Positions 1 to 64,000 of a DNA stretch of 64,000 nucleotides are shown here, piece after piece (within the stretch, counting starts at the first letter, position 1; each line of letters begins with the position of its first letter). This DNA comes from an uncultured Methanosarcinales archaeon. Lineage in GTDB: Archaea > Nanobdellota > Nanobdellia > Woesearchaeales > GW2011-AR4. The stretch lies in the NCBI GenBank assembly GCA_964454865.1, contig CAYVTQ010000001.1:3554-67553 (forward strand), given 5' to 3'. A program made the position numbers and the translations under genes. The notes beneath the pieces were generated by a model. The model was given only the letters and a program-made list of their open reading frames with translations, did no database searches and was not told where the DNA came from.

Positions 1-13
1 GCTTGGAAGCCCA

Positions 14-253
14 ATGCAGGATGGCAGGGTAAACAGCCCTTACGAATCTGGAGTTAAAGCCATTAATGCAGGAGTAATATCCGGTGGCAACACAACCGGC
101 TCAGCATTGCCAGTAAAAATGTCACGGGCTCTTGCTCTGTCATGGGAGGTGGGAAAAGGCATAGACTACCTGGAATTTAGGCGGCAGATGTACAAAAACC
201 ATATTGGAGAATTTGATGACAGAATTAAGGATAAGATGTTAAAAGCGGCTTAA
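14..253 (+). CDS. Probable 3' end of a gene that begins upstream of the window; product unknown
   Basis: ORF runs from the window edge in frame; no recognisable motif. Confidence 0.3.
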   Translation: MQDGRVNSPYESGVKAINAGVISGGNTTGSALPVKMSRALALSWEVGKGIDYLEFRRQMYKNHIGEFDDRIKDKMLKAA

Positions 254-305
254 TTGGGGAAAAATGAAAGAACTAAATGAAGGCTTCTTCATAACTTGAA
301 CACAT

Positions 306-671
306 ATGTCAATAAAGATTAACACAGGAATACAATTGGAAGATTTAAGGCAGGAGTATATAAATATAATATTAGAAATCTGCAAAGAATGCGGTTTGCC
401 GCCAGCCCCTGTTGCATACGAAACTATCAGAGCAGAGTCTATTAAACAATATGTGCAGAGGCATCCTTCAGGTGTAGAATATCGGATAGACCCACATGGC
501 AGAGGGCAAAATAAACTAATCTTTTGCGGAAATTATCCCAAATCAGGAGACCCTCTTACTTTTTACGTTCAATTAATTCCGAATCATGAAGATGGTAGGA
601 GTACCCAAAAAATAAATAGGCATTTTGAGGAATTGGTTAATAGACACTTTAAAGAATTAAGAAAAATATGA
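306..671 (+). CDS. Hypothetical protein (121 aa)
   Basis: Intact ORF with compositional coding signal; no recognisable domain. Confidence 0.35.
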   Translation: MSIKINTGIQLEDLRQEYINIILEICKECGLPPAPVAYETIRAESIKQYVQRHPSGVEYRIDPHGRGQNKLIFCGNYPKSGDPLTFYVQLIPNHEDGRSTQKINRHFEELVNRHFKELRKI

Positions 672-861
672 AATGGATATGTTTATGGGATAGACAGACT
701 GCATAGAAGATCAGTAGTAAGTTTCTTAAAACGGTCCAAATATTTATTCTTTCTTACATCATGCATTTGGTATTGATAAGGATTTTCTTGAAAGAAAATA
801 ATTATATATGGGCAGCGTGGTACGCTAAAGATTTAATTAAAAAGTATAAGGAGGCAATAAA

Positions 862-1173
862 ATGATGAAAGCAGTTTCTATAAGATTAGAGGAAGAATTC
901 GTACAAGAAGCTGAGAAACTGGCAAAGCTCGAAATGGTTGACAAATCTGCAATAATTAGGGAAGCACTGGAAAAAGGTTTTGCGGAAGTAAAGCTTAAAA
1001 TAGCTTTAGAATCGTTCAGCAGAGGAAAATCCTCAACAAGCGAAACTGCTAGAATTGCCGGTTTGAGCATAGGAGAAATGATGGACGAGATAGTTAAAAG
1101 GGGATTAAAGCCAAATATATCCAAGGAAGATATAAGTGGGAGCCTGAGCATGGCTTTAAGAGTTGTGAAGTGA
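862..1173 (+). CDS. UPF0175-family (antitoxin-like, HTH) small protein
   Basis: 103 aa; VSIRLEEEF...TARIAGLSIGEMMDEI pattern typical of UPF0175; strong SD-like AAGGAGG 8 nt upstream of ATG. Confidence 0.5.
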   Translation: MMKAVSIRLEEEFVQEAEKLAKLEMVDKSAIIREALEKGFAEVKLKIALESFSRGKSSTSETARIAGLSIGEMMDEIVKRGLKPNISKEDISGSLSMALRVVK

Positions 1174-1248
1174 ATTGGGAGGCTTTCAGGTATTTATACT
1201 TCCAAAGAAAGATGTTGCACATCTAAAACATAGGATCACTTGTTCGCC

Positions 1249-1959
1249 CTAACCTCTAAAATCCATAGAATCTAAGAAAAAATCAAATTCGCCAACCAAA
1301 TCTGTTATTTCTTGAATTAAGGGTTGCCTGTCTTCTTTTGGAAGCTTTTTTGCTTCTTTTGATATTGCTTCAAGAATCATGAACATCGAGTCCTCGAGAG
1401 GCTCTACTCCGCCAAAATTGTCCCAAATCTTGAAGCATTTTTTAAAGAGAGTGACCATATTATCCAGTTTTTCTGGCTGCTGCATGATTAAATCGTATAT
1501 ATCGTCAACATCTCCAACAAACTCGTCAATGTCTTCATCCTCATTCATATCAATTGAATTTATTGCTTTTTTAATGTCTTCAGTCTTATTGCTCAAGAAT
1601 TTCTTGAATTTTGGATTCAAAGTCAATATCTTATACAATATTGCTATTAGCTCTTCCTTTGGTTTCTTAATTAGCTGGTTCTTTATATTATCCCCAGTTT
1701 CGACATATTTATTTTTCCTTAACTCATAAATAACAGCAACTTCGTGCTTGCAGTTAAAACCATAAGGACAGGTGCATTTGAAATAGCTTTTTGTTAAATC
1801 TATAGTAACCCTATAATTCCTGTTTCCTACTACAACAGCTTTTGCTTTTTCTCCATCTATGATGAGATTTTTTACTCTGCCTTGTTTATAGTAATCATAG
1901 CCTCTTTCTATGATTTCGCTGCTAAAGTTGCTTTTTAAGCTTGGAATTTTGATTTTCAT
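1249..1959 (-). CDS. SWIM zinc-finger domain protein
   Basis: N-terminal YRVTIDL...FKCTCPYGFNCKHEVAVIYEL = CxCx(n)CxH SWIM signature; acidic C-terminal half; start abuts stop of upstream radical SAM gene. Confidence 0.6.
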   Translation of the reverse strand: MKIKIPSLKSNFSSEIIERGYDYYKQGRVKNLIIDGEKAKAVVVGNRNYRVTIDLTKSYFKCTCPYGFNCKHEVAVIYELRKNKYVETGDNIKNQLIKKPKEELIAILYKILTLNPKFKKFLSNKTEDIKKAINSIDMNEDEDIDEFVGDVDDIYDLIMQQPEKLDNMVTLFKKCFKIWDNFGGVEPLEDSMFMILEAISKEAKKLPKEDRQPLIQEITDLVGEFDFFLDSMDFRG

Positions 1960-1960
1960 T

Positions 1961-2764
1961 TTAACTATCTAGCCCATCAAAAACATCCTTCTTAATATCC
2001 ATCTCCGCCACATTAAACCCTTCTGTCTTTATTTCAATACTCATCTCAGGATAAATCTTCAGACAAGCTTCTTTCAAATTCTCCAGAAAATTCAAAGAAA
2101 CAGTATTCAGTTCCCTCATATTCCCGTTAACCAGCCTCCCAAGGTTTGGCTGGAACTGCTGCAAAATCCACCTGCAATTCATCCCCTTTATTTCAGAAGC
2201 AATTCTTAAGATATGCTCCTTATTGAACATGACAGAAGGGGCTATTGTAGTCCTAACATCGACGTTTATCTTTTTATTCTCCTTCAATATGGAAATGCTT
2301 TCTTTAATACCTTTAATGGTGTCATCAGTAGGCTTGAAAAAAGTCCTTGATTTTGTTGTTTTCTCAAAGACAGCATCGTCAAAAGGTGCCTTTAGGTCAA
2401 GGGATAGATAATCAAGCAGATTTAAATCCAGCATCAGCCTTATTACGTGCGGATTACTGCCGTTTGTCTGCAGTCCTGCTTTCAACCCGAACTGCTTGGA
2501 GAACTTCGCAATTTCAATCAGGGAAGGCTTCTGCAGGCATGGCTCGCCGCCGGTAAAGTAGATATTGCTGCAGGAATAGGACAAGGACTTGATTTGAGAT
2601 TTTACATCCTTCAAATCCTTCAAAAATTCCTCTTTAAAATCGAGTATCTCAGAGGCGAAGCAGTAGGGGCATCTGAAATCACAGCCGGAAAAATACACCA
2701 CTATGGATGGCTTGTTGCTCCAGTCGGTTTTAGAAGCGGCAATGTCAGCAATATAAGCCTGCAT
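1961..2764 (-). CDS. Radical SAM protein, PflA/NrdG-like activating-enzyme family
   Basis: CDFRCPYC (CxxxCxxC) cluster near N-terminus, FTGGEP glycine-rich SAM motif, 267 aa. Confidence 0.7.
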   Translation of the reverse strand: MQAYIADIAASKTDWSNKPSIVVYFSGCDFRCPYCFASEILDFKEEFLKDLKDVKSQIKSLSYSCSNIYFTGGEPCLQKPSLIEIAKFSKQFGLKAGLQTNGSNPHVIRLMLDLNLLDYLSLDLKAPFDDAVFEKTTKSRTFFKPTDDTIKGIKESISILKENKKINVDVRTTIAPSVMFNKEHILRIASEIKGMNCRWILQQFQPNLGRLVNGNMRELNTVSLNFLENLKEACLKIYPEMSIEIKTEGFNVAEMDIKKDVFDGLDS

Positions 2765-2924
2765 AAATAAGCACCGGGAAACAGAACAAGCACGGCATTA
2801 ATAAAGCTTATTGCTTGGTTTTCTTCTTCTTCGCTTCCTCTTCCTCTTCTTCCTTGAAGTCGCCTAAAGTCTTGTTTTTCTTTATGGTATTGTAGCTTAT
2901 GCTGTTGTTCATTTTTGCCTCTTT

Positions 2925-3353
2925 TTAATGCGTGCCGGTGCTTCCGAATCCGCCTTCGCCGCGTTTAGTGCCGCCCAATGACTCCGATTCAATAAACTCG
3001 ACTTTTGGCACAGGATGGATAAGAAGCTGCGCAATCTTCATTCCTTTTGTAATTTTAAAGCTCTCTTTTCCAAGATTTATCATGACTATTTTTAGCTCTC
3101 CCCTGTAGCCTGAGTCTATGACTCCTGCAATGTTATGCACAGAATATTTTGAGGCAATGCCGCTTTTGTCCCATATCAGTCCGGCGTAGCCCTCAGGGAT
3201 CGCTATCTTCAGTCCTGTAGAGACCAGCTTTCTTTCCATCGGCCTTAATTCGCAGTCTTCAGCAGAATGCAGGTCGGCGCCGGCGTCTCCATCATGGGCA
3301 TAGGAAGGGGTTTTTACATCTGCTACTTTGTGGACCGTGATTTGCAATGCCAT
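2925..3353 (-). CDS. dut: dUTP diphosphatase (trimeric dUTPase)
   Basis: GDAGADL, IDSGYRGEL and KGMKIAQL dUTPase motifs; 142 aa. Confidence 0.85.
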   Translation of the reverse strand: MALQITVHKVADVKTPSYAHDGDAGADLHSAEDCELRPMERKLVSTGLKIAIPEGYAGLIWDKSGIASKYSVHNIAGVIDSGYRGELKIVMINLGKESFKITKGMKIAQLLIHPVPKVEFIESESLGGTKRGEGGFGSTGTH

Positions 3354-3444
3354 TTTAGAAAAATTGATTTTTAACAGGATCAGTTATATTTAAATTATTC
3401 TAATGTTAAAAATATAGTTTGATTTGGCTGTGTTAAATCATAAA

Positions 3445-3951
3445 TCAGTCTTTCTGCTTAAAAGACATTATTGATGACAGCTTGTGCTCAACCACTTTCC
3501 CGCTGTCCGCCTGAATCTTCATATTGAGGGTATTGAAGGCGGCAGTCACAAAGGTTATGTTCCAGATTGTCCCTATATCTTCCAGATTCTGGAGTATTGC
3601 AATGATCTTGACCGGCTGGTCATGGGGATATTTCTTATGCTGAAAATTCTTTGCGCTTTCAACAATAGAGCCTATCTTAAGCTTGATTTTTCCTGTGTCT
3701 ATGGGCAGGACATCCATTGACTCTTTCTTGAATATCTCCTCTTCAGGCTTCATCTCAACAGAATCGTCTCCAACAATGAAAGTGGTTATCTTATCAATAG
3801 CCTTGTCATAGTGCCCTATCTGCCAGTTATTTTCTCCTGAATCCATCAGCATCCTGAAAGCATAAGAGAAATAGCTTTTTGGCTTTGATTTCTTCCATGA
3901 GCTGAATTTTTTATCAGCTTCAAGCTTCTTCAGCGCCTGCTCCAGTTCCAT
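3445..3951 (-). CDS. Hypothetical protein (start placed at internal MELEQ Met)
   Basis: ORF; TATA-like TTTATATAT 23-31 nt upstream of this ATG; no domain recognised. Confidence 0.4.
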   Translation of the reverse strand: MELEQALKKLEADKKFSSWKKSKPKSYFSYAFRMLMDSGENNWQIGHYDKAIDKITTFIVGDDSVEMKPEEEIFKKESMDVLPIDTGKIKLKIGSIVESAKNFQHKKYPHDQPVKIIAILQNLEDIGTIWNITFVTAAFNTLNMKIQADSGKVVEHKLSSIMSFKQKD

Positions 3952-3973
3952 AAAATTGCATAAAATATGAAAA

Positions 3974-3982
3974 TTTATATAT
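3974..3982. promoter_or_regulatory. Palindromic TATA box (TTTATATAT) positioned to serve both divergent genes (3951- and taw1 4006+)
   Basis: AT palindrome lies 24-32 nt upstream of taw1 ATG and 23-31 nt upstream of the minus-strand ATG at 3951, in a 54-bp divergent gap. Confidence 0.35.
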
Positions 3983-4005
3983 CTTTGGAAATAACTTAGG
4001 CAAAT

Positions 4006-4956
4006 ATGATTACTGCAGAAGTGCAACTAAAGCTGAAGAAGCAACAGTACGGGATAGTAGGCAACCACACAAGAGTCAAGGTCTGCCACTGGACCAAAAG
4101 CGACCTGAAAGGCAAAGGGGGCTGCTATAAGCAGAAGTTCTATGGAATCAACAGCCACCAATGCCTGCAGATGACCCCTACATTCTCCTGCAACAACGCC
4201 TGCATTTTCTGCTGGCGTGACTTAAGGTATCACACAGAGCCTGCAATGGAAGGCGGCATTGACACCCCTGAAGAGATAGTCAAAGGCACAATAGAGATGC
4301 AGAGAAAGCTTCTTTCAGGATTTGGCGGCAATGAAAACGCAGACAGGGAGAAGCTGGAGAGGGCTAAGCAGCCAAAGCACGTTGCAATATCCCTTGACGG
4401 GGAGCCTACCATGTATCCAAAGCTCAAGGAATTGATAAGAGAATACAAGAAAAACGGATTTTCAACATTTCTGGTTTCAAACGGCTTGATTCCGGAAAGG
4501 ATAGAGCAGCTGTATGACGAGCCCCCAACCCAGCTGTATATTTCCGTCGATGCTCCAAATGAGCGGCTTTTCAATGAAATAGACAGGCCTATAATAAAGA
4601 ATGCATGGCGGGGCTTGTACAGGACATTAAGCCTGCTTCCCAAAATGAGGGAGAAAATGAGGACAGTATTGAGGTTTACAATAATAAAAGGCATGAATGA
4701 TGTTTATCCGGAACAGTGGGCTGAAATAATAAAATTAAGCAATCCTATGTTCATTGAGGTCAAGTCTTACATGTGGATTGGCATGTCTCGCGAGAGATTG
4801 AAGCAGGAGAACATGATGACTCACAAGGAAATAAGGGATTTCTCGTTGGAGATTGCAAAGCATGCTGATTACAAATTGATAGACGAGCAGCCAGTTTCAA
4901 GAGTAGTGCTGCTGATGAAAGAGGATTTTGAGGGAAGGGTTATGGAGTTTTATTAA
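4006..4956 (+). CDS. taw1: tRNA 4-demethylwyosine synthase (radical SAM, TYW1/Taw1)
   Basis: CxxxCxFC radical SAM cluster (CNNACIFCWR), upstream Cys auxiliary cluster region (KVCHW...GGCYKQ), 316 aa typical of archaeal Taw1. Confidence 0.85.
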   Translation: MITAEVQLKLKKQQYGIVGNHTRVKVCHWTKSDLKGKGGCYKQKFYGINSHQCLQMTPTFSCNNACIFCWRDLRYHTEPAMEGGIDTPEEIVKGTIEMQRKLLSGFGGNENADREKLERAKQPKHVAISLDGEPTMYPKLKELIREYKKNGFSTFLVSNGLIPERIEQLYDEPPTQLYISVDAPNERLFNEIDRPIIKNAWRGLYRTLSLLPKMREKMRTVLRFTIIKGMNDVYPEQWAEIIKLSNPMFIEVKSYMWIGMSRERLKQENMMTHKEIRDFSLEIAKHADYKLIDEQPVSRVVLLMKEDFEGRVMEFY

Positions 4957-4997
4957 TTTATTTTAGAAATAAAATTAACATTTAAAATTACAAATAA

Positions 4998-5495
4998 TTA
5001 ACGAAATAACTTACCCATCTTAATAAGCAAATCTATCTTTTCTCTATCCAAAGAATCAGCATTTCTAGATGCTATTTTCTTAAGTCTGTTAGTTATAAAT
5101 TTATTTGTAACAGATTTATTTAGCCTTTTCAATGATTTCGCTATGTATCCTACTAGATAAAAAAAATTTTCCGTTTTGTTATAACCTTTAGAAACAAATC
5201 CATATTCAATTGCAGCTATAAAAATACCTAGAGCATAACCTAAGTTCTTGGCTATGTCCTCGTTAAGTTCACCTTCGCATTTATCAAGTAACTGATGGCA
5301 TGAATTTATCGATTGTACTGTTTCAATTGTGATTCTCGCTATATAGTGTCCTTGATCTCTTGAACTTTTTGTTGTTAACTCAAATTGTTTGTTTAAATCA
5401 AGAAGTCGCCTTTTTGACAGGTTATAGTGTGACAGAAACCCTTTAAGGAAGATTAGCCTTAACTCATTAAGTCTTTTTTTATCAATCTTTTTCAA
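4998..5495 (-). CDS. Hypothetical protein (165 aa)
   Basis: Intact ORF in AT-rich segment; no recognisable domain. Confidence 0.35.
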   Translation of the reverse strand: MKKIDKKRLNELRLIFLKGFLSHYNLSKRRLLDLNKQFELTTKSSRDQGHYIARITIETVQSINSCHQLLDKCEGELNEDIAKNLGYALGIFIAAIEYGFVSKGYNKTENFFYLVGYIAKSLKRLNKSVTNKFITNRLKKIASRNADSLDREKIDLLIKMGKLFR

Positions 5496-5626
5496 TGTAT
5501 CTTGAAAGATTAAGTCAAATTCATCTCAGCTACGGCTTGATCTTGCTTCTCTTCTTTCTTCTTTCTAAGAAATTCAAATATTCTCCACATTTGAGAATTA
5601 TTATTAGAAGATGTATAAAAACTTTG

Positions 5627-6220
5627 TTAAATTTTTATTATCCTCCCAAACATCCCCGGATTAACAACTCTGGTATTCTTTATCTCGTCTTCCTTCCCAA
5701 AGTTCTCGTGCAGATGCCCGCAGATATGCAAATCAATCTTGGATTTCTCAACAAAGTGCCTTAAGGTCTTGTTGCCGCAATGCTCTCCATTAAGATTGTC
5801 TAGCTTAGTTTTGTAAGGCGGCGCATGAGTTAGAAAAACTATTTTTTGGTCTTTGTTTTTTGCCATAATATCCTCAAATTTTTCTCCTGTTTTCTTAAAG
5901 TCATTGTCCACCATCGAGAATCCTCCGCCGCCATATCCTAAAAATAAGGAATTTCCAACAATCAAATGTTTCTTATGGATAAAATGTATATTTTTCAAAT
6001 TTACGTTAAAGCTGCCGGGATCTTCATGGTTGCCATGAATAATGGCAACAGGCTTTCCAATGCTGTTCAGTTCTCTAAGAAAGGACATAAGCCTGTTTTC
6101 AAATACTGAAATATCGCCGGCGCAGGCCAGGACATCTGGATTGTGAAGCCTTGCATTCAATTTTATTTTTCTATACGCCGCCTTCGAGCCGTGCATGTCA
6201 GTAAAAGCCAGTATTCTCAT
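5627..6220 (-). CDS. Calcineurin-like metallophosphoesterase
   Basis: DMHG, GDIS, GNHE and GHLH metallophosphoesterase motifs. Confidence 0.75.
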   Translation of the reverse strand: MRILAFTDMHGSKAAYRKIKLNARLHNPDVLACAGDISVFENRLMSFLRELNSIGKPVAIIHGNHEDPGSFNVNLKNIHFIHKKHLIVGNSLFLGYGGGGFSMVDNDFKKTGEKFEDIMAKNKDQKIVFLTHAPPYKTKLDNLNGEHCGNKTLRHFVEKSKIDLHICGHLHENFGKEDEIKNTRVVNPGMFGRIIKI

Positions 6221-6243
6221 TTGAAGCCAAAGAATAAGGTTAT

Positions 6244-7428
6244 TTATAAATTATAATAGTCCTCAAGTATAATCTCATCAACATTCTCAGAATCCTTTGC
6301 AACATACAGCCTCCCGTTCCCGATTTCAACAATCTTTTCGGCCAGCTCCCTGCCTTTTGAATCCAGATTTATTCCAATCAGCGAGATTGTAATTCCATTA
6401 TTCCTTGCTATTGAGACTTCTTCCAAAGTTTCCTTTTCAGGATTTTTTCCCTTTGTCGGCAGCGCATCAGTAAGCAAGATAAGGTGCTTTGTTATTTTTT
6501 CAGAAGGGAAAAGCTCAATGCATTTTCTCAGGGTAGCTGCCAAATCCGTCTCTTTCGAAGGCATTATTTTGGTTATTTCGCCTATTATCCTAGTGAAATC
6601 CGATGTCGGCTCGATTGCAGTCTTGATGTCGGAGCCAAACACTATCAGCCCCACTTTGTCTTTTTCATTTATTGCCTTGTATGCCAGTGCAATGCCGGCT
6701 TTCTTGCACGACTCCACTTTTTTGCCCTTCATCGAGCCTGAAGCATCAAGCGCATAGACTATGTATGCCTGGCCCCTGCTTTGCGTTTCGTGAACCTGCA
6801 GGTCGCCCATCTCTATCCTGCCGTGCCTTCTTCTTATTGCTGTTTTTATTGAGCTCTTTAAAGCAATGTCCCTGTACCTTTCTCCTTTCTTGAATCTCCT
6901 GAATCCTTCTTTCTCGCCATAATGCGCATTTTCCTTGTGGGTTTTTTCCCCAAGAAGCCCTTTCGGCACTATCTTGTCGAGTTCCTGGAAATATAAGACA
7001 AGAGAAGCCAATTCATAGCCTTTATTGGAGATTCCATGGTCCGCTCCTACAAAGCCTTTCTCTTTTAATTCCTGCATTTTCCTGCTTATCCTTTCCCTCA
7101 GCTCTCTTTGGAACTCAGGCACTCCTGCGTTTTTCTTTATGTAATCCGGCTCGTACCCAGAAACCAGCCTTATCAAAGACTCGCCAAATATCTGCTTGGC
7201 AATTGAATAATTCCTTACCAGCTGCTCAAACATCAGGTCGGGAGTAAAGCTGCCCATTCCTTGGTTTATGGCATCGCTGATAAGCTTGCCGTCGTCTATG
7301 GTTTTTTTGTCGTTTTCCAGCACAGAATGCATGAATTTGTCTTCCAGATCCTGAAATGAAAGGCTCCCCTGCATTTCCTCTGCTTTCGAGAATTCCTTGA
7401 CTTGAACAGCGGCGTTACCCTTCACCAC
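6244..7428 (-). CDS. VWA-domain protein (ChlD-like partner of AAA+ ATPase)
   Basis: C-terminal VWA with MIDAS DASGSM; Arg-rich linker; 13-bp overlap with upstream AAA+ gene. Confidence 0.75.
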   Translation of the reverse strand: MVKGNAAVQVKEFSKAEEMQGSLSFQDLEDKFMHSVLENDKKTIDDGKLISDAINQGMGSFTPDLMFEQLVRNYSIAKQIFGESLIRLVSGYEPDYIKKNAGVPEFQRELRERISRKMQELKEKGFVGADHGISNKGYELASLVLYFQELDKIVPKGLLGEKTHKENAHYGEKEGFRRFKKGERYRDIALKSSIKTAIRRRHGRIEMGDLQVHETQSRGQAYIVYALDASGSMKGKKVESCKKAGIALAYKAINEKDKVGLIVFGSDIKTAIEPTSDFTRIIGEITKIMPSKETDLAATLRKCIELFPSEKITKHLILLTDALPTKGKNPEKETLEEVSIARNNGITISLIGINLDSKGRELAEKIVEIGNGRLYVAKDSENVDEIILEDYYNL

Positions 7429-8527
7429 CGTCGTCCCTTTCCTGCAGCTCCCTTGTTAACGCCTGCTTGAAGTCTTTTTTGAACGATCCCCTGATGAAAT
7501 CCTCTGCTGTCTGCAGATATTTTACAGAAGGCTTGAGCCTTATCCTGTGCGACAAAACAGAGGAAATCACATTCTCAATATCCTCGATTGAAACCTCTTT
7601 TCTGCCGTTCAATAATGCATTTGCCTGCGCCCGTTCATACAATCCGATAGAAGCCCTCACAGAAGGCTTTTTCTCAAGCTTGTCGCTTTCTCTCAGCAAT
7701 CTTATGAAAGAAATGCTTGCCCTTAGCAATTCATCATCAAACTCTGCCAGTTTTTTGCCTTTTTCAACAACAATGTTTTGCTCAATAGGCAGGCTTTCAG
7801 GGTGATCCATATAAACGATGTCAAACCTGTCCAATAAAACATCAGACAGCTTTTCCGTAGAGGTATCTTCTGGATTCATTGTCCCTATGAAAACAAAATC
7901 AACGCCAAAATCAACGTCATAAGAGCCGATTGTCGCTTTTTTCTCCTCAAGCACCTGCAATAAGGCATTCTGCAGCTTTTCCGGGCATCTGTTCAGCTCA
8001 TCAAAAAACAATACTCCGCCGTCTGCCTTGAAAATCTTGCCCTTGGTAAAAGCTTCCAATGACAATGGCCCGTATTTCATCGCCTTGATTGGATCAATGT
8101 CTCCCAATAGGTCTTCAACAGCGAGATCAGGGGAGCCCTGTATCCTGACAAATTTTGCATGGTTTTTGCTGTTTTTCTTATTTGGCAGAAGGCCGGCAAC
8201 ATTTTTTGCCAAAGTAGTCTTTCCAACGCCGGGAGGGCCTATAATCAGGATATTCCTGTTGCTAAGCAGGGCTGACTTTACCCCAAGTTTTGTATTCTCC
8301 TGCCCCTTTATGTCTGTAAAAGGGTCTTTGGTTTTCAATAATGCGTTTTTTAGCTCTTCTGACAGCATTTTAAATCGTGAAGTTATGGCGCTGGGTTTTA
8401 TAAACGTTCTGGTAAAAAAAGGCATTGAAAAGCCTTGCATTGCTCGAAAATCAACAGACTGCCATAATTGGATTTTCGGCACCACCTGCGGTGGAATTGA
8501 TGGCAACCTATATCTTTTCAATGCCAC
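7415..8527 (-). CDS. AAA+ ATPase, MoxR/ChlI (Mg-chelatase subunit I-like) family
   Basis: Walker A GPPGVGKT, Walker B FFDELNR, sensor region typical of ChlI/MoxR. Confidence 0.8.
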   Translation of the reverse strand: MALKRYRLPSIPPQVVPKIQLWQSVDFRAMQGFSMPFFTRTFIKPSAITSRFKMLSEELKNALLKTKDPFTDIKGQENTKLGVKSALLSNRNILIIGPPGVGKTTLAKNVAGLLPNKKNSKNHAKFVRIQGSPDLAVEDLLGDIDPIKAMKYGPLSLEAFTKGKIFKADGGVLFFDELNRCPEKLQNALLQVLEEKKATIGSYDVDFGVDFVFIGTMNPEDTSTEKLSDVLLDRFDIVYMDHPESLPIEQNIVVEKGKKLAEFDDELLRASISFIRLLRESDKLEKKPSVRASIGLYERAQANALLNGRKEVSIEDIENVISSVLSHRIRLKPSVKYLQTAEDFIRGSFKKDFKQALTRELQERDDGGEG

Positions 8528-8579
8528 CTTTAAAAAGGAAAACTTATATAAACTTATCTCAGCCCCTTCACGTTAATTA

Positions 8580-9155
8580 ATGATGGCAAAAATCAAAAAT
8601 TATGCCGGAAAATCGCACTCAAATTTTGAGTATAGGGAACAGAATCAGGAAGTGTATTACGCTGTTGGCGACATAGTCAAGATTAGCAAAAATGATATCC
8701 AATTATTCAGAAGAAAGACTATGCAAAACAAGCGTTTGAGGAGCAGATTGTGCACCCATAAAGACATACATGATAATCTCCACGAGATGTTCATCATGTA
8801 CTCCAAAGCTGCTTATATAAGGCCGCATAGGCATCCTAATAAAAGCGTATCCTATCACATAGTTGAAGGCTGCGTTGACGTCATTTTATTTAATGAGGCG
8901 GGAAATGTAAAAGAAATAATCCGGATGGGGGATTACTTAACCGGCCTTACTTTTTATTTCCGCATTTCCGACCCGCACTATTATATGCCAATACCAAGAT
9001 CCGATTTTTTGGTTTTTGAGGAGATTACAAATGGGCCCTTCAACGATTCCCATACCGTATTTGCTCCATGGGCCCCTGATGATGGCGATAACTTTGCTGT
9101 TAAAAAATTTATGAATGCATTAGAAGTCAAGATTAAAAGGTGGCCCTCGAATTAA
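8580..9155 (+). CDS. Cupin-fold protein, possibly WbuC-like (glycan-locus associated)
   Basis: PHRHP...SVSYHIVEG cupin metal-binding pattern; sits at the start of the sugar gene block. Confidence 0.4.
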   Translation: MMAKIKNYAGKSHSNFEYREQNQEVYYAVGDIVKISKNDIQLFRRKTMQNKRLRSRLCTHKDIHDNLHEMFIMYSKAAYIRPHRHPNKSVSYHIVEGCVDVILFNEAGNVKEIIRMGDYLTGLTFYFRISDPHYYMPIPRSDFLVFEEITNGPFNDSHTVFAPWAPDDGDNFAVKKFMNALEVKIKRWPSN

Positions 9156-9184
9156 GCTCTTTCAATAATCTTAGGAGTATAGGA

Positions 9185-10465
9185 ATGGAATCAAATTCTT
9201 TTCAGCGCAATCAATGCCGGGCGTGCAAAAGCAGAAATCTCGAATTAGTTTTGCCTCTTGCACCCATACCTATTGCTGATGCATATGTTTCCAAGGAATG
9301 CCTAAATGAAGCTCAAAATACTTACCCTTTGGAAGTTTTTTTGTGCAAAAATTGCGGCCTTGTGCAACTGCTTGAAACCATAGACCCGGAAATTTTATAC
9401 AGTAAATTCCTCTATGAAACCTCCACCTCACTAGGCCTTGCAGCCCATTTTCAAAAATATGCCCATGAAGTATTTAAAAAAATCGGGCCTCAAAAAGACA
9501 GCCTTATTGTAGATATAGGGAGCAATGACGGAACCCTGCTAAAAGCGTTTAAGGGCGAAGGGGCCACTAATGTCTTAGGAATAGACCCTGCTGAAGATAT
9601 CTCGAAAAAAGCGACAAAAAACGGAATAAAAACCGTGCCAAAATTTTTTAATATGGGGCTTGCCAATGAAATCACAAAAGAATACGGATTGGCTGGAATA
9701 GTCACTTCAAACAATACCCTTGCCAATATTGATAATCTGGCGGAATTTATTGGTGCAATCAAGCAGCTTATTGACGACCATGGGGTGTTCATCTTTGAAA
9801 CTGTCTATCTGGTTGACCTGTTGACGAATGCCGTTTTTGACAACATCTATCATGAGCATTTAAATTATTTCTCTGTCGGAGCCCTTAAAAAATTATTTCA
9901 GTTGCACAACTTGGAATTGGCGGATGTCGAGAGAATAGAAACCAAAGGAGGGTCTATACGCTGCTATGTCCAGCATAAACAGGGGCCCCTGAAGACTTCA
10001 TCTTCAGTAAATGAACTGATCAGCATGGAAAACGGCCTGAAAATAACTTCTGCGGAAATCTATACCAAATTATCTAAAAAACTAGAGCGCCATAAGCATG
10101 AATTGAGACACTTTCTCACTGATTTAAGGAGCAAGGGCAAGATAATCGCCGGCTACTGTGCGTCGCAAAGTGTTACGACTTTTCTTTATTATTTCGGCAT
10201 AGGGGAGTTTATAAAATTTATAGCGGACGATAACTCCATAAAGCACGGCACATTCAGCCCCGGCTTGCATATCCCGGTTTTGCCGCCGGATGAAATCTAC
10301 AGGCAAAAACCTGATTTTATAATAATATTGGCATGGAGATATTCCGACCCAATCATTAAAAAGCATCAGCTTTATCTTAATGGAAATGGGAGCTTTATTG
10401 TGCCATTTCCTGCTATAGAACTTTTTGATAAAAGTGGCATGAAAGAAGCGGCTAAACATCAATAA
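9185..10465 (+). CDS. NDP-hexose C-methyltransferase (TylCIII/EvaC-like, Zn-ribbon + SAM MT + C-terminal domain)
   Basis: N-terminal CRAC...CKNCG zinc ribbon, DIGSNDG SAM motif, long C-terminal domain; start placed at M16 to avoid overlap with upstream gene. Confidence 0.7.
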   Translation: MESNSFQRNQCRACKSRNLELVLPLAPIPIADAYVSKECLNEAQNTYPLEVFLCKNCGLVQLLETIDPEILYSKFLYETSTSLGLAAHFQKYAHEVFKKIGPQKDSLIVDIGSNDGTLLKAFKGEGATNVLGIDPAEDISKKATKNGIKTVPKFFNMGLANEITKEYGLAGIVTSNNTLANIDNLAEFIGAIKQLIDDHGVFIFETVYLVDLLTNAVFDNIYHEHLNYFSVGALKKLFQLHNLELADVERIETKGGSIRCYVQHKQGPLKTSSSVNELISMENGLKITSAEIYTKLSKKLERHKHELRHFLTDLRSKGKIIAGYCASQSVTTFLYYFGIGEFIKFIADDNSIKHGTFSPGLHIPVLPPDEIYRQKPDFIIILAWRYSDPIIKKHQLYLNGNGSFIVPFPAIELFDKSGMKEAAKHQ

Positions 10466-10475
10466 GGCATCTAAA

Positions 10476-11522
10476 ATGAGAGAACCGGACAATTTCAAAA
10501 ATATAATTTCAGCATTGTGCGATAAGGCAAATATCTCGGGAAACTACAAACTGGAGACTATCAAGGGCGGAAGGAACAACCAGACTTTCTGCGTTTCCTG
10601 CGATAATGGCACCAAGGCACTGCTTAAATACTATTTCAACAGCAGATTTGACAAAAGAAATCGCCTGGCATCCGAACACGCTTTTTTGAAATATCTGCGC
10701 GAATTGGGCTATACCCGCATCCCAAGAGTATTGGCAGTCGACACCGGCAACAATTTAGGGTTATATGAGTATATAGAAGGGAAAAAACTGAGCGCGTCAG
10801 AAATTGGCAAATCTGAAGTGGACTCTGCGATTGATTTCTTTTGCCGCATAAACAACGGAAAATATAGCCTCAAAAACAGCTTTTATCCGGCATCAGAAGC
10901 ATGTTTTAATCTCAATGACCATATAAGAACCGTTGAGACTAGGATTTCTAAACTATCTTCTATAGCCGGAACATCCGGAACAGACCGCATGGCAAGGGAA
11001 TTTATAAAAAATAAGCTAATTGTTTTGTGGGATGAGGTCAGGCAGCATGTATTAGAAAGCACTGCAAGCCTGAACATGGATTTGGATAAAGACATGCCTG
11101 CCAATGAAAAATGCCTGTCCCCTTCCGATTTCGGATTCCACAATGCCCTGAAAAATAGCTCCGGCGAAATTTATTTTTTCGATTTTGAATATGCCGGAAT
11201 AGACGATCCATCCAGAATGATGTGCGATTTCTTCTGCCAGCCCGAAATACCTGTGCCTTTCAAATTTTTCCACTATTTTATCCGGAAGATTTGCAGCGCC
11301 ATACCTTACACTAAGGAAGTAAGTGATAGGGCCGCCATATTATTTCCAGTTTATAAACTGAAATGGTGCTGCATACTGCTGAATGAATTTTTGCAAGATA
11401 GCATGGCGCGCAGGAAATTTGCCATTTCTGAAGGGTCTCCTGACCTCAAGCTGCAGCAGCTCAATAAAGCTCTGAAATACATGGAAAATTTTGAATTGAT
11501 CAAGAACGAGATTATGGCGTAG
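10476..11522 (+). CDS. Phosphotransferase-family kinase (APH/choline-kinase fold)
   Basis: Brenner-type SDFGFHNAL (DxxxxN) catalytic loop and DFEYAG Mg-binding motif. Confidence 0.6.
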   Translation: MREPDNFKNIISALCDKANISGNYKLETIKGGRNNQTFCVSCDNGTKALLKYYFNSRFDKRNRLASEHAFLKYLRELGYTRIPRVLAVDTGNNLGLYEYIEGKKLSASEIGKSEVDSAIDFFCRINNGKYSLKNSFYPASEACFNLNDHIRTVETRISKLSSIAGTSGTDRMAREFIKNKLIVLWDEVRQHVLESTASLNMDLDKDMPANEKCLSPSDFGFHNALKNSSGEIYFFDFEYAGIDDPSRMMCDFFCQPEIPVPFKFFHYFIRKICSAIPYTKEVSDRAAILFPVYKLKWCCILLNEFLQDSMARRKFAISEGSPDLKLQQLNKALKYMENFELIKNEIMA

Positions 11523-11526
11523 GTGG

Positions 11527-12192
11527 ATGATGGGCGGACAACTTAGCATTATATCAGCATTGCATAAAAAAACCCAGCGTGATTATATTAAAAGGGTAAA
11601 CAACTCCAAAATTGATTGCATGAAAGTCGCAAGAATGTACGGCAAGGACTATTGGGACGGCGACAGAAAGTTCGGCTATGGAGGGTACAAATATGATGGA
11701 AGATGGTCTGTTGTGGCAAAAGAGCTGATAAAGATTTATAATCTCCCTGCCACAGCAAAAATCCTGGATGTAGGCTGCGGAAAAGGATTTCTGCTTTATG
11801 AGTTCAAAAAATTGCTGCCAAAATGCACAATTGCCGGGTTTGACATATCGGAATATGCCGTCAAGAATGCAAAAGAAGAGGTCAAGAGCGATTTGCACGT
11901 TCATCCGGCCCAAGATTCATATGGCTATACCGACAAAGAATTTGACCTTGTAGTATCTCTTACGACTCTCCACAACCTGAAAATTTATGATTTGCATTCT
12001 GCTTTAAAGGAGATAGAAAGGGTAGGGAAGCATAAATATATTGTTGTTGAGAGCTATAGGGATGAAAAGGAGCTATTTAATCTCGAATGTTGGGCACTCA
12101 CTGCCCAGTCTTTTTTCAGCATCGAGGAATGGGAATGGATTTTTGGGCATTTTGGCTATTCCGGCGATTACGAATTTATATTCTTCGAATAG
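11527..12192 (+). CDS. Class I SAM-dependent methyltransferase
   Basis: ILDVGCGKGFLL motif I, acidic motif II (GFDIS). Confidence 0.65.
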   Translation: MMGGQLSIISALHKKTQRDYIKRVNNSKIDCMKVARMYGKDYWDGDRKFGYGGYKYDGRWSVVAKELIKIYNLPATAKILDVGCGKGFLLYEFKKLLPKCTIAGFDISEYAVKNAKEEVKSDLHVHPAQDSYGYTDKEFDLVVSLTTLHNLKIYDLHSALKEIERVGKHKYIVVESYRDEKELFNLECWALTAQSFFSIEEWEWIFGHFGYSGDYEFIFFE

Positions 12193-12255
12193 CAATTACT
12201 TATCAAATCTGCATGCATCAAAGCTTTTATAAATCATACAAAATTACTCTGTTCT

Positions 12256-13302
12256 ATGATTCATAGCCTTAAAAATTATATCGAAGGCATAAAAACTGCC
12301 TACAATACCGGTCTAATTGAAAGCTTAATTAAGCAATTCAAAACGAAAAAGTTGCTGGTAATAGGCGACACAATAATTGATGAATACTACTTTACCTCAA
12401 TCAAGGGAACTGCCATCAAGGATCCCATAATCTCTGCGGAATATAAATACCATGAAACTTATCCCGGCGGAATATTGGCAATTTATAGCCATCTAAGCGA
12501 TTTCGCGGATAAGATTAATTTAGTCACATTATTGGGAGAATACAGCCCTAACCTGGACTTTATTAAAAAAAATATCCATAAAAATACCAATTTTAAACAT
12601 TTTATAAAGCCGGATTCCCACACAATTGTAAAACGAAGGTACATAGACGCTTACAGGAATAACAAGCTTTTCAAAATAGAGTATATGAATGACATGCCAA
12701 TATCCGAAAAGCTGTCCGGGGAAATTCTGGATTATTTAAGAAATGAAATTAAAAAATATGATATAGTGATTGCAGGGGATTTCGGCCACGGCTTTCTCAA
12801 TAAGCAGATAAGGGAATGTTTGGATGAAGAATCCCCTTACCTGTCAATAAATGTGCAGACAAACAGCGCCAACAGGGGATACAATTATGTAAATCTTTAC
12901 AAAAAACCTGATTTTTTCACTATCAATGAGGAGGAATTGAGGCTGACTATGATGAAGAGATTTGACGACACTAACGAGGTTATAAGGGAATTGCACAACA
13001 CTTTTAAGTATGGTAAATTTCTTGTCACACGCGGTAAAGAGGGATGCACTTTTTTTAATGATGGAAATATTGTCGAGGCTCCGGCATTGACAGAGAATGT
13101 AATTGACACTATTGGATCCGGAGATGCAGTATTTTCAATTGCAAGCTTATTTGTGCATAGCCATCCGGATGATAATCTGGTCCCGTTTATCGCAAACTGT
13201 GCGGGGGCTATAAAATCCAATTACATGGGCAACAAAGAAAGAATCACAGCAGAAAAATTATTAAGATTTATCAAAGAGCTGTATGAAAATGAACTGGAAT
13301 AG
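12256..13302 (+). CDS. PfkB-family sugar kinase, RfaE domain-I-like (heptose-7-phosphate kinase-like)
   Basis: LLVIGDTIIDEYY N-terminus and GSGDA anion hole; no fused adenylyltransferase domain. Confidence 0.6.
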   Translation: MIHSLKNYIEGIKTAYNTGLIESLIKQFKTKKLLVIGDTIIDEYYFTSIKGTAIKDPIISAEYKYHETYPGGILAIYSHLSDFADKINLVTLLGEYSPNLDFIKKNIHKNTNFKHFIKPDSHTIVKRRYIDAYRNNKLFKIEYMNDMPISEKLSGEILDYLRNEIKKYDIVIAGDFGHGFLNKQIRECLDEESPYLSINVQTNSANRGYNYVNLYKKPDFFTINEEELRLTMMKRFDDTNEVIRELHNTFKYGKFLVTRGKEGCTFFNDGNIVEAPALTENVIDTIGSGDAVFSIASLFVHSHPDDNLVPFIANCAGAIKSNYMGNKERITAEKLLRFIKELYENELE

Positions 13303-13846
13303 CTATAAAGAATCAATAATAGGCGCCTTGGAGATTTTCAGATTTGATGAAGGGATACTTGATTTGATCAGGAATTCCGTCAGCAAAAACCAGAGGATTT
13401 TCATAGGAGGCAATGGCGGGAGCGCTGCATTATCATTGCATTACGCAGCAGATTTATCAAAAGGGGCCAATTCAAACTGGGAAAAAAACGCCAAAAGGCT
13501 TAAGGCTGTTCCCCTAACCGGCAGTATAGGGTATATCACTGCCATATCCAACGATCTTAATTATGATGAGATATTCAAGCAGCAATTGATAAATCTGGCA
13601 TCCAAAAATGATATACTGATTCTGATTTCCTCTTCCGGGAACAGCCCAAATATAGTAAAAGCTGCGGAATATGCAAAAAAAGCCGGACTGATTGTTGTAG
13701 GCATCACAGGATTTGATGGCGGAAAGCTGAAGGGGCTATCTGACTACTCAGCTCATCTGGACTTTGATTCATATGAAGTTTGCGAAGATGTCCACGGAAT
13801 ATTCGGCCATTTCCTTTCGTGCTATTTGAGAAGCAGCCCGGACTAG
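13283..13846 (+). CDS. gmhA: Phosphoheptose isomerase (SIS domain, GmhA-like)
   Basis: GGNGGSAALSLHYAADL, ISSSGNSPN and GFDGGK motifs match GmhA. Confidence 0.75.
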   Translation: MKMNWNSYKESIIGALEIFRFDEGILDLIRNSVSKNQRIFIGGNGGSAALSLHYAADLSKGANSNWEKNAKRLKAVPLTGSIGYITAISNDLNYDEIFKQQLINLASKNDILILISSSGNSPNIVKAAEYAKKAGLIVVGITGFDGGKLKGLSDYSAHLDFDSYEVCEDVHGIFGHFLSCYLRSSPD

Positions 13847-14445
13847 AGATTTTCCATATCTTCTATTATCTGGTGCCAAGACCTGACTATTCTGAATTTG
13901 CCATTTTGTATTTCTCCGCTCGGATCAAACAGCATTCTTTTAACTGACGTGGGGAATTTACTGCCGTTTAAGAACTCCGGCAAGTCATCAATAAAATGCG
14001 TGCATTTTTGAATTTTAATCCTTTCAATTTTCTTATCGCCTGTCAGTTCAAAAAATATATTCTCTTCCTTTAATCCCATCACCCCATCATAAAATCTGTT
14101 TCTCTTCAACCACTGGCGGGCGTATTTGTGCAGATCATACTTTGGCCCCATATAAGGGTTTAATGTCCTATGGCTGATTATATATGCCTGCAATCCTTTC
14201 TCCCTGCAGATTTCGAAAAAATCCCTTACTCCCTCAAATGGCTTTGCATTGAATATTCCGGGGCCGTAAATATATCCCTGCAGCTCAATCCATTCATTTT
14301 CCCTGCACGCATCCCTAAGATAGTCTCTCACGCTGTTTTTAGACATAGATAAATTTTTTGGTATGATTCCCTTATCCAGAGCAGTGTTGTAGAACAGATT
14401 ATCATAACATACAATTGTATTGTCAAAGTCTACTCCTATAATCAT
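13843..14445 (-). CDS. HAD-superfamily hydrolase (phosphatase)
   Basis: N-terminal VDFDNT (DxD) HAD motif I. Confidence 0.55.
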   Translation of the reverse strand: MIIGVDFDNTIVCYDNLFYNTALDKGIIPKNLSMSKNSVRDYLRDACRENEWIELQGYIYGPGIFNAKPFEGVRDFFEICREKGLQAYIISHRTLNPYMGPKYDLHKYARQWLKRNRFYDGVMGLKEENIFFELTGDKKIERIKIQKCTHFIDDLPEFLNGSKFPTSVKRMLFDPSGEIQNGKFRIVRSWHQIIEDMENL

Positions 14446-14455
14446 TTTATGAAAT

Positions 14456-15496
14456 TCAACCCATATCGATCAAGGGCCTGACAATCTTGCCAGATTCCAT
14501 ATCACCCAATGCATCATTAATTTCATTAAGCTTGTAGATATTTGACGTAAACGGCTCCAAGTTTATTTCGTGCGAGGCAATAAATTTCAGATACTTCAAA
14601 AAATCAGAGTCGGGATTGCTGTCCCCTCCCCATGTTCCCAGTATGCTCTTGCCCATATTAAACTCTTGGGGGTTAATATTCAAAATTTTGCCATGGGGGG
14701 CATTTCCAACTATCACAACCTTTCCCCCCTGTTTCCTTACGCTACTCACAGCCTGCAGCATTGTTTCAGGCATTCCGCATGATTCTATTGCAAAATCCAC
14801 CCCATTTTTGCAAACTTCTCTTATTTTATCTGGAGAAAGATCGTTGGAGTTATCTATCAGGTGGGTAGCCCCGTACTTCTCCGCTGTTTTTAATTTATTT
14901 TTATTAATATCGACTGCAAATATCGGGCGGCACTGGCTAATTCTTGCTCCTGCAATAGCAAATAGGCCTATGCCTCCTGTGCCAAACACGGCAATGCTCT
15001 CCCCTTTTTTCGGCTTTGCAACATTAAGGACAGCCCCCATTCCAGTAGGGAATGCACAGCCTAGTAACGCAATCTCTTTCATTGAAATATCCCAGCTCTC
15101 CGGCACGGCGGTCAAGCGATTTTCTGAAATAACGGACTGCCTTGAAAATGTGGTGATAGCTCCGGCATTTACTCTTTTCCCGCCTAATTCATAGGCTGTT
15201 CCCGGCACGTCCATTCCGGAGCCTTTTATCCACGACATTATGACCTTATCACCGGGCTTTACCTTCGTTACTTTAGGGCCGGCTTCCCTGACTATTCCCG
15301 AGCCTTCATGCCCCAGGCAATGCGGCAAATACTTGTCCTCTCCTCTGTGGCCATATTTTTCTAAAATCTGAGTATGGCAAACTCCGCTATATTTTATATC
15401 CACCAAAACCTGGCCATCCTTTAATTCAGGGATTTTCAGGCTTACCAATTTCAGCGGATTTCCCAATTCTTCCAGTATTGCAGCTTCAGTCAGCAT
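14456..15496 (-). CDS. Zinc-dependent alcohol dehydrogenase (MDR family)
   Basis: GVCHTQ and GHEGSG Zn-ADH motifs, GxGxxG Rossmann (GTGGIG). Confidence 0.8.
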   Translation of the reverse strand: MLTEAAILEELGNPLKLVSLKIPELKDGQVLVDIKYSGVCHTQILEKYGHRGEDKYLPHCLGHEGSGIVREAGPKVTKVKPGDKVIMSWIKGSGMDVPGTAYELGGKRVNAGAITTFSRQSVISENRLTAVPESWDISMKEIALLGCAFPTGMGAVLNVAKPKKGESIAVFGTGGIGLFAIAGARISQCRPIFAVDINKNKLKTAEKYGATHLIDNSNDLSPDKIREVCKNGVDFAIESCGMPETMLQAVSSVRKQGGKVVIVGNAPHGKILNINPQEFNMGKSILGTWGGDSNPDSDFLKYLKFIASHEINLEPFTSNIYKLNEINDALGDMESGKIVRPLIDMG

Positions 15497-16412
15497 TATT
15501 AAGATTCTCCATTATTTTTTTTGATATTTGATAAGGGGCAAGACCCATAAATTCCCTTGCGTAAGATTGGCTTCCAACCCTGTATAAGAACCTATCTTTT
15601 GTCCCGAATCTCAATAATCTGGATTTTTTGAAATTGTCACATGACCATTCAGCCACGCTTGATCCCAGCCCTCCAAGAAGGCTGTGCTCTTCAATTGTCG
15701 CAATCAGGCCGAATTCATTGAAAACATCGCTCAAAACTTCAGTATCCAAGGGCTTCAATGTAAACATATTTACCACTTGCGCAGATATGCCTTTTTCACC
15801 CAAAATTTTGGCAGCCTCAACAGAAGTGGACAGCATATTGCCTATACTTAAAATACAAACATCTTTTCCTTTTTGGATAATATTCCCCTTGCCGATTTTT
15901 GAATTTGGCACTTCCTTGTAAACAAGAGGGTCATTTTTTTTCCCTAGCCTCAGATAAACCGGCCCGTCATGATTTAGGGCCAGCCTTATAGCGGACCTTA
16001 CTTCATAGGCATCTCCGGGGCAAATGACAGACATATTAGGAAGCGCCCTCATTATTGCCAGATCCTCGCATGAATGGTGGGTTGCACCCAATGGGGCATA
16101 TTCAAACCCCGCCCCTACTGCCACTATAACCACTGGAAAATTGTTGTAGCATATATCCACCCTTATTTGTTCATAACATCTTGTCGTTATGAACGGCGCT
16201 ATGGTGTAACCAATAGGCCTCAGCCCGCAAGAGGCTATTCCGGCAGCCATTCCAATTAAATTAGCTTCTGCCACTCCGCAATTAAAAAACCTGTTGGGGA
16301 ACTTTTCTTTGAACTTATCAAAGAGCTTGTTGCCTATGTCGCCCGGCATCAAAACAACCTTGTCATTCTTTTCCGCTAATTTTGTCACTTCATCTGCAAA
16401 GGCATTCCTCAT
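15486..16412 (-). CDS. Transketolase, C-terminal (pyrimidine-binding) subunit of split enzyme
   Basis: 308 aa transketolase Pyr/C-terminal domains; 4-bp overlap with N-terminal subunit gene. Confidence 0.8.
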   Translation of the reverse strand: MRNAFADEVTKLAEKNDKVVLMPGDIGNKLFDKFKEKFPNRFFNCGVAEANLIGMAAGIASCGLRPIGYTIAPFITTRCYEQIRVDICYNNFPVVIVAVGAGFEYAPLGATHHSCEDLAIMRALPNMSVICPGDAYEVRSAIRLALNHDGPVYLRLGKKNDPLVYKEVPNSKIGKGNIIQKGKDVCILSIGNMLSTSVEAAKILGEKGISAQVVNMFTLKPLDTEVLSDVFNEFGLIATIEEHSLLGGLGSSVAEWSCDNFKKSRLLRFGTKDRFLYRVGSQSYAREFMGLAPYQISKKIMENLNNAD

Positions 16413-17284
16413 ATTAATCCCAGCTCCTTTTTAGCCTTAATCAATTCCTGTTCATTTGGAACTTTGTAATGCCAATTGTTATCGTCCTCCATAAATGACA
16501 CTCCTTTGCCTTTTGTTGTGTGGGCAATAACAGCCACTGGCTTTCCGGAGCCGTCAGGAATGTTATTGAGTATCTTAAATATCTCCTGGAGATTATGCCC
16601 GTCAATTTCATAAACGCTCCATCCAAAAGATCTCCACTTATCAGCCAGCGGCTCTATTGCTAAAATTTCAGTACTTCTTCCAGTTGCCTGCCACTTATTA
16701 AAATCAACAATCACCGCAACGTTTTCAAGCTTGTGCATTGGAGCAAACATTGCAGCTTCCCAAACAGACCCCTCATTACATTCGCCATCGCTTATAAGTG
16801 CAAATACTCTATAGTCTCTTTGCTGTATGCCTCCTCCAAGAGAAATCCCGATGCCGAATGGCAGTCCATGGCCAAGGGATCCTGTTATAGCTTCAACACC
16901 CGGAATTCCCCGGTCCGGGTGCTCTGCAAAAGCTGTATCATTTTTGCCGAATGTCTCAAGCAAACTTTCTTCAAAAAATCCCTTATAAGCAAGAGTCGCG
17001 TACAATGCCATTGCAGCATGCCCTTTACTAAGGATAAACCTATCCCTGCCAGGCTCTTTTGGGTCCTTGGGGTTTATTTTAAGTATCTTCCAGTAAATCA
17101 CTGCCAAAATATCTACACAAGACAGGGCTGATGCCAGATGAGCAACATCCGCCTTGCTGGCCATTTCCAGGACCTTGCCGCGAATTTTACTTGCGATTTT
17201 ACTTAATTCCAAAAAATCCGGATTTTTGTCGTTTAGCTTCATTTGTTTGCTGGGTTTATACCCCTCCCCTTGGGGCGACCTCAT
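16409..17284 (-). CDS. Transketolase, N-terminal (TPP-binding) subunit of split enzyme
   Basis: GHAAMALYA and GSLGHGL TPP-binding motifs; 291 aa. Confidence 0.8.
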   Translation of the reverse strand: MRSPQGEGYKPSKQMKLNDKNPDFLELSKIASKIRGKVLEMASKADVAHLASALSCVDILAVIYWKILKINPKDPKEPGRDRFILSKGHAAMALYATLAYKGFFEESLLETFGKNDTAFAEHPDRGIPGVEAITGSLGHGLPFGIGISLGGGIQQRDYRVFALISDGECNEGSVWEAAMFAPMHKLENVAVIVDFNKWQATGRSTEILAIEPLADKWRSFGWSVYEIDGHNLQEIFKILNNIPDGSGKPVAVIAHTTKGKGVSFMEDDNNWHYKVPNEQELIKAKKELGLI

Positions 17285-17291
17285 TTTTATT

Positions 17292-18419
17292 TTACTTTTG
17301 GAATGAATTTATCCCTTCAATAACAAGATTAATTTGGCTATCTTTTAGTTCCGGGTAAAGAGGCAGGCTTAATATCCTTTTTGCCTGCTTTTCTGCCACT
17401 GGAAAATCTCCTTTTTTGAATCCGAGACTCAGCGATTGCAGCTGCAAATGGATAGGCACAGGGTAATGGACTTTAGTTTCTATGCCCTTGCCAAGCAGAT
17501 ATTTTTGCAATTCATCCCTTTTTTCAGACTCTATGATGAAATTATGATAAAACGGCTCTTCATACTCTTTGTCATGGGGTATTTTTGCAATACCTTTTGC
17601 TTCTTTCAGCCCTTTTCGGTATAAAGAAACTATCTCCTTAATTCTTGCCCCGGTATCCTCCAAATGCCTTAAGCGCACATTGAGGATTGCGGCTTGTATG
17701 GAATCCAAGCGTGAATTATATCCCCACATGATTGTCTCGTCCCTGTTTTTAAGCCCGTGATTTCTGAGATGGAGTATCTTTTCATATAACTCCTTATTAT
17801 TAGTCGTTATAACTCCGCCATCCCCGCAGCAATTAAGGTTCTTTAGAGGATGCAGGCTAAAACAGCCTGCAATTCCGAATGATCCCACCCTTGCCCCCTT
17901 ATATTCTGCCCCTACAGCCTGTGCAGTATCTTCTATCACATGCAGCCCGTTCTTTTTTGCCATTTCCAATATTGGAGACATATTTGCAGGCCTTCCAGTC
18001 AAATGCACAGGTATTATTGCTCTTGTGTTTTTTGTAATTGCTTTTTCTATAAGATCAGGATTTATGTTGTAGTCATCGCCGACATCTGCAAAAGCCGGCA
18101 CCGCCCCGGCAGCTATTATGGCACCGGCAGTCGCTATAAATGAATTTGGCGCCGTTATTACTTCATCTCCCTGACCTATCCCCAAAGCCTTCATGCAGAG
18201 AAATAAGGCGTCAGTCCCATTGCCCACGCCTATTGCATAGCTGCAGCCGCAATATTTTGCAAATTCCCTTTCAAACTCCTTCACTTCCGACCCCAGTATA
18301 TAATCTCCTGATTCCAAGACGGAATTTATCCTAGACACTATTTCTGCTTTTGCCGACTCAAACTGGGCTGATAAATCCACAAACTTCACTTTTACATTAC
18401 TCGCGCATTGCTCACTCAT
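17292..18419 (-). CDS. DegT/DnrJ/EryC1/StrS family sugar aminotransferase (PLP)
   Basis: Fold-type I AT; conserved sugar-AT blocks. Confidence 0.85.
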   Translation of the reverse strand: MSEQCASNVKVKFVDLSAQFESAKAEIVSRINSVLESGDYILGSEVKEFEREFAKYCGCSYAIGVGNGTDALFLCMKALGIGQGDEVITAPNSFIATAGAIIAAGAVPAFADVGDDYNINPDLIEKAITKNTRAIIPVHLTGRPANMSPILEMAKKNGLHVIEDTAQAVGAEYKGARVGSFGIAGCFSLHPLKNLNCCGDGGVITTNNKELYEKILHLRNHGLKNRDETIMWGYNSRLDSIQAAILNVRLRHLEDTGARIKEIVSLYRKGLKEAKGIAKIPHDKEYEEPFYHNFIIESEKRDELQKYLLGKGIETKVHYPVPIHLQLQSLSLGFKKGDFPVAEKQAKRILSLPLYPELKDSQINLVIEGINSFQK

Positions 18420-19560
18420 AAAACTCCCTTATTTTTTTAACCGCATATTCCTGCTGTTCTTTTGTAATAAACTCATGAACCGGCAATGAGATCACTGATT
18501 TGCACACTTCTTCACAAAACGGAAAATCTCCTTCCTTGTACCTCCAACCTTTTGCTGCTGGCTGCAGATGCATTGGAATGGGATAGTGAATTTTGGCGTC
18601 TATCCCATTTTCTATAAGGTATTTTTGCAATTCGTCCCTCCTTTTAGCCATTATTACATAGATATGGAATACATGCTTCGCATTCTGGCTTCTTTTCGGG
18701 ATTCTTATCTGGGGAACCTTTGAAAGCTCTTCATCAAAAAATTTTGCATTCCTGATTCTTGACTCAGTTATGTGTTCAATCTTTTTCAGAAGATGGCTGG
18801 CTACAACTGCCTGTATTGAATCCAGTCTTGAATTATAAGCCCATACAAAGCACTCATTTCTGTTTACAAGCCCGTGATTTCTAAGCAAAACCAGCCTGTC
18901 GTGCAAATCTTTCGAATTGGTTGTTATCACTCCCCCGTCTCCCCATACATTTAAGTTCTTAAGGGGATGGAGGCTGAAGCATCCCATGTTTCCAAAACTG
19001 CCGGGCGATTTTTCCCCGATTTTGGAATTTATTGCGTGGCATGCATCTTCAACTACATATAAATTATGCTTACTTGCGATTGACATAATCTTTTCCATAC
19101 TGCACGGCATGCCGGACCAGTGAACTGGAAGTATTGCCTTGGTTCTTTTTGTGAGCACTCCTTCTATAAGATCAGGATCAATATTCAGATCCTCCCCAAT
19201 ATCAGCAAATACCGGAGTTGCCCCGGCAGTGACAATAGCGCCCACTGTCGCAAAAAAAGTATAAGGGGTTGTAACAACCTCATCTCCCTGCCCTACTCCC
19301 AGCGCCTTCAAGCTAAGGAATAATGCGCCTGTCCCGCTGCCAACCCCTATCGCATACTTAGTGCCAACAATTTCTGCAAACTCTTTTTCAAATAAATCCA
19401 CGCTCTTGCCAAGCGTGAAATCGCCATCAATAACGACCTTTTCCATCTCTTTAAAAATCTCCTTATAGTCTAAAAACTGCTGCTGCAGATAATTGTGGTT
19501 GATGCCTCTCTTTGCAGTTTCCTCATACTGTTGCGGAAGATAATTATGATCTATTGCCAT
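18412..19560 (-). CDS. DegT/DnrJ/EryC1/StrS family sugar aminotransferase, tandem paralogue
   Basis: About 60% identical over core to 17292..18419; 8-bp overlap with it. Confidence 0.85.
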   Translation of the reverse strand: MAIDHNYLPQQYEETAKRGINHNYLQQQFLDYKEIFKEMEKVVIDGDFTLGKSVDLFEKEFAEIVGTKYAIGVGSGTGALFLSLKALGVGQGDEVVTTPYTFFATVGAIVTAGATPVFADIGEDLNIDPDLIEGVLTKRTKAILPVHWSGMPCSMEKIMSIASKHNLYVVEDACHAINSKIGEKSPGSFGNMGCFSLHPLKNLNVWGDGGVITTNSKDLHDRLVLLRNHGLVNRNECFVWAYNSRLDSIQAVVASHLLKKIEHITESRIRNAKFFDEELSKVPQIRIPKRSQNAKHVFHIYVIMAKRRDELQKYLIENGIDAKIHYPIPMHLQPAAKGWRYKEGDFPFCEEVCKSVISLPVHEFITKEQQEYAVKKIREFYE

Positions 19561-19659
19561 CTTCTAAGCGGTACCTCCTTCATTTTTTAAACTTTGTTCC
19601 TCTTGGAAATCCTGTGTTATATGGAGTTTGTTAAACTGGGATTTAATGTTTCCAATGTG

Positions 19660-20661
19660 TTATTTTTTATGAATATATTCAAGGGGCATACTCTGAATTT
19701 CGCTCCAGTTCCCTTCAATCCAGCTTATAGTTTCTTTGATGCCTTCTTTAATGGATATTTTGGCGTCCCATCCAAGCTCCCCCCTTATTTTTGAGCTATT
19801 CAGGCTGTACGCATAATCCTGGCCGAAGTTTTCTTTTACCAGATTTACAGAGCTCTTAAAATCGCAGTTCATAATATCACAAATCATCTTGACAATGCTT
19901 CTTATTTTGAACTCCTGGTCCTGCGGGGCAATATGATACACCTCGCCCTTCTCCCCATTTTCTATTGCTTTAAGCATCGCGTCAGCAACATCCCTAACAT
20001 GGACAAACGACCTTATGGATTTTCCTTCCCCATGCAATTCAACTTTTTTGTTTAATTTCAGGTAAATTATTGTTCTTGGAATAATGCGATAGAGCTGCTG
20101 ATGCATCCCATAGACATTTGACGAGCGGGTAAAAACAACAGGAAAATCATATTTTTTAAAAAGAGCCGACAAAAAAAGATCGCCAGCTAATTTTGAGGCG
20201 GCATATGGCGTGCTCGGCTTAAAGTTAGAATTTTCAGGCACATTTTTTCCGGCACTTTCTCCGTATACTTCCGGAGTCGATACGCTCACATACCTCTTCA
20301 AATACTCCCTGTCTTTTAATAAATTAGAAAACTTCACCGTGGACACGCAATTTGTCATGAACCACTGCTCGGGCCATTCCCAGCTGCGCCTCACTTCGCC
20401 CTGAGCAGCATAATTAACAATAACCTCCGGCCCGAATTCATCAAGCAATTCCATTATCCTGCCAAGATCATTGTTTAAATCGAGCTGAAAGAATCTGAAT
20501 TTTTTAGGCCTTTCTTTTCTGTATAAATACGGCAGGAATATTGGCGGATATTCAGCAGACCTGCTTATGCCAATAACTTCAGCAGCGGTGTTTTCAAGTA
20601 TGTAATCTATAAAACTGCTTCCGGAAAATGAATTGCTTCCTATGACCGCTACTTTTTTCAT
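19660..20661 (-). CDS. NDP-sugar 4,6-dehydratase/epimerase (extended SDR)
   Basis: N-terminal Rossmann VAVIGSNSFSGSS, YxxxK (YAASK) catalytic pair. Confidence 0.75.
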   Translation of the reverse strand: MKKVAVIGSNSFSGSSFIDYILENTAAEVIGISRSAEYPPIFLPYLYRKERPKKFRFFQLDLNNDLGRIMELLDEFGPEVIVNYAAQGEVRRSWEWPEQWFMTNCVSTVKFSNLLKDREYLKRYVSVSTPEVYGESAGKNVPENSNFKPSTPYAASKLAGDLFLSALFKKYDFPVVFTRSSNVYGMHQQLYRIIPRTIIYLKLNKKVELHGEGKSIRSFVHVRDVADAMLKAIENGEKGEVYHIAPQDQEFKIRSIVKMICDIMNCDFKSSVNLVKENFGQDYAYSLNSSKIRGELGWDAKISIKEGIKETISWIEGNWSEIQSMPLEYIHKK

Positions 20662-21656
20662 TTCAGCTTCAAGTCCTTCATTCTTTTTATATTATGGTAT
20701 AACGGATTGTTTAGCCCGTCATCAATCAATCCTTCTTTAAAGGCAAAGATTATTGACTCAATTGCTTCCTTTAAATCGTATTTGCATTGAAATCCCAGAA
20801 CCTTCCCCATCTTATCAGTATTGACATGGTAAGATCTTGGATCATTTGTCGGCACCGTTTCAAAATCTACTGAATCTTCTCCCACAACCTCTTTAACCAG
20901 CTCTGCTAATCTTTTTATTGTAATATTCTCATAAGCCACGTTAAAAGCCTGCCTGCCAATCTTTCTCCCATCAACTTCCAGCAATAGCTCATAAAACCTC
21001 ACGATGTCCCTGATATTGACTGCGGGCCTCATCTGGCTGCCGCCAAAAATTTTTATTTTTTTGTTTATCAATGCCTGGATTGTCAGCAAATTAACGCTCA
21101 AGTCAAACCTCATTCTTGGAGAGTACCCGCATATTGTAGCAGGCCTTACAAAAACAAATTCCGCCCCTCCTATTTCAGCATTGAGCAGCAGCTTTTCACA
21201 TTCAATCTTGTATTTTGAATAGTCTGTAATTGGCTCGGCTTCCACCTCTTCAGTAACATCAATATCTATAGGCTTCACGCCATACTGGCTTGTTGAGCTT
21301 GCTACAATCAGCCTTTTTACACTATTTTTCTTCACAGAGGATATAACATTGCTAAATGCATCATAATTGATGGACTTGCCGAGATGGGGATTTAAGTCAA
21401 AACTCGGGTCATTAGAAATGCACGCCAAATGAATAAAAGCGTCACTGCCTTTAGAGGCCTCTGCCAATCTCTCTTTATCCCTTATGTCACCTTCTACTTC
21501 TGTAAGGTTCGGATGTGGCTTGAAGACCTTTCCGTAGATATAGAGGTCATAGACCGTCACATTGTGCCCTTTTTCCAATAGTTTCGGCACTAGCGAACTG
21601 CCTACATAACCTGCCCCACCCGTTATAAAAACATTTTTGAGATTTATTTTAATCAC
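20658..21656 (-). CDS. NAD-dependent epimerase/dehydratase (UDP-sugar 4-epimerase-like)
   Basis: TGGAGYVGS Rossmann, YSKYK catalytic motif. Confidence 0.75.
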   Translation of the reverse strand: MIKINLKNVFITGGAGYVGSSLVPKLLEKGHNVTVYDLYIYGKVFKPHPNLTEVEGDIRDKERLAEASKGSDAFIHLACISNDPSFDLNPHLGKSINYDAFSNVISSVKKNSVKRLIVASSTSQYGVKPIDIDVTEEVEAEPITDYSKYKIECEKLLLNAEIGGAEFVFVRPATICGYSPRMRFDLSVNLLTIQALINKKIKIFGGSQMRPAVNIRDIVRFYELLLEVDGRKIGRQAFNVAYENITIKRLAELVKEVVGEDSVDFETVPTNDPRSYHVNTDKMGKVLGFQCKYDLKEAIESIIFAFKEGLIDDGLNNPLYHNIKRMKDLKLK

Positions 21657-21809
21657 CTGCAGCTAATGAACAGGGTTTTATATATCTTACCTGTAATGAT
21701 TTACCTCGGCTATTTCTTGAATCATCTCAATTTTTTTAAAATATGCTCTTCACTTAAAGAATTTAACCCTATCCAAGATTTAGATGATTTATTCAACGTT
21801 CTGCTATGC

Positions 21810-22013
21810 TTAAAACAGCGCATACACGAAAGGAGATAATGAAGAGCTTTGGCCCACTATTATCAGAATTCCCACAAGGAACAGCATTATAAAGATAGGC
21901 AGAAGCCACCATTTTTTCCTTACCTTCATAAAGCTCCACAAATCATACAATAAATAAAATCTTCTGGAAGGCTTCCTTTCTTCCGCATTGAAATTATTTT
22001 GCCCGTCATCCAT
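21810..22013 (-). CDS. Small membrane protein downstream of carbamoyltransferase
   Basis: 67 aa, one TM helix (WWLLPIFIMLFLVGILIIV); co-oriented, 28 bp after carbamoyltransferase stop. Confidence 0.35.
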   Translation of the reverse strand: MDDGQNNFNAEERKPSRRFYLLYDLWSFMKVRKKWWLLPIFIMLFLVGILIIVGQSSSLSPFVYALF

Positions 22014-22040
22014 GATTACTATATAACCTCAATCTTTTTA

Positions 22041-23801
22041 TTAATCTTTCGCAACTTTTTCAGAATCCCACATGTCCTTGGGATTATCCTTTCTTGCTAT
22101 GATAAAATCTTCCAAAACCAGATAGTCAACTCCGGTGCCCATCATGCACCTATAGGCATCTTCAGGAGTGCAGACAATAGGCTCGCCCCTTATGTTGAAC
22201 GAGGTATTGACAAGAATCGGAACTTTGCTCAGCTTTTCAAATTCCTTGATTAGGCTATAATATCTCCTGTTCTGCTCTTTCCTTATTGTCTGCAGCCTGC
22301 CGGAGCCGTCCACATGGGTTACGGATGGGATAAGCTTTCTTTTGCTTTCCCTGATTGGATAGACCATCAGCATAAAATCTGCCGGAGCCGGCATTGGCTT
22401 GTCAGCCTCAAAATAGTCATAAGCGTCCTCAAGAGGCACTACCGGCGCAAAAGGCCTGAAGTGCTCCCTGTGCTTGACCTTGAGATTCAGGATATCCTTC
22501 ATCTCCGGATTAGACGCGTTTGAAAGTATGCTTCGCGCTCCCAATGCCCTTGGACCCCATTCCATCCTGCCTTGAAACCAGCCGATGACATTATTCTCGT
22601 GAATCAGGCGCGCTGTTTCCTTCAGCAGATCATTTTCGCTGCCAAATCTCCTGTATCTTATGCCGTTTTTGTCCAGAAAATTCTTTATGTAATCTACTGA
22701 AAATGAAGGCCCGTGATAAGCATTATCCATAACATACACTCTTTCCCTGCCCAATATAGTGTTATAAACATAAAATGCAGCCCCAAGGCTCGTTCCTGCA
22801 TCGCTGGCTGCAGCCTGGATGTACACATTCCTAAAAGGTGTGTTCTTCAGGATTTTCCCGTTTGCGACGCTGTTCAACGCAACACCGCCTGCCATGCATA
22901 AGTTATCAATCTTGGTTTCCCTGTGCAGATGATTCAGCATATTTATCAGAATCTCCTCTGTCAATTTCTGGACGGAAGCGGCAAAATCCATATGCCTTTG
23001 CTCAACTTTGGATTCTCTTTTTCTGGAAGGGCCGAATTCCTCGATGAATTTCCTGCTTGGCATCCTTTGCTTGTAGTGGTAGACAAAGTAATCCATGTCA
23101 AGCTCGTAGCTGCCGTCGGCATAAACCTTTACGACTTTCTTTAGCTGGTCATAATAAACAGGCTTCCCATAAGGGGCGAGCCCCATCACCTTGTATTCAT
23201 CATTATTCACCTTAAAGCCGAGATAGGCCGTGACAGCGCTGTACAATAATCCTATGGAATGCGGAAAATGGATTTCCTTGGTTATAGTTATGTCATTTCC
23301 TTTTGCATACCCGAAAGTTGTTGTCGCCCATTCCCCTACCCCGTCTACAGTCAATATTGCCGACTCATTGAAATGGCTTACGAGATAGGAGCTTGCCGCA
23401 TGGGCCATATGATGCTCAATGAAAAGGATTTCTCCCTTGTACTTCAGCTTTTTCCTGATAATTGACGGGACCCTGAGCTTCTCATTCAGCCATGAAGGCA
23501 AGGATTTATAGAATGCCCAGAATGACTTCGGAAATGTGCCGATGTACTGGCTGAGCAGCCTTTCAAATTTCAGCAGCGGCTTTTCATAAAATCCGATATA
23601 ATCAATCTCCTTTGAGGTTATGCCCGCTTCCTTCAGGCAGTAGTTTATGGCATTTATAGGAAAATTTATGTCGTGCTTTTTCCTTGTGAACCTTTCCTCC
23701 TCCGCAGCCGCGACCAGCCTGCCGTCTTTTACAAGGCATGCCGCCGCGTCATGATAAAAACACGAGATTCCCAAAATGAATTGACTTTTTCTAGACTCCA
23801 T
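22041..23801 (-). CDS. NodU/CmcH-family O-carbamoyltransferase
   Basis: ILGISCFYHDAAACL N-terminus (ASKHA-like), 586 aa, YrdC-like C-terminal domain pattern of NodU/TobZ. Confidence 0.85.
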   Translation of the reverse strand: MESRKSQFILGISCFYHDAAACLVKDGRLVAAAEEERFTRKKHDINFPINAINYCLKEAGITSKEIDYIGFYEKPLLKFERLLSQYIGTFPKSFWAFYKSLPSWLNEKLRVPSIIRKKLKYKGEILFIEHHMAHAASSYLVSHFNESAILTVDGVGEWATTTFGYAKGNDITITKEIHFPHSIGLLYSAVTAYLGFKVNNDEYKVMGLAPYGKPVYYDQLKKVVKVYADGSYELDMDYFVYHYKQRMPSRKFIEEFGPSRKRESKVEQRHMDFAASVQKLTEEILINMLNHLHRETKIDNLCMAGGVALNSVANGKILKNTPFRNVYIQAAASDAGTSLGAAFYVYNTILGRERVYVMDNAYHGPSFSVDYIKNFLDKNGIRYRRFGSENDLLKETARLIHENNVIGWFQGRMEWGPRALGARSILSNASNPEMKDILNLKVKHREHFRPFAPVVPLEDAYDYFEADKPMPAPADFMLMVYPIRESKRKLIPSVTHVDGSGRLQTIRKEQNRRYYSLIKEFEKLSKVPILVNTSFNIRGEPIVCTPEDAYRCMMGTGVDYLVLEDFIIARKDNPKDMWDSEKVAKD

Positions 23802-23900
23802 TTTCCATTACCCATCCATTTATCATAAAATTAACAAGATCTTCACGGCTCATACTTTCAATTTTTTCCGCCTCATTTATACTATCTTCAGGTTCAACTT

Positions 23901-24143
23901 TTAAAACATTCTTCGATACTCTTCCATGGGCATTTTTGACAGGCTTCTTTTGACCCATGTCGATTTTCCGGGCTTTAAATTCATAAATTTCTTGCCGGCT
24001 ATTCTGCTTAAAATGGCTACAATCCCCACCCCTATAAAATAAACAAAAAAAAGCAGCGCAAAATTAACTATGTCGGTTATTAAAGCCGAAAAATCCCTGA
24101 ATCCTTCCCCAAGCCCGGCAAAAAAAATCTTTAGGCTACCCAT
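23901..24143 (-). CDS. Small membrane protein
   Basis: 80 aa, one TM helix; co-oriented upstream of carbamoyltransferase. Confidence 0.3.
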   Translation of the reverse strand: MGSLKIFFAGLGEGFRDFSALITDIVNFALLFFVYFIGVGIVAILSRIAGKKFMNLKPGKSTWVKRSLSKMPMEEYRRMF

Positions 24144-24354
24144 TCCTCAATCCACTCACGCCCAAAATCAGTATGCTCAGCAAGACTGCAGCCCCGGCAA
24201 AATGCCAATATTCAATGTAATCCGGCAGCCTGCCAAGCCTGCCCAATATCAAAAAAAGGATCGAGCTGAATATCACGGCCCCAATAACAAACCCTGCCTT
24301 CCTGCCAGATGCATGCACTTTTCCCTCCTTTTCAGCAAGATACATGGTTTCCAT
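24136..24354 (-). CDS. Small membrane protein
   Basis: 72 aa, two TM helices; overlaps next ORF by 8 bp. Confidence 0.3.
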   Translation of the reverse strand: METMYLAEKEGKVHASGRKAGFVIGAVIFSSILFLILGRLGRLPDYIEYWHFAGAAVLLSILILGVSGLRNG

Positions 24355-24429
24355 TAGGCAAGGAGATAATGCCGGTTTTTAAACATTATTGTAAGGGTGT
24401 GCATAAAGGTTGATTTAGGCAAAAAATCA

Positions 24430-24683
24430 TTTTGGAATAAAATTAATTTGGTCAGTTATCTTCAATCCGCCTTCGGCATATTTAGTGCGAGGCGTTGCTT
24501 TCCTGCCATGCTCGAAAAGCGACAGACTACCTTGATTGGCTTTTCGGCATCCTGTACAGGATAACGCTCCGCCTCGCCAATTTATTGTAATGAATTCGAG
24601 GCGAAATTTTAATGGCAGTAAAAATTCCGCCGAGTGTAGATTATGTCGCAAAGCGACGGACTAAATCAGATTAATTCCAGAAA
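24430..24683. repeat. MITE-like repeat, family 2 copy a (core GCTCGAAAAGCGACAGACTACCTTGATTGGCTTTTCGGC)
   Basis: Imperfect TIRs TTTGGAATAAAATTAATTTGGTC / GACTAAATCAGATTAATTCCAGAAA; core shared with 52.4 kb and 34.5 kb copies. Confidence 0.6.
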
Positions 24684-24741
24684 GCTAAATAATTATTTTA
24701 AAAGGCAATATTTAAAAATAACAAAAGAATAGCATGCAATC

Positions 24742-25803
24742 ATGGCAAAAATCAAGTTGGTCGTGTGGGATGCTGACAATACCTTATGGGACGGCACTGT
24801 TTTCTACAAGGACAAGGAAAATGTCAGGCTCAAGCCCGGCACAAAGGAAGCCCTGAAGGAGCTTGAAAAAAGAAACGTGAAAAATACAATCTGCAGCAAG
24901 AATTACTATGAGGATGTTGATTCTGTATTGAAAAAATTTGAAATCAGCAAATATTTTGATCACCCCCAGATTGGATGGGGGCTTAAGTCAGAAGCAATTA
25001 AAAAATTGGCGGGGCTGTTCAATGCAGGCTTCAATGAGATGGTTTTCGTGGATGACGATGCATTCCAGCGTGCAGAGGTGCTTTCGCGGATAAATGGAAT
25101 CAATGCAGTCGGCTTGGATGATCCCATAGACATACTGAACTTTGAAGGCATCAGGCCCGACAAGCCCACTGCAGAGGATATAAGGAGGGTCCAGCTTCTT
25201 AAAGAAGACAGGAACAGGAAGCAGGCAGAAAGCGAATTTAAAGGGGACTACAAGGATTTTTTGAGGCAGTGCAGCATGGTGATGAGCATCAGAGGCGTGG
25301 AGGAGGCAGACTGGGAGAGGGTATGCCAGCTGCTCAACAGGACTAATGAGCTGAATATGACCAATAACAGGTACACCATCAGCCAGCTTAGGGAATCATA
25401 CGAAAAAAACAAGGACATAATACTTGTCGTCGAGCTTACCGACAAATTCGGCGATTATGGGCTGATAGCGGAAAGCATCATTGTAAGGAAGGAGGATGGG
25501 TGGTTTATCAGGGACTTAACGGTTTCATGCAGGACAATGGGAAGGGGGATAGGAAGTGCCCTGCTTATTGCGATACTGGGCTATGCCCGGCAGAACAACA
25601 TCAAAAAAGTAGTGGGCATGCTTACAGAAACAGAATCAAACTGGAGAATAAGGCCATTGTATGAGAGGAGGGGATTCAAGAAAGTTTCTGCGGACGGCAA
25701 CAAGACTTTCTATGAGTTTGACCTCAATTCTGAGGAAATGCCGACCTATCCTGATTGGATAAAAGTCAATTTTTTGCTGAAGAAGGAAATTGAAAGTGGC
25801 TAA
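24742..25803 (+). CDS. FkbH-like HAD-IIIC domain fused to GNAT N-acetyltransferase
   Basis: KLVVWDADNTLWDG (FkbH/HAD-IIIC signature) N-terminus; C-terminal GRGIGSALL...RRGF GNAT motifs. Confidence 0.65.
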   Translation: MAKIKLVVWDADNTLWDGTVFYKDKENVRLKPGTKEALKELEKRNVKNTICSKNYYEDVDSVLKKFEISKYFDHPQIGWGLKSEAIKKLAGLFNAGFNEMVFVDDDAFQRAEVLSRINGINAVGLDDPIDILNFEGIRPDKPTAEDIRRVQLLKEDRNRKQAESEFKGDYKDFLRQCSMVMSIRGVEEADWERVCQLLNRTNELNMTNNRYTISQLRESYEKNKDIILVVELTDKFGDYGLIAESIIVRKEDGWFIRDLTVSCRTMGRGIGSALLIAILGYARQNNIKKVVGMLTETESNWRIRPLYERRGFKKVSADGNKTFYEFDLNSEEMPTYPDWIKVNFLLKKEIESG

Positions 25804-26968
25804 TCTCAGGAAAATTTTTTTAAATGCCTTGCTGATGGCTGCAAGCATACTTGCTTTTTTATTAGTTCTTGAGCTGTTCCTAAGGCTTTTTTACCCCCAG
25901 AATCTGAACCCCCTGCTGCTGCCTACTAAAGACAGGGATACGTTTGCCCAATATGATGCGGAACTGGGGTGGTCTTTAAAGCCTGATGCAGAAGCGCCCC
26001 TGTTTTCACATGAATATAATGTATTGGTGAAGCAAAACAGCCAGGGAATGAGGGATAAAGAATACTCCAAGAAAAGGCTGCCCGGAAAAGTTCGAATAGC
26101 TATCACAGGCGACTCATTTGTATGGGGATTCGGTGTTGAAAATAAGGATATATTCACAGAAATAATTGAAAATAAGCTGGGAGAAAAATTTGAAGTGCTT
26201 AATTTTGGAGTCAGCGGCTATGGCACGGACCAGGAATTGCTGCAGTTCAAGTCAAAAATCCTGGATTTCAAGCCGGACGCTCTTATAGTAGCATTTTACC
26301 ATAATGACATAGAAAATATAGCAAACAGCGTGGAATATGGCTATGAAAAGCCCAAGTTCGTGCTTGAAAATGGCAGATTAAAGCTTACAAACATACCTGT
26401 GCCCCAAGTAAGAAGGCAAGAAACAAAATACTTGATAAGGGATTATATCAACTTCTTCCTTTCCCATTACTCCCATTCCTATTCCTTCCTTAAATCAGGC
26501 ATAGCAGTTTTATACGACCGCGCCACGGCGGTTTTTCAGAAGCCCAATGAATATTTTGATACAGAGATATTAAAAAAAGATTATGGAGAAAAATATTCAA
26601 ATGGGTGGGTTTTGTTTGATAATCTCCTCAGGGAATTTAAAGAGACCGGAAAAAACAATAATGTCTCAATAATCCTTGTCAATATGCCTGCAAAGGCGCA
26701 GATAGACAAGAGATTATTCGAGAAAAAATTAGGCATTTACGGCAAATCCGGGGATGATTATGACTTATTCAAGCCTTCCAGGCTGCTGAAGCAATATGCT
26801 GATAAGAACGGGATAATGTTTATTGACCTTCTCCCCACTTTCCTCTCGGAAGATGAGCCTGAGAAGTATTATTTTAAATTTAATGATCATCTAAATGCGC
26901 AGGGAAACGCGTTTGTTGCTGAAGGTATTTACAGGGAGATGAACCCTGTGCTCCAGGAAATTAATTGA
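25790..26968 (+). CDS. Membrane-anchored SGNH/GDSL-family hydrolase
   Basis: N-terminal TM helix; ITGDSFVWG (GDS motif) block I; 14-bp overlap with upstream gene. Confidence 0.55.
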   Translation: MKVANLRKIFLNALLMAASILAFLLVLELFLRLFYPQNLNPLLLPTKDRDTFAQYDAELGWSLKPDAEAPLFSHEYNVLVKQNSQGMRDKEYSKKRLPGKVRIAITGDSFVWGFGVENKDIFTEIIENKLGEKFEVLNFGVSGYGTDQELLQFKSKILDFKPDALIVAFYHNDIENIANSVEYGYEKPKFVLENGRLKLTNIPVPQVRRQETKYLIRDYINFFLSHYSHSYSFLKSGIAVLYDRATAVFQKPNEYFDTEILKKDYGEKYSNGWVLFDNLLREFKETGKNNNVSIILVNMPAKAQIDKRLFEKKLGIYGKSGDDYDLFKPSRLLKQYADKNGIMFIDLLPTFLSEDEPEKYYFKFNDHLNAQGNAFVAEGIYREMNPVLQEIN

Positions 26969-28232
26969 CAATGCGGGCAGTGGGCAGCGGCACAATAAAT
27001 CCTCCCTTATACCCTTTCTGCCTGAGCTTAGGGATCAATTCATCCGCTATATGCCATGACAGCAGCAGGGCGTATTCCGGCTGGTCCTCAAAAAGCCTTG
27101 ACTCTTCAACAACAGGAATCAAAGTGCCGGGCATGCATTTCCCTATTTTGTGCGAGCCGCTTATTTCCACAACGCAGTCAACAACAGCATCGTCTATTCC
27201 AGTATAATTTATCAGCGTGCTTGCCCGCGACGGGGCTCCAACGCCATAAATGCGCCCGCCCTGTCTTTTGATGTTAAAAAGCAGAGAGCTGAGCTCAAGT
27301 TTTGAAAGGGCAGCCCTGTTCCTGAACTCCAGCAGGCTTTTCTTGCCCAATACAATTTCTTTTTCCCTGGCAAGCTGGCTATTTACTGTTTCTTTAACCT
27401 TATACTCCCCTTTTCTGGCGGCATACACCCTTATAGAGCCTCCGTGCGTGGGTATTTGCCTGGCATGGATTATCTCGAGGCCGTGCCTTTCCAGCAGGTA
27501 TTTTAAGCTGTGCAGAGAATAGTACCTTATGTGCTCATGGTAAATAGTGTCGTATTGCAGCGACTCGATAAACGGAAGCAGGTAATGCGATTCCGAGATG
27601 AACACTCCTCCTTTCGCAAGCAAGTCTGATATCAAATCGACAATCTCATTGACATTTCTGATGTGCGCAAAAACATTTGTCGCTGTTATTATTTTTGCCT
27701 TGCCATGCTCTTTTTTTATTTTGCCGGCGGCCTTGCCGCCAAAGAAATCTATGATGGTGGGTATGCCTCTGGCTATTGCAATATTTCCTATTTTTTCAGG
27801 AGTGATGCCCAAAACCCTGCTGGAGCCTTTGAAATTGCTCAGCAGATTGCCGTCGTTGGAGCCTATATCAATGACCAAATCGTCATGGCTTAGGCTGGCA
27901 ATTGACCTGCATTCCCGATAGAGCTCGGCAAAATTATCCCTCAGTATCTTTGTAGTGCTGCTGGTGTATGGATACTCCGGGGGGAAAAGTATTTTCGGGC
28001 TGACTATCAATCCGAGCTGCACAAGGTGGCAGTTCCCGCAGTACAGCAGCTGCGCAGGATAACTCGGCTGCTCATGCGGCCTTTCGCCGACATTGTGCAT
28101 TGCATTTACAGGCGGAAGATACCCAAGAAAGAGTATGCTGTCTAGCTTTGAATAGCCGCATGACTGGCACTTGTCAACGACCGTGCTGGTAAAATCCTCA
28201 TCCTGTTGGTTTTTTTGAGGCATTTTCATCAT
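26961..28232 (-). CDS. NDP-hexose C-methyltransferase, second paralogue
   Basis: CQSCG...CGNCH zinc ribbon, DIGSNDG SAM motif; start moved to MMKM to limit overlap with upstream epimerase (ORF as given runs to 28307). Confidence 0.7.
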   Translation of the reverse strand: MMKMPQKNQQDEDFTSTVVDKCQSCGYSKLDSILFLGYLPPVNAMHNVGERPHEQPSYPAQLLYCGNCHLVQLGLIVSPKILFPPEYPYTSSTTKILRDNFAELYRECRSIASLSHDDLVIDIGSNDGNLLSNFKGSSRVLGITPEKIGNIAIARGIPTIIDFFGGKAAGKIKKEHGKAKIITATNVFAHIRNVNEIVDLISDLLAKGGVFISESHYLLPFIESLQYDTIYHEHIRYYSLHSLKYLLERHGLEIIHARQIPTHGGSIRVYAARKGEYKVKETVNSQLAREKEIVLGKKSLLEFRNRAALSKLELSSLLFNIKRQGGRIYGVGAPSRASTLINYTGIDDAVVDCVVEISGSHKIGKCMPGTLIPVVEESRLFEDQPEYALLLSWHIADELIPKLRQKGYKGGFIVPLPTARIVN

Positions 28233-29178
28233 ACCATTTTGCAGTAATGCCAATTCCCTTTTCCAGGCTTGTTCCCGGTTTGTATCCCAATTTTTTAATC
28301 TTTGCAATGTCGGGGCACCGCCTCAGCACGCTCCCTTTCTTCAGGCTTCCGGGCTCGACAATCACATCTTTCCCGAAATATTTGCCGACTTCCTTGGCAA
28401 CATCTTCTATTGAGGCTTCATCCATTGTCCCTATATTATAGGTCTCCAAATGCTTTCCTTTTTTCAGTACCAGCATAAGTCCGTCAATAAAATCATCAAT
28501 GTATACAAAAGCCCTCATTTCCCTTCCAGTGCCCTCAATCGGAAATTTTACCGGATTCTTATTATTGCTCCTGCATATTTCCTTCATGCGCAGAACAAAC
28601 TGGGGGATTGCGTGCTCCCATCCCATATTGGGGCCGTATACATTATGAGGCCTGAAGATTATCACCCTGTCAAAATATTTTCTGCCGTAGTTTATCGCCA
28701 TGATCTCGCTGATTATCTTGCCGCCGGCATAGGAATATCTGGGATTGAGAGGATCAGGTATGGACAGAGGCACTGTTTCATCTGTAGGGATTGCATCCGG
28801 CTTCTGATACACTTCAGAGCTTGAAGCCAGCAGCAGCTCTTTGACTTTGTTCCTGATGCAGCCGTCAATGACATTTATAATTCCCTTTACGCCGACGTCC
28901 AAAACCAATTCCGGCATTTTATAAAAAAATTCCGTCCCGTTGATAAAAGCCAGATGAAAAACACCGTCAATATCCTTGCAGGCGGCATTCACAGCATTTG
29001 CGTCCCTTATGTCACCCTCCACAATCTCTATTTTACTTCCTATACCTCCTATTCGATCGAATGATCCCCTGGATGCATTATCCATGACCCTGACCTTATA
29101 CCCTTCCGCTATCAGGCGCCTGACAAGAGCGCTTCCGATAAATCCTGCCCCGCCTGTAACAAGATATTTTTTTGCCAT
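28198..29178 (-). CDS. NAD-dependent epimerase/dehydratase (extended SDR)
   Basis: VTGGAGFIGSAL Rossmann, YAGGK catalytic motif. Confidence 0.8.
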   Translation of the reverse strand: MAKKYLVTGGAGFIGSALVRRLIAEGYKVRVMDNASRGSFDRIGGIGSKIEIVEGDIRDANAVNAACKDIDGVFHLAFINGTEFFYKMPELVLDVGVKGIINVIDGCIRNKVKELLLASSSEVYQKPDAIPTDETVPLSIPDPLNPRYSYAGGKIISEIMAINYGRKYFDRVIIFRPHNVYGPNMGWEHAIPQFVLRMKEICRSNNKNPVKFPIEGTGREMRAFVYIDDFIDGLMLVLKKGKHLETYNIGTMDEASIEDVAKEVGKYFGKDVIVEPGSLKKGSVLRRCPDIAKIKKLGYKPGTSLEKGIGITAKWYDENASKKPTG

Positions 29179-29240
29179 TTTTTAAATTATGAGAGGGTAG
29201 TTGAGGCATATTTAAATATTAGTCTTTTCTACTCCAAGCT

Positions 29241-29984
29241 ATGCAAAACAAAAAGCAGGAAGCCGCTTATTTTGATGAATTCACATCAGAAAAGCCCTGG
29301 AATGCATTCACAAAAAAAACATACCGGAAGATAGTCAGGCTATTCCTCCTGCTTGCCAATCCAAAAAAGGATGATATGATTATAGACATGGGATGCGGGA
29401 CAGGAGAGCTGGCTTATGAGATCTATAAAAGGGGCCATGCGAATATTATGGGGCTCGATATTTCAAAAAACTGCATAGCCATGGCTAAAGAAAAATATAA
29501 AGGAATAAAGTTTGAAGTGAGAGATGTAGAGAATACTGGGCTTAAGAATGATTCTGCCGACGCTCTTTTTTATTGCGGCATACTGCATCACTTTCAGCAT
29601 CAGTCAAGTCTGGCAAAAGAGGCCCGCAGAATCCTGAAAAAAGGAGGGAAAATCTTCGTCTTCGAGCCCAACGCCTCAAACCCTGTCTTATGGCTTTTCA
29701 GAAACAAAAAATCGCCTGTAAGCTCGAAAAAGCTCAAGACACCCAATGAGGAATTTCTGGATTTGGGGCGGATTAAGTCAGCGCTCGAAAAAGAAAATCT
29801 CAGGGCCATGGAGATCGGATGCATCTCGGGAATAAGCTACTCAACAGACCACTTCAAAAAGCTGATGCCTTTTCCCTTTCATTACAGCGCTTATTTCTAC
29901 AACATTTTTGACGCCGCGCTGAACTGCACTCCATTAAGGAAGAAAAGAGGATCTTTCATCTATGGGTGCTTTGAGAAGGTTTAA
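29241..29984 (+). CDS. Class I SAM-dependent methyltransferase
   Basis: IDMGCGTGEL motif I, GLDIS motif II. Confidence 0.7.
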   Translation: MQNKKQEAAYFDEFTSEKPWNAFTKKTYRKIVRLFLLLANPKKDDMIIDMGCGTGELAYEIYKRGHANIMGLDISKNCIAMAKEKYKGIKFEVRDVENTGLKNDSADALFYCGILHHFQHQSSLAKEARRILKKGGKIFVFEPNASNPVLWLFRNKKSPVSSKKLKTPNEEFLDLGRIKSALEKENLRAMEIGCISGISYSTDHFKKLMPFPFHYSAYFYNIFDAALNCTPLRKKRGSFIYGCFEKV

Positions 29985-30778
29985 TTTTGATTTTTCTTCC
30001 TTATCGAATCAATCTTCTCCGGCACTATCAAAGCAGCTTTCCTTCCTTTTGCCCTGTGCAGCCCTTTCAGCCCCCGGAAAAACCATTTTGAGTACTCGAT
30101 AACCCACGGGCCGAGCCTGAAGCTCGATTTTCCGCCGTAAAACCTGTTGATTGAGATGATTGGCACTTCTCCAAGCTTCAATCCCATTCGCTGCACTTTT
30201 ATTGCCATCTCAAATGCCACAGCCCAGCCAACTGGCTTTGATTCTATGCTTAGTTTTTCAAACAAAGGGCGCCTGAACATCTTGACTCCCAAAGTCAAGT
30301 CAGTAAGCGCAGAGCCTGAAATGGCATAAAAAAGCCGGTTTGCAATCCTTGATAAGAGCCTGCTTGCAAAGTAGCCGCCCAGTATCCTCCCGCCATGCGC
30401 ATATCTTGTGGCGCTGACAAAATCGCATCCCTTATCCATGAGCCGTATCATGTCGTCAACTGCCAGTATAGGCCCTATATCGTCCGCCGCAATTATCAGC
30501 ACATAGTCCCCTGCTGCGGCTGCAACGCCGGATCTTATGGCGTTTGGAATTCCCCTCCCAAGCTGGTTGTGCACCAATTTCAGGCCGGGATAATCTGGCT
30601 GCATTGATTTTACAACAGGAATGCTGTCATCATTAGGGATATCATGCACTATCAATACCTCATGCGGCACTTCTATGGCGGCTCTGAGAATCCTGAGCAT
30701 CATCTTCAGGTTGATGCCTTCATTAAAAACAGGTATGAGAAGCGATAATTTTATATTATTTGATTTGTTTTTTGCCAT
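29981..30778 (-). CDS. Glycosyltransferase family 2
   Basis: LSLLIPVFNE start, DDS/DxD region of GT-A fold. Confidence 0.75.
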   Translation of the reverse strand: MAKNKSNNIKLSLLIPVFNEGINLKMMLRILRAAIEVPHEVLIVHDIPNDDSIPVVKSMQPDYPGLKLVHNQLGRGIPNAIRSGVAAAAGDYVLIIAADDIGPILAVDDMIRLMDKGCDFVSATRYAHGGRILGGYFASRLLSRIANRLFYAISGSALTDLTLGVKMFRRPLFEKLSIESKPVGWAVAFEMAIKVQRMGLKLGEVPIISINRFYGGKSSFRLGPWVIEYSKWFFRGLKGLHRAKGRKAALIVPEKIDSIRKKNQN

Positions 30779-30780
30779 TT

Positions 30781-31542
30781 TTAATTTGCGGATTCCTGCC
30801 TTTTGTATTTCTTCCAGAGGCTTGTATCCAAAGAGGAGTCTTTCGCCATGCTGAAGCTGACCTGCTTTAAAATCTCCTTAAATTCGCAGGGCTCCAGCGA
30901 AGGCTTGAATTCCTTATACCTCTCATAATCGGATTTTCTTTCATCACCTATGTTTATTGTGCCTATAAAACTGCTATTGAGCATTGCATGGATTGCTTTG
31001 ACAAGCCCTTTTATCTGCATTTTGGAGGAGTATGCATCAGTTGCGGACTCGTCAAATCTTATAGCGCCGGGATCGAAAAAGCTTGTGCGTATAATGCAGA
31101 AATTATCCAGCATATTTACAGCGCATTCGCCTGCAAGCTTGGTCCAGCCATAGTTATTGTAAGGGATGGCCGCGTCTTTTTCCGAATAATTCCCCCTTGC
31201 TCCGGAATAAACGCCGTCAGTTGAAATAAAAATAAATCTGGCGCTCCCCTGTTTTTTTTCCTTGAGCTTCAGGGCCTCAATCACCAAGTTGGAAGTCCCG
31301 ATAACGTTAGTGCCGATTGATTTAACGGGATCTGACTGGCAATCAGCCATTCTTGCGATTGCGGCGCAGTGGATTATTGCGCCAAAATCATTCTTTTCAA
31401 AAAACCTGCTTATTGAAGACTGGTCTGTTATATCCATCTTTTCATGGGAAGGCGCCAGAATGCCGGAAAAATATCCTGATTTTATTATTTCCTGCCCAAG
31501 CCTGCCTGAGCCGCCGGTTAAAAGTATGTTTTTATATTGCAT
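30781..31542 (-). CDS. NAD(P)-dependent sugar-nucleotide reductase/epimerase (RfbD-like SDR)
   Basis: LLTGGSGRLG Rossmann, YGWTK catalytic pair; 253 aa. Confidence 0.6.
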   Translation of the reverse strand: MQYKNILLTGGSGRLGQEIIKSGYFSGILAPSHEKMDITDQSSISRFFEKNDFGAIIHCAAIARMADCQSDPVKSIGTNVIGTSNLVIEALKLKEKKQGSARFIFISTDGVYSGARGNYSEKDAAIPYNNYGWTKLAGECAVNMLDNFCIIRTSFFDPGAIRFDESATDAYSSKMQIKGLVKAIHAMLNSSFIGTINIGDERKSDYERYKEFKPSLEPCEFKEILKQVSFSMAKDSSLDTSLWKKYKRQESAN

Positions 31543-31559
31543 TTTAAGATAGCCATGCT

Positions 31560-32777
31560 CTAAGCACTGCCCTTTTTTATGACACCCCAGAGGTCAACTA
31601 CCTCCTTGGCTTTTGGCACTGCAAGGCTTTTATAAGCAGAATGCGGCACCCCTACAATTATTATGTCGCTTAACTCCACCAGTTTTTCTTTAGTGATGAA
31701 GTCGGGATTTTTTGCGTATTCATCGGAATAATAGACTTCTGCGCCATGAAATCTGAGTATCTTGCCTAATTTAAAGGAAAGGGAGTCCCTTACATCATCA
31801 ATTTCCGCTTTAAACGCCATTCCAAGTATGCCTATTTTTGCCTTGTTAAGGTCGCGCTTTTTTCTCAGGTTGTCCACAATAAAATTAGGCAGGCCTTCAT
31901 TTACCATCATGGCAGCATGCCCCAGAAGAAAATTATTGCTGTTAAAGGCTGCCAGCTGCATTGTATCCTTAAGAAGGCAGGGGCCCGCCGCAAATCCCGC
32001 GGTTGGCAGGGTTGCTGCCCTGCCATACCCTTCTGTCATGGCACCCCTCACTCTGTCATAATCAACGCCGAAGTTAGTTGAAATCATGTAGAACTGGTTG
32101 GCTACGGCAAATTGAACATATCTCCACGCATTTGAAAACAGCTTTACCAGCTCAGCCTCTCCGATGGAAGATCTTATGATTTTTGGAGAAAGTATGCCAA
32201 AAAGCTCAGAGGCATTCTGCACTGCCTTTTCGCTCAGCCCGGCAACAATCTGGGGAAGCTCCTTCAATTCTTTGAGCGCATATCCCTGCACGATGCGCTC
32301 AGGGCAGTAAGATATGTTCCATTCAGCCCCGTCTTCTAAAAGATTTGCAATCTGCCTGCAGGTATGGGGATATACTGTGCTTCTTATTATTATTGTCTGC
32401 TCCTTATGCAGGTATTTTTTAATGCTGTTAAAAGCTTCAAGAAATGCCCTTGTTTTTGGATTCAAAAACTCATCTACAGGAGTTCCTATCGCAATAATAA
32501 CATATTTCGCTTTGGAGATTATCCCTGAATCCAGAGAGACTTCCAGCTTTCCGTTCTCCAGAACTTTTTTCAGAATGGGCTCTGCCCCCTCCTCCATAAA
32601 CGGCATCATCCCATTTAAAACCAGATTAGCATTGTCTTTATCAACATCGCAAAGGCATACTTTCAGGCCTTTCTCCGCAAAAGCCAGGCCAAGTGGCAGC
32701 CCTACATGGCCCAATCCCCCGATTATAGCTATATCAAATTCATTCTCGGTTTTCAACATTATCCCGCTGACCCCCAT
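31560..32777 (-). CDS. Nucleotide-sugar 6-dehydrogenase (UDP-Glc/UDP-ManNAc dehydrogenase family)
   Basis: IAIIGGLGHVG N-terminal Rossmann, central catalytic Cys region (GPCLLKD). Confidence 0.85.
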   Translation of the reverse strand: MGVSGIMLKTENEFDIAIIGGLGHVGLPLGLAFAEKGLKVCLCDVDKDNANLVLNGMMPFMEEGAEPILKKVLENGKLEVSLDSGIISKAKYVIIAIGTPVDEFLNPKTRAFLEAFNSIKKYLHKEQTIIIRSTVYPHTCRQIANLLEDGAEWNISYCPERIVQGYALKELKELPQIVAGLSEKAVQNASELFGILSPKIIRSSIGEAELVKLFSNAWRYVQFAVANQFYMISTNFGVDYDRVRGAMTEGYGRAATLPTAGFAAGPCLLKDTMQLAAFNSNNFLLGHAAMMVNEGLPNFIVDNLRKKRDLNKAKIGILGMAFKAEIDDVRDSLSFKLGKILRFHGAEVYYSDEYAKNPDFITKEKLVELSDIIIVGVPHSAYKSLAVPKAKEVVDLWGVIKKGSA

Positions 32778-32881
32778 CTTCTCTTCCTCGATATTGAGGA
32801 TAATTTAAATAACTTACTGATTTCTTTTTCGAAAAGCTTTTAATAAAATAGGATATTCAAAATAATAATCAGGCGGATGCT

Positions 32882-34348
32882 TTGATAATGATCCAAAAAA
32901 AATTTATAAGGAATGCCAGCTTAAACACTAAAAAAAATGCAGGGCCAATTCTCTTTCTTATTGTTATATTCGGGCTGGCATTTCGGCTAATCTTCTTTTC
33001 AGGCGTCGGAACTTCAGACGACCTTGCTTACAGCAAATATGCCTATAATATCCAGAAGGGCATTGATCCCGGGAGCACGCTCACTTTATCTGCAAGGCTC
33101 GGTCTTCTTTACCCTACAGCCCTTTCCTACCATCTTTTTGGAGTTAATGACTTCTCATCAGTGCTATTTGTGCTTATTGCTGCAATGGGAAACATTATTC
33201 TGGCATATCTTTTCGGAAATCTGCTGGGCAGCAAAAAAATCGGGCTGATTGCAGCTTTTTTATTGGCGATATTTCCTTTAGAGGTTGTGCATTCCACTGA
33301 ATTGCTGGCTGACCTGCCCTCCTCTTTCTTCATGGCATTAGGGGCTTATGTATTCCTGTATTCCGAAAAGAAATCCAAGCCGAAGCCGTATTATTTTCTT
33401 TCGGGGGCTTTAATCGGGATAGGCTATCTGATAAGGGAAAGCGCAGTTCTTATTGTGCTGTTCTTTCTGATGTATGCTATATATACAAGAAGGATCAAAA
33501 AAGAGCATCTGCTTGCTGCAGCAGGCTTTATTTTGATATTTACCGGCGAGATTTTAGCATTTTACAGCCTTACCGGCAACCCTTTGTTTAGATTTACCGC
33601 AACGCAGGACTATCTTATCAAGGCTTCAATAGCCCATAACTATTTTGGGAGGCTTTCATTCCCGCAGGGGCTGTTCCATTACCCTTATGTCATATTAACA
33701 AATAGCATCATCTCTTTTTTTTATGCCTTTATATTTGCCGCTATAATCTATTTCTTAAAAGTCAGGAGAAAAGAAACTTACATATTGCTGTTATGGTTCA
33801 TCCCCTTACTTTTGTATCTGAGCTTCGGCTCTTCAAGCTTTTCCATGTATATCCCATTTAAGGCTGAACCAAGATACCTTTCAGTAATAACGATGCCTGG
33901 AATTTTATTGCTGGCTTTTTTCTTTTCTGAAAAAAACAGGGCAATTTTAAGAATGATATTTCCTTTGGGCATGGCTGTTCTGCTCATCAGCTCTGTCATG
34001 TCCGCCTTTACAAATCTAAACAACAATGATGCTTCTGACAATCTGAAACTTATATACCCCTACCTCAAGGATTCAAAGAAGGCTGTTTATACAGATGAAA
34101 GGTCAAAACAGGTGCTGGAGTACCTTTCCGGATATAAGAATACTGGTGTGAGGGCATTTCCAGAAAATCTCAAGGTGGCCGGAGATTCTTATATCATAAT
34201 AAATAAGGCAATGATAGGAGGGCTGATGGAATCGAATGCAAATATCCAATTTCCGGCAGAAGTCAGTGACCCACCTAAAAAATGGATAGTGCTGAAAGAC
34301 TTGAAAAAAGAAGATCGCGAGAATGCCATTGTCTATTATGCGCCATGA
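32882..34348 (+). CDS. GT39/GT83-like (PMT/ArnT-type) polytopic glycosyltransferase
   Basis: About 11 predicted TM helices with N-terminal loop DD motif (GTSDDLAY); 488 aa. Confidence 0.6.
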   Translation: MIMIQKKFIRNASLNTKKNAGPILFLIVIFGLAFRLIFFSGVGTSDDLAYSKYAYNIQKGIDPGSTLTLSARLGLLYPTALSYHLFGVNDFSSVLFVLIAAMGNIILAYLFGNLLGSKKIGLIAAFLLAIFPLEVVHSTELLADLPSSFFMALGAYVFLYSEKKSKPKPYYFLSGALIGIGYLIRESAVLIVLFFLMYAIYTRRIKKEHLLAAAGFILIFTGEILAFYSLTGNPLFRFTATQDYLIKASIAHNYFGRLSFPQGLFHYPYVILTNSIISFFYAFIFAAIIYFLKVRRKETYILLLWFIPLLLYLSFGSSSFSMYIPFKAEPRYLSVITMPGILLLAFFFSEKNRAILRMIFPLGMAVLLISSVMSAFTNLNNNDASDNLKLIYPYLKDSKKAVYTDERSKQVLEYLSGYKNTGVRAFPENLKVAGDSYIIINKAMIGGLMESNANIQFPAEVSDPPKKWIVLKDLKKEDRENAIVYYAP

Positions 34349-34370
34349 TTTTGAGAGGTAAGCGTCATTC

Positions 34371-34627
34371 GGCTTCATCCAAAATTCGCAAAACAAGCGA
34401 GGCAAGATTTTGAATCTTGCCAAATCGGCGCTCAGGTTGGCAGCTTCGAGCCCAGCACAGTATATGATGCAGTATCGTTGATGTCCCGTATGGAGCGTCC
34501 CCTTCAACTCTGTTTAAGTGCTTGATAAATGGGCTCGACTTGCTCGAAAAGCAACAGACAGCCTTGATTAGCTTTTCGGCACCGCCTGAGGCGGTAATGC
34601 TGCCAACCCATTTTTTGGATGAATCCG
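34371..34627. repeat. MITE-like repeat, family 1 long copy (TIR GGCTTCATCCAAAA) carrying inserted family 2 core
   Basis: Matches the 163-bp copy at 55103..55265 end to end, plus two internal insertions, one equal to the family 2 core. Confidence 0.65.
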
Positions 34628-34642
34628 CATCATTCAAAAGCT

Positions 34643-34650
34643 TTTTAAAA
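34643..34650 (+). promoter_or_regulatory. TATA-like box (TTTTTAAAA) upstream of aglB
   Basis: 23-30 nt upstream of ATG at 34673, directly after the repeat. Confidence 0.3.
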
Positions 34651-34672
34651 CAGGTTAATTACCCCAGAACTG

Positions 34673-37600
34673 ATGGAAGATAAAAAGGATGATGATATAA
34701 CTATAGACTTTGGCAAGATGTGGGGTTCATTAAAGAGTCATGCGAAACTTTCTGCTGAGCCGGAAGATAAGAAGGGGGCAAATCCCGCTCAAAGCGAATC
34801 TGGCTCAAAAGACGCAAATTCTAATGCGGAGACTTCAAAGAAAAAAGATGCGGATTATATCAATCTGGATTTCAGCAAAATCAGGAAATTCTTCAAATCG
34901 GATGAAAGGGAAGGCGAAAAACTCCATGCCGCTGAAAATAGGCAAAATGAAGATGAAGTCATCCTCAATTTTTCGGGTTTTAAGAAAAAAGTCAGCGAGG
35001 CATTTACGGCTGATAAAGGGAAAGAGCAGAGGGACGAAACTGTAATTGATATCAAGAGCATAATCCCTTTTTTTAAGAAATATGCATGGCTATTTGCAGT
35101 GATTATACCCATTGTGCTGTCAATTTATATTAGGATGCAGTCTGCGAATCTGCCGATAATTGACCAGTGGGCAGCCAATACTGTGATTAATTCAGCAAGG
35201 TCCCAGATACAGTCACAAATAGATGCCCAGTATCCCAATCTTCCGCAAGCCAATAAAAACACAATATTGGAATCGGAGCTTCAAAAATTTTTGGTCCAGA
35301 ACAAAGCGCAGGTTGAACAGCAGATGGCTGGGACATCAAGCTATTTAAAATCTTTTTTTCAGGATGAAAGCGGCAAAATCTATATGCCGGATATAGATCC
35401 CTACTACTGGTACAGGTATGCAAAAAATATTATTGAAAAGGGATATCCGGGAGATGAGGTAAGAGATGGCGTGCAGTGGGATAATCATCAGGAGGCTCCT
35501 TTAGGCAGGCCTATACAGGCAGACATGTTTCATTCTTACTTCCTTGCTTATCTCTACAAAGCGCTGCATATTTTCAATTCAGGCATCACTCTAATGAGCT
35601 CTACGATGTATTATCCTGTCCTAGTGTCTGCTTTGGCTGTTTTGCTGGCTTTTTTGATAGGAAGAAAGGTATGCGGCAATGTGGGCGGATTTTTTTCTGC
35701 GCTTATGATGGCTGTAAACTCTTCTTTCATGGGAAGGACATTGTTCGGCCATGCAGATTCTGATGCATGGATTGTCCTATTTTCTTTGCTGATAGCATGG
35801 CTGACGCTCGAGTTTTTTGAGAGCAAAAATAAGCTTACGGGCATAGCCTTGGCTGTTGCTGCAGGATTTCTGGCCGGAGTCTTCAGCATAACATGGTCCG
35901 GATGGTTTTTCATAACTGAATTTATTTTTGGCGTGGCCGGAGTCAACATATTATATCATGCAATTCAAGAAATCAGGAAAGAAGGGAGAATCAATTTCAG
36001 CAAAATTATCAGCAATAGCCAAATTAAAAATATGGTTTTACTTGCAGCAGTGTTTTTTGTTTCAGTCGGGGCTTTTGTGACTTTATTCAATAATTTCAAT
36101 GCATTCAGGAGCTCGCTTCTTCCTTTCTCTTTCATAACTATAAAGGAGCCTGTAAGGTTTGGAAGCCTTTGGCCAAATGTGCTGACGACAGTGGCTGAGC
36201 TTAACGAGGGCTCTTATAATCAGGTCATTAATTCTATTGGCGGGAGATTCTTGTGGTATGTAGGGCTGCTGGGCGTTCTGCTCACTTTGCTCAAGAAAAA
36301 TCACGACGGCAAAACAGATATCAAATATTTTGTTTTGTTGAGCGTGTGGATTGCCGCTTCTGTTTATGCTTCATTAAAAGGCATAAGGTTCACAATCCTA
36401 ATATCGCCTGCATTCAGCATTGCTTTCGGCTCGGCTTTGGGGTTTGCATACCTGTATTTTTCCAAATGGCTGAATAAGGAATTGCACATACACAGAGGGA
36501 TTTCCGGCACTGTGCTCATTGTAGTCTTTACATTGCCCTATATAAGCGCCATTAATGCCTCTATAGATGCCGCGGGCGGGGATATTCCATTAATAAATGA
36601 TGCATGGTACAACTCCCTGATAAAAATTAAGGAAAACTCCAATCCTAATGCAATAATAACCTCATGGTGGGATTTCGGGCACCACTTTAAGGCATTAGCT
36701 GACAGGCCTGTAACTTTTGATGGAACCACCCAGGAAAAGCCCGATGCCCATTGGGTAGGAAGGCTTTTTATGACTAGCGATGAGGCAGAAGCTATAGGAA
36801 TTTTAAGAATGATTGACTGCGGCCAAAATAACGCCTATTGGACCCTGCTTAAGGAAAAAGGCCAGGACATCCACTCCTCAATAAACACTGTCAGGAGAAT
36901 AATTTTAATGGATAAAGAGAGCGCAAGAAGGGAGCTAATAAGAATAGGGGTCTCTGAAGATAAGGCTGAAGAAATCCTGAAGAGCAGCCATTGCACTCCG
37001 CCGGAAGCTTTTGCCATAGCTTCAGATGATATGATAGGCAAAAGCGGCGTCTGGGGCCACTTTGGAAGCTGGAATTTTGAAAGGGCGGATATATGGTTCA
37101 ATACAAAAGATAAGGCGATTGATGATGCAGTACAATATATGCAGGATAAATTCAACTATACCAGAGAGAGAGCAGAAAGCATATACTTTGAGATTCAGTC
37201 CCTCAGCACCCCTAGCGATGCCAATGCATGGATAGCGCCATGGCCAGGCTATGGCGGCACAATCAAGTGCAGCAGAAAGTCTTTGAACGAATCTTTGCTT
37301 CAATGCGATAACAGCTTCCAGATAAATCTCACCAATATGGATGCATTTGCATTGGGGCAGCAGGGAATTGTAAGGCCTAAGCTGTTTGCTTATCCTTCAG
37401 AAAAAGGAATCAATATCAAGGAGTTTGGAAGCAATACTGTCGGTCTTGGATTTACCTTAGTGCCGAAAAGCCAAAATGAGTTTGAGGTCGTATTATCCAG
37501 CCCAGAATTGGCAGGCAGCATGTTTACGAGAATGTTCTATATGAATGGGTACGGCTTAAAATATTTTAAACAATTTAGCAATGAGAGGGGATATACCGGA

Positions 37601-37705
37601 ACAAATGTTTATGTATACAAGGTAGACTGGGAAGGCAAAAACATGACACTCTCCAATGACTACCTCAATTATATGAAAGTTGGAGATGAACTGCCGGACA
37701 AATAA
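34673..37705 (+). CDS. aglB: Archaeal oligosaccharyltransferase AglB (STT3 family)
   Basis: WWDFG (WWDYG-type) motif at SWWDFGHH, multiple N-terminal TM helices, 1010 aa with large C-terminal soluble domain; roughly 130-aa hydrophilic N-terminal extension. Confidence 0.9.
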   Translation: MEDKKDDDITIDFGKMWGSLKSHAKLSAEPEDKKGANPAQSESGSKDANSNAETSKKKDADYINLDFSKIRKFFKSDEREGEKLHAAENRQNEDEVILNFSGFKKKVSEAFTADKGKEQRDETVIDIKSIIPFFKKYAWLFAVIIPIVLSIYIRMQSANLPIIDQWAANTVINSARSQIQSQIDAQYPNLPQANKNTILESELQKFLVQNKAQVEQQMAGTSSYLKSFFQDESGKIYMPDIDPYYWYRYAKNIIEKGYPGDEVRDGVQWDNHQEAPLGRPIQADMFHSYFLAYLYKALHIFNSGITLMSSTMYYPVLVSALAVLLAFLIGRKVCGNVGGFFSALMMAVNSSFMGRTLFGHADSDAWIVLFSLLIAWLTLEFFESKNKLTGIALAVAAGFLAGVFSITWSGWFFITEFIFGVAGVNILYHAIQEIRKEGRINFSKIISNSQIKNMVLLAAVFFVSVGAFVTLFNNFNAFRSSLLPFSFITIKEPVRFGSLWPNVLTTVAELNEGSYNQVINSIGGRFLWYVGLLGVLLTLLKKNHDGKTDIKYFVLLSVWIAASVYASLKGIRFTILISPAFSIAFGSALGFAYLYFSKWLNKELHIHRGISGTVLIVVFTLPYISAINASIDAAGGDIPLINDAWYNSLIKIKENSNPNAIITSWWDFGHHFKALADRPVTFDGTTQEKPDAHWVGRLFMTSDEAEAIGILRMIDCGQNNAYWTLLKEKGQDIHSSINTVRRIILMDKESARRELIRIGVSEDKAEEILKSSHCTPPEAFAIASDDMIGKSGVWGHFGSWNFERADIWFNTKDKAIDDAVQYMQDKFNYTRERAESIYFEIQSLSTPSDANAWIAPWPGYGGTIKCSRKSLNESLLQCDNSFQINLTNMDAFALGQQGIVRPKLFAYPSEKGINIKEFGSNTVGLGFTLVPKSQNEFEVVLSSPELAGSMFTRMFYMNGYGLKYFKQFSNERGYTGTNVYVYKVDWEGKNMTLSNDYLNYMKVGDELPDK

Positions 37706-37724
37706 ATCATTCTCTAGCCCAGCC

Positions 37725-38303
37725 TTACCAAAACCCTTCCCTTATTTTCCTTGATTCTGAATCATTATCTCTGTCTGTGACTTTTTTTGAAACCACAACG
37801 ACTGCTCTATAGAATGGTATGTGAATGGACAGCAAATTCCTAAATCCGCATCTCCTGAAGAGCCATCTCACGCTTACTTTTGTCGCCGGCTTTTTATGGT
37901 CCGGGACGTTGTAAAACCTTCTTGAGAGGTAAGTGCTTATGGTTATAACAATATTGCTTGATAACGATGCAAGCTTTTTCACAAATTTTTCCTGGTCTTC
38001 CATATGCTCAATTATCATGCTGTTGAAAACAACATCATACTTGCCGTTAAAATCCCATAAATCCTTTATTATGACATTCTTCGCCTTATATCTCTCGTCA
38101 AGCTCTATCCCAAAAGCCTTAAAGCCCATCTTCTGGGCAGTTTTCATAAAGTGGCCGGGACCGCAGGCAACATCAAGGACAGTTTCACAGCCCCCGCAGT
38201 ACTTATTCAGAAGCCACTTGTAAAACCGCCTTCTCACTGCAGTCTTCATTTTGCTTGAAAAAGTGGAATCATCTTTCCATGGATTGCTGAATAGTTGTGG
38301 CAT
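37725..38303 (-). CDS. Class I SAM-dependent methyltransferase
   Basis: VLDVACGPGHF motif I. Confidence 0.7.
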   Translation of the reverse strand: MPQLFSNPWKDDSTFSSKMKTAVRRRFYKWLLNKYCGGCETVLDVACGPGHFMKTAQKMGFKAFGIELDERYKAKNVIIKDLWDFNGKYDVVFNSMIIEHMEDQEKFVKKLASLSSNIVITISTYLSRRFYNVPDHKKPATKVSVRWLFRRCGFRNLLSIHIPFYRAVVVVSKKVTDRDNDSESRKIREGFW

Positions 38304-38464
38304 TTTGCCTGCAAAACCTTTATAAGATATATAAAATTATCGCCGAACATGAGAAAGGCAGTAATAAGGTTACAACATATCAGTGCAAGAGTGAATTCAA
38401 TTGTTTTTCGGAATCCTGCAAGAGTGATAGGTAAAGTAAAAGACCAGATAATATTGTCCTAAAA

Positions 38465-39658
38465 ATGGGAAGAAAAGTTCTTGTCCTGACATCCACATTT
38501 CCAAGATGGGCTAAGGATTCAACATCAGTTTTTGTCTATGAGCTTAGCAGAAGGCTTGCGGAATACGGGAATAATATCCTGGTTTTGGCGCCTCATCATC
38601 ATGGCGCTGAGCACACCCAAAGGATGGGGCAGTTAACCATAATAAGATTCAGGTATTTCGTGCCGGAGAGGCTGCAGAAGCTCGCTTATGGGGCAGGAAT
38701 CATTCCGAATATGAAGAGCAGCTGGCTTGCAAAATTGCAGGCTCCTTTTTTTCTAATCACCGGTCTCATTGCCGCAGGAAATGCCGCAAGGCATTTTAAG
38801 CCGGAACTTATCCATGCCCACTGGATCATTCCCCAGGGGCTTGCTGCAGCCGTTCTTAAGAAAATGCTCGGAATACCCTTTATAGCGACGGTGCATGGCA
38901 GCGACCTATTCCCCATAACCAACCCCCTACTTAAGAGCCTTCAGCATTTCGTGCTGAAAAACTGCGACATTTGCACCGTAAACAGCAAAGCGACTGAAAA
39001 GGAAATCATGAAAAGGTTTCCCGATGCCGGAAAAAAGATTTTGACTATACCTATGGGAGTTGATGTCCGGGAATTTTCATCAAAAAAGCGTAAGAAAAAG
39101 AAGGGTTTTACCGTGCTTTTTGTCGGAAGGCTGAATGAGCAGAAAGGGATAAAATATTTGATAGCTGCCATGAGCATAGTTAAGCTTAGCCATCCAAAAG
39201 CAAGGCTTGTTGTCATAGGAGAGGGAGATTATATGGAGGAAATGAAAGATCTCGCCAAATCGCTGAAGATATCGGGCAGCGTGGAGTTTCTTGGAGGCCT
39301 GCCGCATGGCGAGGTTATAAATCATTATATTGCTGCAGACTTATTTGTATTGCCTTCTGTAGAATCAAAAATGGGAACAGAAGGGCTGGGGTTGTCCATT
39401 CTGGAGGCGATGGCTGCCAAAGTTCCGGTTATAGGGACAAGCACAGGGGGAATAAAATATATCATCAAGGACGGGCATAACGGAATTCTTGCAAGGCAGA
39501 AGGATCCTGAGGATCTTGCCAGATGCATAACAAAATTGCTGGCTGACAGGAAATTGCGCGCTAAATGCACGGCCAACGCTTTTAAATTTGTGAGAGAGAA
39601 TTATACGTGGGTTTCTGTAGCGAGGAAATTTCAAAAATTATATGGGGGTGTCAAATGA
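38465..39658 (+). CDS. Glycosyltransferase family 4 (GT-B, group 1)
   Basis: C-terminal EGLGLSILEAMAAKVPVIGT (E-x7-E region) of GT4. Confidence 0.8.
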   Translation: MGRKVLVLTSTFPRWAKDSTSVFVYELSRRLAEYGNNILVLAPHHHGAEHTQRMGQLTIIRFRYFVPERLQKLAYGAGIIPNMKSSWLAKLQAPFFLITGLIAAGNAARHFKPELIHAHWIIPQGLAAAVLKKMLGIPFIATVHGSDLFPITNPLLKSLQHFVLKNCDICTVNSKATEKEIMKRFPDAGKKILTIPMGVDVREFSSKKRKKKKGFTVLFVGRLNEQKGIKYLIAAMSIVKLSHPKARLVVIGEGDYMEEMKDLAKSLKISGSVEFLGGLPHGEVINHYIAADLFVLPSVESKMGTEGLGLSILEAMAAKVPVIGTSTGGIKYIIKDGHNGILARQKDPEDLARCITKLLADRKLRAKCTANAFKFVRENYTWVSVARKFQKLYGGVK

Positions 39659-40716
39659 ACCTGCCGCTCAGAATGAGGCTTTTTGCCTACAGGATTTTAT
39701 CCACTCCGTATGGAAGAGTTATTTTGCGCATTTTTTCGCATTTAATTCATGCCAAGGGAATGGGGCTATTCAAGCAAGCTAGTGCCAAAAAGCCGTTTAT
39801 AGTTTCTATAACGATTGACACGGAATCCGGCTATGTGGATGCGGACGAAAGAAGAGTATGGCAGAATGAAAATCCGAGAGCTTTCATGGGGTTCTATAAA
39901 GGCATTAAAAACTGGAAGGACCTGTTCAGAAAATACGGCGTGAAATCCACATTTTTTGTGTCCACCCAATGCTTTGATTCAAATGGAAGCGACCATGAAA
40001 AAATAGCCTCAGCGCTTAACGAGGCTGTTTCAGAGGGGCACGAGATGGGACTTCACATGCACCCCGACAGCGACTTTGCGCTGCAGAAGGCTATCGGGAA
40101 AAAATTCAGCCGGACAAGCGCGATTTATTATGATACAGAAACAAAAAAGCAAATGATAATGGAAGCAAGGAAGATGCTGATTAAAAATATCAGGAACCTC
40201 AGGAAAGTTGTGAGCTTTAGATGGGGCAATTGGGGGCTTGACTCCGGAGCTGTTGAAGCGCTGCACCAGCTTGGCTTTGAAGTGGATTCTTCGGCCACTC
40301 CGGGAATAAAAGGGCATATCGGAGACGGAATGGATTATGACTGGGCGAATGTGGACAGCCATTACCCATGGCTTCTCTCCACAGGCAACTATAAAGACGT
40401 AAAGAAACCCGATTCAGGCGTATTGGAGCTGCCCATAGCGACTTTCAGCCTTTTAGGGCTGACGCTGCGCGCAGACCCTGTTAATCTTGAGCTGTTAAAA
40501 GGCTCCTTTGACTATTATTACAAGAACTCCGACAGGAGCAAAAAGCCTTTTGTGTTTGTAGTCATATCACACAGCCCCGAGTCTACATATATTGACGGGA
40601 GAAAAACCAAAGTTATAGTGACCATGGAGGATTTCATAAAGCATGCATCAAAGCGCGCTGATGTCAGATTCGTGCCTCTTGATGATGCAGCTCATTTCCT
40701 GCGGCAGGATACATAG
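39655..40716 (+). CDS. Polysaccharide deacetylase-like (CE4-type) protein
   Basis: TIDTE and HEMGLHMH (HxxxH) motifs; ATGA start/stop overlap with GT4 gene suggests translational coupling. Confidence 0.45.
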   Translation: MNLPLRMRLFAYRILSTPYGRVILRIFSHLIHAKGMGLFKQASAKKPFIVSITIDTESGYVDADERRVWQNENPRAFMGFYKGIKNWKDLFRKYGVKSTFFVSTQCFDSNGSDHEKIASALNEAVSEGHEMGLHMHPDSDFALQKAIGKKFSRTSAIYYDTETKKQMIMEARKMLIKNIRNLRKVVSFRWGNWGLDSGAVEALHQLGFEVDSSATPGIKGHIGDGMDYDWANVDSHYPWLLSTGNYKDVKKPDSGVLELPIATFSLLGLTLRADPVNLELLKGSFDYYYKNSDRSKKPFVFVVISHSPESTYIDGRKTKVIVTMEDFIKHASKRADVRFVPLDDAAHFLRQDT

Positions 40717-41351
40717 CAGTATGTAGCCCATCTGCCTGTATTGTCAAAAACATCAAGCAAGCTCAGGGACTGCGCCAGAAAATAAAAGGGATACAATCCG
40801 AGCTTTAAGACAGGAGATAAAATGCCCAAAGATTTTGGAAGCATAAATCTTGCTCCCTTAATGGCGGAATGGATGACCACTGCAGGCACATTAAAAATTC
40901 CCCCGACAGTTCCTGATTCTTTGACTATGAAATCCTTTCCGACTATCTCTTTCAATCCATATTCGGTGAACCTGTACTTGTCATAAGGCGCGTCATGGAG
41001 GGGGTAAATGAAAGGGGCAAGAATAAAAAGCGTGCCGCCCTTTTTCAGCACTCTTGCAGCCTCTTCCAATACTTTGCGGGGATCATCCAGATAGTAAAGC
41101 GAATTTATGCTTATCACAGCATCAAAATGGCTTTTGGCGAAGGGCAGCCCTTTGTTTGCATCCCATTCAACATCAGCCCTTTCTGTCCCGGATTTGTCAA
41201 GGCCGATTATCCTGCCGCCAATAAGTTTGTGGTATTGAGGATCATTTCCGCATCCTATGTCAAGAATTGTCCCATTAACATTTCTGAAATTTCTTCTTAT
41301 TATCCGCGATATTTTTTCCCTTATTATGAAAAATTCCGCTTTCATAGTCAC
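40692..41351 (-). CDS. Class I SAM-dependent methyltransferase (Methyltransf_11-like)
   Basis: ILDIGCGND motif I, LKKGGTLFI post-II. Confidence 0.7.
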   Translation of the reverse strand: MTMKAEFFIIREKISRIIRRNFRNVNGTILDIGCGNDPQYHKLIGGRIIGLDKSGTERADVEWDANKGLPFAKSHFDAVISINSLYYLDDPRKVLEEAARVLKKGGTLFILAPFIYPLHDAPYDKYRFTEYGLKEIVGKDFIVKESGTVGGIFNVPAVVIHSAIKGARFMLPKSLGILSPVLKLGLYPFYFLAQSLSLLDVFDNTGRWATYCYVSCRRK

Positions 41352-42238
41352 TTTTTCAGCATATCCGCTATAAACCCAAAAATCATTATCTGAAGGCCGA
41401 TGCTTAATACAAGTATATCAAGCATCATTAGCCCGAGATGCCTGAACACTCCCCCGCCAAAAATCTGGAAATATACAAGATAGGCGCCAAGCAGGAAGCC
41501 GACAAGCAAAAGGGCGCATGCAGCAATGCCAAAAAATTTCAAAGGCTCATAATCCCTGTATATCCTTATCAGGTTTATCCATGCCCTGATGGCATAGCTG
41601 AAAGGGTTTTTCACAAGCCTGCTCTTGTCATTTCTCCTGGCAAAATAAACCGGCACTTCTTTTATCCTGAATTTTTCTCTTACTGCCTTTATTATCTGCT
41701 CCTGGGTATAGGTATATCCGGAAATGATTTTTATCTTTCTTGCAGCTTCAGAAGTGAATGCGCGGAAGCCTGTCTGCGCGTCCGAAATATGTATCCCTGT
41801 AATATTTGTTATCACTTGTGAAAATGCCCTGTTCCCCATCCTTTTTATCCACGGCATATGCTCTATTTTCCCCATGAACCTGCTTCCGAGCACCAAGTCG
41901 TAGCCTTTTTTTATTTGTTCAAGAAGCTTTGGGATCTCCTCAGGAAGATACTGGCGGTCAGCATCTATGTGGACAACAACATCAGCGCCTAATTCAAGGG
42001 ATTTTTCTATTTCTGTCTTGAATGTCTCAGCCAGGCCATAATTTTTTGGATGCCGGTAAGCCCTTGCTCCGTGCCTTGAAGCCGCATCCGCTGTTTTGTC
42101 CCTGCTCCCGTCATCGACAACGAGAATCTGGTACGAGGACTTATACTCGGTAGAATTCATGGCTTTCTTGATATCTGCTATTAGATGTGCTATGCTTTTT
42201 TCCTCGTTGTAGGCAGGTATTGTTATTACAATATTCAT
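41348..42238 (-). CDS. Polyprenol-phosphate glycosyltransferase (GT2, DPM1/GtrB/AglD-like) with C-terminal TM hairpin
   Basis: ITIPAYNEE, VVDDGSRD and DADRQ motifs plus two C-terminal TM helices. Confidence 0.8.
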   Translation of the reverse strand: MNIVITIPAYNEEKSIAHLIADIKKAMNSTEYKSSYQILVVDDGSRDKTADAASRHGARAYRHPKNYGLAETFKTEIEKSLELGADVVVHIDADRQYLPEEIPKLLEQIKKGYDLVLGSRFMGKIEHMPWIKRMGNRAFSQVITNITGIHISDAQTGFRAFTSEAARKIKIISGYTYTQEQIIKAVREKFRIKEVPVYFARRNDKSRLVKNPFSYAIRAWINLIRIYRDYEPLKFFGIAACALLLVGFLLGAYLVYFQIFGGGVFRHLGLMMLDILVLSIGLQIMIFGFIADMLKK

Positions 42239-42285
42239 TGGCTCGTAGGAACAAAATACACTTTATATATGTTTCTTAATAGGTA

Positions 42286-42580
42286 GCTTTGTGTAAAAAG
42301 CAGGTTTGGCATCTTCATTTGCGGGCATCTTCAAAGATTCAAGCAGGCATGCTCGAACAAAGTTCGGCACCGCATGGGTGGAAAAGGAAATTGCAGCGGA
42401 GGAATCGTTGTTCCTCCTGACGTAGCAAACTTGTTTGCTACGCAATGGGAAACTACGGAGTAGTTACCGAAAATCCAATCAGGATTGTCTGTTGATTTTC
42501 GAGTATTTTTGCTTTATCGCTACACATCAAAATGCGAACTGATGCCAAAACCCGAGCAAAGCGAGTTTTTACACAAAGCC
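42286..42580. repeat. MITE-like repeat, family 3 copy a with about 30-bp imperfect TIRs (GGCTTTGTGTAAAAA...GGTTTGGCATC)
   Basis: Core about 90% identical to 57548..57705; contains two perfect hairpins. Confidence 0.65.
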
Positions 42581-42598
42581 TTAATAGGTAACAAAAAC

Positions 42599-42610
42599 CT
42601 TTATAAAAAA
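42599..42610 (+). promoter_or_regulatory. TATA-like box (TTTATAAAAAA) upstream of heptose operon
   Basis: 33-44 nt upstream of hddC ATG, just outside the repeat. Confidence 0.25.
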
Positions 42611-42642
42611 TCAATTTAGGCTGTACCCTAATTAAAATCAAA

Positions 42643-43428
42643 ATGCCAACCAAAGATTCAAAGCCGGAAGTGATAATTGTAGCGGGCGGGCTTGGCACAC
42701 GAATGGAGTCCCTGAGCAGGGATGTCCCAAAATGCCTTGTAAATCTGAATGGAAAGCCAATAATTCTCCATCAAATAGAATTTTTTAGGAGTAACGGCTA
42801 TACAAAGTTTGTTTTTTGCATTGGCCATCTGGGGGCTAAAATTAAGGAGTACTTCAAAGACGGGAGCCGGTTTGGAGTGGATATAATATATTCTGAAGAG
42901 AATGGCGCATTATTAGGCACTGCCGGATCAGTCAGATTAGCAAAAAGCCGCTTAAACAACACTTTCATTGTTTACTATGGGGACAGCCTCACTAATGAGG
43001 ATTTTGATGAAGTCCTTGATTTCCACAGGCAAAAAAACAGCGATTTCACTGTCGTCCTAAGGGAGCTGCCAAAGGATTATGCCAGCAGCAGCGTGATTGT
43101 GATGGATGATGATAACAGGATCAAGGCTTTTTTTGAAAAGCCCGGGAATGATGAGTTGAAATCGGGCATAAAAGGGAAAAAATACATAAATAACGGCATT
43201 TATTTTATAGAGCCGGAAATCCTGCAGGAGGTGCCGCCCAAAGCGAAATATGACTTCGGCGGGCAACTGATACCGAAATTGATTGAAAAAAACAGAAAGG
43301 TTTATGGTTATGTCAGCCATAAGCTATTTGCAGAAATTGGAAGGGTGGAAAAATTCGGGGAATTCGATAAAAAATTAAAGGGCGGCGGGATAGAAGATGG
43401 ATGGAAACAAAGCGGTTTTTTTAGATAG
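42643..43428 (+). CDS. hddC: Sugar-1-phosphate nucleotidyltransferase (D-glycero-alpha-D-manno-heptose-1-P guanylyltransferase-like)
   Basis: VIIVAGGLGTRM nucleotidyltransferase N-terminus; first gene of heptose operon. Confidence 0.7.
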   Translation: MPTKDSKPEVIIVAGGLGTRMESLSRDVPKCLVNLNGKPIILHQIEFFRSNGYTKFVFCIGHLGAKIKEYFKDGSRFGVDIIYSEENGALLGTAGSVRLAKSRLNNTFIVYYGDSLTNEDFDEVLDFHRQKNSDFTVVLRELPKDYASSSVIVMDDDNRIKAFFEKPGNDELKSGIKGKKYINNGIYFIEPEILQEVPPKAKYDFGGQLIPKLIEKNRKVYGYVSHKLFAEIGRVEKFGEFDKKLKGGGIEDGWKQSGFFR

Positions 43429-43951
43429 GGACGGGGTAATAAACCATGTTTGCTATCATGATGATAAGGGAATCTATAGCGCTACGAGTATGCAGGAGTT
43501 CAAAGTCCTGCCTAATGTAAAAAAAAACATCCGATCCTTAAAAGGCAAAGGATACAAAATAGTTGTAGTTTCGAATCAGCCTGGGATTGCTTTTGGATAT
43601 CTAAGCGAGCAAGAAGTCAGGAAAATAGATGAATTTATGAAAAATGAAATCGGCGTCGATGCTGTATATAACTGCCCGCATCACCCCAAATTCAAAAAAT
43701 GCAGCTGCAGGAAGCCAAAAGACGGCATGCTAAAGCAGGCTGCCAAAGATCTTAATATAGACTTGAGCAGGTCATTTATTGTGGGGGACAACCTGGCAGA
43801 TATAGCAGCAGGCAAAAAATGCAGGGAGACTTTTTTGGTTGCAAGAAAGATAACTGTAGATTTGCTAAACCTTATTGAAGACGAGGGAGTTAAGCCTACA
43901 CACATAGTAAAATCCTTGGAAGAGGCTGCAAGAAGAATATTATTGGGTTAG
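43397..43951 (+). CDS. gmhB: D,D-heptose 1,7-bisphosphate phosphatase
   Basis: FLDRDGVIN motif I, SNQ motif, CPHHP...CSCRKP zinc site typical of GmhB; 32-bp overlap with hddC. Confidence 0.85.
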   Translation: MDGNKAVFLDRDGVINHVCYHDDKGIYSATSMQEFKVLPNVKKNIRSLKGKGYKIVVVSNQPGIAFGYLSEQEVRKIDEFMKNEIGVDAVYNCPHHPKFKKCSCRKPKDGMLKQAAKDLNIDLSRSFIVGDNLADIAAGKKCRETFLVARKITVDLLNLIEDEGVKPTHIVKSLEEAARRILLG

Positions 43952-44035
43952 GGCTATAACAAATTTACACTATTTAAATCTTTCTACGAAACATTTATAT
44001 AAAGATTCTAAACACATAACCACGGGGAAAATAAG

Positions 44036-45040
44036 ATGATAATTACAAGGACTCCTCTTAGGATATCTTTAGGAGGAGGCGGCACTGATCTGCCTTTTTA
44101 CTGCTCCAAATTCGGCTCGTCCCTCATTACAGCAGCTATAAACAAGTATGTGTACATCACGGTCAGTAAAAGAGTCGAAAAATCAATAAAGATCAATTAT
44201 TCTAAAACTGAGATAGCAAATTCTATTGATGAAATAAACCATCCCCTGATAAGGGAGGCATTGAGGTTTGTAGATATAAACAATTCGATAGAAATCCACT
44301 CCGTAGGGGAGGTTGAAGCAGGGACAGGCTTGGGCTCGTCTTCAGTTTTTCTTGTGGGATTATTGAATGCCCTGTATTACTATAAAGGGGAGATTGTTTC
44401 AAAATACAAATTAGCTGAAGACGCATCGCATATTATGATGGAAATACTGAATGAATCCTGCGGCAAACAGGATCAATATGCAGCGGCATTCGGCAATCTG
44501 AACCATCTTAAAATAAACACCAGGGGGAGGGTAAATATATCCCCTGTAAACATAACTTATGAAAATCTCAAGGAATTGGAAAAGAACCTGATGATGTTTT
44601 ATACCGGATTCCGAAGAGACGCCAATGCCCTATTGAGCAATCAGAAAAAAATGGCGGAAAAAGGCGAGGATTCCTCTAAAAATGCAATTTTTGAGCATTA
44701 TCATGAGATTAAAAAAATAGGGATGGAAAGCCTGAAATGCATAGAGTCAGGGGACCTAAAAAGATTTGGCGAATGGATGAACATTCATTGGGAGCTCAAG
44801 CGGAAAATATCCGACAAGATGTCCAATTCGCAAATAGACAAGTGGTATAATGCTGCCCTTGATAATGGCGCTATCGGGGGAAAGATTGTGGGGGCCGGCG
44901 GAGGGGGCTTTCTTATGGTTTATGCCGACAAAAGCCATGATAAAATAGCCAAGGCCATGGAAAATGAAGGGCTGATCAAAATTAATTTTAAGTTTGATTT
45001 TGACGGGACAAGGATAGTGTATGACGGACTGCATTTTTAA
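44036..45040 (+). CDS. hddA: GHMP-family kinase (D-glycero-alpha-D-manno-heptose 7-phosphate kinase-like)
   Basis: TRTPLRISLGGGGTDL N-terminus and GLGSSS ATP-binding motif. Confidence 0.8.
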   Translation: MIITRTPLRISLGGGGTDLPFYCSKFGSSLITAAINKYVYITVSKRVEKSIKINYSKTEIANSIDEINHPLIREALRFVDINNSIEIHSVGEVEAGTGLGSSSVFLVGLLNALYYYKGEIVSKYKLAEDASHIMMEILNESCGKQDQYAAAFGNLNHLKINTRGRVNISPVNITYENLKELEKNLMMFYTGFRRDANALLSNQKKMAEKGEDSSKNAIFEHYHEIKKIGMESLKCIESGDLKRFGEWMNIHWELKRKISDKMSNSQIDKWYNAALDNGAIGGKIVGAGGGGFLMVYADKSHDKIAKAMENEGLIKINFKFDFDGTRIVYDGLHF

Positions 45041-45051
45041 TTGGAGGTTTT

Positions 45052-45657
45052 ATGGGGCATATTGAGTATATAACAACTTACTTTAAGGATATCAGGGAAA
45101 TTACCGAGCATATAAACAAAGAAGAGATCTCAAAAGCGATAGACATATTATTTGAAGCGTGGAAGAACGATCAAAATGTGTATTTTATAGGGTGCGGCGG
45201 AAGCGCAGGAACTGCATCGCATTTCGCAGCTGACCTTTCAAAGACCACTATTGTAAAGCCGAAAAAGAGGTTTAAGGCCCACTCTCTTGTTGACAATCCG
45301 TCCCTGATAACTGCATGGATAAATGATGATGGGTGGGAGTCTGTATTCAAGGAGCAGATTGAGAATTTCATAATGCCCGGCGATGTTGTTGTGGGGTTGA
45401 GCGTGCATGGCGGAAAAGGGAAGGGAAATTCCGGCGCATGGTCGCAAAATTTGACGCTGGCGATGGAGTATGCCAAGTACAAGGGAGGAAAATGCATCGG
45501 ATTGGCGGGCTTTGACGGAGGGGCATTCAAAGAGATATGCGATGCGTGCATAATTGTCCCAAAAGACTCGACGCCTTTGGTGGAGGGGTTTCATTGCGAC
45601 ATACAGCATTTAATAATCTTCAGGCTTAAAGAAATGATAAGCAGTTTTACCGATTAA
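45052..45657 (+). CDS. gmhA: Phosphoheptose isomerase (sedoheptulose-7-P isomerase)
   Basis: GCGGSAGTASHFAADL SIS motif, GFDGG. Confidence 0.85.
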   Translation: MGHIEYITTYFKDIREITEHINKEEISKAIDILFEAWKNDQNVYFIGCGGSAGTASHFAADLSKTTIVKPKKRFKAHSLVDNPSLITAWINDDGWESVFKEQIENFIMPGDVVVGLSVHGGKGKGNSGAWSQNLTLAMEYAKYKGGKCIGLAGFDGGAFKEICDACIIVPKDSTPLVEGFHCDIQHLIIFRLKEMISSFTD

Positions 45658-45680
45658 AACTGGGCAAAAGGTGCGTCAAA

Positions 45681-46355
45681 ATGGCAATTTTTTTGGATAC
45701 GGGAAATGTTGAAGTTGTTAAGAAATATATGAGCATGGGCATAATAAGGGGAGTTACTACTAATCCCACCATAATGCTGAAGTCTGGAGTGAGCGGCGGC
45801 TTAAATGGCATTAAAAAAATGGCTGTAGAGATTGCAAATCTTATTTCACCTCTGCCCTTGTCTGTCGAAGTTACAAATAATGAATACGAAGGCATGATTA
45901 AGCAGGCCATTGAGTTTTCCAAGTGGGCGAAGAATATCAACGTCAAAATAACCATTCACGGGCCAAATGGGGAGCTTCACAATTTAAGGGCTGTGCATGA
46001 GTTGGAGACAAAACATGACATAAGGGTGAATGTCACTGCAATGATGAGCGCCCAGCAATGCTTTTTGGCGGCTATGGCAGGCGCAACCTATGTGTCCCTG
46101 TTCTGCGGCAGAGTCAACAATATGGGCTATAATTCAATCGAAGAGATAAAAAAGCTGCGCAAGCTTCTGGACGATTTCCAATTGAGGTCAAAAATAATCT
46201 GCGGTTCTACAAGGGAAGTCCTGAACATCGTGGAATGGCTGGGGGCAGGAGCCCATATAGTGACTGCTGTTCCGGACTTGATTGAAGGGATGATTGTGCA
46301 CCCTTATAGCAAAGAAACAGTAAGGCAGTTTCTTGAGGATGCTGTTAAAATATAA
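45681..46355 (+). CDS. tal: Transaldolase (short TalC/FSA-type)
   Basis: GVTTNPT motif and catalytic Lys region; 224 aa. Confidence 0.8.
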   Translation: MAIFLDTGNVEVVKKYMSMGIIRGVTTNPTIMLKSGVSGGLNGIKKMAVEIANLISPLPLSVEVTNNEYEGMIKQAIEFSKWAKNINVKITIHGPNGELHNLRAVHELETKHDIRVNVTAMMSAQQCFLAAMAGATYVSLFCGRVNNMGYNSIEEIKKLRKLLDDFQLRSKIICGSTREVLNIVEWLGAGAHIVTAVPDLIEGMIVHPYSKETVRQFLEDAVKI

Positions 46356-46358
46356 CGC

Positions 46359-47084
46359 CTACTTTTTCTCACCATAAATCAATATGCTGGATCCCTGCCA
46401 CCTGAAAATGGGGATTTTTTCAAACAACTCGCTCAGAAAAACTGCAATTCCAATCAAAGGTCTCGGAGTAAACGCAAATGCAAAGCAAAATGGCCTTATC
46501 TTTATCCATTTTAATCTTTTACTTTCAAAAAAACATTTATATGCCGAAGGGGAATAAGAGTTTTCATTTGCCTTCCTGTTCCTCGGGGTCAATTCCAGTA
46601 ATTTTCTTGGCAGGCTTAAGCCATTCGCTTCGCATAAGAGAAAGTACTTTCCCGTCACTCTAAGCATTTCCTGCGCCATTTTTCCCGGATTATCAACATG
46701 GTGCATAGTATTGAAGCAGCAAACCATATCAAATGAATCCTCCTTAAAATCGAGAGAGGTGGCATCCATCTGCATGGCTTCAACGCCCTTGGCTTTGATT
46801 TTTTTGACGCCTTCCGGGGATAATTCAGTAGCAACATACCTCTTTGGATTTAATGCTTTTATTATCATGCTCGAGCTTACCCCATCGCCTGCTCCGATTT
46901 CAAGTATAGACATTTTTTTTAGGTTTTTGCCTTTAAGAAAATCTATTAGATAGTTCACTTCTTTTGGAACTCTGTAATACATTCCTATCCTGCCTTCCCA
47001 TTTTTCCCTGAAAGGAATGTCCGAGCTAAATAGCTCATCATAGTACTCTTTCATCACCCTCTTATTTTTTCCCTTCATATTCAT
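46359..47084 (-). CDS. Class I SAM-dependent methyltransferase
   Basis: ILEIGAGDG motif I. Confidence 0.7.
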   Translation of the reverse strand: MNMKGKNKRVMKEYYDELFSSDIPFREKWEGRIGMYYRVPKEVNYLIDFLKGKNLKKMSILEIGAGDGVSSSMIIKALNPKRYVATELSPEGVKKIKAKGVEAMQMDATSLDFKEDSFDMVCCFNTMHHVDNPGKMAQEMLRVTGKYFLLCEANGLSLPRKLLELTPRNRKANENSYSPSAYKCFFESKRLKWIKIRPFCFAFAFTPRPLIGIAVFLSELFEKIPIFRWQGSSILIYGEKK

Positions 47085-47110
47085 TCCGCTTTTGGCAATT
47101 TAACATGCAC

Positions 47111-48052
47111 TCAACTCATCTCTTCCAATAGAGCTTTTACAGATTTTACAATAGCTTCACGAGAGCTATTTTTTGCCTTCCATCCAAGCTTATGCATTTT
47201 TGCAAGATCAAACCTTACAACAGGAACATCCCCTTTCCATCCCCTTTTCCCACCAGAATGCTCAAACCTGACATTTTTCAGGCTCATCTCATTGGCAACA
47301 ATTTTTGCAATGTCATTAACAGTTATATAGTCCTCCGTTGCTATATTAAAAATGTTTACTGTTTCATTGGAGTTATTGATAGCAAAAAATATCCCTTCTA
47401 TTACATCACTTATATGGATATAAGACTTGCTCTGGTTTCCGTCCCCAAGAATCTCCAGCCTCTTGGGGCTTGTTCCCAGCTTCCTGATAAAATCATACGC
47501 CACCCCATGAGTCTGCCTCTGCCCCACCACATTTGCAAAGCGGAATATCCAGGACTGCATGTCAAACATATGGCAAAATGCGCTTATTATTCCCTCACTG
47601 CCAAGCTTGCTTGCCCCATACATTGAAATTGGCAGCAATGGCCCAAAATCTTCAGGAGTCTCCACCAATCCAGCATCCCCGTAAATTCCGCTCCCGGAGG
47701 AAAAAACGATCTTTTTTATGCCGTTTATCCTCATTGATTCAACCGCATTATAAGTGGATATTATGCCAAGGCGCAAATCCAAGTCCGTTTCCACCATGCT
47801 CTTTGCTATATCTGCATTGGCTGCCAAGTGGAAAACCATATCATGATTCTTCATGGATTTGACAAGGCTCTCCTTGTCAAGCAAGTCTCCATTTATGCAC
47901 CTGAATAGAGGATTTTTAGAGTGATGGCTTATAAAATCTTCCCTGCCGCTGCTGAAATTATCATAAACAGTAACGCTGTGCTTTTGACTTATCAGAAAAT
48001 CAGCCAGATTGCTGCCGATAAATCCCGCGCCGCCCGTTATGAAGTATTTCAT
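47111..48052 (-). CDS. NAD-dependent epimerase/dehydratase (UDP-sugar 4-epimerase-like)
   Basis: ITGGAGFIGSNL Rossmann, YGASK catalytic motif. Confidence 0.8.
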   Translation of the reverse strand: MKYFITGGAGFIGSNLADFLISQKHSVTVYDNFSSGREDFISHHSKNPLFRCINGDLLDKESLVKSMKNHDMVFHLAANADIAKSMVETDLDLRLGIISTYNAVESMRINGIKKIVFSSGSGIYGDAGLVETPEDFGPLLPISMYGASKLGSEGIISAFCHMFDMQSWIFRFANVVGQRQTHGVAYDFIRKLGTSPKRLEILGDGNQSKSYIHISDVIEGIFFAINNSNETVNIFNIATEDYITVNDIAKIVANEMSLKNVRFEHSGGKRGWKGDVPVVRFDLAKMHKLGWKAKNSSREAIVKSVKALLEEMS

Positions 48053-48053
48053 T

Positions 48054-48776
48054 TTAAATTGCCCTTAGCTTCAAGCTGAAAATCTCAAAAAAAGCCCTGC
48101 ACAGCTTGAAGGGTATTTTTTCTATGGGGAGAGCGACACTTTTTTTGTAAGTATGGTTAACCGGCACCTGGCCATACCTGTATCCCATCTTTTTTGCATA
48201 TATGAACGTTTCAGCATTATAAGCCACAGTCAAACTGCCTGTCAGCGGTATAATTTTTTTTACCGCTTCATTCTTAATTATCCTAAAACCGCAATTAGAG
48301 TCCCTCAGCCATACATTAAACAGCACTCCCATCAGCATATTATTTATTCTTGAAACAAAAACCCTGTAGTAAGGCTTCCTGTTGATTTTGTAGCCCACCA
48401 CTAAGTCTAGACTGTTATTTATAATCTTGTCCCATAATAACCAGAAATCTGACGGCTTATGCTCCCCGTCAGAATCAGTAAAAAATATATATTCTCCTTT
48501 TGCCTGCATATATATTTCCTTAACGGCTTGTATGTACCCCCTCCTATGCTCGCAAAGGTTTAAATCGAGATCGTACTTCTTTTGTATGCTCCTGAGAATC
48601 TCCCTGGTATTGTCCCTGCTGCCGTCTTCCGCAATGATAACTTCAGCCTCACCCAGCCCCAACTTCCTGAATTTTTGGATTATTTTATTATTAATCTCAC
48701 TAATTAGTTCTTCAATCTTTTCGTTCTCATAAACAGGCATGAGTATTGACAATTTTATCTTTTTTTTAATCGCCAT
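48054..48776 (-). CDS. Glycosyltransferase family 2
   Basis: LSILMPVYNE start, DSD motif. Confidence 0.75.
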   Translation of the reverse strand: MAIKKKIKLSILMPVYENEKIEELISEINNKIIQKFRKLGLGEAEVIIAEDGSRDNTREILRSIQKKYDLDLNLCEHRRGYIQAVKEIYMQAKGEYIFFTDSDGEHKPSDFWLLWDKIINNSLDLVVGYKINRKPYYRVFVSRINNMLMGVLFNVWLRDSNCGFRIIKNEAVKKIIPLTGSLTVAYNAETFIYAKKMGYRYGQVPVNHTYKKSVALPIEKIPFKLCRAFFEIFSLKLRAI

Positions 48777-48907
48777 TGGTGGTTGGTTTTTTGGAAATTA
48801 TTTAAAGGTTATTACGCCTAGCCAAGTCAATACCCTCAATCATATATTCCGTCCCTTTTTAAAGCATCTTTAGACCGGCACAACCCCCAACAATGATTAT
48901 GGGCGGC

Positions 48908-50221
48908 CTATTCCAATTTAACACCATGCCCCTTTATTTTCTTTGCAAGCTCAAATGCGTGCCTTATCACAGCATCGGTATTGAGATATTCAAATTCCGC
49001 AAATCTTCCGCACAGGTGTATTCCGATTGAATCAAAATATTCCCTTATCATCCTGAGCTTGTCAAGATAGCCAATAGTATTGACGACATACCCGTATCTC
49101 GCATTGACCAAATCAGTTTCACAGACCTCCTTTGAATCAATAAATCCTTCCTGCTCCATTGTATCGATTACATGGTGTATCAATTCTTCATTAGGCATTC
49201 CGGATATCCTGTCTCCGGGATAATAAGTAAATTCCGCAGTTATTGTGTGCTTGCCCGGGGGAGCATGATCGGCATTCAAGAATGTATAAAAGCATAGCCT
49301 ATGATAAAGCGTATTTTCAGATGGAATGTATATGCCAAATTTATCCGTAAATTTTATCTTGTTTAGCCCTATCATTACTACAATAACTCCATTATACCTC
49401 AAAGAATGAATTGCATCGGCAATCTTCTGAGGCGCGCCGGCAAGGCAGCCCAGCAATTCCGGCAGGGGCATTGTGGAAATAATTTGGTCGTACTTCTTCT
49501 CGCTTTTGCCGTCTGAAACTACCCACCCGTCCCTGCTTTTTATGATTTTTTTGACCTTGTAATTCAGAACGACATTTTTTACATCTTTCCCCAGCGCCAA
49601 GACAAGGCTCTCAATGCCTCCTCTTTCAGGATACCAGAAATTAAGCTGATGGGTATATCCTTCAGTGGATATTCCAATTGCAGATTTTATTATATCCTCG
49701 GCAGGAGGCTTTGGCACCCTGCCTTCAACCCAGTCCAGCCCAAGCTCCGAAGGATCCATCTTCCATATCTTTTTGTTGTAGGGTATGAGGTATTTTTCCG
49801 CTATTCCTTTTCCGAATGTGTAGTATATCCACTCTTTAAAATTAGCTCTTGGAGGAGGAGAATCATTATTAAAGAAATGCAAGAGGCATTCAAAAAGATC
49901 TCCTTTGTCAAGCTCATTAAGCCCATTCTCAAAAGGATATTTTATGAAATTTTTTTTGAACCATATCTTGTTGTTTCTATAATGGCTTTTTATATTACCC
50001 TGCTGTTTTTTTAGCATGAATCTCAGTATATCCTTGTCTTTGGAGAAGATTATATGGCCGCCCATATCATAGCTGAAGCCGTTCTTTTTCTTTGTTTTGC
50101 AATGCCCCCCTATCCTGCTGAATTCTTCAAGAATTTCATACTCGGAGTCTCCCAGAAAATATGCTGCAGATATGCCTGCCAGCCCCCCTCCAAGTATCCC
50201 TATCTTCATGGATTTTAGCAA
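48908..50221 (-). CDS. FAD-dependent oxidoreductase, UDP-galactopyranose-mutase/amine-oxidase-like
   Basis: GILGGGLAGISAA dinucleotide-binding motif, YNKKIW segment reminiscent of UGM; 437 aa. Confidence 0.5.
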   Translation of the reverse strand: MLKSMKIGILGGGLAGISAAYFLGDSEYEILEEFSRIGGHCKTKKKNGFSYDMGGHIIFSKDKDILRFMLKKQQGNIKSHYRNNKIWFKKNFIKYPFENGLNELDKGDLFECLLHFFNNDSPPPRANFKEWIYYTFGKGIAEKYLIPYNKKIWKMDPSELGLDWVEGRVPKPPAEDIIKSAIGISTEGYTHQLNFWYPERGGIESLVLALGKDVKNVVLNYKVKKIIKSRDGWVVSDGKSEKKYDQIISTMPLPELLGCLAGAPQKIADAIHSLRYNGVIVVMIGLNKIKFTDKFGIYIPSENTLYHRLCFYTFLNADHAPPGKHTITAEFTYYPGDRISGMPNEELIHHVIDTMEQEGFIDSKEVCETDLVNARYGYVVNTIGYLDKLRMIREYFDSIGIHLCGRFAEFEYLNTDAVIRHAFELAKKIKGHGVKLE

Positions 50222-50296
50222 CTGCAGTTAATTTAAAAATGTTTCCCGGCAATCGGCAGATTAAGATACCGATTTTTTAGAATATAGCGCGGATTG

Positions 50297-51187
50297 CTAA
50301 TGGTTTAATTTCCCATATATTGTTATTCCTTTCTTCAAAAGATTCTCCATGACCCTGACAAGATCCCTTGCTTTCAATGCCCTCAACTCAGTATCTCCGA
50401 ACTGGAATATTCTCATTGAACCGTCTTCTAAAAGATACTTTTCAATGATATTGTTATTTCTTATCTTATGCAGGTGAGGCAGATGATTCCTAAAATAGAT
50501 TATTTTTTTGCCGCCTTTTTCATCAGTCACAACAGCCTTCATCTTTTTTGTAAATACTCCAATAGGAAACTTGCATTTGTCTTCTACAATATGTATTGAG
50601 GAGTTAGCAAGCTGGTCAACGCCTATCAGGAATATTTTTGCATCCAGCTTGTATAGCTTTCCAAACGGCCCTTTCATCGAATAGGGGTTGTCACATTCCT
50701 CATGCCCCTTCACAAGCCATTCCGCCTTGTTTCCATAAGCTGCTACTGAATGCATAGGCGACAAGCTTCTCTTCACGCCTTCCCTCAATCTGAATGTTTC
50801 AGGGATTGTGCCAGTATAAGCAGGGGTGCAATTCACATCAAAGATGTATGTTCCTCTTTTTGCATCATAAGCCGGTGCTGAGAAAGCAGGCATAACAAGA
50901 ATCCCTTCTTTCCCCAGAGATTCCAGGAGAGCGTCAATCAGGGAACTTGCGCCGCCATTAATAAATCCTATCCTCCCGAGGGATGAATGCACAATGACAG
51001 TGTCTCCCCTGACAAGGCCTGCATTGGAAAGGCATTTTTTCAAGTCTTCTTTGGATATCTCTTTCTTCAGAAGATTTTTTGCCAGCCTTAACTTCTTGAC
51101 AAGGCCATAAATGAGCTTCTGCGCAGCAAACGGGATTAACGGCTTGATTCTGCGCTTCCACTCTGCTTCGCTTACTTTAGATTTCAT
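50297..51187 (-). CDS. AAC(3)-family (Antibiotic_NAT-type) N-acetyltransferase
   Basis: VRGDTVIVHSSL...GILVMPAFS pattern of aminoglycoside 3-N-acetyltransferase fold. Confidence 0.6.
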   Translation of the reverse strand: MKSKVSEAEWKRRIKPLIPFAAQKLIYGLVKKLRLAKNLLKKEISKEDLKKCLSNAGLVRGDTVIVHSSLGRIGFINGGASSLIDALLESLGKEGILVMPAFSAPAYDAKRGTYIFDVNCTPAYTGTIPETFRLREGVKRSLSPMHSVAAYGNKAEWLVKGHEECDNPYSMKGPFGKLYKLDAKIFLIGVDQLANSSIHIVEDKCKFPIGVFTKKMKAVVTDEKGGKKIIYFRNHLPHLHKIRNNNIIEKYLLEDGSMRIFQFGDTELRALKARDLVRVMENLLKKGITIYGKLNH

Positions 51188-51202
51188 TTTGCTCGATATT
51201 CC

Positions 51203-52312
51203 TCATTTATCAAAATTTTTCAAGATTATGCTTACAATTCTTTCGGCAGCCCTGCCGTCCCATAGCTCAGGAGCAGATTTGCCGATCTTTATTTTCCCGT
51301 CTATTATCTCCCCTGACTTTTTCAGTACATTTGTATTATCAGTGCTTACTAACAAATTGGTCCCCTTGCCTGATGTAATCGGCCTTTCTGTGCTGTCCCT
51401 CAAGGTTATGCACGGAACGCCCAAAATAGTCGTTTCTTCCTGCAAGCCGCCGGAATCTGTCAGTGTAAATTTGCTGTTGCTCACAAGGCACATAAAATCA
51501 AGATATCCCAGCGGTTCTGCCAGAACAACATTTTTCATTTTGCCCAGCCTTCCGATGAGTTTAAAGGCATGAAGATTCTTTTTTGTCCTTGGATGAGCAG
51601 GGAATACAATCTTAATTCTTTCCTGCAGACTTTCCAGCAGCGAGATGATCCTCTCCAAACTCTCCTTGCTGTCTACATTGCTGGGCCTGTGCAAAGTAAC
51701 GGCGCAATACTCATTTTTTTTTAAATTCAGCTTTTTGAGTATTGCCGATTCCTTAGATTTTTCCCTGTGGCTCAGCAAAGTGTCTACCATAACATTGCCA
51801 ACAAAAAATATTTTGCCCTTATTGATTCCTTCGTTAAGCAGGTTGGAGTTTGCGCTTTCTTCCGTTGTAAAAAGAAAATTACTTATTCTGTCAGTCAGCA
51901 TTCTGTTGATCTCTTCAGGCATTTTCCAGTCAAAGGATCTCAGCCCGGCTTCGACATGGGCAACTTTTATCCCAAGCTGCCTGGCGACAAATGCCCCTGC
52001 AAACGTGGAATTGACATCCCCCACTACGACAACTAAATCCGGGCTTATCCTGCTCATCACCTCTTCCAATTTTATGATTGCATTACCTACTTGCTCGCCA
52101 TACGTGCCGGAGCCGACTGAAAGGTTTATATCTGGCATCGGAAGCCCAAGATCATCAAAAAATGAGCCGCTCATTTCTTTGTCATAATGCTGCCCTGTAT
52201 GGACTAAAGTATGGTTAATCCCCTTATGCTTGTTGAATTCCGCTATCAACGGGGCTATTTTGATGAAGTTCGGCCTCGTTCCGACCACGCTTAAAATCCT
52301 GACCATGGCCAA
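51203..52312 (-). CDS. wecB: UDP-N-acetylglucosamine 2-epimerase (non-hydrolysing, WecB family)
   Basis: VGTRPNFIKIAPL and HTGQHYD motifs. Confidence 0.85.
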   Translation of the reverse strand: MAMVRILSVVGTRPNFIKIAPLIAEFNKHKGINHTLVHTGQHYDKEMSGSFFDDLGLPMPDINLSVGSGTYGEQVGNAIIKLEEVMSRISPDLVVVVGDVNSTFAGAFVARQLGIKVAHVEAGLRSFDWKMPEEINRMLTDRISNFLFTTEESANSNLLNEGINKGKIFFVGNVMVDTLLSHREKSKESAILKKLNLKKNEYCAVTLHRPSNVDSKESLERIISLLESLQERIKIVFPAHPRTKKNLHAFKLIGRLGKMKNVVLAEPLGYLDFMCLVSNSKFTLTDSGGLQEETTILGVPCITLRDSTERPITSGKGTNLLVSTDNTNVLKKSGEIIDGKIKIGKSAPELWDGRAAERIVSIILKNFDK

Positions 52313-52339
52313 TACTAATTGGGAAGGCTATAAATAGGT

Positions 52340-52545
52340 TTTCATGAGGAAGGCAACGTTAAGATGCAGGCGGCATCATCATTGCGGGGCTCTTCCGCCA
52401 ATACATAAAGCCGACGGAGGGGATGCTCCATACGGGAAGCCGACGGAGTTGGGCCGAAAAGCTAATCAAGACAGTCTGTCGCTTTTCGAGCATGCCGGCT
52501 ATCCTGTTAAATACATACAGCCGAGCCTGATGCTGCCCGAGCGTT
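52340..52545. repeat. MITE-like repeat, family 2 copy b (inverted orientation)
   Basis: Reverse complement matches the 24.5 kb core, and also GGGGATGCTCCATACGGG shared with family 1. Confidence 0.55.
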
Positions 52546-52592
52546 AGCGAGATTTTCTACTGATTCAAATAAAATTCCATATTTGCCTCGGA

Positions 52593-53300
52593 TTAACAAG
52601 ACATGGCAAAGAAATTTGACAATCCATGCTTTATCGGATTGAAGCAAATCAGCTCATTAAACCATATCTTTATGTATCCTAATAAGGGTATTCTCAATAC
52701 TGCCTTGCCTATGACATGGCTTTCATTAATGCTCGTTTCATCCATTGTGCTGTCTTTTATCGAAGCCTTGTTATGGTCGCCTTTTGTGTGAAAGAAATAA
52801 TCCCCCCCATTATCCTGCCATTTCCGGACTACCCTGTGAATGATGGGATCCGGCTTTGTGCTTCTGAAGACTATAACACTTCCAGCTTTAATTTCTGCCG
52901 GATTGGCGCCTTTCAGCACCATGATATCTCCCTTATTAAATCCGTTTTTGAACCTAAATCTGCTGAACTGCTCCTTGGTTATGCCAATCTGCTCATACCA
53001 GTCTCCGCACATTTCCCAATAGTCATCATAACCTATCCTTTTTTTCGCATCAAATTCCTTCCCGCATAAAACCATCCTGTTCCTGAAATCGGGGCTTGCG
53101 CTGTGCTCCATGCTCTCAGACACGACAGCGACAACAGGATGGGTAGTCTGGAGAAAAAAGCCCAGCCCCGGGTAGACTATGAACTTGATAAGCACAAAGG
53201 CAAGAACTACATTTACAAGCCAGCTCCATACGCTGTCATCTTCCCATATAAACTTCCAGATTTTTTTCAGAGTCTTCTTAAAATCACCAGCCATGCTCAA
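52593..53300 (-). CDS. Signal peptidase I (archaeal/Sec11-type S26 family)
   Basis: N-terminal TM anchor, SESME (Ser box), IHRVV (His box), TKGDHN box E. Confidence 0.75.
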   Translation of the reverse strand: MSMAGDFKKTLKKIWKFIWEDDSVWSWLVNVVLAFVLIKFIVYPGLGFFLQTTHPVVAVVSESMEHSASPDFRNRMVLCGKEFDAKKRIGYDDYWEMCGDWYEQIGITKEQFSRFRFKNGFNKGDIMVLKGANPAEIKAGSVIVFRSTKPDPIIHRVVRKWQDNGGDYFFHTKGDHNKASIKDSTMDETSINESHVIGKAVLRIPLLGYIKIWFNELICFNPIKHGLSNFFAMSC

Positions 53301-53343
53301 AATTTATATAGTCTAAATAAAAAGCTTTTGTTTATGTTAAACA

Positions 53344-53487
53344 GCTTTTGGCGAAGGCTAGTAAAACGAGGGTTGCCATTGCAATTTCCTTTTCCACCCA
53401 TGTGGTGCCGAACTTTGTTCGAGCATGCTGTCTGGAATTTTTGAAGATGCTCGCATAATTGATGGCAACCTCCCCTTCGCCAAAAGC
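53344..53487. repeat. MITE-like repeat, chimeric: family 3 5'-half (inverted) between GCTTTTGGCGAAGG...GGTTGCCAT TIRs
   Basis: Reverse complement of 53385..53460 matches 57548..57615 almost exactly; clear terminal inverted repeats. Confidence 0.6.
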
Positions 53488-53503
53488 CGAGTAGTAAGTT
53501 AAT

Positions 53504-53923
53504 ATGCATAAAGACTATTTTCAGGGAATACTGCAGCTCAGGAATGTTGATAATGAGGTCATTGACTTTGTCAGCAGGCAGGCTGCAAAAAGGCAGGATG
53601 TTTTTATTGCAAAGATTGAGAAAGTAAGAAACGGCATCGATATATATTTTTCCTCTCAGCAGTACCTGAAGGCTTTGGGCAGGAAGCTGCAGGAGCATTT
53701 CAGAGGGGAGCTTGTCATAAGCTCCAAGCTTTTCACAAAGAGCAGGACAGGGGAGGATCTGTACAGGGTGAACGTGCTTTTCAGGCAGGCAAAATTTAGG
53801 AAAGGTGATATAATAACCTACAGGGGCAGCAAGCTCAAAATCATCAGAATGGGAAACAAAGTTGCATGCAGATATGTTGATACAGGCAAAAGCATCACGC
53901 TCAGCTATGACTCATTAAGATAG
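53504..53923 (+). CDS. Hypothetical conserved protein (139 aa, basic)
   Basis: Intact ORF; no secure domain assignment. Confidence 0.4.
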   Translation: MHKDYFQGILQLRNVDNEVIDFVSRQAAKRQDVFIAKIEKVRNGIDIYFSSQQYLKALGRKLQEHFRGELVISSKLFTKSRTGEDLYRVNVLFRQAKFRKGDIITYRGSKLKIIRMGNKVACRYVDTGKSITLSYDSLR

Positions 53924-55073
53924 ACTCTTTTTCTTTTTTGTAGTCTATTATTATTTTTCTGAAAACTGACTTTTTGTCAATCTCCCTGTCCAGAAATTCC
54001 TTTCTCACGACAGCAAATGAGCCCAAGTCGTATATTGGCAGCTTATCCGCGCTTATTAAGGTAAAATGAAGCTCATCTTCTGCCTTTCTGCTCAGGGGCT
54101 TTTGGTATACTATAACATTTATCTTTCCTTTTATCTCTTCTATAGTTCTCCTGCTTGCGATGTTTGCATCTTCAACAAGCAGGATATCCTCTTTACCTAT
54201 CTTCAGAGTCATTTTCTTGTTCTCAAGCTCAAGATAGCCCAGATTCCTGATCTTTTTTAATATATAATAGCTCTTGGAGTCCAGAACAATGCTGCTCAAA
54301 TTCATTATATCCTGCTTTAAAGAGGATATCCTGCTGTCTTTTTCCATCAATAGGCTTGCATATGACCTTATCCTTTCTTCTTTGAACTTAAGAAGGGAGC
54401 TGATTTTTTTGCCATAATCAATGCTCCTTCTTTCTATTATTGTTTTGGATTTTTCATTTTTTAGCCTTAGGATGTACTTCCTCAGAAAATATACTTCCTT
54501 CTCATAATTTCTCATCTTATTCAGAACTCTTTCAATATTAATCTGAGGCTGTTCAGGGCTTTCTGTTTTCGCCGTGCCAATCTCTTCTTTCGGCGCCAAA
54601 TAATCAACAGCGTGCTTTATGCTCATCCCCTTGCTTATGACAAGCTCCTTTACAGATTCCCTATCCCCAAAATCAATCTTGTCTATCTTTCTGATCAAAT
54701 GCCTTACCTCATTGAAAGCAAAAAATGCAGAAGCCAGTGCGTCATTCTCATGGCAGTTTTTTACGCTAAACATTTTTGACATTTCCCTTTTTTCCGCTAT
54801 TGAAAGGTCTTCTTTGGGATTGATGGTTTTTGCGCCTAATTTTGCCGCGAACCTATGCACCAAATCAGGAACTTTTCCTTTGTCAGTGCCGGCAATAACA
54901 ACCCTTCCAAATTTCGCAACTTCACTTATAAGCCACGACAGGCCAAGATTTTTCGAAGAATCAACCGCAACCAAATTCCCGCTTATATCAAGAATCGCAT
55001 AGCCTGTTGTCGTGCCTGGGTCTATGCCGACAATGAGGAGTTTTCTTTGCTGCATTTGCAACAAAACAATCAT
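53901..55073 (-). CDS. DUF460-family protein (RNase H-like fold)
   Basis: LLIVGIDPGTTTGYAILD N-terminal signature; coiled-coil C-terminus. Confidence 0.6.
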   Translation of the reverse strand: MIVLLQMQQRKLLIVGIDPGTTTGYAILDISGNLVAVDSSKNLGLSWLISEVAKFGRVVIAGTDKGKVPDLVHRFAAKLGAKTINPKEDLSIAEKREMSKMFSVKNCHENDALASAFFAFNEVRHLIRKIDKIDFGDRESVKELVISKGMSIKHAVDYLAPKEEIGTAKTESPEQPQINIERVLNKMRNYEKEVYFLRKYILRLKNEKSKTIIERRSIDYGKKISSLLKFKEERIRSYASLLMEKDSRISSLKQDIMNLSSIVLDSKSYYILKKIRNLGYLELENKKMTLKIGKEDILLVEDANIASRRTIEEIKGKINVIVYQKPLSRKAEDELHFTLISADKLPIYDLGSFAVVRKEFLDREIDKKSVFRKIIIDYKKEKESILMSHS

Positions 55074-55102
55074 CTGTAATTTAAAAAGTTTTAGATAATT
55101 TT

Positions 55103-55265
55103 GGCTTCATCCAAAATTCACATTCGCAAGTTGGCAGCTTCAATCCCAGCGCAGCATATGAAGCAGTATCGTTGATGTCCCGTATGGAGCATCCCCTTAA
55201 CTCTATTTAAGTAATTGGTAAATGGGCTCGACTTCAAGGCTGCCAACCCATTTTTGGATGAAGCC
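55103..55265. repeat. MITE-like repeat, family 1 short copy (TIR GGCTTCATCCAAAA / TTTTGGATGAAGCC)
   Basis: 163 bp with 14-bp near-perfect TIRs; matches 34371..34627. Confidence 0.65.
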
Positions 55266-55281
55266 GATAATTTTTTAATGA

Positions 55282-56162
<881 letters not shown>

Positions 56163-56188
56163 ATTATTGGAGCTAAACTACTATTTTT

Positions 56189-56446
56189 CTAGCCATGCCT
56201 GGTCTTAAGGGTAAGAAGAGACAAAGTGAGCACGAAACTCACGATGTTGGCGATTAGTATTGGCATATCTTTTGTCAATATTCCATAAGTAAGCCACAGC
56301 GCGACCCCGAAGACCAGCAACAGCAGCATTGCCATTGACAAATCCTTCGTTTCTTTTGTTTTCCAGCTTTTGAAAACCTGCGGCACGAAAGATGCCGTCG
56401 TGCATATTCCTGCTGCAAACCCAAGTAAAGTCATCAATTCAGCCAT
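56189..56446 (-). CDS. SemiSWEET (PQ-loop) sugar transporter
   Basis: 85 aa, three TM helices, FVPQV PQ-loop motif and LWLTYG. Confidence 0.65.
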   Translation of the reverse strand: MAELMTLLGFAAGICTTASFVPQVFKSWKTKETKDLSMAMLLLLVFGVALWLTYGILTKDMPILIANIVSFVLTLSLLTLKTRHG

Positions 56447-56447
56447 C

Positions 56448-57185
56448 TTAAACCCTCCTGAAAAAGCTCAAAAAGCCGGAATGCCCCAGCATCCTCGACT
56501 TCGGCCTCACTTTTCTCTGCTCCACTTCCCACTCCCTTTCTATCATCTCCAATGTTTTGGCATGGATGAAATCATTCCTTTTGCAGGCGGCATTCGCCAT
56601 ATCCGAAACCTGGACTATAGTGGGGCTGTAGGAAACAAGAAAACCCCCTACTTTTAATGCTTTTGAGCATGAATCCAGAGCTTTCCAAGGCTCCGGCACG
56701 TCCAGAACAATGGTGTCAGCATCTTTCTCATCAATCTCTTTGTAAATATCCTTATTTTTAACCCTCAGATTCTTCAATCCGAGGAATTCAGCATTCTTTT
56801 TTACAATCTCTATGAAATCCTCCCTGATGTCGTACGTCACAACTTCTTTTGCCATATTCGCGAGAAAGCATGCCAATGCGCCGCTGCCGGCCCCTGCATC
56901 CACAATTTTACTTTTCTTGTTAATGCCTGTCTCTGCTAGGATTGCCCCTACGTCCTTCAGGGGGATTATCTGCGCATCCCTCTTTATTTTCTGGTAAACG
57001 TCTATGAAAAACGGGGAAAAAATCATAAATTCAGTATTTGTATTTGACATCAGCTTTGAGCCGTCTTTTTTAGCCAAGTCTGATTTCTTGATATAGCCGA
57101 ATTCCGTATGCATATCTCCACTAGTGTCTTTTACAAAGAATTTCCTGCCTTCTTTTGTGAGCAAAACTCTCTTTATTCTTAGCAT
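56448..57185 (-). CDS. trmI: tRNA (adenine-N1)-methyltransferase TrmI (GCD14 family)
   Basis: IVDAGAGSGAL motif I and DLPEPW-type motif (LDVPEPW). Confidence 0.75.
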   Translation of the reverse strand: MLRIKRVLLTKEGRKFFVKDTSGDMHTEFGYIKKSDLAKKDGSKLMSNTNTEFMIFSPFFIDVYQKIKRDAQIIPLKDVGAILAETGINKKSKIVDAGAGSGALACFLANMAKEVVTYDIREDFIEIVKKNAEFLGLKNLRVKNKDIYKEIDEKDADTIVLDVPEPWKALDSCSKALKVGGFLVSYSPTIVQVSDMANAACKRNDFIHAKTLEMIEREWEVEQRKVRPKSRMLGHSGFLSFFRRV

Positions 57186-57229
57186 TAAATAAAAAAAAGA
57201 AATTCAGTTTAAAAACTTAATTGAATTAT

Positions 57230-57532
57230 CTATCTTTTCTTTTTCCCGCTCGCTGCCGGCATATCGCAATGCCCGCATCCATTAGGCTTGGCTAAGTGCA
57301 TAAGTCCTTTTAATATTATCAGGACGCCCAAAGTATGCCATATATACCTAGGCTGCCATACAGCTACTGCAAGCACTACAATGCCTGTCACCAGCATCTT
57401 GGCTCCCTGGCACTTCATACATATACTCTCACAACAACCCATTAATACCACCTCTTTATTGGCGTTTTTAGGCAGCCTACTATATAAATGTTGGGGTTTT
57501 GCCGAGGTTGGTGCGAAATTGAAGGTTGTCAT
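57230..57532 (-). CDS. Small Cys-rich membrane protein (start probably at internal MGCCES)
   Basis: Two TM helices, CCESICMKCQ and CGHC motifs; 5' end touches repeat TIR. Confidence 0.3.
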   Translation of the reverse strand: MTTFNFAPTSAKPQHLYSRLPKNANKEVVLMGCCESICMKCQGAKMLVTGIVVLAVAVWQPRYIWHTLGVLIILKGLMHLAKPNGCGHCDMPAASGKKKR

Positions 57533-57752
57533 GCTAATATGCGATCATCTTCAAAACTTCCAGACAGCATGCTCGAACAAAGTTCGGCACCACATGGGTG
57601 GAAAAGGAAATTGTAGCGGAGGAATCGTTGTTCCTCCTGACGTAGCAAACTTGTTTGCTACGCAATGGGAACCTACGGAGTTGGTACCGAACTCTGTTTG
57701 AGTATTTTTGCAATCATGTTCCACTTTATAATGTGAGCCGACGGCAACCTTA
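57521..57752. repeat. MITE-like repeat, family 3 copy b
   Basis: Core 57548..57705 about 90% identical to the 42.3 kb copy; outer imperfect inverted repeats GAAGGTTGTCATGC / GAGCCGACGGCAACCTTA. Confidence 0.6.
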
Positions 57753-57780
57753 AAAAGATTTTCACCGAAGCCGGTTTTGC

Positions 57781-60132
57781 CTAACCAAACATACCAAACA
57801 GCCCCCTGGCCTTCTTTTCCTTTGATTGGATCATGCTGTCAAGATCTTCCTGCTGCTTCTTCAGGCTTTCAACCTGCTCTTTAAGAACTGCTTTCGCCAC
57901 GTCACTGGGCACTTCATCGATGAGATTTTCCAGCGTCTCAATAGAACTATTCAGTTTTGTCTTGCTTTCTTCCAATTGCCTGATTTCTTCCTGCTCTGCC
58001 TTTTTTGCCAGACCGAAGAAAAGTTTGAACTTGTAGCCAAACCCTTTTTCTTCGTCTTTCTTCTCTATTTCCTCCAATTTGTCAGAAACGTCAAGGACAT
58101 CACTTGCTTTATCCTCAATTATGTACAAGTACTCCTTAGGCACGTCAGAGTCTCTCAATGAAACAAGCTTGCTCGCAGCCTCTCCAGCCTTGCTTCCTGC
58201 CACAATGCCCTCTTTTACTTCTTTCGATTTTTCAGAGCTTGTTGCAGCGCTTATCTTTGCATTCGCAACAAATGGAAGCAGCTTTATATCACCGAAGCTT
58301 TTTGGATTTATATGTCCTTTGTAAACAGTAGTCTCCTGCAGTTTAAGCTCCTCCTTTAGGCCATCCACAAAAAGCCCGAGCTTTTCCATGTCGCTTTCTG
58401 TCGCAGTATTAAGGACTGCAAGGACGATTCCAGCCTTTTCCGCCTTCTGTATGTCTTCCTCATCTTCAATTATATCTGAGAATTTGCATCGTTTCTTCGT
58501 TTCCTCGATGATGAACTTTCTTATGCTCTCTTCTGTAAGAGTCTCCCTGCATCTTGCTGAAATCTCTTTCATGTTCTCGCATCTCTTTGCGCTCTGCTCA
58601 TGGCACCTTTTTCTTTCCTCATCAATCCTTGAGCACCTGTCTTCAGCAGCCTTTATTTGTGATACTGTGTGAATATTGCAGCTTTCTTCAACTCTCTTCA
58701 GATTATCCTCAAAACCTTTTTTGCTTCCCTCAACGCACTGGTTTGCCATATTGCCCCTGTCGCAAGATTTTTGGATATTTTCGCATGTATGCATCTGCTT
58801 GTCCCACGACTTCTGGCAGCGCTTCAGCATTTCTTCATAAACTCCAGCAACATTGCCGGTAATTGGGCTTCCTCCGCTGCCTCCTGATGATGTTGATGAC
58901 GGGATGCATTCATACGCCGTTACGCATTTCCGTTCATCATACTTCGCTGACATGCTGCTGCCTTCATGGCACGATGGCTTGGAGATTTCAGGGCATTCTG
59001 CGGGCTTGCAGTAGTAGTATTCGCATCCTTTGTCATCATTTTTTCTTTCCAAATTTCCGTCGCAGCTTGGCATTTCAGTTTTTGGGCACGTCACTTCAGC
59101 TGATTGGCAATTATAATATGTGCAGCCGTTGGAATCGCTTTTTTTCTGTAAACTTTCTTCGTTCCCGCATTCAGGAACTGGGTAGGCAGGGCATAATTTT
59201 TTCTCTTCAGTTTCATCTTCCCTTTCTTCTTCCTTCCTGACGCCTGCCATGCACTGGCTTATGAACTTCTCCTTGTCGCACATCATATTCTGCTTGGCTT
59301 TCTCGCATTCCTTCATGGAGCTTTCATCACCTAGCCTTTTCTCGCACCATTCCTGGTTTTTCTTCATCTGCTGCTCCATGCTTGCCATGCTCGTCTTTTT
59401 GCAGGACTCAATAATTACATCCTTGTTTACAGGGCATGAATAAGCCTGCATCCGCATTCTTTCAACTTCAGAAGCTTCTTTCATAACCTCCGGCTGGCCC
59501 AATCTGGAGCAGAAATTGCTGGATTCCTCTTCGCAGGTTTTTTCAGCCTGCTCTGCCTTGCTGCAGATACTCTGGAAGTCTCCTGCCTTTTCCTTTAATT
59601 TTGAAACGACAATATCTGCCATCTTTTCAGGCTCGCCGCAGTATTGTTTTATCTCTCTTGGATCAATCTCATCCCCTATATGCTCAAAAATCATTCCAAA
59701 AACCATATGCTCCTTTGAATACCCTTCATATGACGGGCCTCCATAATATCTCTGCCCAATCCCTTTATTCTCATAGGAAAATGACTCTTTTCTTTCCATC
59801 CTTTCGTTAAAATTTCCCATTTTATTCCTGAATTCTTCTTCTGAGAAGTCGTTGCCAAATTTGGCTCGGGCCATATTGATCATTTCTTCTTCATTAAATC
59901 CCTCTTCTCTGAATCTCTTCATCATGGCTTCTTCGCTTGAGCCCCTATTTGGATAAACAACCGCGCCACCTTCATAATAATACTCAGAGCCTTCTCCGGA
60001 TTTGTCTATTGGTTTGCCCTCGTAGTAGCTTGGATTAGAATATTGTTCGGAAGAGTATTGGGCGAATGCAATGTTGCCAAGGATTACTACAAAAATTCCT
60101 GCCAAAGAAAATAATTTTTTGTTTTTCACCAT
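57781..60132 (-). CDS. Large secreted acidic Cys-rich repeat protein with C-terminal coiled coil
   Basis: Sec signal peptide (KKLFSLAGIFVVILGNIAFA), three CxYYxC...EC-P units, EK-rich coiled-coil tail, 783 aa. Confidence 0.6.
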   Translation of the reverse strand: MVKNKKLFSLAGIFVVILGNIAFAQYSSEQYSNPSYYEGKPIDKSGEGSEYYYEGGAVVYPNRGSSEEAMMKRFREEGFNEEEMINMARAKFGNDFSEEEFRNKMGNFNERMERKESFSYENKGIGQRYYGGPSYEGYSKEHMVFGMIFEHIGDEIDPREIKQYCGEPEKMADIVVSKLKEKAGDFQSICSKAEQAEKTCEEESSNFCSRLGQPEVMKEASEVERMRMQAYSCPVNKDVIIESCKKTSMASMEQQMKKNQEWCEKRLGDESSMKECEKAKQNMMCDKEKFISQCMAGVRKEEEREDETEEKKLCPAYPVPECGNEESLQKKSDSNGCTYYNCQSAEVTCPKTEMPSCDGNLERKNDDKGCEYYYCKPAECPEISKPSCHEGSSMSAKYDERKCVTAYECIPSSTSSGGSGGSPITGNVAGVYEEMLKRCQKSWDKQMHTCENIQKSCDRGNMANQCVEGSKKGFEDNLKRVEESCNIHTVSQIKAAEDRCSRIDEERKRCHEQSAKRCENMKEISARCRETLTEESIRKFIIEETKKRCKFSDIIEDEEDIQKAEKAGIVLAVLNTATESDMEKLGLFVDGLKEELKLQETTVYKGHINPKSFGDIKLLPFVANAKISAATSSEKSKEVKEGIVAGSKAGEAASKLVSLRDSDVPKEYLYIIEDKASDVLDVSDKLEEIEKKDEEKGFGYKFKLFFGLAKKAEQEEIRQLEESKTKLNSSIETLENLIDEVPSDVAKAVLKEQVESLKKQQEDLDSMIQSKEKKARGLFGMFG

Positions 60133-60237
60133 CCTTCTGGGATTCTAGGCAGGTATTTATTTAAATTTAACTATTGTCAAATTTAAGTTTCTATAATTCT
60201 GGTAATTATGGTAAATTTAATCTGCAGAAAAAAATAA

Positions 60238-60367
60238 CGGGCCAGGGAAGATTCGAACTCCCGACCTATAGCTTAGAAGGCTTTAGCGGTAATCTATACT
60301 ATCGCTCTCTTTGACCAAGTCAAAGCCCTCAAAGAGCTTTGAGGTATCCAAGCTGAGCTACTGGCCC
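60238..60367 (-). tRNA. tRNA, probably Arg (anticodon UCU), carrying two non-canonical introns (D-loop and 31/32)
   Basis: Acceptor stem GGGCCAG/CTGGCCC, T-arm GGGAG-TTCGAAT-CTTCC, D-stem GCTC...GAGC interrupted by a 38-nt two-hairpin insert, anticodon stem ATAGT/GCTAT with loop CTTCTAA after an 18-nt insert; no encoded CCA. Confidence 0.6.
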
Positions 60368-60419
60368 AATAGGGATTAGAGCTACTTTCTTTTATTTATA
60401 AATATTTGTTGATAACTCT

Positions 60420-60587
60420 TTACATCATCATCAAATCATTGTAGTTAGAAGTCCACATCGTGCAGTGTTTCTTGCCTTCCCAGTAATAATAGCACTGCCT
60501 GCCGAATTTCTCCCATCTTACGCAGCCCTGGCAGCATAAAGGCACATTGCTTTTCTCAGCTTTATGCTCTGTCGCTTGCTCTTCCAT
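60420..60587 (-). CDS. Possible small Cys-rich protein (55 aa)
   Basis: MEEQATEHKAEKSNVPLCCQGCVRWEKFGRQCYYYWEGKKHCTMW...; below the size cutoff of the ORF track; between tRNA and top6A. Confidence 0.25.
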   Translation of the reverse strand: MEEQATEHKAEKSNVPLCCQGCVRWEKFGRQCYYYWEGKKHCTMWTSNYNDLMMM

Positions 60588-60596
60588 TTTGTCCTG

Positions 60597-61712
60597 CTAA
60601 TCCAAAAAGTCCTGCTTCTTGATTTTCTCAGGCAGGTACTTCTCCGATATAAATGTTATTCCCTTGGATGACAATGCCTGTATTTCAAGCTTTGCGCCAA
60701 AATCCTTCATCATCTTGAATTGCCTTTGCCACCCCTTGTTCTTCTCAAACCACTCGTACTCCGCAAGCTGCTTGAGCCTTGTCAGGTCGACATCCTTGAA
60801 CTTGATAAAATGTTTTTTCAGGTCATAGTTGTTTGCGTCATCCGCAGTTATGCCCAGGAACCTGGCATTCTGCAAGGTCATTGTGCCGGACATATGCGCC
60901 AGATTGATCGAGCCGAACTTCAGGACAGAATAGATATAGAACCCCCACGGATCAAAGTCTGCCAGAACATAGATCGGCAGATTGTGCTCGTCATTCAGCC
61001 TCTGCAACAGCCTTCTTATCCCTCTTGTCGTCTGCCCCTGCGATGTCACAATAAGGCAGTTCTGCTTCTCCCAGAATTTGTCCTCGTGCAGCCTCTCCCA
61101 GACAGCCTGCTTCTCCATATAGATGACATATTTTGCCTTTACGCTTTTAAACTCAATTTCCTCTACATTGGAGGGGATGCTCCACCCGCCGCTTCCCAAT
61201 TTTGCCCAGTTTATGCTGTCTCCGGAGTCTTCAATGACTACATTGCCCGCAACAGAGCCCATCTTATTTGCATTAATGTGTATCTGCTCTCTTGACAGGT
61301 CAGTTATCAGCTCTAGATCTTCAATTGCCTTGTCGCTCTCCACCTGATCATCAACTATGTTTATGTTTGAGCCGTGAATGGTCCTTTTTGCCATGTAGAA
61401 AACATCTCTTAAGCTTGCGTGCTTGTCTGCATCGAGAAGAGTCTTGCTCACCTTGGCTATCTCCAATGTCTGGAGGAACTTTTTAGCGTGCCCTACATTA
61501 AAGAATGACCTCTGCTGCTGCTTATTTCCCAAGCTTAAAGTTTTGCTCTTTGTGTCAAAAACGACGTTTGAAAGGCTTCTAAGGCTGAACTCTATTGTAG
61601 GGTTTTTGCCCTTGCTTATCTGCTGGACAAGCCCCTTTCCGAATTCCTCGAGCTGCTTGTCAGCCTTTTGAGTTTTCTTCTTCATTTTCGCTTCCTTCTT
61701 CCTTGCTGTCAA
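60597..61712 (-). CDS. top6A: DNA topoisomerase VI subunit A (Spo11 family)
   Basis: RDVFY catalytic Tyr motif, Toprim VLADFDPWG. Confidence 0.9.
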
Positions 61713-63306
61713 ATTTCATCCTGTAAAGGTCGTCATCTCCGGTATCCGACTCTATCTCGCTCTTTATTTCAGGTTTTACAAGCATCTTTTTAAGTCCTTC
61801 CAAAACCTTTTCCTTGTCTGCCCCTGCCAAAACAGCCAGCGAATCAGCAACTTCCGGAATATACTTTTCAAACATATTGGCCCTTTCCATCTGGCTGTGG
61901 ATTCTGGTTTTCTTCCTCACATAAGCCCCAAGATGCCTGCCGCACTCCTGCAGCGCAAGCTTGACTTCCTTCATTATCTCTGCATAATGCGCAATCGCTT
62001 CCTTGCTTTCGCTTGTGAAAGGGACCCATACAGAAGACATATGGATGAGGATTACAGCAGGCCCTACAGGAACAGAGTCTCCAGACTGCTGCAGGCCGTA
62101 AGGCTTCCAGTTATTCTCCATGAGGGATTTGGTCATTGAGCAGGCGCCTTCCTGATACAGCAAAGGCACCCTGTTTGCAAATCTCAGGATCACTGCCTTT
62201 TCATCTTTGGGTATTTCGCCGCCATAGGCAACGCCGGCTTCTATAACAAATGGATTGCCCCTGTAAACTGCAGGGGGCCTTGACTTTGCGCAATAAAACT
62301 CAGCCTTTATTTCCTTCCTTAACCCTTTCTCGAGCAATTCTTCCCCTATCGGGCTTAAGCAGTCTGTCGGCGGAGCTATAAGCTTTGTCTTTTGTATTCC
62401 CTGTATGAGCTTTTCCGCCAAATCCCTTGTTATCTGGCTTGGCTTTGTATCGGGCTTTACCCCAGCATTAATGCAGACTTCCTTTGCCGTCTCATTCCCC
62501 ACTCTTGAGAATTCCGAAGTCAGGAAGCTTTGGAGCGTCCTGGATGAAGTTGCAGCAAGCATATTGATGAGCATTCCCAATTCCACCCCGTAAGGATGCG
62601 GCTTTATCGGCTTCGGCTTCCTTGGCATCTGGTCGACTGCTCTTGCATAGATAGTCTGCTCTGCCTTCGGGTTTGTATAGACAATGGTGACATGGGGGTT
62701 TATGACTGCCGTCTGCTTTAGGTACTCATCAACGGACTGCCTGCCCTTCAGGTACTCAGCTTCCAAATCCAGCTCTACTTTTGTGCCATGATCTTTTTTC
62801 CACTCAACAGTCTCCTCCTTGGTGATCTTCGGCTGGTTTTTCTGCGTGTCGATATTAAGCTCGTAATAATTTGCCGGATGCTTCGGAGAAATCTTTGATG
62901 TTATCCTTGCAGGTGTTCCTACAGTAAGCTGGGAGTAAAGGACTGCAGCGCTGATGCCTATCCCCTGCTGCCCGCGCGACTGCTTCATGGTGTGGAACTT
63001 GCTTCCATAAAGAAGCTTTGCAAAGATGTTGGGGATTTGGTTTTTTACTATGCCGGGGCCGTTGTCCTCGATTACAACACGGTACTTAAACTCGCTGAGC
63101 TGTATGATCTCCACCTGTATTTCAGGCAGCATATCCCCTTCCTCGCAGGCATCCAGTGAGTTGTCAACTGCCTCCTTTATAGCCATGAGCAGTGCCTTTC
63201 TTTTGCTGTCGAAACCCAAAAGGTGCCTGTTCTTTGTAAAGAACTCTGCAACAGAAATCTCTTTCTGCCTTCTTGCCAATTCATGCGCTATTGTTTCTTC
63301 CGGCAT
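61660..63306 (-). CDS. top6B: DNA topoisomerase VI subunit B (GHKL ATPase)
   Basis: Bergerat fold EAVDNSLDA and DNGPGI motifs, transducer domain; overlaps top6A start. Confidence 0.9.
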
Positions 63307-63345
63307 CTTTTTGTCGTTTTTAAGCCTTCTTTTTATTTTTTTCTT

Positions 63346-63891
63346 TTAGATATCTATGAGCTTCCTTCTTTTCAGCTCCCTTCTCCTCTTTTCCAGCCAT
63401 TTGTATACGCTCGAGTGGGTGGAGCCCCTCAACAGCGCTTCAATGGCATGCCTTGCAGCAGCCACGTTTTCCGGCTGCCCGAGCATGCTTATTGTTTTTC
63501 CAAAAACAGAAATATACGCTTCAGTAAGCTCCTCAATAAGCTTCCTGGATTTGCCTTCCTTGCCTATTACCCTTCCCTTCAGCCTTAGCATAACATCCTT
63601 TGATTTGCCGGAATAATCCTGCATGTATACCATCTCAAAAACATAATCCTGCTTCAAAAGCAGCTGCGCAATCTCAGGGTTGAATCCTCTTCCGATGGCT
63701 TTTATTATCTCTCTTGCAGTATATAGCCCAAGCGCGTCTTTTCCAGATAGAAAGACATCTCCCTCCTTTGAATCAATTTCCAGCTTAGTGCCTGTAGCAG
63801 CCTCTAGCTCCCTCTTAATCACCCCCTCCTTGCCGATTAATACAGCAACCCTTGACTTGGGAATTCTAAGTTCGTATGAGAAGACTTCCAT
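63346..63891 (-). CDS. KH-domain RNA-binding protein, aDim2/PNO1-like
   Basis: Two KH modules with GKEG / GKEGKS GxxG loops; 181 aa. Confidence 0.7.
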   Translation of the reverse strand: MEVFSYELRIPKSRVAVLIGKEGVIKRELEAATGTKLEIDSKEGDVFLSGKDALGLYTAREIIKAIGRGFNPEIAQLLLKQDYVFEMVYMQDYSGKSKDVMLRLKGRVIGKEGKSRKLIEELTEAYISVFGKTISMLGQPENVAAARHAIEALLRGSTHSSVYKWLEKRRRELKRRKLIDI

Positions 63892-64000
63892 ATTCTTTGA
63901 ATAAGGCGTTAATTTTTAAAGGTTTTTAATTGGTGGGGCTCTGTCCAGAATGTAGGTTAGCAGCATTAGGTCAAAGTTCCTTAGATTAATGTCATTAAGC

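Follow-up and report, generated by a model that had tools for sequence, protein, structure and literature searches.

A probable aglB-centred N-glycosylation and surface-glycan gene cluster of variable content in a member of the Woesearchaeota

Within the 64,000-nucleotide stretch of DNA that we analysed (the window), positions 8,580-52,312 carry 41 large open reading frames and at least two small ones (44 kb, about 44 genes), densely packed into operons, in which only about 12 gaps reach or exceed 60 nt. The modules form separate transcription units that alternate between the strands, with MITE-filled gaps between them. Families were called from Pfam, NCBIfam and PDB matches, NCBIfam bit scores being compared with curated cutoffs, and 40 of the 41 large frames gave matches consistent with sugar or glycan metabolism. 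The first-pass annotation had described a run of sugar genes anchored by aglB, and this description holds: its sugar-gene calls survived profile search, all its gene classes were recovered at the positions given there, with the exception of a separate GNAT acetyltransferase, and its counts stand (three GT2, one GT4, five SDR-type, two DegT, two C-methyltransferases, five small SAM methyltransferases). What had been called GNAT is the C-terminal portion of a protein with an FkbH domain (TIGR01686). That gene list lacked a split transketolase, a Zn-dependent alcohol dehydrogenase, a transaldolase, PfkB-, GHMP- and APH-like kinases, two GmhA-like SIS proteins, a GmhB-like HAD protein, an NTP-transferase, a WbuC cupin and DUF5989 (21810-22013). 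The flanking housekeeping genes are those already named, Taw1 and dUTPase on the left and RibK, a RibC-like protein, TrmI and Top6A/B on the right. WecB, the NDP-sugar dehydrogenase, FkbH, WbuC and HAD-IIIA score above curated cutoffs; nearly all enzyme matches of the cluster do not reach equivalog cutoffs, so that its sugar identities can only be inferred.

AglB relatives (n=156, of which 80 were kept and listed) place the host in the Woesearchaeota (DPANN). They are named Woesearchaeota or Nanoarchaeota, the others bearing the label “uncultured Methanosarcinales”, which we take to be a mislabelling. The host genome is probably tiny, below 1 Mb. The centre of the cluster holds the oligosaccharyltransferase and most of the candidate assembly genes, listed here with the remaining glycosyltransferases:

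29981..30778, minus strand: GT2 glycosyltransferase a (PF00535)
32882..34348, plus strand: PMT_2 GT-C glycosyltransferase, AglS/ArnT-like, about 11 predicted TM helices (PF13231, 60.1 bits)
34673..37705, plus strand: AglB oligosaccharyltransferase, 1010 aa (STT3, PF02516, 147.6 bits)
37725..38303, minus strand: methyltransferase c, convergent with AglB (Methyltransf_23)
38465-39658, plus strand: GT4 glycosyltransferase (PF00534, 164 bits)
39607-40716, plus strand: CE4-like deacetylase (PF01522, weak at 25.8 bits, cutoff 23.1)
40692..41351, minus strand: SAM methyltransferase d (Methyltransf_11)
41348..42238, minus strand: AglJ-like GT2, candidate Dol-P-sugar synthase (TIGR04182 AglJ, 152.7 bits, below cutoff)
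48054-48776, minus strand: GT2 c (PF00535)

The AglB motifs DIDPYY at 240, D362xD364 and WWDFG at 665 align with the catalytic motifs of human STT3A. Among 14 proteins tested, AglB and PMT_2 alone have many predicted TM helices; the AglJ-like GT2 has predicted C-terminal ones at 237-293, and its homologues adjoin AglB in 69 of the 80 listed loci. The GT4 and CE4 pair is also kept in the related locus L017 (at 47% and 50%). Neither a flippase (Wzx/AglR) nor an AglH-type GlcNAc-1-P transferase was found in the cluster.

Two modules would lead from sedoheptulose to heptose; they are listed here together with the neighbouring Zn-dependent dehydrogenase and split transketolase:

12256..13302, plus strand: HldA-like PfkB kinase, candidate heptose-7-P kinase (best NCBIfam match rfaE_dom_I, 122.7 bits, full length, below cutoff)
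13283..13846, plus strand: GmhA-like sedoheptulose-7-P isomerase 1 (SIS_2; TIGR00441 gmhA, 110.7 bits, below cutoff)
14456..15496, minus strand: Zn-dependent alcohol/sugar dehydrogenase (ADH_N, ADH_zinc_N)
15486-16412 and 16409-17284, minus strand: C and N halves of a split transketolase (Transket_pyr, Transketolase_C, Transketolase_N; NF004559 at 193 and 273 bits)
42643..46355, plus strand: heptose operon, with HddC-like NTP-transferase (HddC 88 bits), GmhB-like HAD (GmhB 137.6), HddA-like GHMP kinase (HddA 172), GmhA-like SIS 2 (gmhA 90) and transaldolase/FSA (FSA/TalC 153; Pfam and NCBIfam)

The five matches of the heptose operon all lie below equivalog cutoffs, with HAD-IIIA above its own cutoff. 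No nucleotidyltransferase of HldC type was found to serve the beta-heptose route, and the transketolase and transaldolase could be housekeeping pentose-phosphate genes merely sited here. AglB-GT2 and SIS-PfkB-HAD neighbourhoods recur in about 20 of the 80 listed Woesearchaeota loci; since heptose genes thus adjoin AglB in many Woesearchaeota, we argue that heptose feeds the AglB pathway.

Most of the remaining genes are candidates for amino sugar, C-methyl sugar, ManNAcA and furanose synthesis:

8580..9155, plus strand: WbuC-family cupin, the cluster's first gene (NCBIfam TIGR04366, 113 bits against a cutoff of 42)
9140..10465, plus strand: NDP-sugar 3-C-methyltransferase 1, C-MT1 (Pfam Methyltransf_13/23/14)
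17292-18419 and 18412-19560, minus strand: two DegT/PseC-like sugar aminotransferases (PF01041, E 5e-113 and 2e-103)
19660-20661, minus strand: NDP-hexose 4,6-dehydratase-like SDR (TIGR01181, 212.8 bits, below cutoff)
20658-21656, minus strand: second SDR (Epimerase, PF01370)
26961..28307, minus strand: NDP-sugar C-methyltransferase 2 (Methyltransf_13/23/14)
28198..29178, minus strand: SDR epimerase/dehydratase 3 (PF01370, E 5.5e-48)
30781..31542, minus strand: short RmlD-like reductase (RmlD_sub_bind, 99.7 bits)
31560..32777, minus strand: NDP-sugar 6-dehydrogenase, WecC/UDP-ManNAc dehydrogenase-like (TIGR03026, 258.6 bits against a cutoff of 189.8)
47111-48052, minus strand: SDR epimerase 4 (PF01370)
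48908..50221, minus strand: UDP-galactopyranose-mutase-like (UGM-like) flavoenzyme (Amino_oxidase; PDB 4dsg UGM, E 1.3e-27, residues 4-330)
50297..51187, minus strand: AAC(3)-family N-acetyltransferase (PF02522, 173.8 bits)
51203..52312, minus strand: WecB UDP-GlcNAc 2-epimerase, the cluster's last gene (TIGR00236, 357.5 bits against a cutoff of 210)

C-MT1, like the flavoenzyme and the carbamoyltransferase, strongly matches enzymes of solved structure: MtmC (PDB 4rv9, E 5e-78), and TcaB9 and KijD1 too. The maximal frame of C-methyltransferase 2 runs 110 nt into the next gene, and its true start is probably downstream of TTG. The two DegT genes are paralogues (DNA about 69% identical), the dehydrogenase reaches 166 bits, below cutoff, with the archaeal UDP-ManNAc dehydrogenase profile, and the flavoenzyme matches eukaryote-type UDP-galactopyranose mutases. 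Tailoring candidates and two frames that gave no family match complete the inventory:

10476..11522, plus strand: APH/choline-kinase-like kinase (PF01636, E 3.8e-9)
11527..12192, plus strand: SAM methyltransferase a (Pfam Methyltransf_31/11/25)
13843..14445, minus strand: unassigned 200-aa protein, HAD motif I (VDFDNT) seen in the translation, no profile match
21810..22013, minus strand: DUF5989 small membrane protein (PF19451, 73.6 bits)
22041..23801, minus strand: O-carbamoyltransferase, NodU/NovN/TobZ type (Carbam_trans_N and _C; PDB 9s2t, E 7.5e-104)
23901..24143, minus strand: 80-aa frame upstream of the carbamoyltransferase, one predicted TM helix, no family match
24742..25803, plus strand: FkbH-domain protein, HAD-IIIC + GNAT-like (TIGR01686, 207.7 bits against a cutoff of 146.7)
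25790..26968, plus strand: membrane-anchored SGNH/AlgX-like esterase or O-acyltransferase (Lipase_GDSL_2, ALGX; predicted N-terminal TM helix)
29241..29984, plus strand: SAM methyltransferase b (Methyltransf_11)
46359..47084, minus strand: SAM methyltransferase e (Methyltransf_11/25)

The carbamoyltransferase matches NovN (E 1e-104), TobZ (E 3e-87) and GdmN. The APH-like protein, which has no PDB or NCBIfam match, is possibly a sugar or head-group kinase. The occurrence of APH-like, AAC(3)-like, TobZ-like, DegT and Zn-dehydrogenase genes and of a transketolase to supply sedoheptulose-7-P is a combination of aminoglycoside clusters, from which the left third (8.6-24 kb) might be read as an aminoglycoside- or aminocyclitol-like small-molecule cluster with self-resistance genes. 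We hold this to be extremely unlikely: a DHQ-synthase-like cyclase (DOIS or EEVS) is nowhere in the window, the AAC(3)-like gene lies 26 kb away in the WecB/UGM/GT2 operon, FkbH- and AAC(3)-like genes adjoin AglB in the related locus L001 too, and C-MT1 matches NDP-sugar 3-C-methyltransferases.

MITE-like repeats had been reported at the module junctions, and they are indeed there, far above chance: the 37-nt core of element B occurs in five copies, against none in 100 shuffles.

8443..8479, plus strand: element B copy 1, left border, in the divergent MoxR/WbuC gap (pattern and CM matches)
24511..24547, plus strand: element B copy 2 (pattern and CM matches)
34371..34634: MITE of family C between PMT_2 and AglB, TIR GGCTTCATCCAAAA, 9-bp TSD
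42306..42515: composite element A, made up of a short pair of B-type hairpins, two more hairpins and a B in inverted orientation (core 42467-42503, minus strand)
52454..52490, minus strand: element B copy 5, at the right border and upstream of WecB, in the opposite orientation to copy 1 (pattern and CM matches)

The family C element, which we aligned with three B-free family copies, harbours a 54-nt element B nested within it (core 34543-34579). Element B measures about 54 nt, consists of two hairpins and shows a filled-versus-empty site, from which it has been mobile. Family C resembles MITEs in its 14-bp TIRs, 9-bp TSD, multiple copies and non-coding nature; element B, unlike MITEs, has neither TIR nor TSD and resembles REP/BIME sequences, being a pair of hairpins that occurs either singly or, as in element A, in inverted pairs. 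Element B was found only in the present lineage and two other contigs. The window holds no cognate transposase (DDE or Y1/RAYT).

Gene content differs strongly among relatives. In the AglB loci of the nearest available ones, AglB is 60-65% identical and only AglB and the adjoining methyltransferase c are orthologous, the latter at 72-73% identity; beside AglB in L003, L011, L015, L088 and L089 methyltransferase c is 72-75% identical. Among the other genes of the nearest relatives are WbpB/D/E-like ones, and their cluster, much smaller (about 9-19 kb), ends at RtcB. Across the 80 listed Woesearchaeota loci, a median of two other island-gene homologues lie within 10 kb of AglB. These small clusters, together with the alternating-strand modules and their MITE-filled gaps, are consistent with a composite locus in which N-glycosylation is confined to the central part (about 29.9-42.2 kb, with GT2, NDP-sugar dehydrogenase, PMT_2, AglB, methyltransferases, GT4, CE4 and AglJ-like GT2), while the outer parts (8.6-29 and 42.6-52.3 kb) build another glycoconjugate, such as a glycolipid, a capsule-like polymer or a glycan O-linked through PMT_2; PMT_2 enzymes (GT39, GT83) can indeed work in non-N-linked pathways. 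We find such a division rather doubtful, given that profile searches of the window detected no other polymerase, ligase or export system (Wzy, Wzx, ABC transporter) and no oligosaccharyltransferase besides AglB, and that the heptose genes keep company with AglB in many Woesearchaeota.

Relatives L083, L085 and L087 lack the MoxR/island and island/hyp235 junctions; between the corresponding flanks they carry about 3.5 kb with unrelated genes (Tmk, SAM_HAT, response regulator, TFIIS). Border junctions unique to the present genome, inverted element B copies at both borders and many families best known from bacteria (FkbH, AAC(3), WbuC, DUF5989, TcaB9-like) would agree with a recent horizontal insertion as a unit between MoxR and hyp235, perhaps via the inverted end hairpins. 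The codon-usage partition also has a peak close to the proposed borders, ranking second among 60 circular shifts, but in codon usage the flanks differ from each other as much as each does from the island. GC (0.422 in the island, 0.415 in the flanks) and GC3 (0.463 and 0.469) do not differ significantly, tetranucleotide profiles match, there is no tRNA gene, profile searches of the main frames gave no integrase or transposase, the same repeat families occur in relatives and, outside the island, at 53.4, 55.1 and 57.6 kb, and the AglB-methyltransferase core is vertically common to relatives; an insertion as a unit is thus quite improbable. The earlier term “island” is supported because relatives vary in gene order and content, not because of foreign composition, GC and GC3 being equal to those of the flanks. 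Since the region does not stand out in composition, we regard it as a hypervariable native locus and not as demonstrably foreign DNA.

Taken together, the region is likely a native yet hypervariable aglB-centred protein N-glycosylation and surface-glycan cluster of the Woesearchaeota. The elaborate glycan foreseen by the first-pass annotation is deduced from enzyme families whose matches nearly all fall below equivalog cutoffs; it may contain heptose, galactofuranose, ManNAcA, 3-C-methyl amino sugars, and methyl and carbamoyl groups. With substrates and order of steps proposed from the gene families observed, the split transketolase and transaldolase would supply sedoheptulose-7-P, and the two GmhA-like isomerases would open two activation routes, one through the HddA-like GHMP kinase, GmhB and the HddC-like nucleotidyltransferase (GDP-alpha-heptose type), the other through the HldA-like PfkB kinase (beta type). 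WecB and the NDP-sugar dehydrogenase would provide UDP-ManNAc(A), and the UGM-like flavoenzyme a furanose donor. Branched 6-deoxy amino sugars may come from the 4,6-dehydratase, two DegT, two MtmC/TcaB9-type 3-C-methyltransferases, WbuC and SDR reductases, with AAC(3)- and GNAT-type acetyltransferases also acting. Five SAM methyltransferases, the O-carbamoyltransferase (with DUF5989), FkbH, SGNH and CE4 would tailor the glycan. All three GT2 enzymes, the AglJ-like membrane protein among them, and the GT4 would assemble the glycan on dolichol phosphate; once a flippase encoded elsewhere has flipped the glycan, AglB would transfer it to Asn, and the PMT_2 GT-C could add a Dol-P-borne sugar outside the cell, like AglS in Haloferax. 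Cargo around the conserved AglB-methyltransferase core would turn over fast between relatives, yielding lineage-specific surface types.

A variable aglB locus is of a kind already well known in other archaea: aglB clusters vary in content among Haloferax and Halobacterium strains (PMC5867893; PMC11407970), variable aglB-proximal clusters being documented in Haloferax (PMC5867893). As in the Haloferax volcanii aglB-aglJ and other euryarchaeal agl clusters, aglB is accompanied by an AglJ-like Dol-P glycosyltransferase, further glycosyltransferases, an AglM-like dehydrogenase, an AglF-like nucleotidyltransferase, AglP-like methyltransferases and an AglS-like PMT-type GT-C, and gene content differs strongly between related lineages. 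By contrast, the present cluster, from a DPANN lineage whose genome is probably tiny, reaches about 44 kb and 44 genes, has no flippase, shows no compositional anomaly such as that of low-GC Haloferax loci, and adds heptose, 3-C-methyl sugar, carbamoyl, FkbH and UGM modules to the characterised agl pathways. The GDP-D-glycero-alpha-D-manno-heptose pathway GmhA-HddA-GmhB-HddC operates in bacterial O-antigen/S-layer glycan clusters, for example in Aneurinibacillus thermoaerophilus and Campylobacter jejuni. Our cluster has the same four enzyme families in one operon (42643-45657), with WbuC, DegT, 4,6-dehydratase, C-methyltransferase and WecB/WecC-type genes in the wider cluster. It differs from these bacterial systems in that all heptose-enzyme matches lie below equivalog cutoffs, a transaldolase belongs to the operon, there is a second route with a PfkB-type kinase, and the transfer machinery is archaeal, consisting of AglB and presumably dolichol.

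We conclude that the aglB-anchored cluster of about 44 kb and about 44 genes (window positions 8,580-52,312) is a native glycan locus, hypervariable around a small conserved core, and not demonstrably foreign DNA. ORF listing combined with Pfam and NCBIfam profile searches gives 41 large and at least two small ORFs in this interval; they form about a dozen tightly spaced transcription units, with only about 12 intergenic gaps of 60 nt or more. All the sugar and glycan gene classes that the first-pass annotation had read there were recovered by profile search, as were the housekeeping genes on both sides, and aglB is physically grouped with glycosyltransferase (GT) and nucleotide-sugar genes. 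The gene called a GNAT acetyltransferase is indeed present but belongs to an FkbH-domain protein, with a score above the curated cutoff.

Glycan-related genes and modules of the cluster (Pfam/NCBIfam profiles)
cluster: AglB, a PMT_2 GT-C protein, three GT2, one GT4
cluster: five SDR-type proteins, two DegT aminotransferases, two sugar C-methyltransferases, five small SAM methyltransferases
cluster: carbamoyltransferase, WecB, NDP-sugar dehydrogenase, AAC(3)-like, CE4-like and SGNH proteins
12256-13846: heptose module 2, PfkB kinase (best match the heptose-7-P kinase domain of HldE) and a second GmhA-like gene
15486-17284: split transketolase, within the cluster
42643-46355: heptose module 1, one operon with NTP-transferase, GmhB-like HAD, HddA-like GHMP kinase, GmhA-like SIS and transaldolase

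WecB, the NDP-sugar dehydrogenase, the FkbH domain, HAD-IIIA and the WbuC cupin, which is the opening ORF of the cluster and has no Pfam match, exceed curated cutoffs; nearly all remaining enzyme matches fall under equivalog cutoffs. Three calls are firmer because solved enzymes match them: the NDP-sugar C-methyltransferase C-MT1 at 9140..10465 (mycarose and TcaB9 3-C-methyltransferases, E 5e-78), the flavoprotein (eukaryote-type UDP-galactopyranose mutases, E 1e-27) and the carbamoyltransferase (NovN, GdmN and TobZ, E 1e-104 to 1e-87), the last bracketed by a DUF5989 membrane protein and a second single-TM ORF. In ORF 13843-14445 HAD motif I alone was recognized; PDB matches suggesting a PPR-repeat identity were judged spurious.

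Two modules leading from sedoheptulose to heptose, absent from the first-pass list, complete this inventory. The GmhA, HddA (GHMP), GmhB (HAD-IIIA) and HddC (NTP-transferase) families occur together in the operon 42643-45657, where a heptose enzyme is the best or near-best match of each protein, with scores below equivalog cutoffs. The split transketolase and the transaldolase could, judging from their families, supply sedoheptulose-7-P, and they could equally be housekeeping enzymes. About 20 of the 80 Woesearchaeota AglB loci that we kept out of 156 (among them L038, L010, L005 and L002) carry the series AglB, AglJ-like GT2, SIS (GmhA), PfkB, HAD (GmhB) and GT2, the PfkB kinase being monofunctional in most of them; in L076 it is HldE-like, 464 aa long and contains HxGH. 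The series suggests that glycans made through AglB in Woesearchaeota commonly include heptose, at least as predicted from gene families; heptose was reported earlier in a Thermoplasma N-glycan.

The STT3 domain (PF02516) of the oligosaccharyltransferase AglB scores 147.6 bits against a Pfam gathering threshold of 24.5, and the protein has at least 10 predicted TM helices. WWDFG at residue 665, where the C-terminal domain begins, aligns with WWDYG of human STT3A. Of the acidic catalytic motifs in the multi-TM N-terminal domain, DIDPYY (residues 240-245) aligns with FDPYF and D362-S-D364 with D-N-E. D683-G-T-T aligns with DNNT and is a candidate for the motif shaping the Ser/Thr pocket, although the archaeal DK/MI pattern of this motif was not recognized. 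A candidate for the initiating GT that charges Dol-P is the GT2 at 41348-42238, which finds its best match in AglJ (152.7 bits, cutoff 325) and has predicted C-terminal TM helices. In the pathway that we propose, the nucleotide-sugar modules would supply heptose, UDP-ManNAc(A), a furanose donor and branched 6-deoxy amino sugars (chemistry deduced from families), and tailoring enzymes would add methyl, carbamoyl and acyl groups and deacetylate. A dolichol-linked glycan would be assembled by three soluble GTs together with the membrane-anchored AglJ-like GT2, and AglB is predicted to attach it to Asn. The PMT_2 gene sits directly upstream of aglB, and by analogy with AglS in Haloferax its product could attach a further sugar, carried on Dol-P, on the outer face of the cell. 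The gaps of this model are the lack of an AglH-type gene, an HldC-type nucleotidyltransferase and a flippase in the cluster (profile searches found no AglR/Wzx-like candidate, that is, no Polysacc_synt or MATE-like protein, within the window), together with nearly all scores lying under equivalog cutoffs.

That the cluster is a genomic island, as the first-pass annotation had it, was to be judged partly by GC content and codon usage; base composition speaks against it. GC is 0.422 in the island and 0.415 in the flanks, and GC3 0.463 and 0.469, neither difference being significant; the tetranucleotide profile is uniform, island and flanks being indistinguishable. Codon usage appeared significantly different in a naive permutation, but in the control the island partition ranked second of 60 circular shifts, and the difference between the two flanks was as large as that between either flank and the island, so that codon usage speaks neither for nor against an island. 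There is no tRNA gene in the window, profile searches of its main ORFs found no integrase or transposase, and in place of att-type repeats the island borders carry only dispersed hairpin repeats.

Variability among relatives, the other part of that claim, is by contrast pronounced: gene content differs strongly between AglB loci and the borders are lineage-specific. The relatives retrieved with AglB (156, of which 80 were kept) are named Woesearchaeota, Nanoarchaeota or ‘uncultured Methanosarcinales’, a label that we take to be a mislabeling, and since all of them fall under these names we assign the window, by sequence relationship, to a Woesearchaeota (DPANN) lineage. Among the matches listed, species representatives reach at most about 50% identity to the window AglB. 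The 80 loci contain a median of two other island-gene homologues within 10 kb, only the AglJ-like GT2 (69/80) and the SIS-PfkB-HAD heptose trio (~20/80) being recurrent. Even the two closest AglB relatives in a large protein collection (65% and 60% identical) share with the window only AglB and a convergent 192-aa methyltransferase (72-73% identical). Around these two genes the relatives have an NDP-sugar dehydrogenase that is not orthologous to that of the window (25%), as well as WbpB/D/E-like genes and a GT4, with RtcB coming next; one of the two relatives also encodes PMT_2, PIG-L and a flippase of Wzx type, the flippase being noted in the AglB locus L089. The methyltransferase convergent with aglB (37725-38303, minus strand, 192 aa) occupies the same position in five Woesearchaeota loci (L003, L011, L015, L088 and L089), with a conservation of 72-75% compared with 49-65% for AglB.

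The flanks consist of blocks kept in relatives: MoxR, VWA, metallophosphoesterase, Taw1, dUTPase and rSAM on the left; hyp235, NMD3-like, DUF460, RibK and onward on the right. In relatives, Tmk, SAM_HAT, a response regulator and TFIIS lie between the rSAM end and the block of hyp235 and DUF460, and on the far side of MoxR come PAP2, an NTP-transferase, the CCA enzyme and GyrA. As their flanks are joined otherwise, both window junctions are lineage-specific; moreover, the rSAM-to-MoxR block (1961-8527) is inverted relative to the contigs L085, L087 and L083, so that a rearrangement accompanies the position of the island. The DUF460 flank protein retrieved no relatives in the metagenome scan. 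Exact look-ups of the AglB, carbamoyltransferase and VWA proteins matched no record, and one Logan contig of 1.8 kb is identical in sequence.

Several other features of the flanks were recorded. The maximal ORF of MoxR (7415-8527, minus strand, GTG at 8527) spans a hairpin repeat (element B); because relatives align only to about 8416, translation probably begins with one of the ATG codons at 8440 and 8422. On the right, ORF 53297-53698 (minus strand) is probably spurious, overlapping a repeat copy, and the NMD3-like ORF 53504-53923 (plus strand, 139 aa), called and conserved in relatives, is the real gene there. An 85-aa PQ-loop/MtN3 (semiSWEET-like) membrane protein (56189-56446, minus strand), kept in the related contig L084, lies between RibC-like and TrmI genes. 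The product of 57781-60132 (minus strand) is 783 aa long, has a TM helix at its N-terminus, matches no Pfam family and is 78% conserved in L084; having one N-x-S/T sequon only, it was rejected as an S-layer target of N-glycosylation.

MITE-like repeats had been reported at module junctions, and one family, family C, bears this out.

Repeat copies in the window and in other contigs
8443-8479 (+): element B core
24511-24547 (+): element B core
34543-34579 (+): element B core
42467-42503 (-): element B core
52454-52490 (-): element B core
metagenome contig L081, 1882-1915 (-): element B
related contig L083, 1-40: element B
42306-42515: element A
53380-53471: element A, inverted, partial
57526-57712: element A (copies 89-93% identical)
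34371-34634: family C
about 55090-55278: family C
related contig L085, 5269-5375 and 9192-9357: family C

Family C consists of multiple short non-coding copies with 14-bp terminal inverted repeats (GGCTTCATCCAAAA/TTTTGGATGAAGCC) and 9-bp target site duplications (GATAATTTT at 55.1 kb, GCGTCATTC/GCATCATTC at 34.4 kb). One copy fills almost the whole PMT_2-aglB gap, and a likely TATA-like box of aglB (TTTTTAAAA, about 34644-34652) lies just beyond it. This copy at 34.4 kb contains a 53-54-nt insertion, which is element B; since the insertion is clean and absent from the three other copies, element B is or was mobile.

The 37-nt core of element B occurs five times, compared with none in shuffled sequences. 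The entire element (~54 nt) folds as a pair of neighboring hairpins and has a conserved loop of 18 nt. Changes in the stems are compensatory: in two copies a G-C of stem 1 is replaced by U-A, and every copy has its own stem 2 sequence. Paired cells make up 89.6% of the total, compared with 32-50% in slid controls. It has neither terminal inverted repeats nor target site duplications, and is in this reminiscent of REP or IS200/IS605-type ssDNA elements. Element A has four consecutive hairpins and is bounded on one side by a short B-type pair, on the other by such a pair in reverse orientation, a layout resembling the REP and BIME arrangement. Small coding ORFs in the repeats were rejected, frames and strands being inconsistent. 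Rfam yielded no credible family in the whole window, hairpin elements included, which are therefore not a known RNA. The hairpin core was not found in the viral collection and occurs in the metagenome collection on one 2-kb contig, upstream of a stomatin-like gene. This contig (Ga0209541_10169267) seems chimeric, ~600 nt of AT-rich Woesearchaeota-like sequence, with the hairpin element and the stomatin-like gene, being joined to GC-rich unrelated sequence. A widespread cis-regulatory RNA was also considered and dropped, as the covariance model R1 found no copies in the 80 other Woesearchaeota loci, nor in most relatives’ loci; its matches are confined to this lineage, the metagenome contig and the end of one relative’s contig.

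Copies of element B lie at both island borders, inverted relative to each other, and also at three internal junctions. The repeat families occur outside the island as well, and short-read contigs break at them (L082, from short-read contigs of the same organism, ends inside element A). The repeats are thus dispersed mobile elements that fill the only intergenic room available, rather than boundaries specific to the island.

DPANN genomes are very small, and the organisms are presumed to be host-attached. Related Woesearchaeota records include a 0.77-Mb chromosome and a 0.70-Mb contig; by extrapolation, the 44-kb cluster would take up several per cent of such a genome. If ~44 kb serves a glycan coat and the nearest relatives have swapped nearly all of its cargo genes, strong diversifying selection is probable, for example by host recognition or viruses. 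A joint reading, which we consider improbable as a whole, would go much further: the cluster would specify an N-glycan whose chemistry is like that of bacterial O-antigens and is not known from archaeal proteins, combining heptose from two anomer-specific routes, a furanose, O-carbamoylation and a 6-deoxy amino sugar with a 3-C-methyl branch. In an episymbiotic DPANN archaeon, this glycan would determine, in a lineage-specific way, how the cell attaches to its host or escapes viruses, and the cargo would be reshuffled at operon junctions colonized by an undescribed archaeal REP-like 54-nt two-hairpin mobile element. The cluster offers a concrete gene list for asking whether archaeal N-glycans hold heptose and branched amino sugars; heptose genes recur beside AglB across Woesearchaeota. 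As read from its genes, this aglB cluster is well supported, and it stands out by its size, for a DPANN genome, and by its predicted sugar chemistry. It alters no current concept because variable aglB clusters are already established in haloarchaea and methanogens. Clusters likewise anchored by aglB, with strong variation from strain to strain, are documented in Haloferax and Halobacterium (PMC5867893; PMC11407970).

Follow-up and report, generated by a model that had tools for sequence, protein, structure and literature searches.

Two genes in a 64-kb stretch of archaeal DNA (the window, by which we mean the whole stretch analyzed) resemble those for the sugar C-methyltransferases of actinomycete antibiotic clusters, and we asked what such enzymes would do in an archaeal cell-surface glycosylation island. 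An earlier note on this DNA had placed the two open reading frames at 9185..10465 and 26961..28232, and gene callers confirmed both, with starts at 9185 and 28229. The two genes and the central gene of the island are as follows.

9185..10465, + strand: C-MT1, 426 aa, predicted NDP-4-keto-sugar C-methyltransferase of subfamily 1, with Asn for TcaB9 His181 (PF08421+PF13489+PF08484)
26961..28232, - strand: C-MT2, 422 aa (P0121), predicted NDP-4-keto-sugar C-methyltransferase of subfamily 2, with all TcaB9 active-site residues kept (Pfam, PDB)
34673..37705, + strand: AglB/STT3 oligosaccharyltransferase (PF02516, E 1e-42)

Setting of the two genes

The topoisomerase VI-B of the window is 87% identical to Woesearchaeota proteins, and 156 relatives of its AglB, the best of them about 50% identical, were found in Woesearchaeota/Nanoarchaeia MAGs. 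Judged by its genes, the window is archaeal, from the Woesearchaeota (DPANN), and the locus is glycan-related. Woesearchaeota genomes are small, and these archaea are thought to rely on contact with other cells, which makes it notable that about 45 kb of the 64-kb window is an AglB island, apparently given to elaborately methylated, aminated, and carbamoylated sugars. To our knowledge, nothing is known of the glycans of these archaea. Archaeal N-glycans in general are known for unusual sugars, and the earlier note had described C-branched, heavily methylated sugars as rare and, as far as its author was aware, undescribed in archaeal glycans. The latter agrees with a 2024 review of archaeal N-glycan sugars, in which no C-branched sugar is listed; rarity does not hold at the gene level, where the C-methyltransferase family comprises about 3,000 clusters at 50% identity (E<=1e-30).

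In the window, the gene cassette of C-MT2 lies 1.9 kb from AglB, and in another locus with a cassette of this type (L098), an AglB homolog begins 26 nt after it. None of 80 related Woesearchaeota-type AglB neighborhoods in MAG loci has a C-methyltransferase gene within 10 kb of AglB. What ties the cassettes to N-glycans is their closeness to AglB in the window and in L098. We had considered that the C-methyltransferases might be a fixed part of Woesearchaeota AglB neighborhoods, and these 80 loci led us to reject this.

Family membership and active sites

Both proteins have the zinc ribbon PF08421 (E 1.3e-19 in C-MT1 and 2.9e-12 in C-MT2), the class I methyltransferase domain PF13489, and the C-methyltransferase C-terminal domain PF08484 (E 1.4e-46 and 9.4e-39, with the whole profile covered), and the three-domain matches span the full protein length. 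This Pfam comparison had been set beforehand as the check on the family, and it rules out a UbiE/COQ5-type assignment; weak matches of that type were seen only for the small methyltransferases of the window. NCBIfam gave no assignment for either protein. In a PDB search, both aligned end to end, with E values from 5e-78 to 3e-51, with MtmC (mithramycin), TcaB9 (tetronitrose), and KijD1 (kijanose), the solved actinomycete TDP-4-keto-sugar 3-C-methyltransferases, whose relatives include TylCIII, EryBIII, and EvaC. Against MtmC, the E value was 5e-78 for C-MT1 and 4e-63 for C-MT2.

The Cys4 zinc ribbon, the DIGSNDG motif, and the TylCIII/EvaC-type C-terminal domain that the earlier note had read from the sequence are present in both proteins. 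All four cysteines of CxxC...CxxC line up with the zinc ligands of TcaB9 and MtmC, and the SAM motif reads VDIGSNDG and IDIGSNDG in C-MT1 and C-MT2. The YHEH of both proteins (Y-x-E-H motif) corresponds to Tyr222, Glu224, and His225 of TcaB9, which we take to be its catalytic residues. The roles of the TcaB9 residues were reportedly described by Bruender and Holden in 2012, and the sequence offsets of the mutant TcaB9 entries in the PDB fit the numbering used here. The four zinc cysteines, D/E-x-G-x-N-D-G, and the Tyr/Glu/His residues are invariant in C-MT1, C-MT2, and the 117 and 120 homologs examined. We conclude that C-MT1 and C-MT2 belong, over their full length, to the TylCIII/TcaB9/MtmC family of sugar C-methyltransferases.

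Two further TcaB9 residues, His181 and Tyr76, which position the sugar, are both kept in C-MT2, while C-MT1 has Asn and Phe there. In the C-MT1 subfamily, Asn is found at position 181 in 103 of the 117 proteins and Phe at position 76 in 13, and with these replacements the sugar binding of C-MT1 would differ from that of the solved enzymes.

Identity between the two proteins is 33% by BLASTP and 33.7% when aligned with MAFFT, not about 45% as first estimated. Each is 32-35% identical to MtmC (28-35% across the solved actinomycete relatives). Since the two are as distant from one another (34%) as each is from an actinomycete enzyme, they are not recent duplicates, and recent duplication was ruled out; "paralogous" describes them in the broad sense, as members of different subfamilies. 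Database entries from Woesearchaeota and Methanoperedens already include several family members, under the generic label "class I SAM-dependent methyltransferase."

With a probability of about 0.7, we think that C-MT1 and C-MT2 are functional SAM-dependent C-methyltransferases of different subfamilies, each with a conserved sugar cassette of its own, shared horizontally, within the AglB island. The enzyme family is well understood and the setting is new; the sugars acted on, the carbon that receives the methyl, the transfer of the products to N-glycans, and all the chemistry proposed below are what we infer from sequence and gene context.

The C-MT2 cassette

The C-MT2 cassette (26961..32777, plus a PMT_2 gene) contains, besides C-MT2, the following genes.

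28198..29178, - strand: extended SDR, UXS/ArnA-like, predicted supplier of the 4-keto substrate of C-MT2 (synteny, motifs)
29241..29984, + strand: class I methyltransferase, 247 aa, inside the cassette (Pfam)
29981..30778, - strand: GT2 glycosyltransferase, 265 aa (Pfam, NCBIfam)
30781..31542, - strand: RmlD-like 4-ketoreductase (Pfam, NCBIfam)
31560..32777, - strand: NDP-sugar 6-dehydrogenase (Pfam, NCBIfam)
32882..34348, + strand: PMT_2-family GT-C membrane glycosyltransferase with about 11 hydrophobic segments (PF13231, hydropathy)

The C-MT2 subfamily is very conserved (about 75% identity), with more than 120 clusters at 70-77% in archaea and bacteria. Its cassette, likewise about 75% identical across the two domains, is abundant in metagenomes, where the annotation is only "class I SAM-dependent methyltransferase." The usual order of the cassette is NDP-sugar 6-dehydrogenase, 4-ketoreductase or aminotransferase, GT2, SDR, and C-methyltransferase. 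Each C-methyltransferase had been described as adjacent to an SDR keto-sugar enzyme, and for C-MT2 this is so: the SDR overlaps its start, as had also been noticed, by about 32-35 nt, and in 64 of 67 loci an SDR ortholog (mostly 51-71% identity) lies directly upstream of the C-MT2 ortholog on the same strand. Orthologs of the genes in 29981..32777 (47-77%) keep their order in L087, L088, L091, L093-L095, L097, L106, and L116, and the 247-aa methyltransferase has orthologs (60-64%) at the equivalent position in L087 and L091. Neither a nucleotidyltransferase nor a further SDR is encoded in the cassette.

Aligned with human UXS1, the SDR has corresponding SSSEVY, PRxxYxxGK, FRPxNxYGP, and RRCPDI motifs (the last being KRKPDI in UXS1). 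UXS1 was also its best named PDB match, at 104 bits versus 98 bits for dTDP-glucose 4,6-dehydratases (RmlB-type), and the best NCBIfam models were LegB (148 bits) and RmlB (138 bits), neither of which reached its cutoff. With UXS and 4,6-dehydratase scores nearly equal, decarboxylation by this SDR is not established; its likeness to UDP-glucuronate decarboxylases makes a C-methyl pentose a plausible product of the cassette.

The 6-dehydrogenase is upstream in 20 of the 25 loci with DNA long enough to show it. It is nearest to UDP-ManNAc dehydrogenases, with CalS8 among its PDB matches, and may be part of another pathway. The 4-ketoreductase and a DegT aminotransferase exclude each other at one cassette position (variant A has the reductase, as in the window, where it is RmlD-like; variant B has DegT and a hexapeptide acyltransferase), as would be expected of two enzymes that use the C-4 ketone remaining after methylation. 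The GT2 catalytic domain best matches DPMS, ArnC, and GtrB in the PDB, and hydropathy analysis of the 265-aa protein showed no membrane helix or hydrophobic segment. The PMT_2 gene has a 54% ortholog within the cassette of L091. In L084, L086, and L098, the cassette is flanked by PMT_2 genes; by phmmer, PMT_2-like genes were detected in only 4 of the 32 long cassette loci. The PMT_2 protein had no match in a PDB search.

The C-MT1 cassette

The C-MT1 cassette (8580..21656) is larger and contains, besides C-MT1, the following genes.

8580..9155, + strand: WbuC-family cupin (DUF6016), probable keto-sugar epimerase/isomerase and partner of C-MT1 (TIGR04366, 113 bits, cutoff 42)
10476..11522, + strand: APH-type kinase (Pfam; orthologs 33-42% in L124, L167, L170, and L171)
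11527..12192, + strand: class I methyltransferase, 221 aa (Pfam; orthologs 55-71% in the same four loci)
12256..13846, + strand: PfkB heptose-7-phosphate-kinase-like protein and GmhA-like SIS isomerase (NCBIfam rfaE domain I and gmhA, below curated cutoffs)
13843..17284, - strand: conserved 200-aa unknown protein, Zn-dependent alcohol dehydrogenase, and split transketolase (C and N halves) (Pfam, NCBIfam)
17292..21656, - strand: two DegT-type sugar aminotransferases and two extended SDRs (Pfam, NCBIfam)

The closest homologs of C-MT1 are 54% identical. For this gene the claimed SDR neighbor fails: C-MT1 lies between the cupin and the APH-type kinase. The cupin adjoins C-MT1-type genes in L167, L168, and L170 as well, and a metagenome gene identical to it matches PF19480. 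Natural fusions join C-methyltransferases of this family to a cupin (P0039), an SDR (P0011), or an RmlD-like reductase (P0050). The kinase and the 221-aa methyltransferase recur as a pair with C-MT1-type genes, and the PfkB- and GmhA-like genes share the operon of C-MT1. An adh_short reductase, which accompanies C-MT1-type genes elsewhere, is absent from the window.

The SDR partners (19660..21656) are 9 kb from C-MT1 on the opposite strand, and both are contiguous with the C-methyltransferase gene in the syntenic locus L168. There, a single run of cupin, C-methyltransferase, SDR, SDR, DegT, DegT, TktN, TktC, Zn-dependent alcohol dehydrogenase, and the 200-aa unknown protein is 52-80% identical to the window genes. 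The genes of 17292..21656 are 68-80% identical to those contiguous with the C-MT1 ortholog in L168 and 67-73% identical to those in L169, and orthologs of the 13843..17284 genes (44-77%) are found in L168, L124, L167, L170, and L171. The SDR at 19660..20661 is RmlB-like, with STPEVYG...YAASK, and is contiguous with the C-methyltransferase gene in both L168 and L169. From this synteny, the two SDRs are the predicted keto-sugar enzymes that go with C-MT1.

Proposed pathways and known systems

On an NDP-4-keto sugar, each C-methyltransferase would take a proton off the carbon beside the ketone and transfer the SAM methyl onto that carbon, giving a C-methyl-branched sugar. In the C-MT2 cassette, the 6-dehydrogenase would form an NDP-hexuronate, which the UXS/ArnA-like SDR would oxidize at C-4 and probably decarboxylate to an NDP-4-keto-pentose. 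C-MT2 would then methylate the neighboring carbon, C-3 by analogy with all the solved relatives, and the RmlD-like enzyme would reduce C-4. The dedicated GT2 may pass the sugar to dolichyl phosphate, for use by the PMT_2 GT-C, or directly to the lipid-linked glycan. In the C-MT1 cassette, the RmlB-like SDR would make a 4-keto-6-deoxy sugar, possibly from a heptose supplied by the adjacent PfkB and GmhA enzymes, and the WbuC cupin, C-MT1, the two aminotransferases, and the remaining enzymes would convert it to a C-methyl amino sugar.

The surface glycans of this archaeon thus probably contain branched sugars. Tentatively, we propose that the five-gene module of 6-dehydrogenase, 4-ketoreductase or aminotransferase, GT2, UXS-like SDR, and C-MT2 may be an undescribed archaeal and bacterial pathway, running through methylation of a decarboxylase's 4-keto-pentose, to a C-methyl-branched pentose or 4-amino-pentose that caps N-glycans here. 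We found no description of cassettes of either type in the literature. If the proposal is true, the products of the two cassettes would be the first C-branched sugars in archaeal glycoproteins. The C-MT2 cassette offers a well-defined in vitro target for a new sugar-nucleotide pathway.

MtmC, TcaB9, and KijD1 share with C-MT1 and C-MT2 the three-domain architecture, the zinc site, the SAM motif, and the Tyr/Glu/His residues, but come from antibiotic clusters. No 2,3-dehydratase gene is present in the window, which suggests that the substrates, unlike those in the setting of the three solved enzymes, are not 2-deoxy sugars; C-MT2 also differs in being partnered by a UXS-like SDR and a 6-dehydrogenase. 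Another relative is CBU_0691 of Coxiella burnetii, a TylCIII homolog proposed for virenose (6-deoxy-3-C-methyl-gulose) of the LPS O-antigen (PMC3539893). Its function is itself a prediction. Like C-MT1 and C-MT2, it belongs to this family and is predicted to serve a surface glycan, not an antibiotic; unlike them, it is bacterial, with a 4-keto-6-deoxyhexose from a 4,6-dehydratase as the proposed substrate.

The logic of the C-MT2 cassette (6-dehydrogenase, predicted decarboxylating SDR, C-4 transamination or reduction, GT2, and PMT_2) matches that of the Arn pathway in Gram-negative bacteria (Ugd, ArnA, ArnB, ArnC, and ArnT) and of CalS8/CalS9, which form the aminopentose of calicheamicin. It differs from Arn in an extra C-methylation step, in having no formyltransferase or deformylase, and, in the window, in the replacement of the ArnB aminotransferase by an RmlD-like reductase. 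Its GT2 matches ArnC but has no membrane helices, and PMT_2, the counterpart of ArnT, is inconsistently present, which weakens the reading of an Arn-like lipid carrier. In Haloferax volcanii, AglD, AglR, and AglS add the last N-glycan sugar outside the cell from dolichyl-phosphate-mannose, an archaeal precedent for a GT2 and a PMT-like GT-C beside AglB; the sugar there is plain mannose, unlike the proposed branched sugar. The window yielded no candidate for a flippase.

Alternative readings

C-MT2 may instead follow the classical route, with the SDR as a Gmd/LegB/RmlB-type 4,6-dehydratase, a 6-deoxy-3-C-methyl-hexose such as virenose or evalose as the product, and the 6-dehydrogenase serving another sugar. 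We consider this doubtful but possible. All characterized members of the family act on 6-deoxy sugars, LegB and RmlB are the top NCBIfam models of the SDR, albeit sub-cutoff, its PDB score against RmlB-type dehydratases is near that against UXS, and the Ser-Glu pair occurs also in GDP-mannose 4,6-dehydratase. Against it, the dehydrogenase is co-conserved in the operon (20/25 loci), the SDR has RRCPDI and FRPxNxYGP in common with UXS1, and no nucleotidyltransferase or second SDR accompanies it. A quite unlikely variant has the methyl placed on C-5 of the 4-keto-pentose, as in NovU/CloU, giving an unbranched 6-deoxy-4-keto-hexose. Carbons on both sides of the ketone are chemically accessible and C-5-methylating enzymes fall in the same family, but the three best-matching solved relatives are all C-3 enzymes, no NovW-type partner was identified beside C-MT2, and a simpler dehydratase route to 6-deoxyhexoses exists, with an RmlB-like gene in the window.

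The destination of the sugars is a separate matter. Instead of N-glycans, the cassettes might modify a lipid or a polysaccharide, or provide the sugar of a diffusible secondary metabolite: they are also found in bacteria without AglB (e.g., Chloroflexota P0191), the 80 related AglB loci have no C-methyltransferase gene, and PMT_2 enzymes such as ArnT modify lipids. We regard this as unlikely, given that both cassettes lie inside the AglB island, that the L098 cassette abuts AglB, that the window has no PKS, NRPS, or aglycone genes, and that Woesearchaeota, with their small genomes, have little secondary metabolism. It is highly improbable that either gene is an inactive relic or has a non-sugar substrate. 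The departures of C-MT1 from TcaB9 at positions 76 and 181 could be read in that way, but Asn181 prevails across a large conserved subfamily, both frames are intact and full length with all catalytic and cofactor residues conserved, and the neighborhoods are strongly conserved.

Other small methyltransferases

Besides the 221-aa and 247-aa proteins of the cassettes, three small class I methyltransferases are encoded in the window.

37725..38303, - strand: class I methyltransferase, 192 aa (Pfam)
40692..41351, - strand: class I methyltransferase, 219 aa (Pfam)
46359..47084, - strand: class I methyltransferase, 241 aa (Pfam)

Pfam bears out all five such genes listed in the earlier note (11527, 29241, 37725, 40692, and 46359), and none of the five scored above a curated NCBIfam cutoff. 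The 192-aa protein has orthologs of 67-75% identity in the Woesearchaeota AglB loci L004, L012, and L016.

Two sugar C-methyltransferases from separate subfamilies

When analyzing the window, we confirmed two open reading frames at the coordinates given by an earlier note, which had read them as sugar C-methyltransferases:

9185..10465, + strand: C-MT1, 426 aa
26961..28232, - strand: C-MT2, 423 aa

In identical metagenome contigs, the independently called genes start at 9185 and 28229, respectively. Pfam results showed that the zinc-binding domain PF08421, a class I methyltransferase domain, and PF08484 together span the full length of both proteins, with E values for PF08484, the C-methyltransferase C-terminal domain, of 1e-46 (C-MT1) and 9e-39 (C-MT2). 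MtmC, a solved sugar 3-C-methyltransferase, aligns end to end with both (E values of 5e-78 and 4e-63, respectively), as do TcaB9 and KijD1. With this architecture and the full-length match to solved enzymes, the functional reading is essentially right, and Pfam also bore out all five small class I methyltransferases that the note had listed.

The two proteins had been put at about 45% identity to each other, but the measured value is 33-34%. C-MT1 shares 34.8% identity with MtmC and 33.7% with C-MT2, and C-MT2 shares 32.2% with MtmC. The closest database relatives of C-MT1 are at 54% identity, and for C-MT2, more than 120 cluster representatives fall at 70-77%, including proteins named from Woesearchaeota, Methanoperedens, and Chloroflexota. 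From this identity pattern, the two belong to separate subfamilies. A recent duplication is ruled out, since their mutual identity is about the same as that to MtmC. With 3,082 clusters at 50% identity reaching E values of ≤1e-30, the superfamily is a large one. C-MT1-type proteins occur naturally fused to a cupin, an SDR, or an RmlD-like domain.

For the active sites, the MtmC and TcaB9 sequences were reconstructed from printed alignments and aligned with 237 homologs. The four zinc cysteines, the D/E-x-G-x-N-D-G motif, and the equivalents of TcaB9 Tyr222, Glu224, and His225 are invariant in C-MT1, C-MT2, and both homolog sets. His181 and Tyr76 are kept in C-MT2 and replaced by Asn and Phe in C-MT1; the numbering offset was confirmed with the PDB mutant chain 4e2w, which has Asn at the His181 position. 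In TcaB9, Tyr222, Glu224, and His225 are reported to be catalytic, and His181 and Tyr76 to position the sugar. Because Asn is found at position 181 in 103 of the 117 C-MT1-subfamily homologs, it characterizes the subfamily and is no sign of decay.

Cassette 1

Each C-methyltransferase gene belongs to its own conserved, widely shared cassette. Both had been described as adjacent to an SDR gene, which holds for C-MT2 but not for C-MT1, which is flanked by genes for a WbuC-family cupin and an APH-type kinase. C-MT1 appears to lack an SDR partner because, in the window, its gene set lies in two separate, divergent blocks. In a database locus, L168, the set is a single run encoding a cupin, adh_short, C-methyltransferase, two SDRs, two DegT proteins, transketolase N and C, Zn-ADH, and a 200-aa protein of unknown function, with 52-80% identity to window genes at 8580..21656 (cassette 1); immediately upstream of the run are genes for a PfkB kinase, a HAD phosphatase, and cytidylyltransferase-like proteins.

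Similar sets are found in L124, L167, and L169 to L172, often with an APH-type kinase and a 221-aa methyltransferase. These two, a split transketolase, Zn-ADH, and the conserved 200-aa protein, which has no Pfam match, form a recurrent module:

window, 10476..17284: kinase/transketolase module
L124, 11847..17061: the same module
L167, L168, L170, and L171: the same module

The module travels with either C-methyltransferase type and may serve to construct a two-carbon branch or to provide a precursor. The C-MT1 operon runs on into heptose-type kinase and isomerase genes, and a heptose-derived C-MT1 substrate is therefore possible. The PfkB kinase and SIS isomerase genes at 12256..13846 are the second heptose-type pair in the window.

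The sets in L167 and L170 additionally contain a third, distant C-methyltransferase type (5479..6699 and 7032..8234, respectively) with the same three Pfam domains and only 22-26% identity to C-MT1, C-MT2, MtmC, and TcaB9. It adjoins the C-MT1-type gene, and so loci with two C-methyltransferases recur in other uncultivated organisms.

Cassette 2 and its likely product

We inspected 82 loci with C-MT2 orthologs. In 64 of the 67 with enough upstream DNA to judge the neighbor, the ortholog of the SDR gene at 28198..29178 is the next gene upstream on the same strand. Farther upstream are a GT2 gene and an NDP-sugar 6-dehydrogenase gene, the latter found in 20 of the 25 loci where the upstream DNA extends 4.8 kb or more. 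Between these two lies either an RmlD-like reductase gene (the window, L087, L088, L091, and others) or a DegT aminotransferase gene, accompanied in L084 and L086 by a hexapeptide acyltransferase gene. A C-4 ketone is normally either reduced or transaminated, and the alternation of the two genes at one position thus fits a pathway through a 4-keto sugar.

The SDR shares SSSEVY, PRxxYxxGK, FRPxNxYGP, and RRCPDI with human UDP-xylose synthase (UXS). The closest structural relatives of the GT2 by sequence are dolichyl-phosphate-mannose synthase, ArnC, and GtrB; no membrane helices were found in it. The module resembles the Arn pathway plus a C-methylation step. We infer that the product in the window organism is most likely a C-methyl pentose, and the cassette, with its UXS-like SDR and 6-dehydrogenase, may define an undescribed route to such a sugar. 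The classical product, a 6-deoxy-3-C-methyl-hexose, is a serious rival; the SDR scores only slightly higher against UXS than against RmlB-type dehydratases.

Next to cassette 2 (26961..32777), the window has a PMT_2 GT-C gene; such a gene lies within the cassette in L091 and at its flank in L084, L086, and L098, and it was detected in just 4 of 32 long loci. In L098, an AglB homolog begins 26 nt after the cassette.

A 2024 review of archaeal N-glycan sugars names iduronic acid, aldulose, diamino-uronic acids, heptose, sulfo-sugars, and inositol, and no C-branched sugar is in its list. Targeted literature searches found no account of either cassette; the nearest published surface-glycan enzyme of this kind is in the predicted virenose pathway of Coxiella burnetii (PMC3539893). 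The family of C-MT1 and C-MT2 is already known and their biological setting is new; nothing in the finding is categorically new, and we infer all substrates.

Other sugar genes and the host

From about 8.5 to 52.3 kb, nearly all genes are for sugar activation, modification, or transfer. A gene set of the GDP-D-glycero-alpha-D-manno-heptose type is complete:

42643..46355: nucleotidyltransferase, GmhB-like HAD phosphatase, HddA-like GHMP kinase, and GmhA-like SIS isomerase

All its NCBIfam scores are below equivalog cutoffs. A short transaldolase gene follows directly and could be the source of sedoheptulose 7-phosphate. Homologs of SIS, PfkB, and HAD occur no farther than 10 kb from AglB in 15-21 of the 80 Woesearchaeota-type loci (L002-L081), and heptose may be a common glycan component in this lineage.

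An FkbH-domain protein (HAD-IIIC plus GNAT; TIGR01686, 208 bits, above cutoff) followed by a membrane-anchored SGNH/AlgX-like acylhydrolase (24742..26968) suggests glyceryl or acyl group transfer and extracellular O-acylation of the glycan. A NodU-type O-carbamoyltransferase gene (22041..23801), adjoining the SDR/DegT block, suggests carbamoylated sugars; an ortholog (62%) is near AglB in Woesearchaeota locus L047. The island edge (48908..52312) encodes a flavin amine-oxidase-like protein, an aminoglycoside 3-N-acetyltransferase family protein (PF02522, E value of 6e-51), unexpected in a glycan locus, and a UDP-GlcNAc 2-epimerase. The small methyltransferase gene just downstream of AglB (37725..38303), with orthologs at 67-75% in the Woesearchaeota AglB loci L004, L012, and L016, is, unlike those of the C-methyltransferases, a lineage-conserved AglB neighbor. 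The GT2 at 41348..42238 has C-terminal membrane helices and homologs in the AglB neighborhood of 69 of the 80 related loci, and is probably the dolichyl-phosphate sugar synthase of the lineage.

The DNA is archaeal, encoding Tyw1, AglB/STT3, DUF460, topoisomerase VI A and B, and a CTP-dependent riboflavin kinase. Proteins named Candidatus Woesearchaeota match topoisomerase VI-B at 87% identity, and all 80 retained AglB relatives (best, about 50% identity) are from Woesearchaeota/Nanoarchaeia-type MAGs. The 783-aa open reading frame at 57781..60132 has no Pfam family at E values of ≤0.01. A MoxR-type AAA+ ATPase and VWA-domain protein pair (6244..8527) lies just upstream of the island. AglB genes grouping with Woesearchaeota are on many contigs titled "uncultured Methanosarcinales archaeon" (L004, L007, L009, L010, and others), and the label Methanosarcinales on these records looks wrong. 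One such contig, OZ246410.1, is titled a chromosome and is only 774 kb.

What the first reader, a model, noticed from the sequence alone, without database searches (positions are those of the whole stretch)
12256..17284. Second heptose-phosphate module (RfaE-kinase-like + GmhA + HAD phosphatase) beside a split transketolase and Zn-ADH
A PfkB kinase with the RfaE domain-I signature (LLVIGDTIIDEYY, GSGDA), but lacking the fused adenylyltransferase, overlaps a second GmhA-like SIS isomerase. These are followed by a HAD phosphatase, a Zn-dependent alcohol dehydrogenase and a two-gene split transketolase. Together with the transaldolase at 45.7 kb, the island appears to carry its own sedoheptulose-7-P supply (non-oxidative pentose-phosphate enzymes) and two differently organised heptose activation modules, one bacterial beta-type and one alpha-type. 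This hints at two distinct heptoses or a modified heptose such as a deoxy- or reduced form.
Basis: partly seen in the sequence, partly recalled or inferred. Interest (0 to 1): 0.55.

Follow-up and report, generated by a model that had tools for sequence, protein, structure and literature searches.

The report
Modified-heptose cassette with atypical transketolase
The six genes are real, but they are the middle of a 14-gene cassette, shared by many bacteria and archaea, that most likely builds a heavily modified seven-carbon sugar for this archaeon's protein glycans; its "transketolase" is an atypical variant that probably adds a two-carbon piece to that sugar rather than supplying a precursor.

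Summary
Observation confirmed. All six ORFs are at the stated coordinates, with the quoted motifs.

Interpretation partly supported.
- **Kinase and isomerase.** The PfkB kinase is closest to heptose-7-phosphate kinases and the SIS protein to GmhA. Both score far below the equivalog cut-offs. They form a separate clade whose relatives are fused to each other or to an HldC-like nucleotidyltransferase.
- **HAD protein.** It is a confident HAD fold, but resembles 5'(3')-deoxyribonucleotidases, not GmhB.
- **Transketolase.** The evidence is against a pentose-phosphate or sedoheptulose-7-phosphate-supplying enzyme. The phosphate-binding His (E. coli H461) is Gly and the acceptor-binding Asp (D469) is Leu. 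All 120 nearest homologues show the same change, as does apulose-4-phosphate transketolase.
- **Conserved block.** In 7 of 7 independently sampled contexts this variant sits in one block (SDR, TK-N, TK-C, Zn-ADH, HAD, APH-like kinase, SDR, methyltransferase) beside the heptose genes.
- **Context in cultured bacteria.** In Methylovirgula and Paenibacillus the same variant sits inside CDP-hexose deoxysugar clusters.
- **Alternative enzymes.** Sister loci carry E1αβ-like or YerE-like ThDP enzymes instead.

Best reading: window 8580–21656 is one conserved cassette, inside an AglB N-glycosylation island, for a nucleotide-activated, aminated, methylated heptose that also receives a two-carbon unit. 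No HldC-type nucleotidyltransferase lies in the window. The roles of the kinase, the HAD and the alcohol dehydrogenase remain open.

The parts
8580..9155 (+). WbuC/DUF6016-family cupin (sugar epimerase or ketoisomerase type); first gene of the + strand run
   Evidence: TIGR04366 cupin_WbuC, 113 bits against a cut-off of 42. DUF6016 in the identical Logan contig. Recurs in the cassette in L085, L088, L090 and L100.
9140..10465 (+). Sugar C-methyltransferase (Zn-ribbon, SAM domain and C-terminal domain; TylC3-like architecture)
   Evidence: Methyltransf_13, Methyltransf_23 and Methyltransf_14. The same architecture occurs in bacterial copies of the cassette.
10476..11522 (+). APH/choline-kinase-like small-molecule kinase; partner of the HAD protein and the TK-like pair
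   Evidence: PF01636 APH 3.8e-9 and Choline_kinase 2.5e-5; no PDB hit. Of 11 PfkB-anchored loci with this kinase, 10 also have the TK-like pair. Apparently fused to the HAD protein in L003, L018, L046 and L005: one ORF there matches both queries by blastp; Pfam finds no domain in the L003 ORF.
11527..12192 (+). Class I SAM methyltransferase (221 aa); the most conserved cassette protein; usually adjacent to the Zn-ADH
   Evidence: Methyltransf_31/11/25. 52-69% identity in bacterial and archaeal loci. A 220-aa orthologue ends the block in L085, L087, L090, L099 and L100.
12256..13302 (+). PfkB sugar-phosphate kinase of a clade sister to RfaE domain I/HldA; probable heptose-7-phosphate 1-kinase
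   Evidence: TIGR02198, 122.7 bits over the full length (cut-off 345). Only PDB hit is HldA 4e84. 820 homologues, some fused to SIS. Bacterial relatives are CTP_transf_like::PfkB fusions.
13283..13846 (+). GmhA-like SIS ketose-phosphate isomerase with an H53/D57/E168/H171 tetrad
   Evidence: TIGR00441, 110.7 bits (cut-off 209). PDB hits are all GmhA or DiaA. In the alignment, nearly all PfkB-associated SIS proteins read His-x3-Asp and Glu-x2-His. Adjacent or fused to PfkB in 64 of 81 loci.
13843..14445 (-). C1-capped HAD-superfamily phosphatase with a 5'(3')-deoxyribonucleotidase-like fold; last gene of the - strand run
   Evidence: No Pfam, NCBIfam or PDB sequence hit. 3218 homologues of about 200 aa. 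Invariant D6, D8, T10, S91, K139, D153, D154. AF2 pLDDT 95.5. Foldseek top hits 3bwv, 4mum, 2jao, TM 0.6-0.7. Follows TK-C or the ADH in every sampled context.
14456..15496 (-). Zn-dependent medium-chain alcohol dehydrogenase, class I/III/P-like, lacking the structural-zinc lobe
   Evidence: ADH_N plus ADH_zinc_N. Best PDB hit 4rqt, 7.7e-46, in two aligned stretches that skip about 27 more residues of the PDB chain than of the query (query 87 to 101 against 4rqt 89 to 128); by my knowledge of horse-liver ADH this skipped part is the structural-zinc lobe. The catalytic-Zn motifs GVCHTQ, GHEGSG and LGCAFPTG (C40, H63, C147) are kept.
15486..16412 (-). C-half (Pyr and C-terminal domains) of a split transketolase-like ThDP enzyme; variant active site (G100 for E. 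coli H461, L108 for D469)
   Evidence: Against the canonical split TK 6yaj: 'ATHAGLTVGEDGASHQ' aligns to 'VAVGAGFEYAPLGATHH'. The same change is seen in the roughly 14 full-length cassette orthologues and in 120 of 120 nearest homologues. R2 (R358), E49 (E411), H112 (H473) and R155 (R520) are kept.
16409..17284 (-). N-half (PP domain) of the split transketolase-like ThDP enzyme; catalytic histidines intact
   Evidence: 6yak 6.2e-70. Equivalents of E. coli H26, H66, H100, D155, N185 and H261 are H49, H89, H122, D166, N196 and H272.
17292..18419 (-). DegT/DnrJ/EryC1-family sugar aminotransferase 1
   Evidence: PF01041 4.6e-113. Paired copies adjoin the cassette in L003, L006, L021, L029 and L061.
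18412..19560 (-). DegT/DnrJ/EryC1-family sugar aminotransferase 2
   Evidence: PF01041 1.6e-103.
19660..20661 (-). Extended SDR, NDP-sugar 4,6-dehydratase-like
   Evidence: TIGR01181 dTDP_gluc_dehyt, 212.8 bits (cut-off 365). A 330-aa SDR follows the APH kinase in most bacterial blocks.
20658..21656 (-). Extended SDR (epimerase/oxidoreductase type); first gene of the - strand run
   Evidence: Epimerase/3Beta_HSD. A 332-aa SDR lies immediately upstream of TK-N in L085, L087 and L088 and in L061, where it matches this protein at 48% identity. A non-orthologous SDR is fused to TK-N in Paenibacillus.
22041..23801 (-). Carbamoyltransferase (NodU/CmcH type); probable accessory tailoring enzyme
   Evidence: Carbam_trans_N and Carbam_trans_C. 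62-77% identical copies in L028, L030 and L035, and a homologue in L088.
42643..46355 (+). Second sugar-1-phosphate module: NTP-transferase (HddC-like), GmhB-like HAD-IIIA, GHMP kinase (HddA-like), SIS with a 9-residue insertion, transaldolase/FSA
   Evidence: all below equivalog cut-offs except the HAD-IIIA subfamily models. SIS2 is adjacent to the transaldolase in L052 and L068 as well.
34673..37705 (+). AglB/STT3 oligosaccharyltransferase; marks the island as an N-glycosylation island
   Evidence: PF02516 STT3 9.8e-43.

Best explanation
The finding is the central part of one conserved cassette of about 13 kb and 14 genes (window 8580-21656). The cassette lies inside an archaeal AglB N-glycosylation island. 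It most likely makes a nucleotide-activated, heavily tailored heptose-derived sugar.

**Steps supported by homology, gene fusions and synteny**
1. The SIS protein isomerises a ketose phosphate, most likely sedoheptulose-7-phosphate, to the aldose phosphate.
2. The PfkB kinase phosphorylates the anomeric position, as in the HldE/HldA route.
3. In relatives, a GmhB-like HAD and an HldC-like (CTP_transf_like) nucleotidyltransferase finish the pathway. Both are missing from this window. Completion must therefore use genes elsewhere in the genome, or the HddC-like and GmhB-like genes at 42.6-44.0 kb.

**Steps inferred**
4. The two extended SDRs, two DegT aminotransferases, the cupin, the C-methyltransferase and the SAM methyltransferase then tailor the nucleotide sugar (dehydration or oxidation, amination, epimerisation, methylation).
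5. The split transketolase-like enzyme is not a pentose-phosphate enzyme. It belongs to a large variant subfamily whose active site has lost the phosphate-binding His and the acceptor-2-hydroxyl-binding Asp. Apulose-4-phosphate transketolase has lost the same two residues. I infer that the enzyme transfers a two-carbon glycolaldehyde unit onto a carbonyl of the sugar, most likely a keto group made by the adjacent SDR or by the Zn-ADH. The product would be a branched or chain-extended higher sugar.
6. The APH-like kinase and the nucleotidase-like HAD travel with the transketolase pair. They probably act as a kinase-then-phosphatase pair that relocates a phosphate. Their substrate is unknown.
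7. The Zn-ADH pairs with the 221-aa methyltransferase even where no transketolase is present. It probably oxidises or reduces a side-chain position of the heptose.
For: **Heptose route**
- Kinase: best model rfaE_dom_I, 122.7 bits over its full length; only PDB hit is HldA.
- SIS protein: best model gmhA; PDB hits are all GmhA or DiaA.
- Fusions in relatives: PfkB-SIS, CTP_transf_like::PfkB, CTP_transf_like::HAD. An xSTT motif is present in 17 of 20 of the last group. This motif is the hallmark of heptose nucleotidyltransferases (PMC11573728).
- 64 of 84 loci carry such a nucleotidyltransferase within 10 kb.

**One cassette**
- Gene junctions are tight.
- The block SDR, TK-N, TK-C, (ADH), HAD, APH, SDR, MT220, together with PfkB and SIS, was found in 7 of 7 contexts anchored on TK-C or on the HAD protein. 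The contigs that carry a label are from Pyrinomonadaceae, Desulfobacterales and Chlamydiales; the rest are unlabelled.
- The same block is contiguous in Margulisiibacteriota and Poribacteria loci.

**Transketolase variant**
- H461 to Gly and D469 to Leu in the window, in the full-length cassette orthologues, and in 120 of 120 nearest homologues.
- Published roles of these residues: H461 binds substrate phosphate, D469 binds sugar hydroxyls, and D469 mutants accept non-hydroxylated aldehydes (PMC3657141, PMC11387542).
- The catalytic histidines of the N-half are kept.
- The same variant is found in E. coli AptB (annotated as such in PMC13001218).

**Nucleotide-sugar context**
- Methylovirgula: rfbF, rfbG, oxidoreductase, rfbH, TK-N, TK-C.
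- Paenibacillus: rfbF, rfbG, C-methyltransferase, SDR::TK-N fusion, TK-C.

**Analogous displacement**
- Of 36 PfkB loci with full flanks, 27 carry a ThDP enzyme: TK-like in 13, E1αβ-like in 12, ALS/YerE-like in 6.
- TK-like and E1αβ-like never occur together in the 81 loci; ALS/YerE-like does co-occur with each (L009; L033, L039, L041).
- E1αβ-like and YerE-type enzymes are known to attach two-carbon branches to NDP-4-keto sugars (PMC4802897).
Against: - No biochemical data exist for any member of this cassette.
- The window has no HldC-type nucleotidyltransferase, so the route cannot be closed from the window alone.
- Both the kinase and the SIS protein are below the equivalog cut-offs. The SIS protein alters two of the four GmhA zinc/catalytic residues (E to D, Q to E). 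The substrate could therefore be a ketose phosphate other than sedoheptulose-7-phosphate.
- The transketolase C-half keeps both phosphate-binding arginines (R358 and R520 equivalents).
- It is always accompanied by a HAD phosphatase, even in L088, which lacks the ADH and the kinase. Both points fit a phosphorylated small-molecule acceptor as well as they fit an NDP-sugar.
- The variant motif also occurs in catabolic apiose-type clusters. It therefore marks altered specificity, not nucleotide-sugar chemistry as such.
- The Paenibacillus and Methylovirgula enzymes are only about 40% identical to the window's.
- The exact acceptor carbon and the order of steps are guesses.
Confidence: 0.55

Rival explanations
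1. The split transketolase, with the transaldolase at 45.7 kb, supplies sedoheptulose-7-phosphate in a host lacking the non-oxidative pentose-phosphate pathway. SIS, PfkB kinase and HAD form a beta-type heptose-1-phosphate module. The ADH modifies the product.
For: - The transketolase genes are co-located with the SIS and PfkB genes.
- The N-half catalytic residues, the cofactor Glu and both phosphate-binding arginines are intact.
- The enzyme is 41-48% identical to a genuine split transketolase (6yaj/6yak).
- Many archaea lack the non-oxidative pentose-phosphate pathway (my knowledge, not tested here).
- The transaldolase is adjacent to the second SIS gene here and in L052 and L068. A dedicated ketose-phosphate supply is therefore credible for that module.
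Against: - The H461 and D469 equivalents are Gly and Leu throughout the subfamily. These residues bind the sugar phosphate and its hydroxyls (PMC3657141, PMC11387542).
- The pair travels with SDR, ADH, HAD and APH genes in bacteria of several phyla.
- Most PfkB/SIS loci have no transketolase.
- The variant also sits in CDP-hexose clusters that have no heptose genes.
- The HAD is not GmhB-like, and in L100 it coexists with a GmhB-like HAD.
Confidence: 0.1
2. The transketolase-like pair works on small phosphorylated substrates before nucleotide activation. It builds an unusual ketose phosphate, branched or deoxy, analogous to running apulose-4-phosphate transketolase in reverse. The APH-like kinase then phosphorylates that product at a second position and the HAD removes the original phosphate. 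This gives a second sugar-1-phosphate, or after reduction by the ADH a polyol phosphate, which is activated and attached to the glycan alongside the heptose.
For: - The R358 and R520 equivalents are retained.
- The TK-like pair and the HAD are inseparable, even in L088, which lacks the ADH and the kinase.
- The HAD and the APH kinase appear fused in archaeal loci: one ORF matches both queries. This mirrors the kinase-plus-phosphatase logic of HldE/GmhB.
- The motif is shared with AptB, which acts on a branched tetrulose phosphate.
- The APH protein matches the choline/ethanolamine-kinase model.
- CTP_transf_like enzymes also activate phospho-alcohols (my knowledge).
Against: - An SDR lies directly upstream of TK-N in L085, L087, L088 and L061.
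- An SDR is fused to TK-N in Paenibacillus.
- The CDP-hexose clusters contain no kinase or HAD.
- TK-like and E1αβ-like enzymes are mutually exclusive, and E1αβ-like enzymes are known NDP-sugar branchers (PMC4802897).
- Most cassette copies carry only one nucleotidyltransferase.
Confidence: 0.22
3. The SIS/PfkB pair here is a remnant or an accessory. With no HldC-type nucleotidyltransferase nearby, the nucleotide heptose (or octose) is made only by the second, alpha-type module. The genes at 8580-21656 simply tailor that GDP-sugar.
For: - No CTP_transf_like gene occurs anywhere in the 64 kb, nor in the roughly 4 kb read beyond the window's start; almost nothing could be read beyond its other end.
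- A complete alpha-type set exists at 42643-45657.
- The window's transketolase, ADH and HAD genes look bacterial, while PfkB and SIS look archaeal. The cassette is therefore a mosaic.
Against: - PfkB and SIS are intact, overlapping, full-length ORFs with all family-invariant residues.
- Both kinase types coexist in bacterial loci L052 and L059, so having two modules is a recurring design.
- A few full-length loci (L009, L028, L034) also lack the CTP_transf_like gene.
Confidence: 0.13

Closest known systems
[quoted passage not shown] 2024
   Same: - The isomerase is SIS-fold and the kinase is PfkB-fold, and each matches GmhA or RfaE-I/HldA best.
- Relatives show domain fusions of kinase with nucleotidyltransferase and of isomerase with kinase. 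Multi-domain isomerase/kinase/nucleotidyltransferase enzymes have been reported in bacteria, archaea and eukaryotes (PMC11573728).
- The nucleotidyltransferases of archaeal relatives carry the STT motif.
   Different: - Both proteins are far below the equivalog cut-offs (122.7 against 345; 110.7 against 209).
- The isomerase has Asp for the catalytic Glu and Glu for the zinc-ligand Gln.
- The domain order in bacterial fusions is nucleotidyltransferase then kinase, the reverse of HldE.
- The window has no HldC-type nucleotidyltransferase and no GmhB next to these genes.
- The genes sit among nucleotide-sugar tailoring enzymes in an N-glycosylation island, not in an LPS core locus.
ThDP-dependent two-carbon branching of NDP-4-keto sugars (YerE in yersiniose; AviB1/AviB2 in avilamycin; Plm8/Plm9 in paulomycin)
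   Same: - A ThDP enzyme is embedded among an NDP-sugar dehydratase, aminotransferases and methyltransferases.
- Sister loci of the same heptose cassette carry E1αβ-like or ALS/YerE-like enzymes in its place.
- In Methylovirgula the TK-like pair follows rfbF, rfbG and rfbH, the position that YerE would occupy.
   Different: - The architecture is transketolase-type (split PP and Pyr/C halves), not ALS-type or E1-type.
- The intact transketolase histidines suggest a glycolaldehyde (dihydroxyethyl) unit from a ketose or hydroxypyruvate donor, rather than an acetyl unit from pyruvate.
- The sugar is probably a heptose rather than a 6-deoxyhexose.
- The function is untested.
Apulose-4-phosphate transketolase AptA/AptB (D-apiose catabolism; Carter et al. 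2018, as used in PMC13001218)
   Same: - It is a split transketolase.
- The C-half lacks the H461 and D469 equivalents ('GLNAGASYGPLASTHH' against the window's 'VAVGAGFEYAPLGATHH').
- From my knowledge of the published pathway, the reaction forms or breaks the C-C bond at a tertiary carbinol/ketone (DHAP). This is the chemistry needed to branch a keto sugar.
   Different: - Only 32-37% identical.
- The context is catabolic (ABC transporter, FGGY kinase) rather than biosynthetic.
- AptB lacks the R358 equivalent, which the window's protein keeps.
Canonical split transketolase (e.g. Carboxydothermus hydrogenoformans, PDB 6yaj/6yak)
   Same: - Closest solved structures (6.2e-70 and 1.9e-63).
- The same two-gene split.
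- The same ThDP/Mg motifs, cofactor Glu and catalytic histidines.
   Different: 'THAGLTVGEDG' is replaced by 'VGAGFEYAPLG': the His and Asp that hold the sugar phosphate are lost.
GDP-D-glycero-alpha-D-manno-heptose pathway (GmhA, HddA, GmhB, HddC) and the lincomycin GDP-octose pathway (LmbR, LmbN, LmbP, LmbK, LmbO)
   Same: The second module (42643-46355) has the same five enzyme types as the Lmb set: transaldolase, isomerase, GHMP kinase, HAD phosphatase and NTP-transferase. The Lmb comparison is from my knowledge, not tested by sequence.
   Different: All are below the equivalog cut-offs. No Lmb sequences were available for comparison. The product, heptose or octose, is undetermined.

Membership tests
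RfaE domain I / HldA heptose-7-phosphate kinase (TIGR02198) | Scores at or above the curated equivalog cut-off of TIGR02198 | tested here: not met
   122.7 bits against a cut-off of 345. The alignment is full-length (25-336 against 2-311 of 315).
RfaE domain I / HldA heptose-7-phosphate kinase (TIGR02198) | PfkB fold with the GxGD catalytic-base motif, and closer to heptose kinases than to any other PfkB family | tested here: met
   PF00294 1.4e-13; DTIGSGDA at 284-291. The next best PfkB model scores 34 bits. The only PDB hit is HldA 4e84, 3.8e-13.
RfaE domain I / HldA heptose-7-phosphate kinase (TIGR02198) | Works with a GmhA-type isomerase and an HldC-type nucleotidyltransferase (operon or fusion) | tested here: met
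   SIS overlaps the kinase here. Relatives show PfkB-SIS and CTP_transf_like::PfkB fusions. Caveat: the nucleotidyltransferase is absent from this window.
RfaE domain I / HldA heptose-7-phosphate kinase (TIGR02198) | [quoted passage not shown] | not testable with these tools
   Needs an enzyme assay.
GmhA sedoheptulose-7-phosphate isomerase (TIGR00441) | Scores at or above the equivalog cut-off | tested here: not met
   110.7 bits against 209.45.
GmhA sedoheptulose-7-phosphate isomerase (TIGR00441) | Zinc/catalytic tetrad His61, Glu65, Gln175, His183 (N. gonorrhoeae numbering; PMC5387315) | tested here: not met
   The window has H53, D57, E168, H171: Glu to Asp and Gln to Glu. Nearly all SIS proteins associated with this PfkB clade, including the window's second SIS protein, show the same pattern in the alignment. 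The changes are chemically conservative, so metal binding and catalysis remain plausible.
GmhA sedoheptulose-7-phosphate isomerase (TIGR00441) | SIS fold with the phosphate-binding S-x-S-G-x-S/T loop | tested here: met
   SIS_2 8.3e-20; ISSSGNSPN aligns to ISTSGKSPN of C. jejuni GmhA.
GmhB heptose-1,7-bisphosphate 7-phosphatase (HAD-IIIA; TIGR00213/NF006506) | Matches the GmhB/HAD-IIIA models | tested here: not met
   The 200-aa protein matches no NCBIfam or Pfam model. The GmhB-like protein at 43397-43951 matches them at 1e-32 to 3e-40.
GmhB heptose-1,7-bisphosphate 7-phosphatase (HAD-IIIA; TIGR00213/NF006506) | Capless HAD-IIIA architecture | tested here: not met
   The model has a four-helix C1 cap (residues 15-66). 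The nearest structures are 5'(3')-deoxyribonucleotidases. In L100 it coexists with a GmhB-like HAD.
HAD-superfamily phosphatase | The four HAD motifs (DxDxT, S/T, K, DD) on a Rossmannoid fold | tested here: met
   D6, D8, T10, S91, K139, D153 and D154 are invariant in 39 sequences. pLDDT 95.5; Foldseek probability 1.00 to HAD phosphatases.
Transketolase EC 2.2.1.1 (pentose-phosphate enzyme) | ThDP/Mg motif GDG...N, cofactor Glu, and catalytic His residues (E. coli H26, H66, H100, H261, H473) | tested here: met
   H49, H89, H122, D166, N196 and H272 in the N-half; E49 and H112 in the C-half.
Transketolase EC 2.2.1.1 (pentose-phosphate enzyme) | Sugar-phosphate binding set R358, S385, H461, R520 | tested here: not met
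   The R358 and R520 equivalents are kept (R2, R155). H461 is Gly100. The S385 region is not confidently alignable.
Transketolase EC 2.2.1.1 (pentose-phosphate enzyme) | Asp469 (yeast Asp477), which binds the acceptor 2-hydroxyl | tested here: not met
   Leu108 in the window. The Asp is absent in 120 of 120 nearest homologues (usually Leu) and in the full-length cassette orthologues.
ThDP-dependent NDP-sugar two-carbon branching enzymes (YerE; AviB1/B2; Plm8/9) | Homology to the ALS-type (YerE) or E1αβ-type enzymes | tested here: not met
   The window's enzyme is transketolase-type. E1_dh scores only 1.8e-5 and TPP_enzyme_C 1.7e-3 on the N-half. E1αβ-like and ALS-like proteins occur in sister loci instead.
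ThDP-dependent NDP-sugar two-carbon branching enzymes (YerE; AviB1/B2; Plm8/9) | Embedded in a nucleotide-sugar deoxy/amino-sugar gene cluster next to the enzyme that makes the keto sugar | tested here: met
   Window 17292-21656; L085-L090, L099 and L100; Methylovirgula and Paenibacillus CDP-hexose clusters.
ThDP-dependent NDP-sugar two-carbon branching enzymes (YerE; AviB1/B2; Plm8/9) | Transfers a two-carbon unit to an NDP-keto sugar | not testable with these tools
   Needs an enzyme assay or glycan structure.
Apulose-4-phosphate transketolase AptA/AptB | Catabolic context with an apulose kinase (FGGY) and an ABC transporter | tested here: not met
   No such genes in the window. The E. coli SE15 and Rhizobium loci have them.
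Apulose-4-phosphate transketolase AptA/AptB | Variant Pyr-domain motif lacking the H461 and D469 equivalents | tested here: met
   The alignment. Identity is only 32-37%, so this is a shared trait, not orthology.

The most novel reading that the evidence does not exclude
A large, undescribed subfamily of split transketolases, present in several bacterial phyla and in DPANN and other archaea, is dedicated to nucleotide-sugar chemistry. It adds a glycolaldehyde unit to a keto group of an NDP-heptose, and in some bacteria of a CDP-deoxyhexose. The products would be branched or nine-carbon sugars that end up in archaeal N-glycans and bacterial surface polysaccharides. The recently discovered archaeal NDP-heptose enzymes would then have a concrete physiological role as the entry point to these sugars.
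Probability: 0.35. Interest if true: 0.8.

Novelty: new variant of a known kind. Interest (0 to 1): 0.6.

Why it matters
NDP-heptose biosynthetic enzymes were recently shown to exist in archaea, viruses and eukaryotes. Their purpose there is an open question, and the field has proposed looking at conserved neighbouring genes for clues (PMC11573728).

Here the heptose genes sit inside an AglB N-glycosylation island. Across dozens of archaeal and bacterial loci they are tied to nucleotide-sugar tailoring enzymes. In three quarters of complete loci they are also tied to a ThDP-dependent carbon-carbon bond-forming enzyme. This gives a testable answer: heptose is the precursor of complex, possibly branched or higher-carbon, glycan sugars.

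The work also flags a very common transketolase annotation that is probably wrong in metabolic reconstructions. Counting these genes as pentose-phosphate transketolases would overstate that pathway in DPANN archaea and many uncultured bacteria.

Finally, natural enzymes that carry the same His/Asp replacements that engineers introduce into E. coli transketolase could be useful biocatalysts.

Tried and rejected
1. **Housekeeping transketolase.** Rejected on active-site residues and on synteny conserved across phyla.
2. **HAD protein as a GmhB substitute.** Considered because bacterial TK-type loci often lack a GmhB-like gene. Weakened by L100, which has both, by archaeal loci that carry both it and a CTP_transf_like::HAD fusion, and by its nucleotidase-like fold.
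3. **Zn-ADH as the reducer of the transketolase product.** Weakened because the ADH pairs with the 221-aa methyltransferase in many loci without a transketolase.
4. **Transketolase cleaving the heptose side chain** (chain shortening). Rejected on mechanism: the carbon corresponding to the donor C3 bears the ring oxygen, not a free hydroxyl (reasoning only).
5. **Search for a hidden HldC-type nucleotidyltransferase.** A tblastn search and a custom HMM on the six-frame window found nothing. The roughly 4 kb read beyond the window's start is housekeeping; almost nothing could be read beyond its end.
6. **Literature.** Five searches for the cassette or for transketolases in O-antigen or heptose clusters found no description of it. 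Carter et al. 2018 is not held, so the AptAB reaction rests on my knowledge plus PMC13001218.
7. **PDB sequence searches.** Those for the HAD protein and the APH kinase gave nothing useful.
8. **tblastn of TK-C against plasmids.** It found no close (over 43%) copy of the heptose-type enzyme in cultured organisms, but did give the informative CDP-hexose and apiose-type relatives.
9. **Organism name.** Not obtainable. The cluster look-up carries no names, and the species is not the representative in the genome collection.
10. **RNA genes.** tRNA and Rfam scans of the window found nothing.

Full report
**What is in the sequence**

- PfkB kinase, 12256-13302 (+)
- SIS protein, 13283-13846 (+), overlapping the kinase by 20 nt
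- a 200-aa ORF, 13843-14445 (-)
- Zn-dependent alcohol dehydrogenase, 14456-15496 (-)
- transketolase C-half, 15486-16412 (-), and N-half, 16409-17284 (-)

Pfam and NCBIfam matches are far beyond chance. The quoted motifs are there: LLVIGDTIIDEYY, and DTIGSGDA at 284-291.

The window is archaeal. It holds topoisomerase VI A and B, a Taw1-type wyosine enzyme, a CTP-dependent riboflavin kinase and a 1010-aa AglB/STT3. The stretch from about 8.5 kb to 52.3 kb is a glycosylation island flanked by housekeeping genes.

**The kinase and the isomerase**

The kinase's best model is rfaE_dom_I (TIGR02198) at 122.7 bits over its full length. The equivalog cut-off is 345, and the next PfkB family scores 34 bits. 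Its only PDB match is the heptose-7-phosphate kinase HldA.

The SIS protein's best model is gmhA, at 110.7 bits against a cut-off of 209. Its PDB matches above the noise are all GmhA or DiaA. Neither protein is therefore a member of the curated equivalog families.

Both belong to a large separate clade:
- 820 homologues were found. They are mostly 50-66% identical; those that carry a source label are from Woesearchaeota and Nanoarchaeota.
- The species-level genome scan adds 'Methanosarcinales' MAGs, and bacterial relatives at 32-38% identity.
- Some relatives are PfkB-SIS fusions.
- Bacterial relatives are CTP_transf_like::PfkB fusions, the reverse domain order of HldE.
- Many archaeal loci carry a CTP_transf_like::HAD fusion. 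Of these, 17 of 20 have an xSTT motif, the hallmark reported for heptose nucleotidyltransferases (PMC11573728).

These fusions support the route isomerase, kinase, phosphatase, nucleotidyltransferase.

Nearly all SIS proteins next to this kinase clade, including the window's second SIS protein, read His-x3-Asp and Glu-x2-His. GmhA has His-x3-Glu and Gln-x2-His, and those four residues bind the catalytic zinc (PMC5387315).

A custom profile finds a CTP_transf_like gene within 10 kb in 64 of 84 loci. It finds none anywhere in the six-frame translation of this 64-kb window. The roughly 4 kb readable beyond the window's start is housekeeping, and almost nothing could be read beyond its other end.

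**The finding is part of a larger conserved cassette**

I compared window proteins by BLAST with 80 genome loci anchored on the kinase. I then looked up seven contexts anchored on the transketolase C-half or on the 200-aa protein.

The same block recurs: SDR (about 332 aa), TK-N, TK-C, Zn-ADH, the 200-aa protein, APH-like kinase, SDR (about 331 aa), and a 220-aa methyltransferase. A C-methyltransferase and a DUF6016/WbuC cupin often follow. CTP_transf_like::PfkB and SIS lie within 10 kb.
- All seven independently anchored contexts show the block. Three of those contigs carry a label: Pyrinomonadaceae, Desulfobacterales and Chlamydiales.
- It is contiguous in Margulisiibacteriota and Poribacteria loci.

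The window holds the same genes in two tight, convergent runs:
- 8580-13846 (+): cupin, C-methyltransferase, APH kinase, methyltransferase, PfkB, SIS.
- 21656-13843 (-): SDR, SDR, DegT, DegT, TK-N, TK-C, ADH, 200-aa protein.

The unit is therefore 8580-21656, not 12256-17284.

The window's transketolase, ADH and 200-aa proteins are closer to bacterial copies (48-59%) than to other archaeal cassette copies (38-47%). PfkB and SIS are closest to archaeal copies (59-66%). The cassette is a mosaic.

**The transketolase is a variant**

Its closest solved structures are the two chains of the Carboxydothermus split transketolase (6.2e-70 and 1.9e-63).

Conserved features:
- N-half: equivalents of E. 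coli H26, H66, H100, D155, N185 and H261.
- C-half: equivalents of R358, E411, H473 and R520.

The altered feature is the canonical 'THAGLTVGEDG', which reads 'VGAGFEYAPLG'. H461 becomes Gly100 and D469 becomes Leu108. The same loss is seen in the roughly 14 full-length cassette orthologues from bacteria and archaea and in all 120 nearest homologues.

H461 is associated with binding substrate phosphate. D469 hydrogen-bonds the sugar hydroxyls and selects the stereoisomer. D469 T, L, A, S and Y mutants of E. coli transketolase gain activity on non-hydroxylated aldehydes (PMC3657141, PMC11387542). This is evidence against a ribose-5-phosphate/xylulose-5-phosphate enzyme that supplies sedoheptulose-7-phosphate.

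**What the variant probably does**

Four observations point to carbon-carbon bond formation on a keto sugar.
1. In the Methylovirgula sp. HY1 plasmid the pair follows rfbF, rfbG, an oxidoreductase and rfbH. That is a CDP-3,6-dideoxy-4-keto-hexose pathway, and the pair occupies the position YerE has in yersiniose synthesis.
2. In the Paenibacillus cellulosilyticus plasmid, rfbF, rfbG and a C-methyltransferase are followed by an SDR::TK-N fusion and TK-C. Both enzymes have the variant motif.
3. Among 36 kinase-anchored loci with full flanks, 27 carry a ThDP enzyme: TK-like in 13, E1αβ-like in 12, ALS/YerE-like in 6. TK-like and E1αβ-like never co-occur in the 81 loci, though ALS/YerE-like co-occurs with each in four loci. 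E1αβ-like (Plm8/9, AviB1/B2) and YerE-type enzymes attach two-carbon branches to NDP-4-keto sugars (PMC4802897).
4. E. coli SE15 AptB also lacks the His and Asp. It is the C-half of apulose-4-phosphate transketolase (PMC13001218). To my knowledge of Carter et al. 2018, that enzyme breaks or forms the bond at a tertiary carbinol whose ketone partner is DHAP. That is the chemistry needed to branch a keto sugar.

The variant motif is thus shared by catabolic enzymes. It marks altered acceptor specificity, not nucleotide-sugar chemistry in itself.

**The other cassette proteins**

*The 200-aa protein.* It has no Pfam, NCBIfam or PDB sequence match. It belongs to a family of 3218 proteins in which D6, D8, T10, S91, K139, D153 and D154 are invariant. 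Its AlphaFold model is confident (pLDDT 95.5). The nearest structures are 5'(3')-deoxyribonucleotidases (TM 0.6-0.7, about 16% identity). It is a C1-capped HAD phosphatase, not the capless GmhB type.
- 8 of the 10 loci that have it also have the transketolase pair.
- It follows the transketolase pair even in L088, which lacks the ADH and the APH kinase.
- One ORF in L003, L018, L046 and L005 matches both it and the APH kinase, so the two appear fused there; Pfam finds no domain in the L003 ORF.
- In L100 it coexists with a GmhB-like HAD placed after SIS.

It therefore belongs to the transketolase sub-module rather than to the heptose-bisphosphate step. A kinase-then-phosphatase relocation of a phosphate is the simplest reading. 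The substrate is unknown.

*The Zn-ADH.* It keeps the catalytic-zinc motifs GVCHTQ, GHEGSG and LGCAFPTG (C40, H63, C147). The alignment to plant ADH 4rqt breaks between query residues 87 and 101, skipping about 27 more residues of the PDB chain than of the query. By my knowledge of horse-liver ADH this skipped part is the structural-zinc lobe. The ADH is adjacent to the 221-aa methyltransferase in many loci without a transketolase. It probably acts on the heptose side chain rather than only on the transketolase product.

**The second module**

Window 42643-46355 encodes an HddC-like NTP-transferase, a GmhB-like HAD-IIIA, an HddA-like GHMP kinase, a SIS protein with a nine-residue insertion, and a transaldolase/FSA. 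SIS2 and the transaldolase are adjacent here and in bacterial loci L052 and L068. Both kinase types coexist in L052 and L059.

A dedicated ketose-phosphate supply is plausible for this module. The five enzyme types also match the lincomycin GDP-octose set (my knowledge; untested), so the product could be an octose.

**Verdict**

The kinase and isomerase are heptose-pathway-like but form a distinct clade. The transketolase is not a precursor supplier, and the HAD is not GmhB.

The best-supported explanation is a conserved cassette for a nucleotide-activated, aminated and methylated heptose that receives a two-carbon unit, destined for N-glycans. I put this at about 0.55. The conserved cassette and the non-canonical transketolase are far more secure (about 0.85). 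The acceptor and the step order are inferred.

The main rival is a small-molecule, apulose-like route in which the kinase and HAD process the product (0.22). It is not excluded.

I found no description of this cassette in the searchable literature. It speaks directly to the open question of why archaea make NDP-heptose (PMC11573728).

**Caveats**
- Synteny was scored on six-frame ORFs with blastp thresholds.
- Taxon labels are those of MAG depositors.
- Residue equivalences come from HMMER and MAFFT alignments.
- No enzyme activity was or could be tested.

Noticed in passing
window 42643-46355 (+): The second module has the same five enzyme types as the lincomycin GDP-octose pathway (LmbR, LmbN, LmbP, LmbK, LmbO): NTP-transferase, GmhB-like HAD, GHMP kinase, SIS and transaldolase. 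It could therefore make an octose rather than a heptose. Its SIS protein has a nine-residue insertion (HGGKGKGNSGAWSQN) that is shared with bacterial loci L059, L064 and L068. SIS2 and the transaldolase are adjacent in L052 and L068 as well.
   Followed up: partly
window 13843-17284 versus 12256-13846: The cassette is a mosaic. TK-N, TK-C, the Zn-ADH and the HAD are 48-59% identical to bacterial copies (L048, L061) but only 38-47% identical to other archaeal cassette copies. PfkB and SIS are 59-66% identical to archaeal copies and 32-38% to bacterial ones. This suggests that the transketolase block was acquired from bacteria.
   Followed up: partly
loci L027, L030, L031, L033, L036, L039, L041, L051, L052, L054, L057-L059, L067, L072, L076, L082, L084 (E1αβ-like); L009, L023, L033, L039, L041, L044, L055 (ALS/YerE-like): Sister loci of the same PfkB/SIS heptose genes carry an E1 alpha/beta-like pair or a YerE-like ThDP enzyme instead of the TK-like pair. 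TK-like and E1αβ-like never occur together. Radical-SAM/SPASM genes (17 loci) and B12-radical-SAM genes (16 loci) are also frequent neighbours.
   Followed up: partly
window 34673-37705 (+) and about 8500-52300: A 1010-aa AglB/STT3 lies in the middle of an island of about 44 kb. The island holds several GT2 genes and one GT4 gene, about seven methyltransferases, a PMT_2-family protein, a UDP-sugar dehydrogenase, a UDP-GlcNAc 2-epimerase, an aminoglycoside-3-N-acetyltransferase-like protein and a flavin amine oxidase. It is bounded by housekeeping genes.
   Followed up: partly
window 22041-23801 (-): An NodU/CmcH-type carbamoyltransferase lies just upstream of the cassette. Copies 62-77% identical occur next to the kinase in L028, L030 and L035, and a homologue occurs in L088. 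The sugar may be carbamoylated.
   Followed up: no
window 24742-25803 (+), 25790-26968 (+), 26961-28307 (-): A HAD-GNAT fusion protein, an SGNH/GDSL hydrolase with an AlgX-like region, and a second TylC3-like C-methyltransferase. These are further tailoring genes of unknown target.
   Followed up: no
window 6244-8527 (-): A MoxR-like AAA+ ATPase (7415-8527) is paired with a VWA-domain protein (6244-7428), immediately outside the glycosylation island.
   Followed up: no
window 57781-60132 (-): A 783-aa ORF has no Pfam match at E of 1e-5 or better. Smaller ORFs at 1249-1959, 3445-4026 and 52593-53300 also have no match.
   Followed up: no
L091 (Paenibacillus cellulosilyticus plasmid NZ_CP054609.1, locus 10097-12927) and L096 (Methylovirgula sp. 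HY1 plasmid NZ_CP073765.1, locus 9186-10939): Cultured bacteria carry the variant TK-like pair inside CDP-glucose-derived deoxysugar clusters. In Paenibacillus the N-half is fused to an SDR. These organisms are practical entry points for testing the chemistry.
   Followed up: partly
L009, L021, L046, L047, L070, L074: A shorter form of the TK-C gene (about 160 aa, Pyr domain only, motif 'GYA---DYPxxGPTH') accompanies TK-N in some archaeal and bacterial loci. It appears to lack the C-terminal domain.
   Followed up: no
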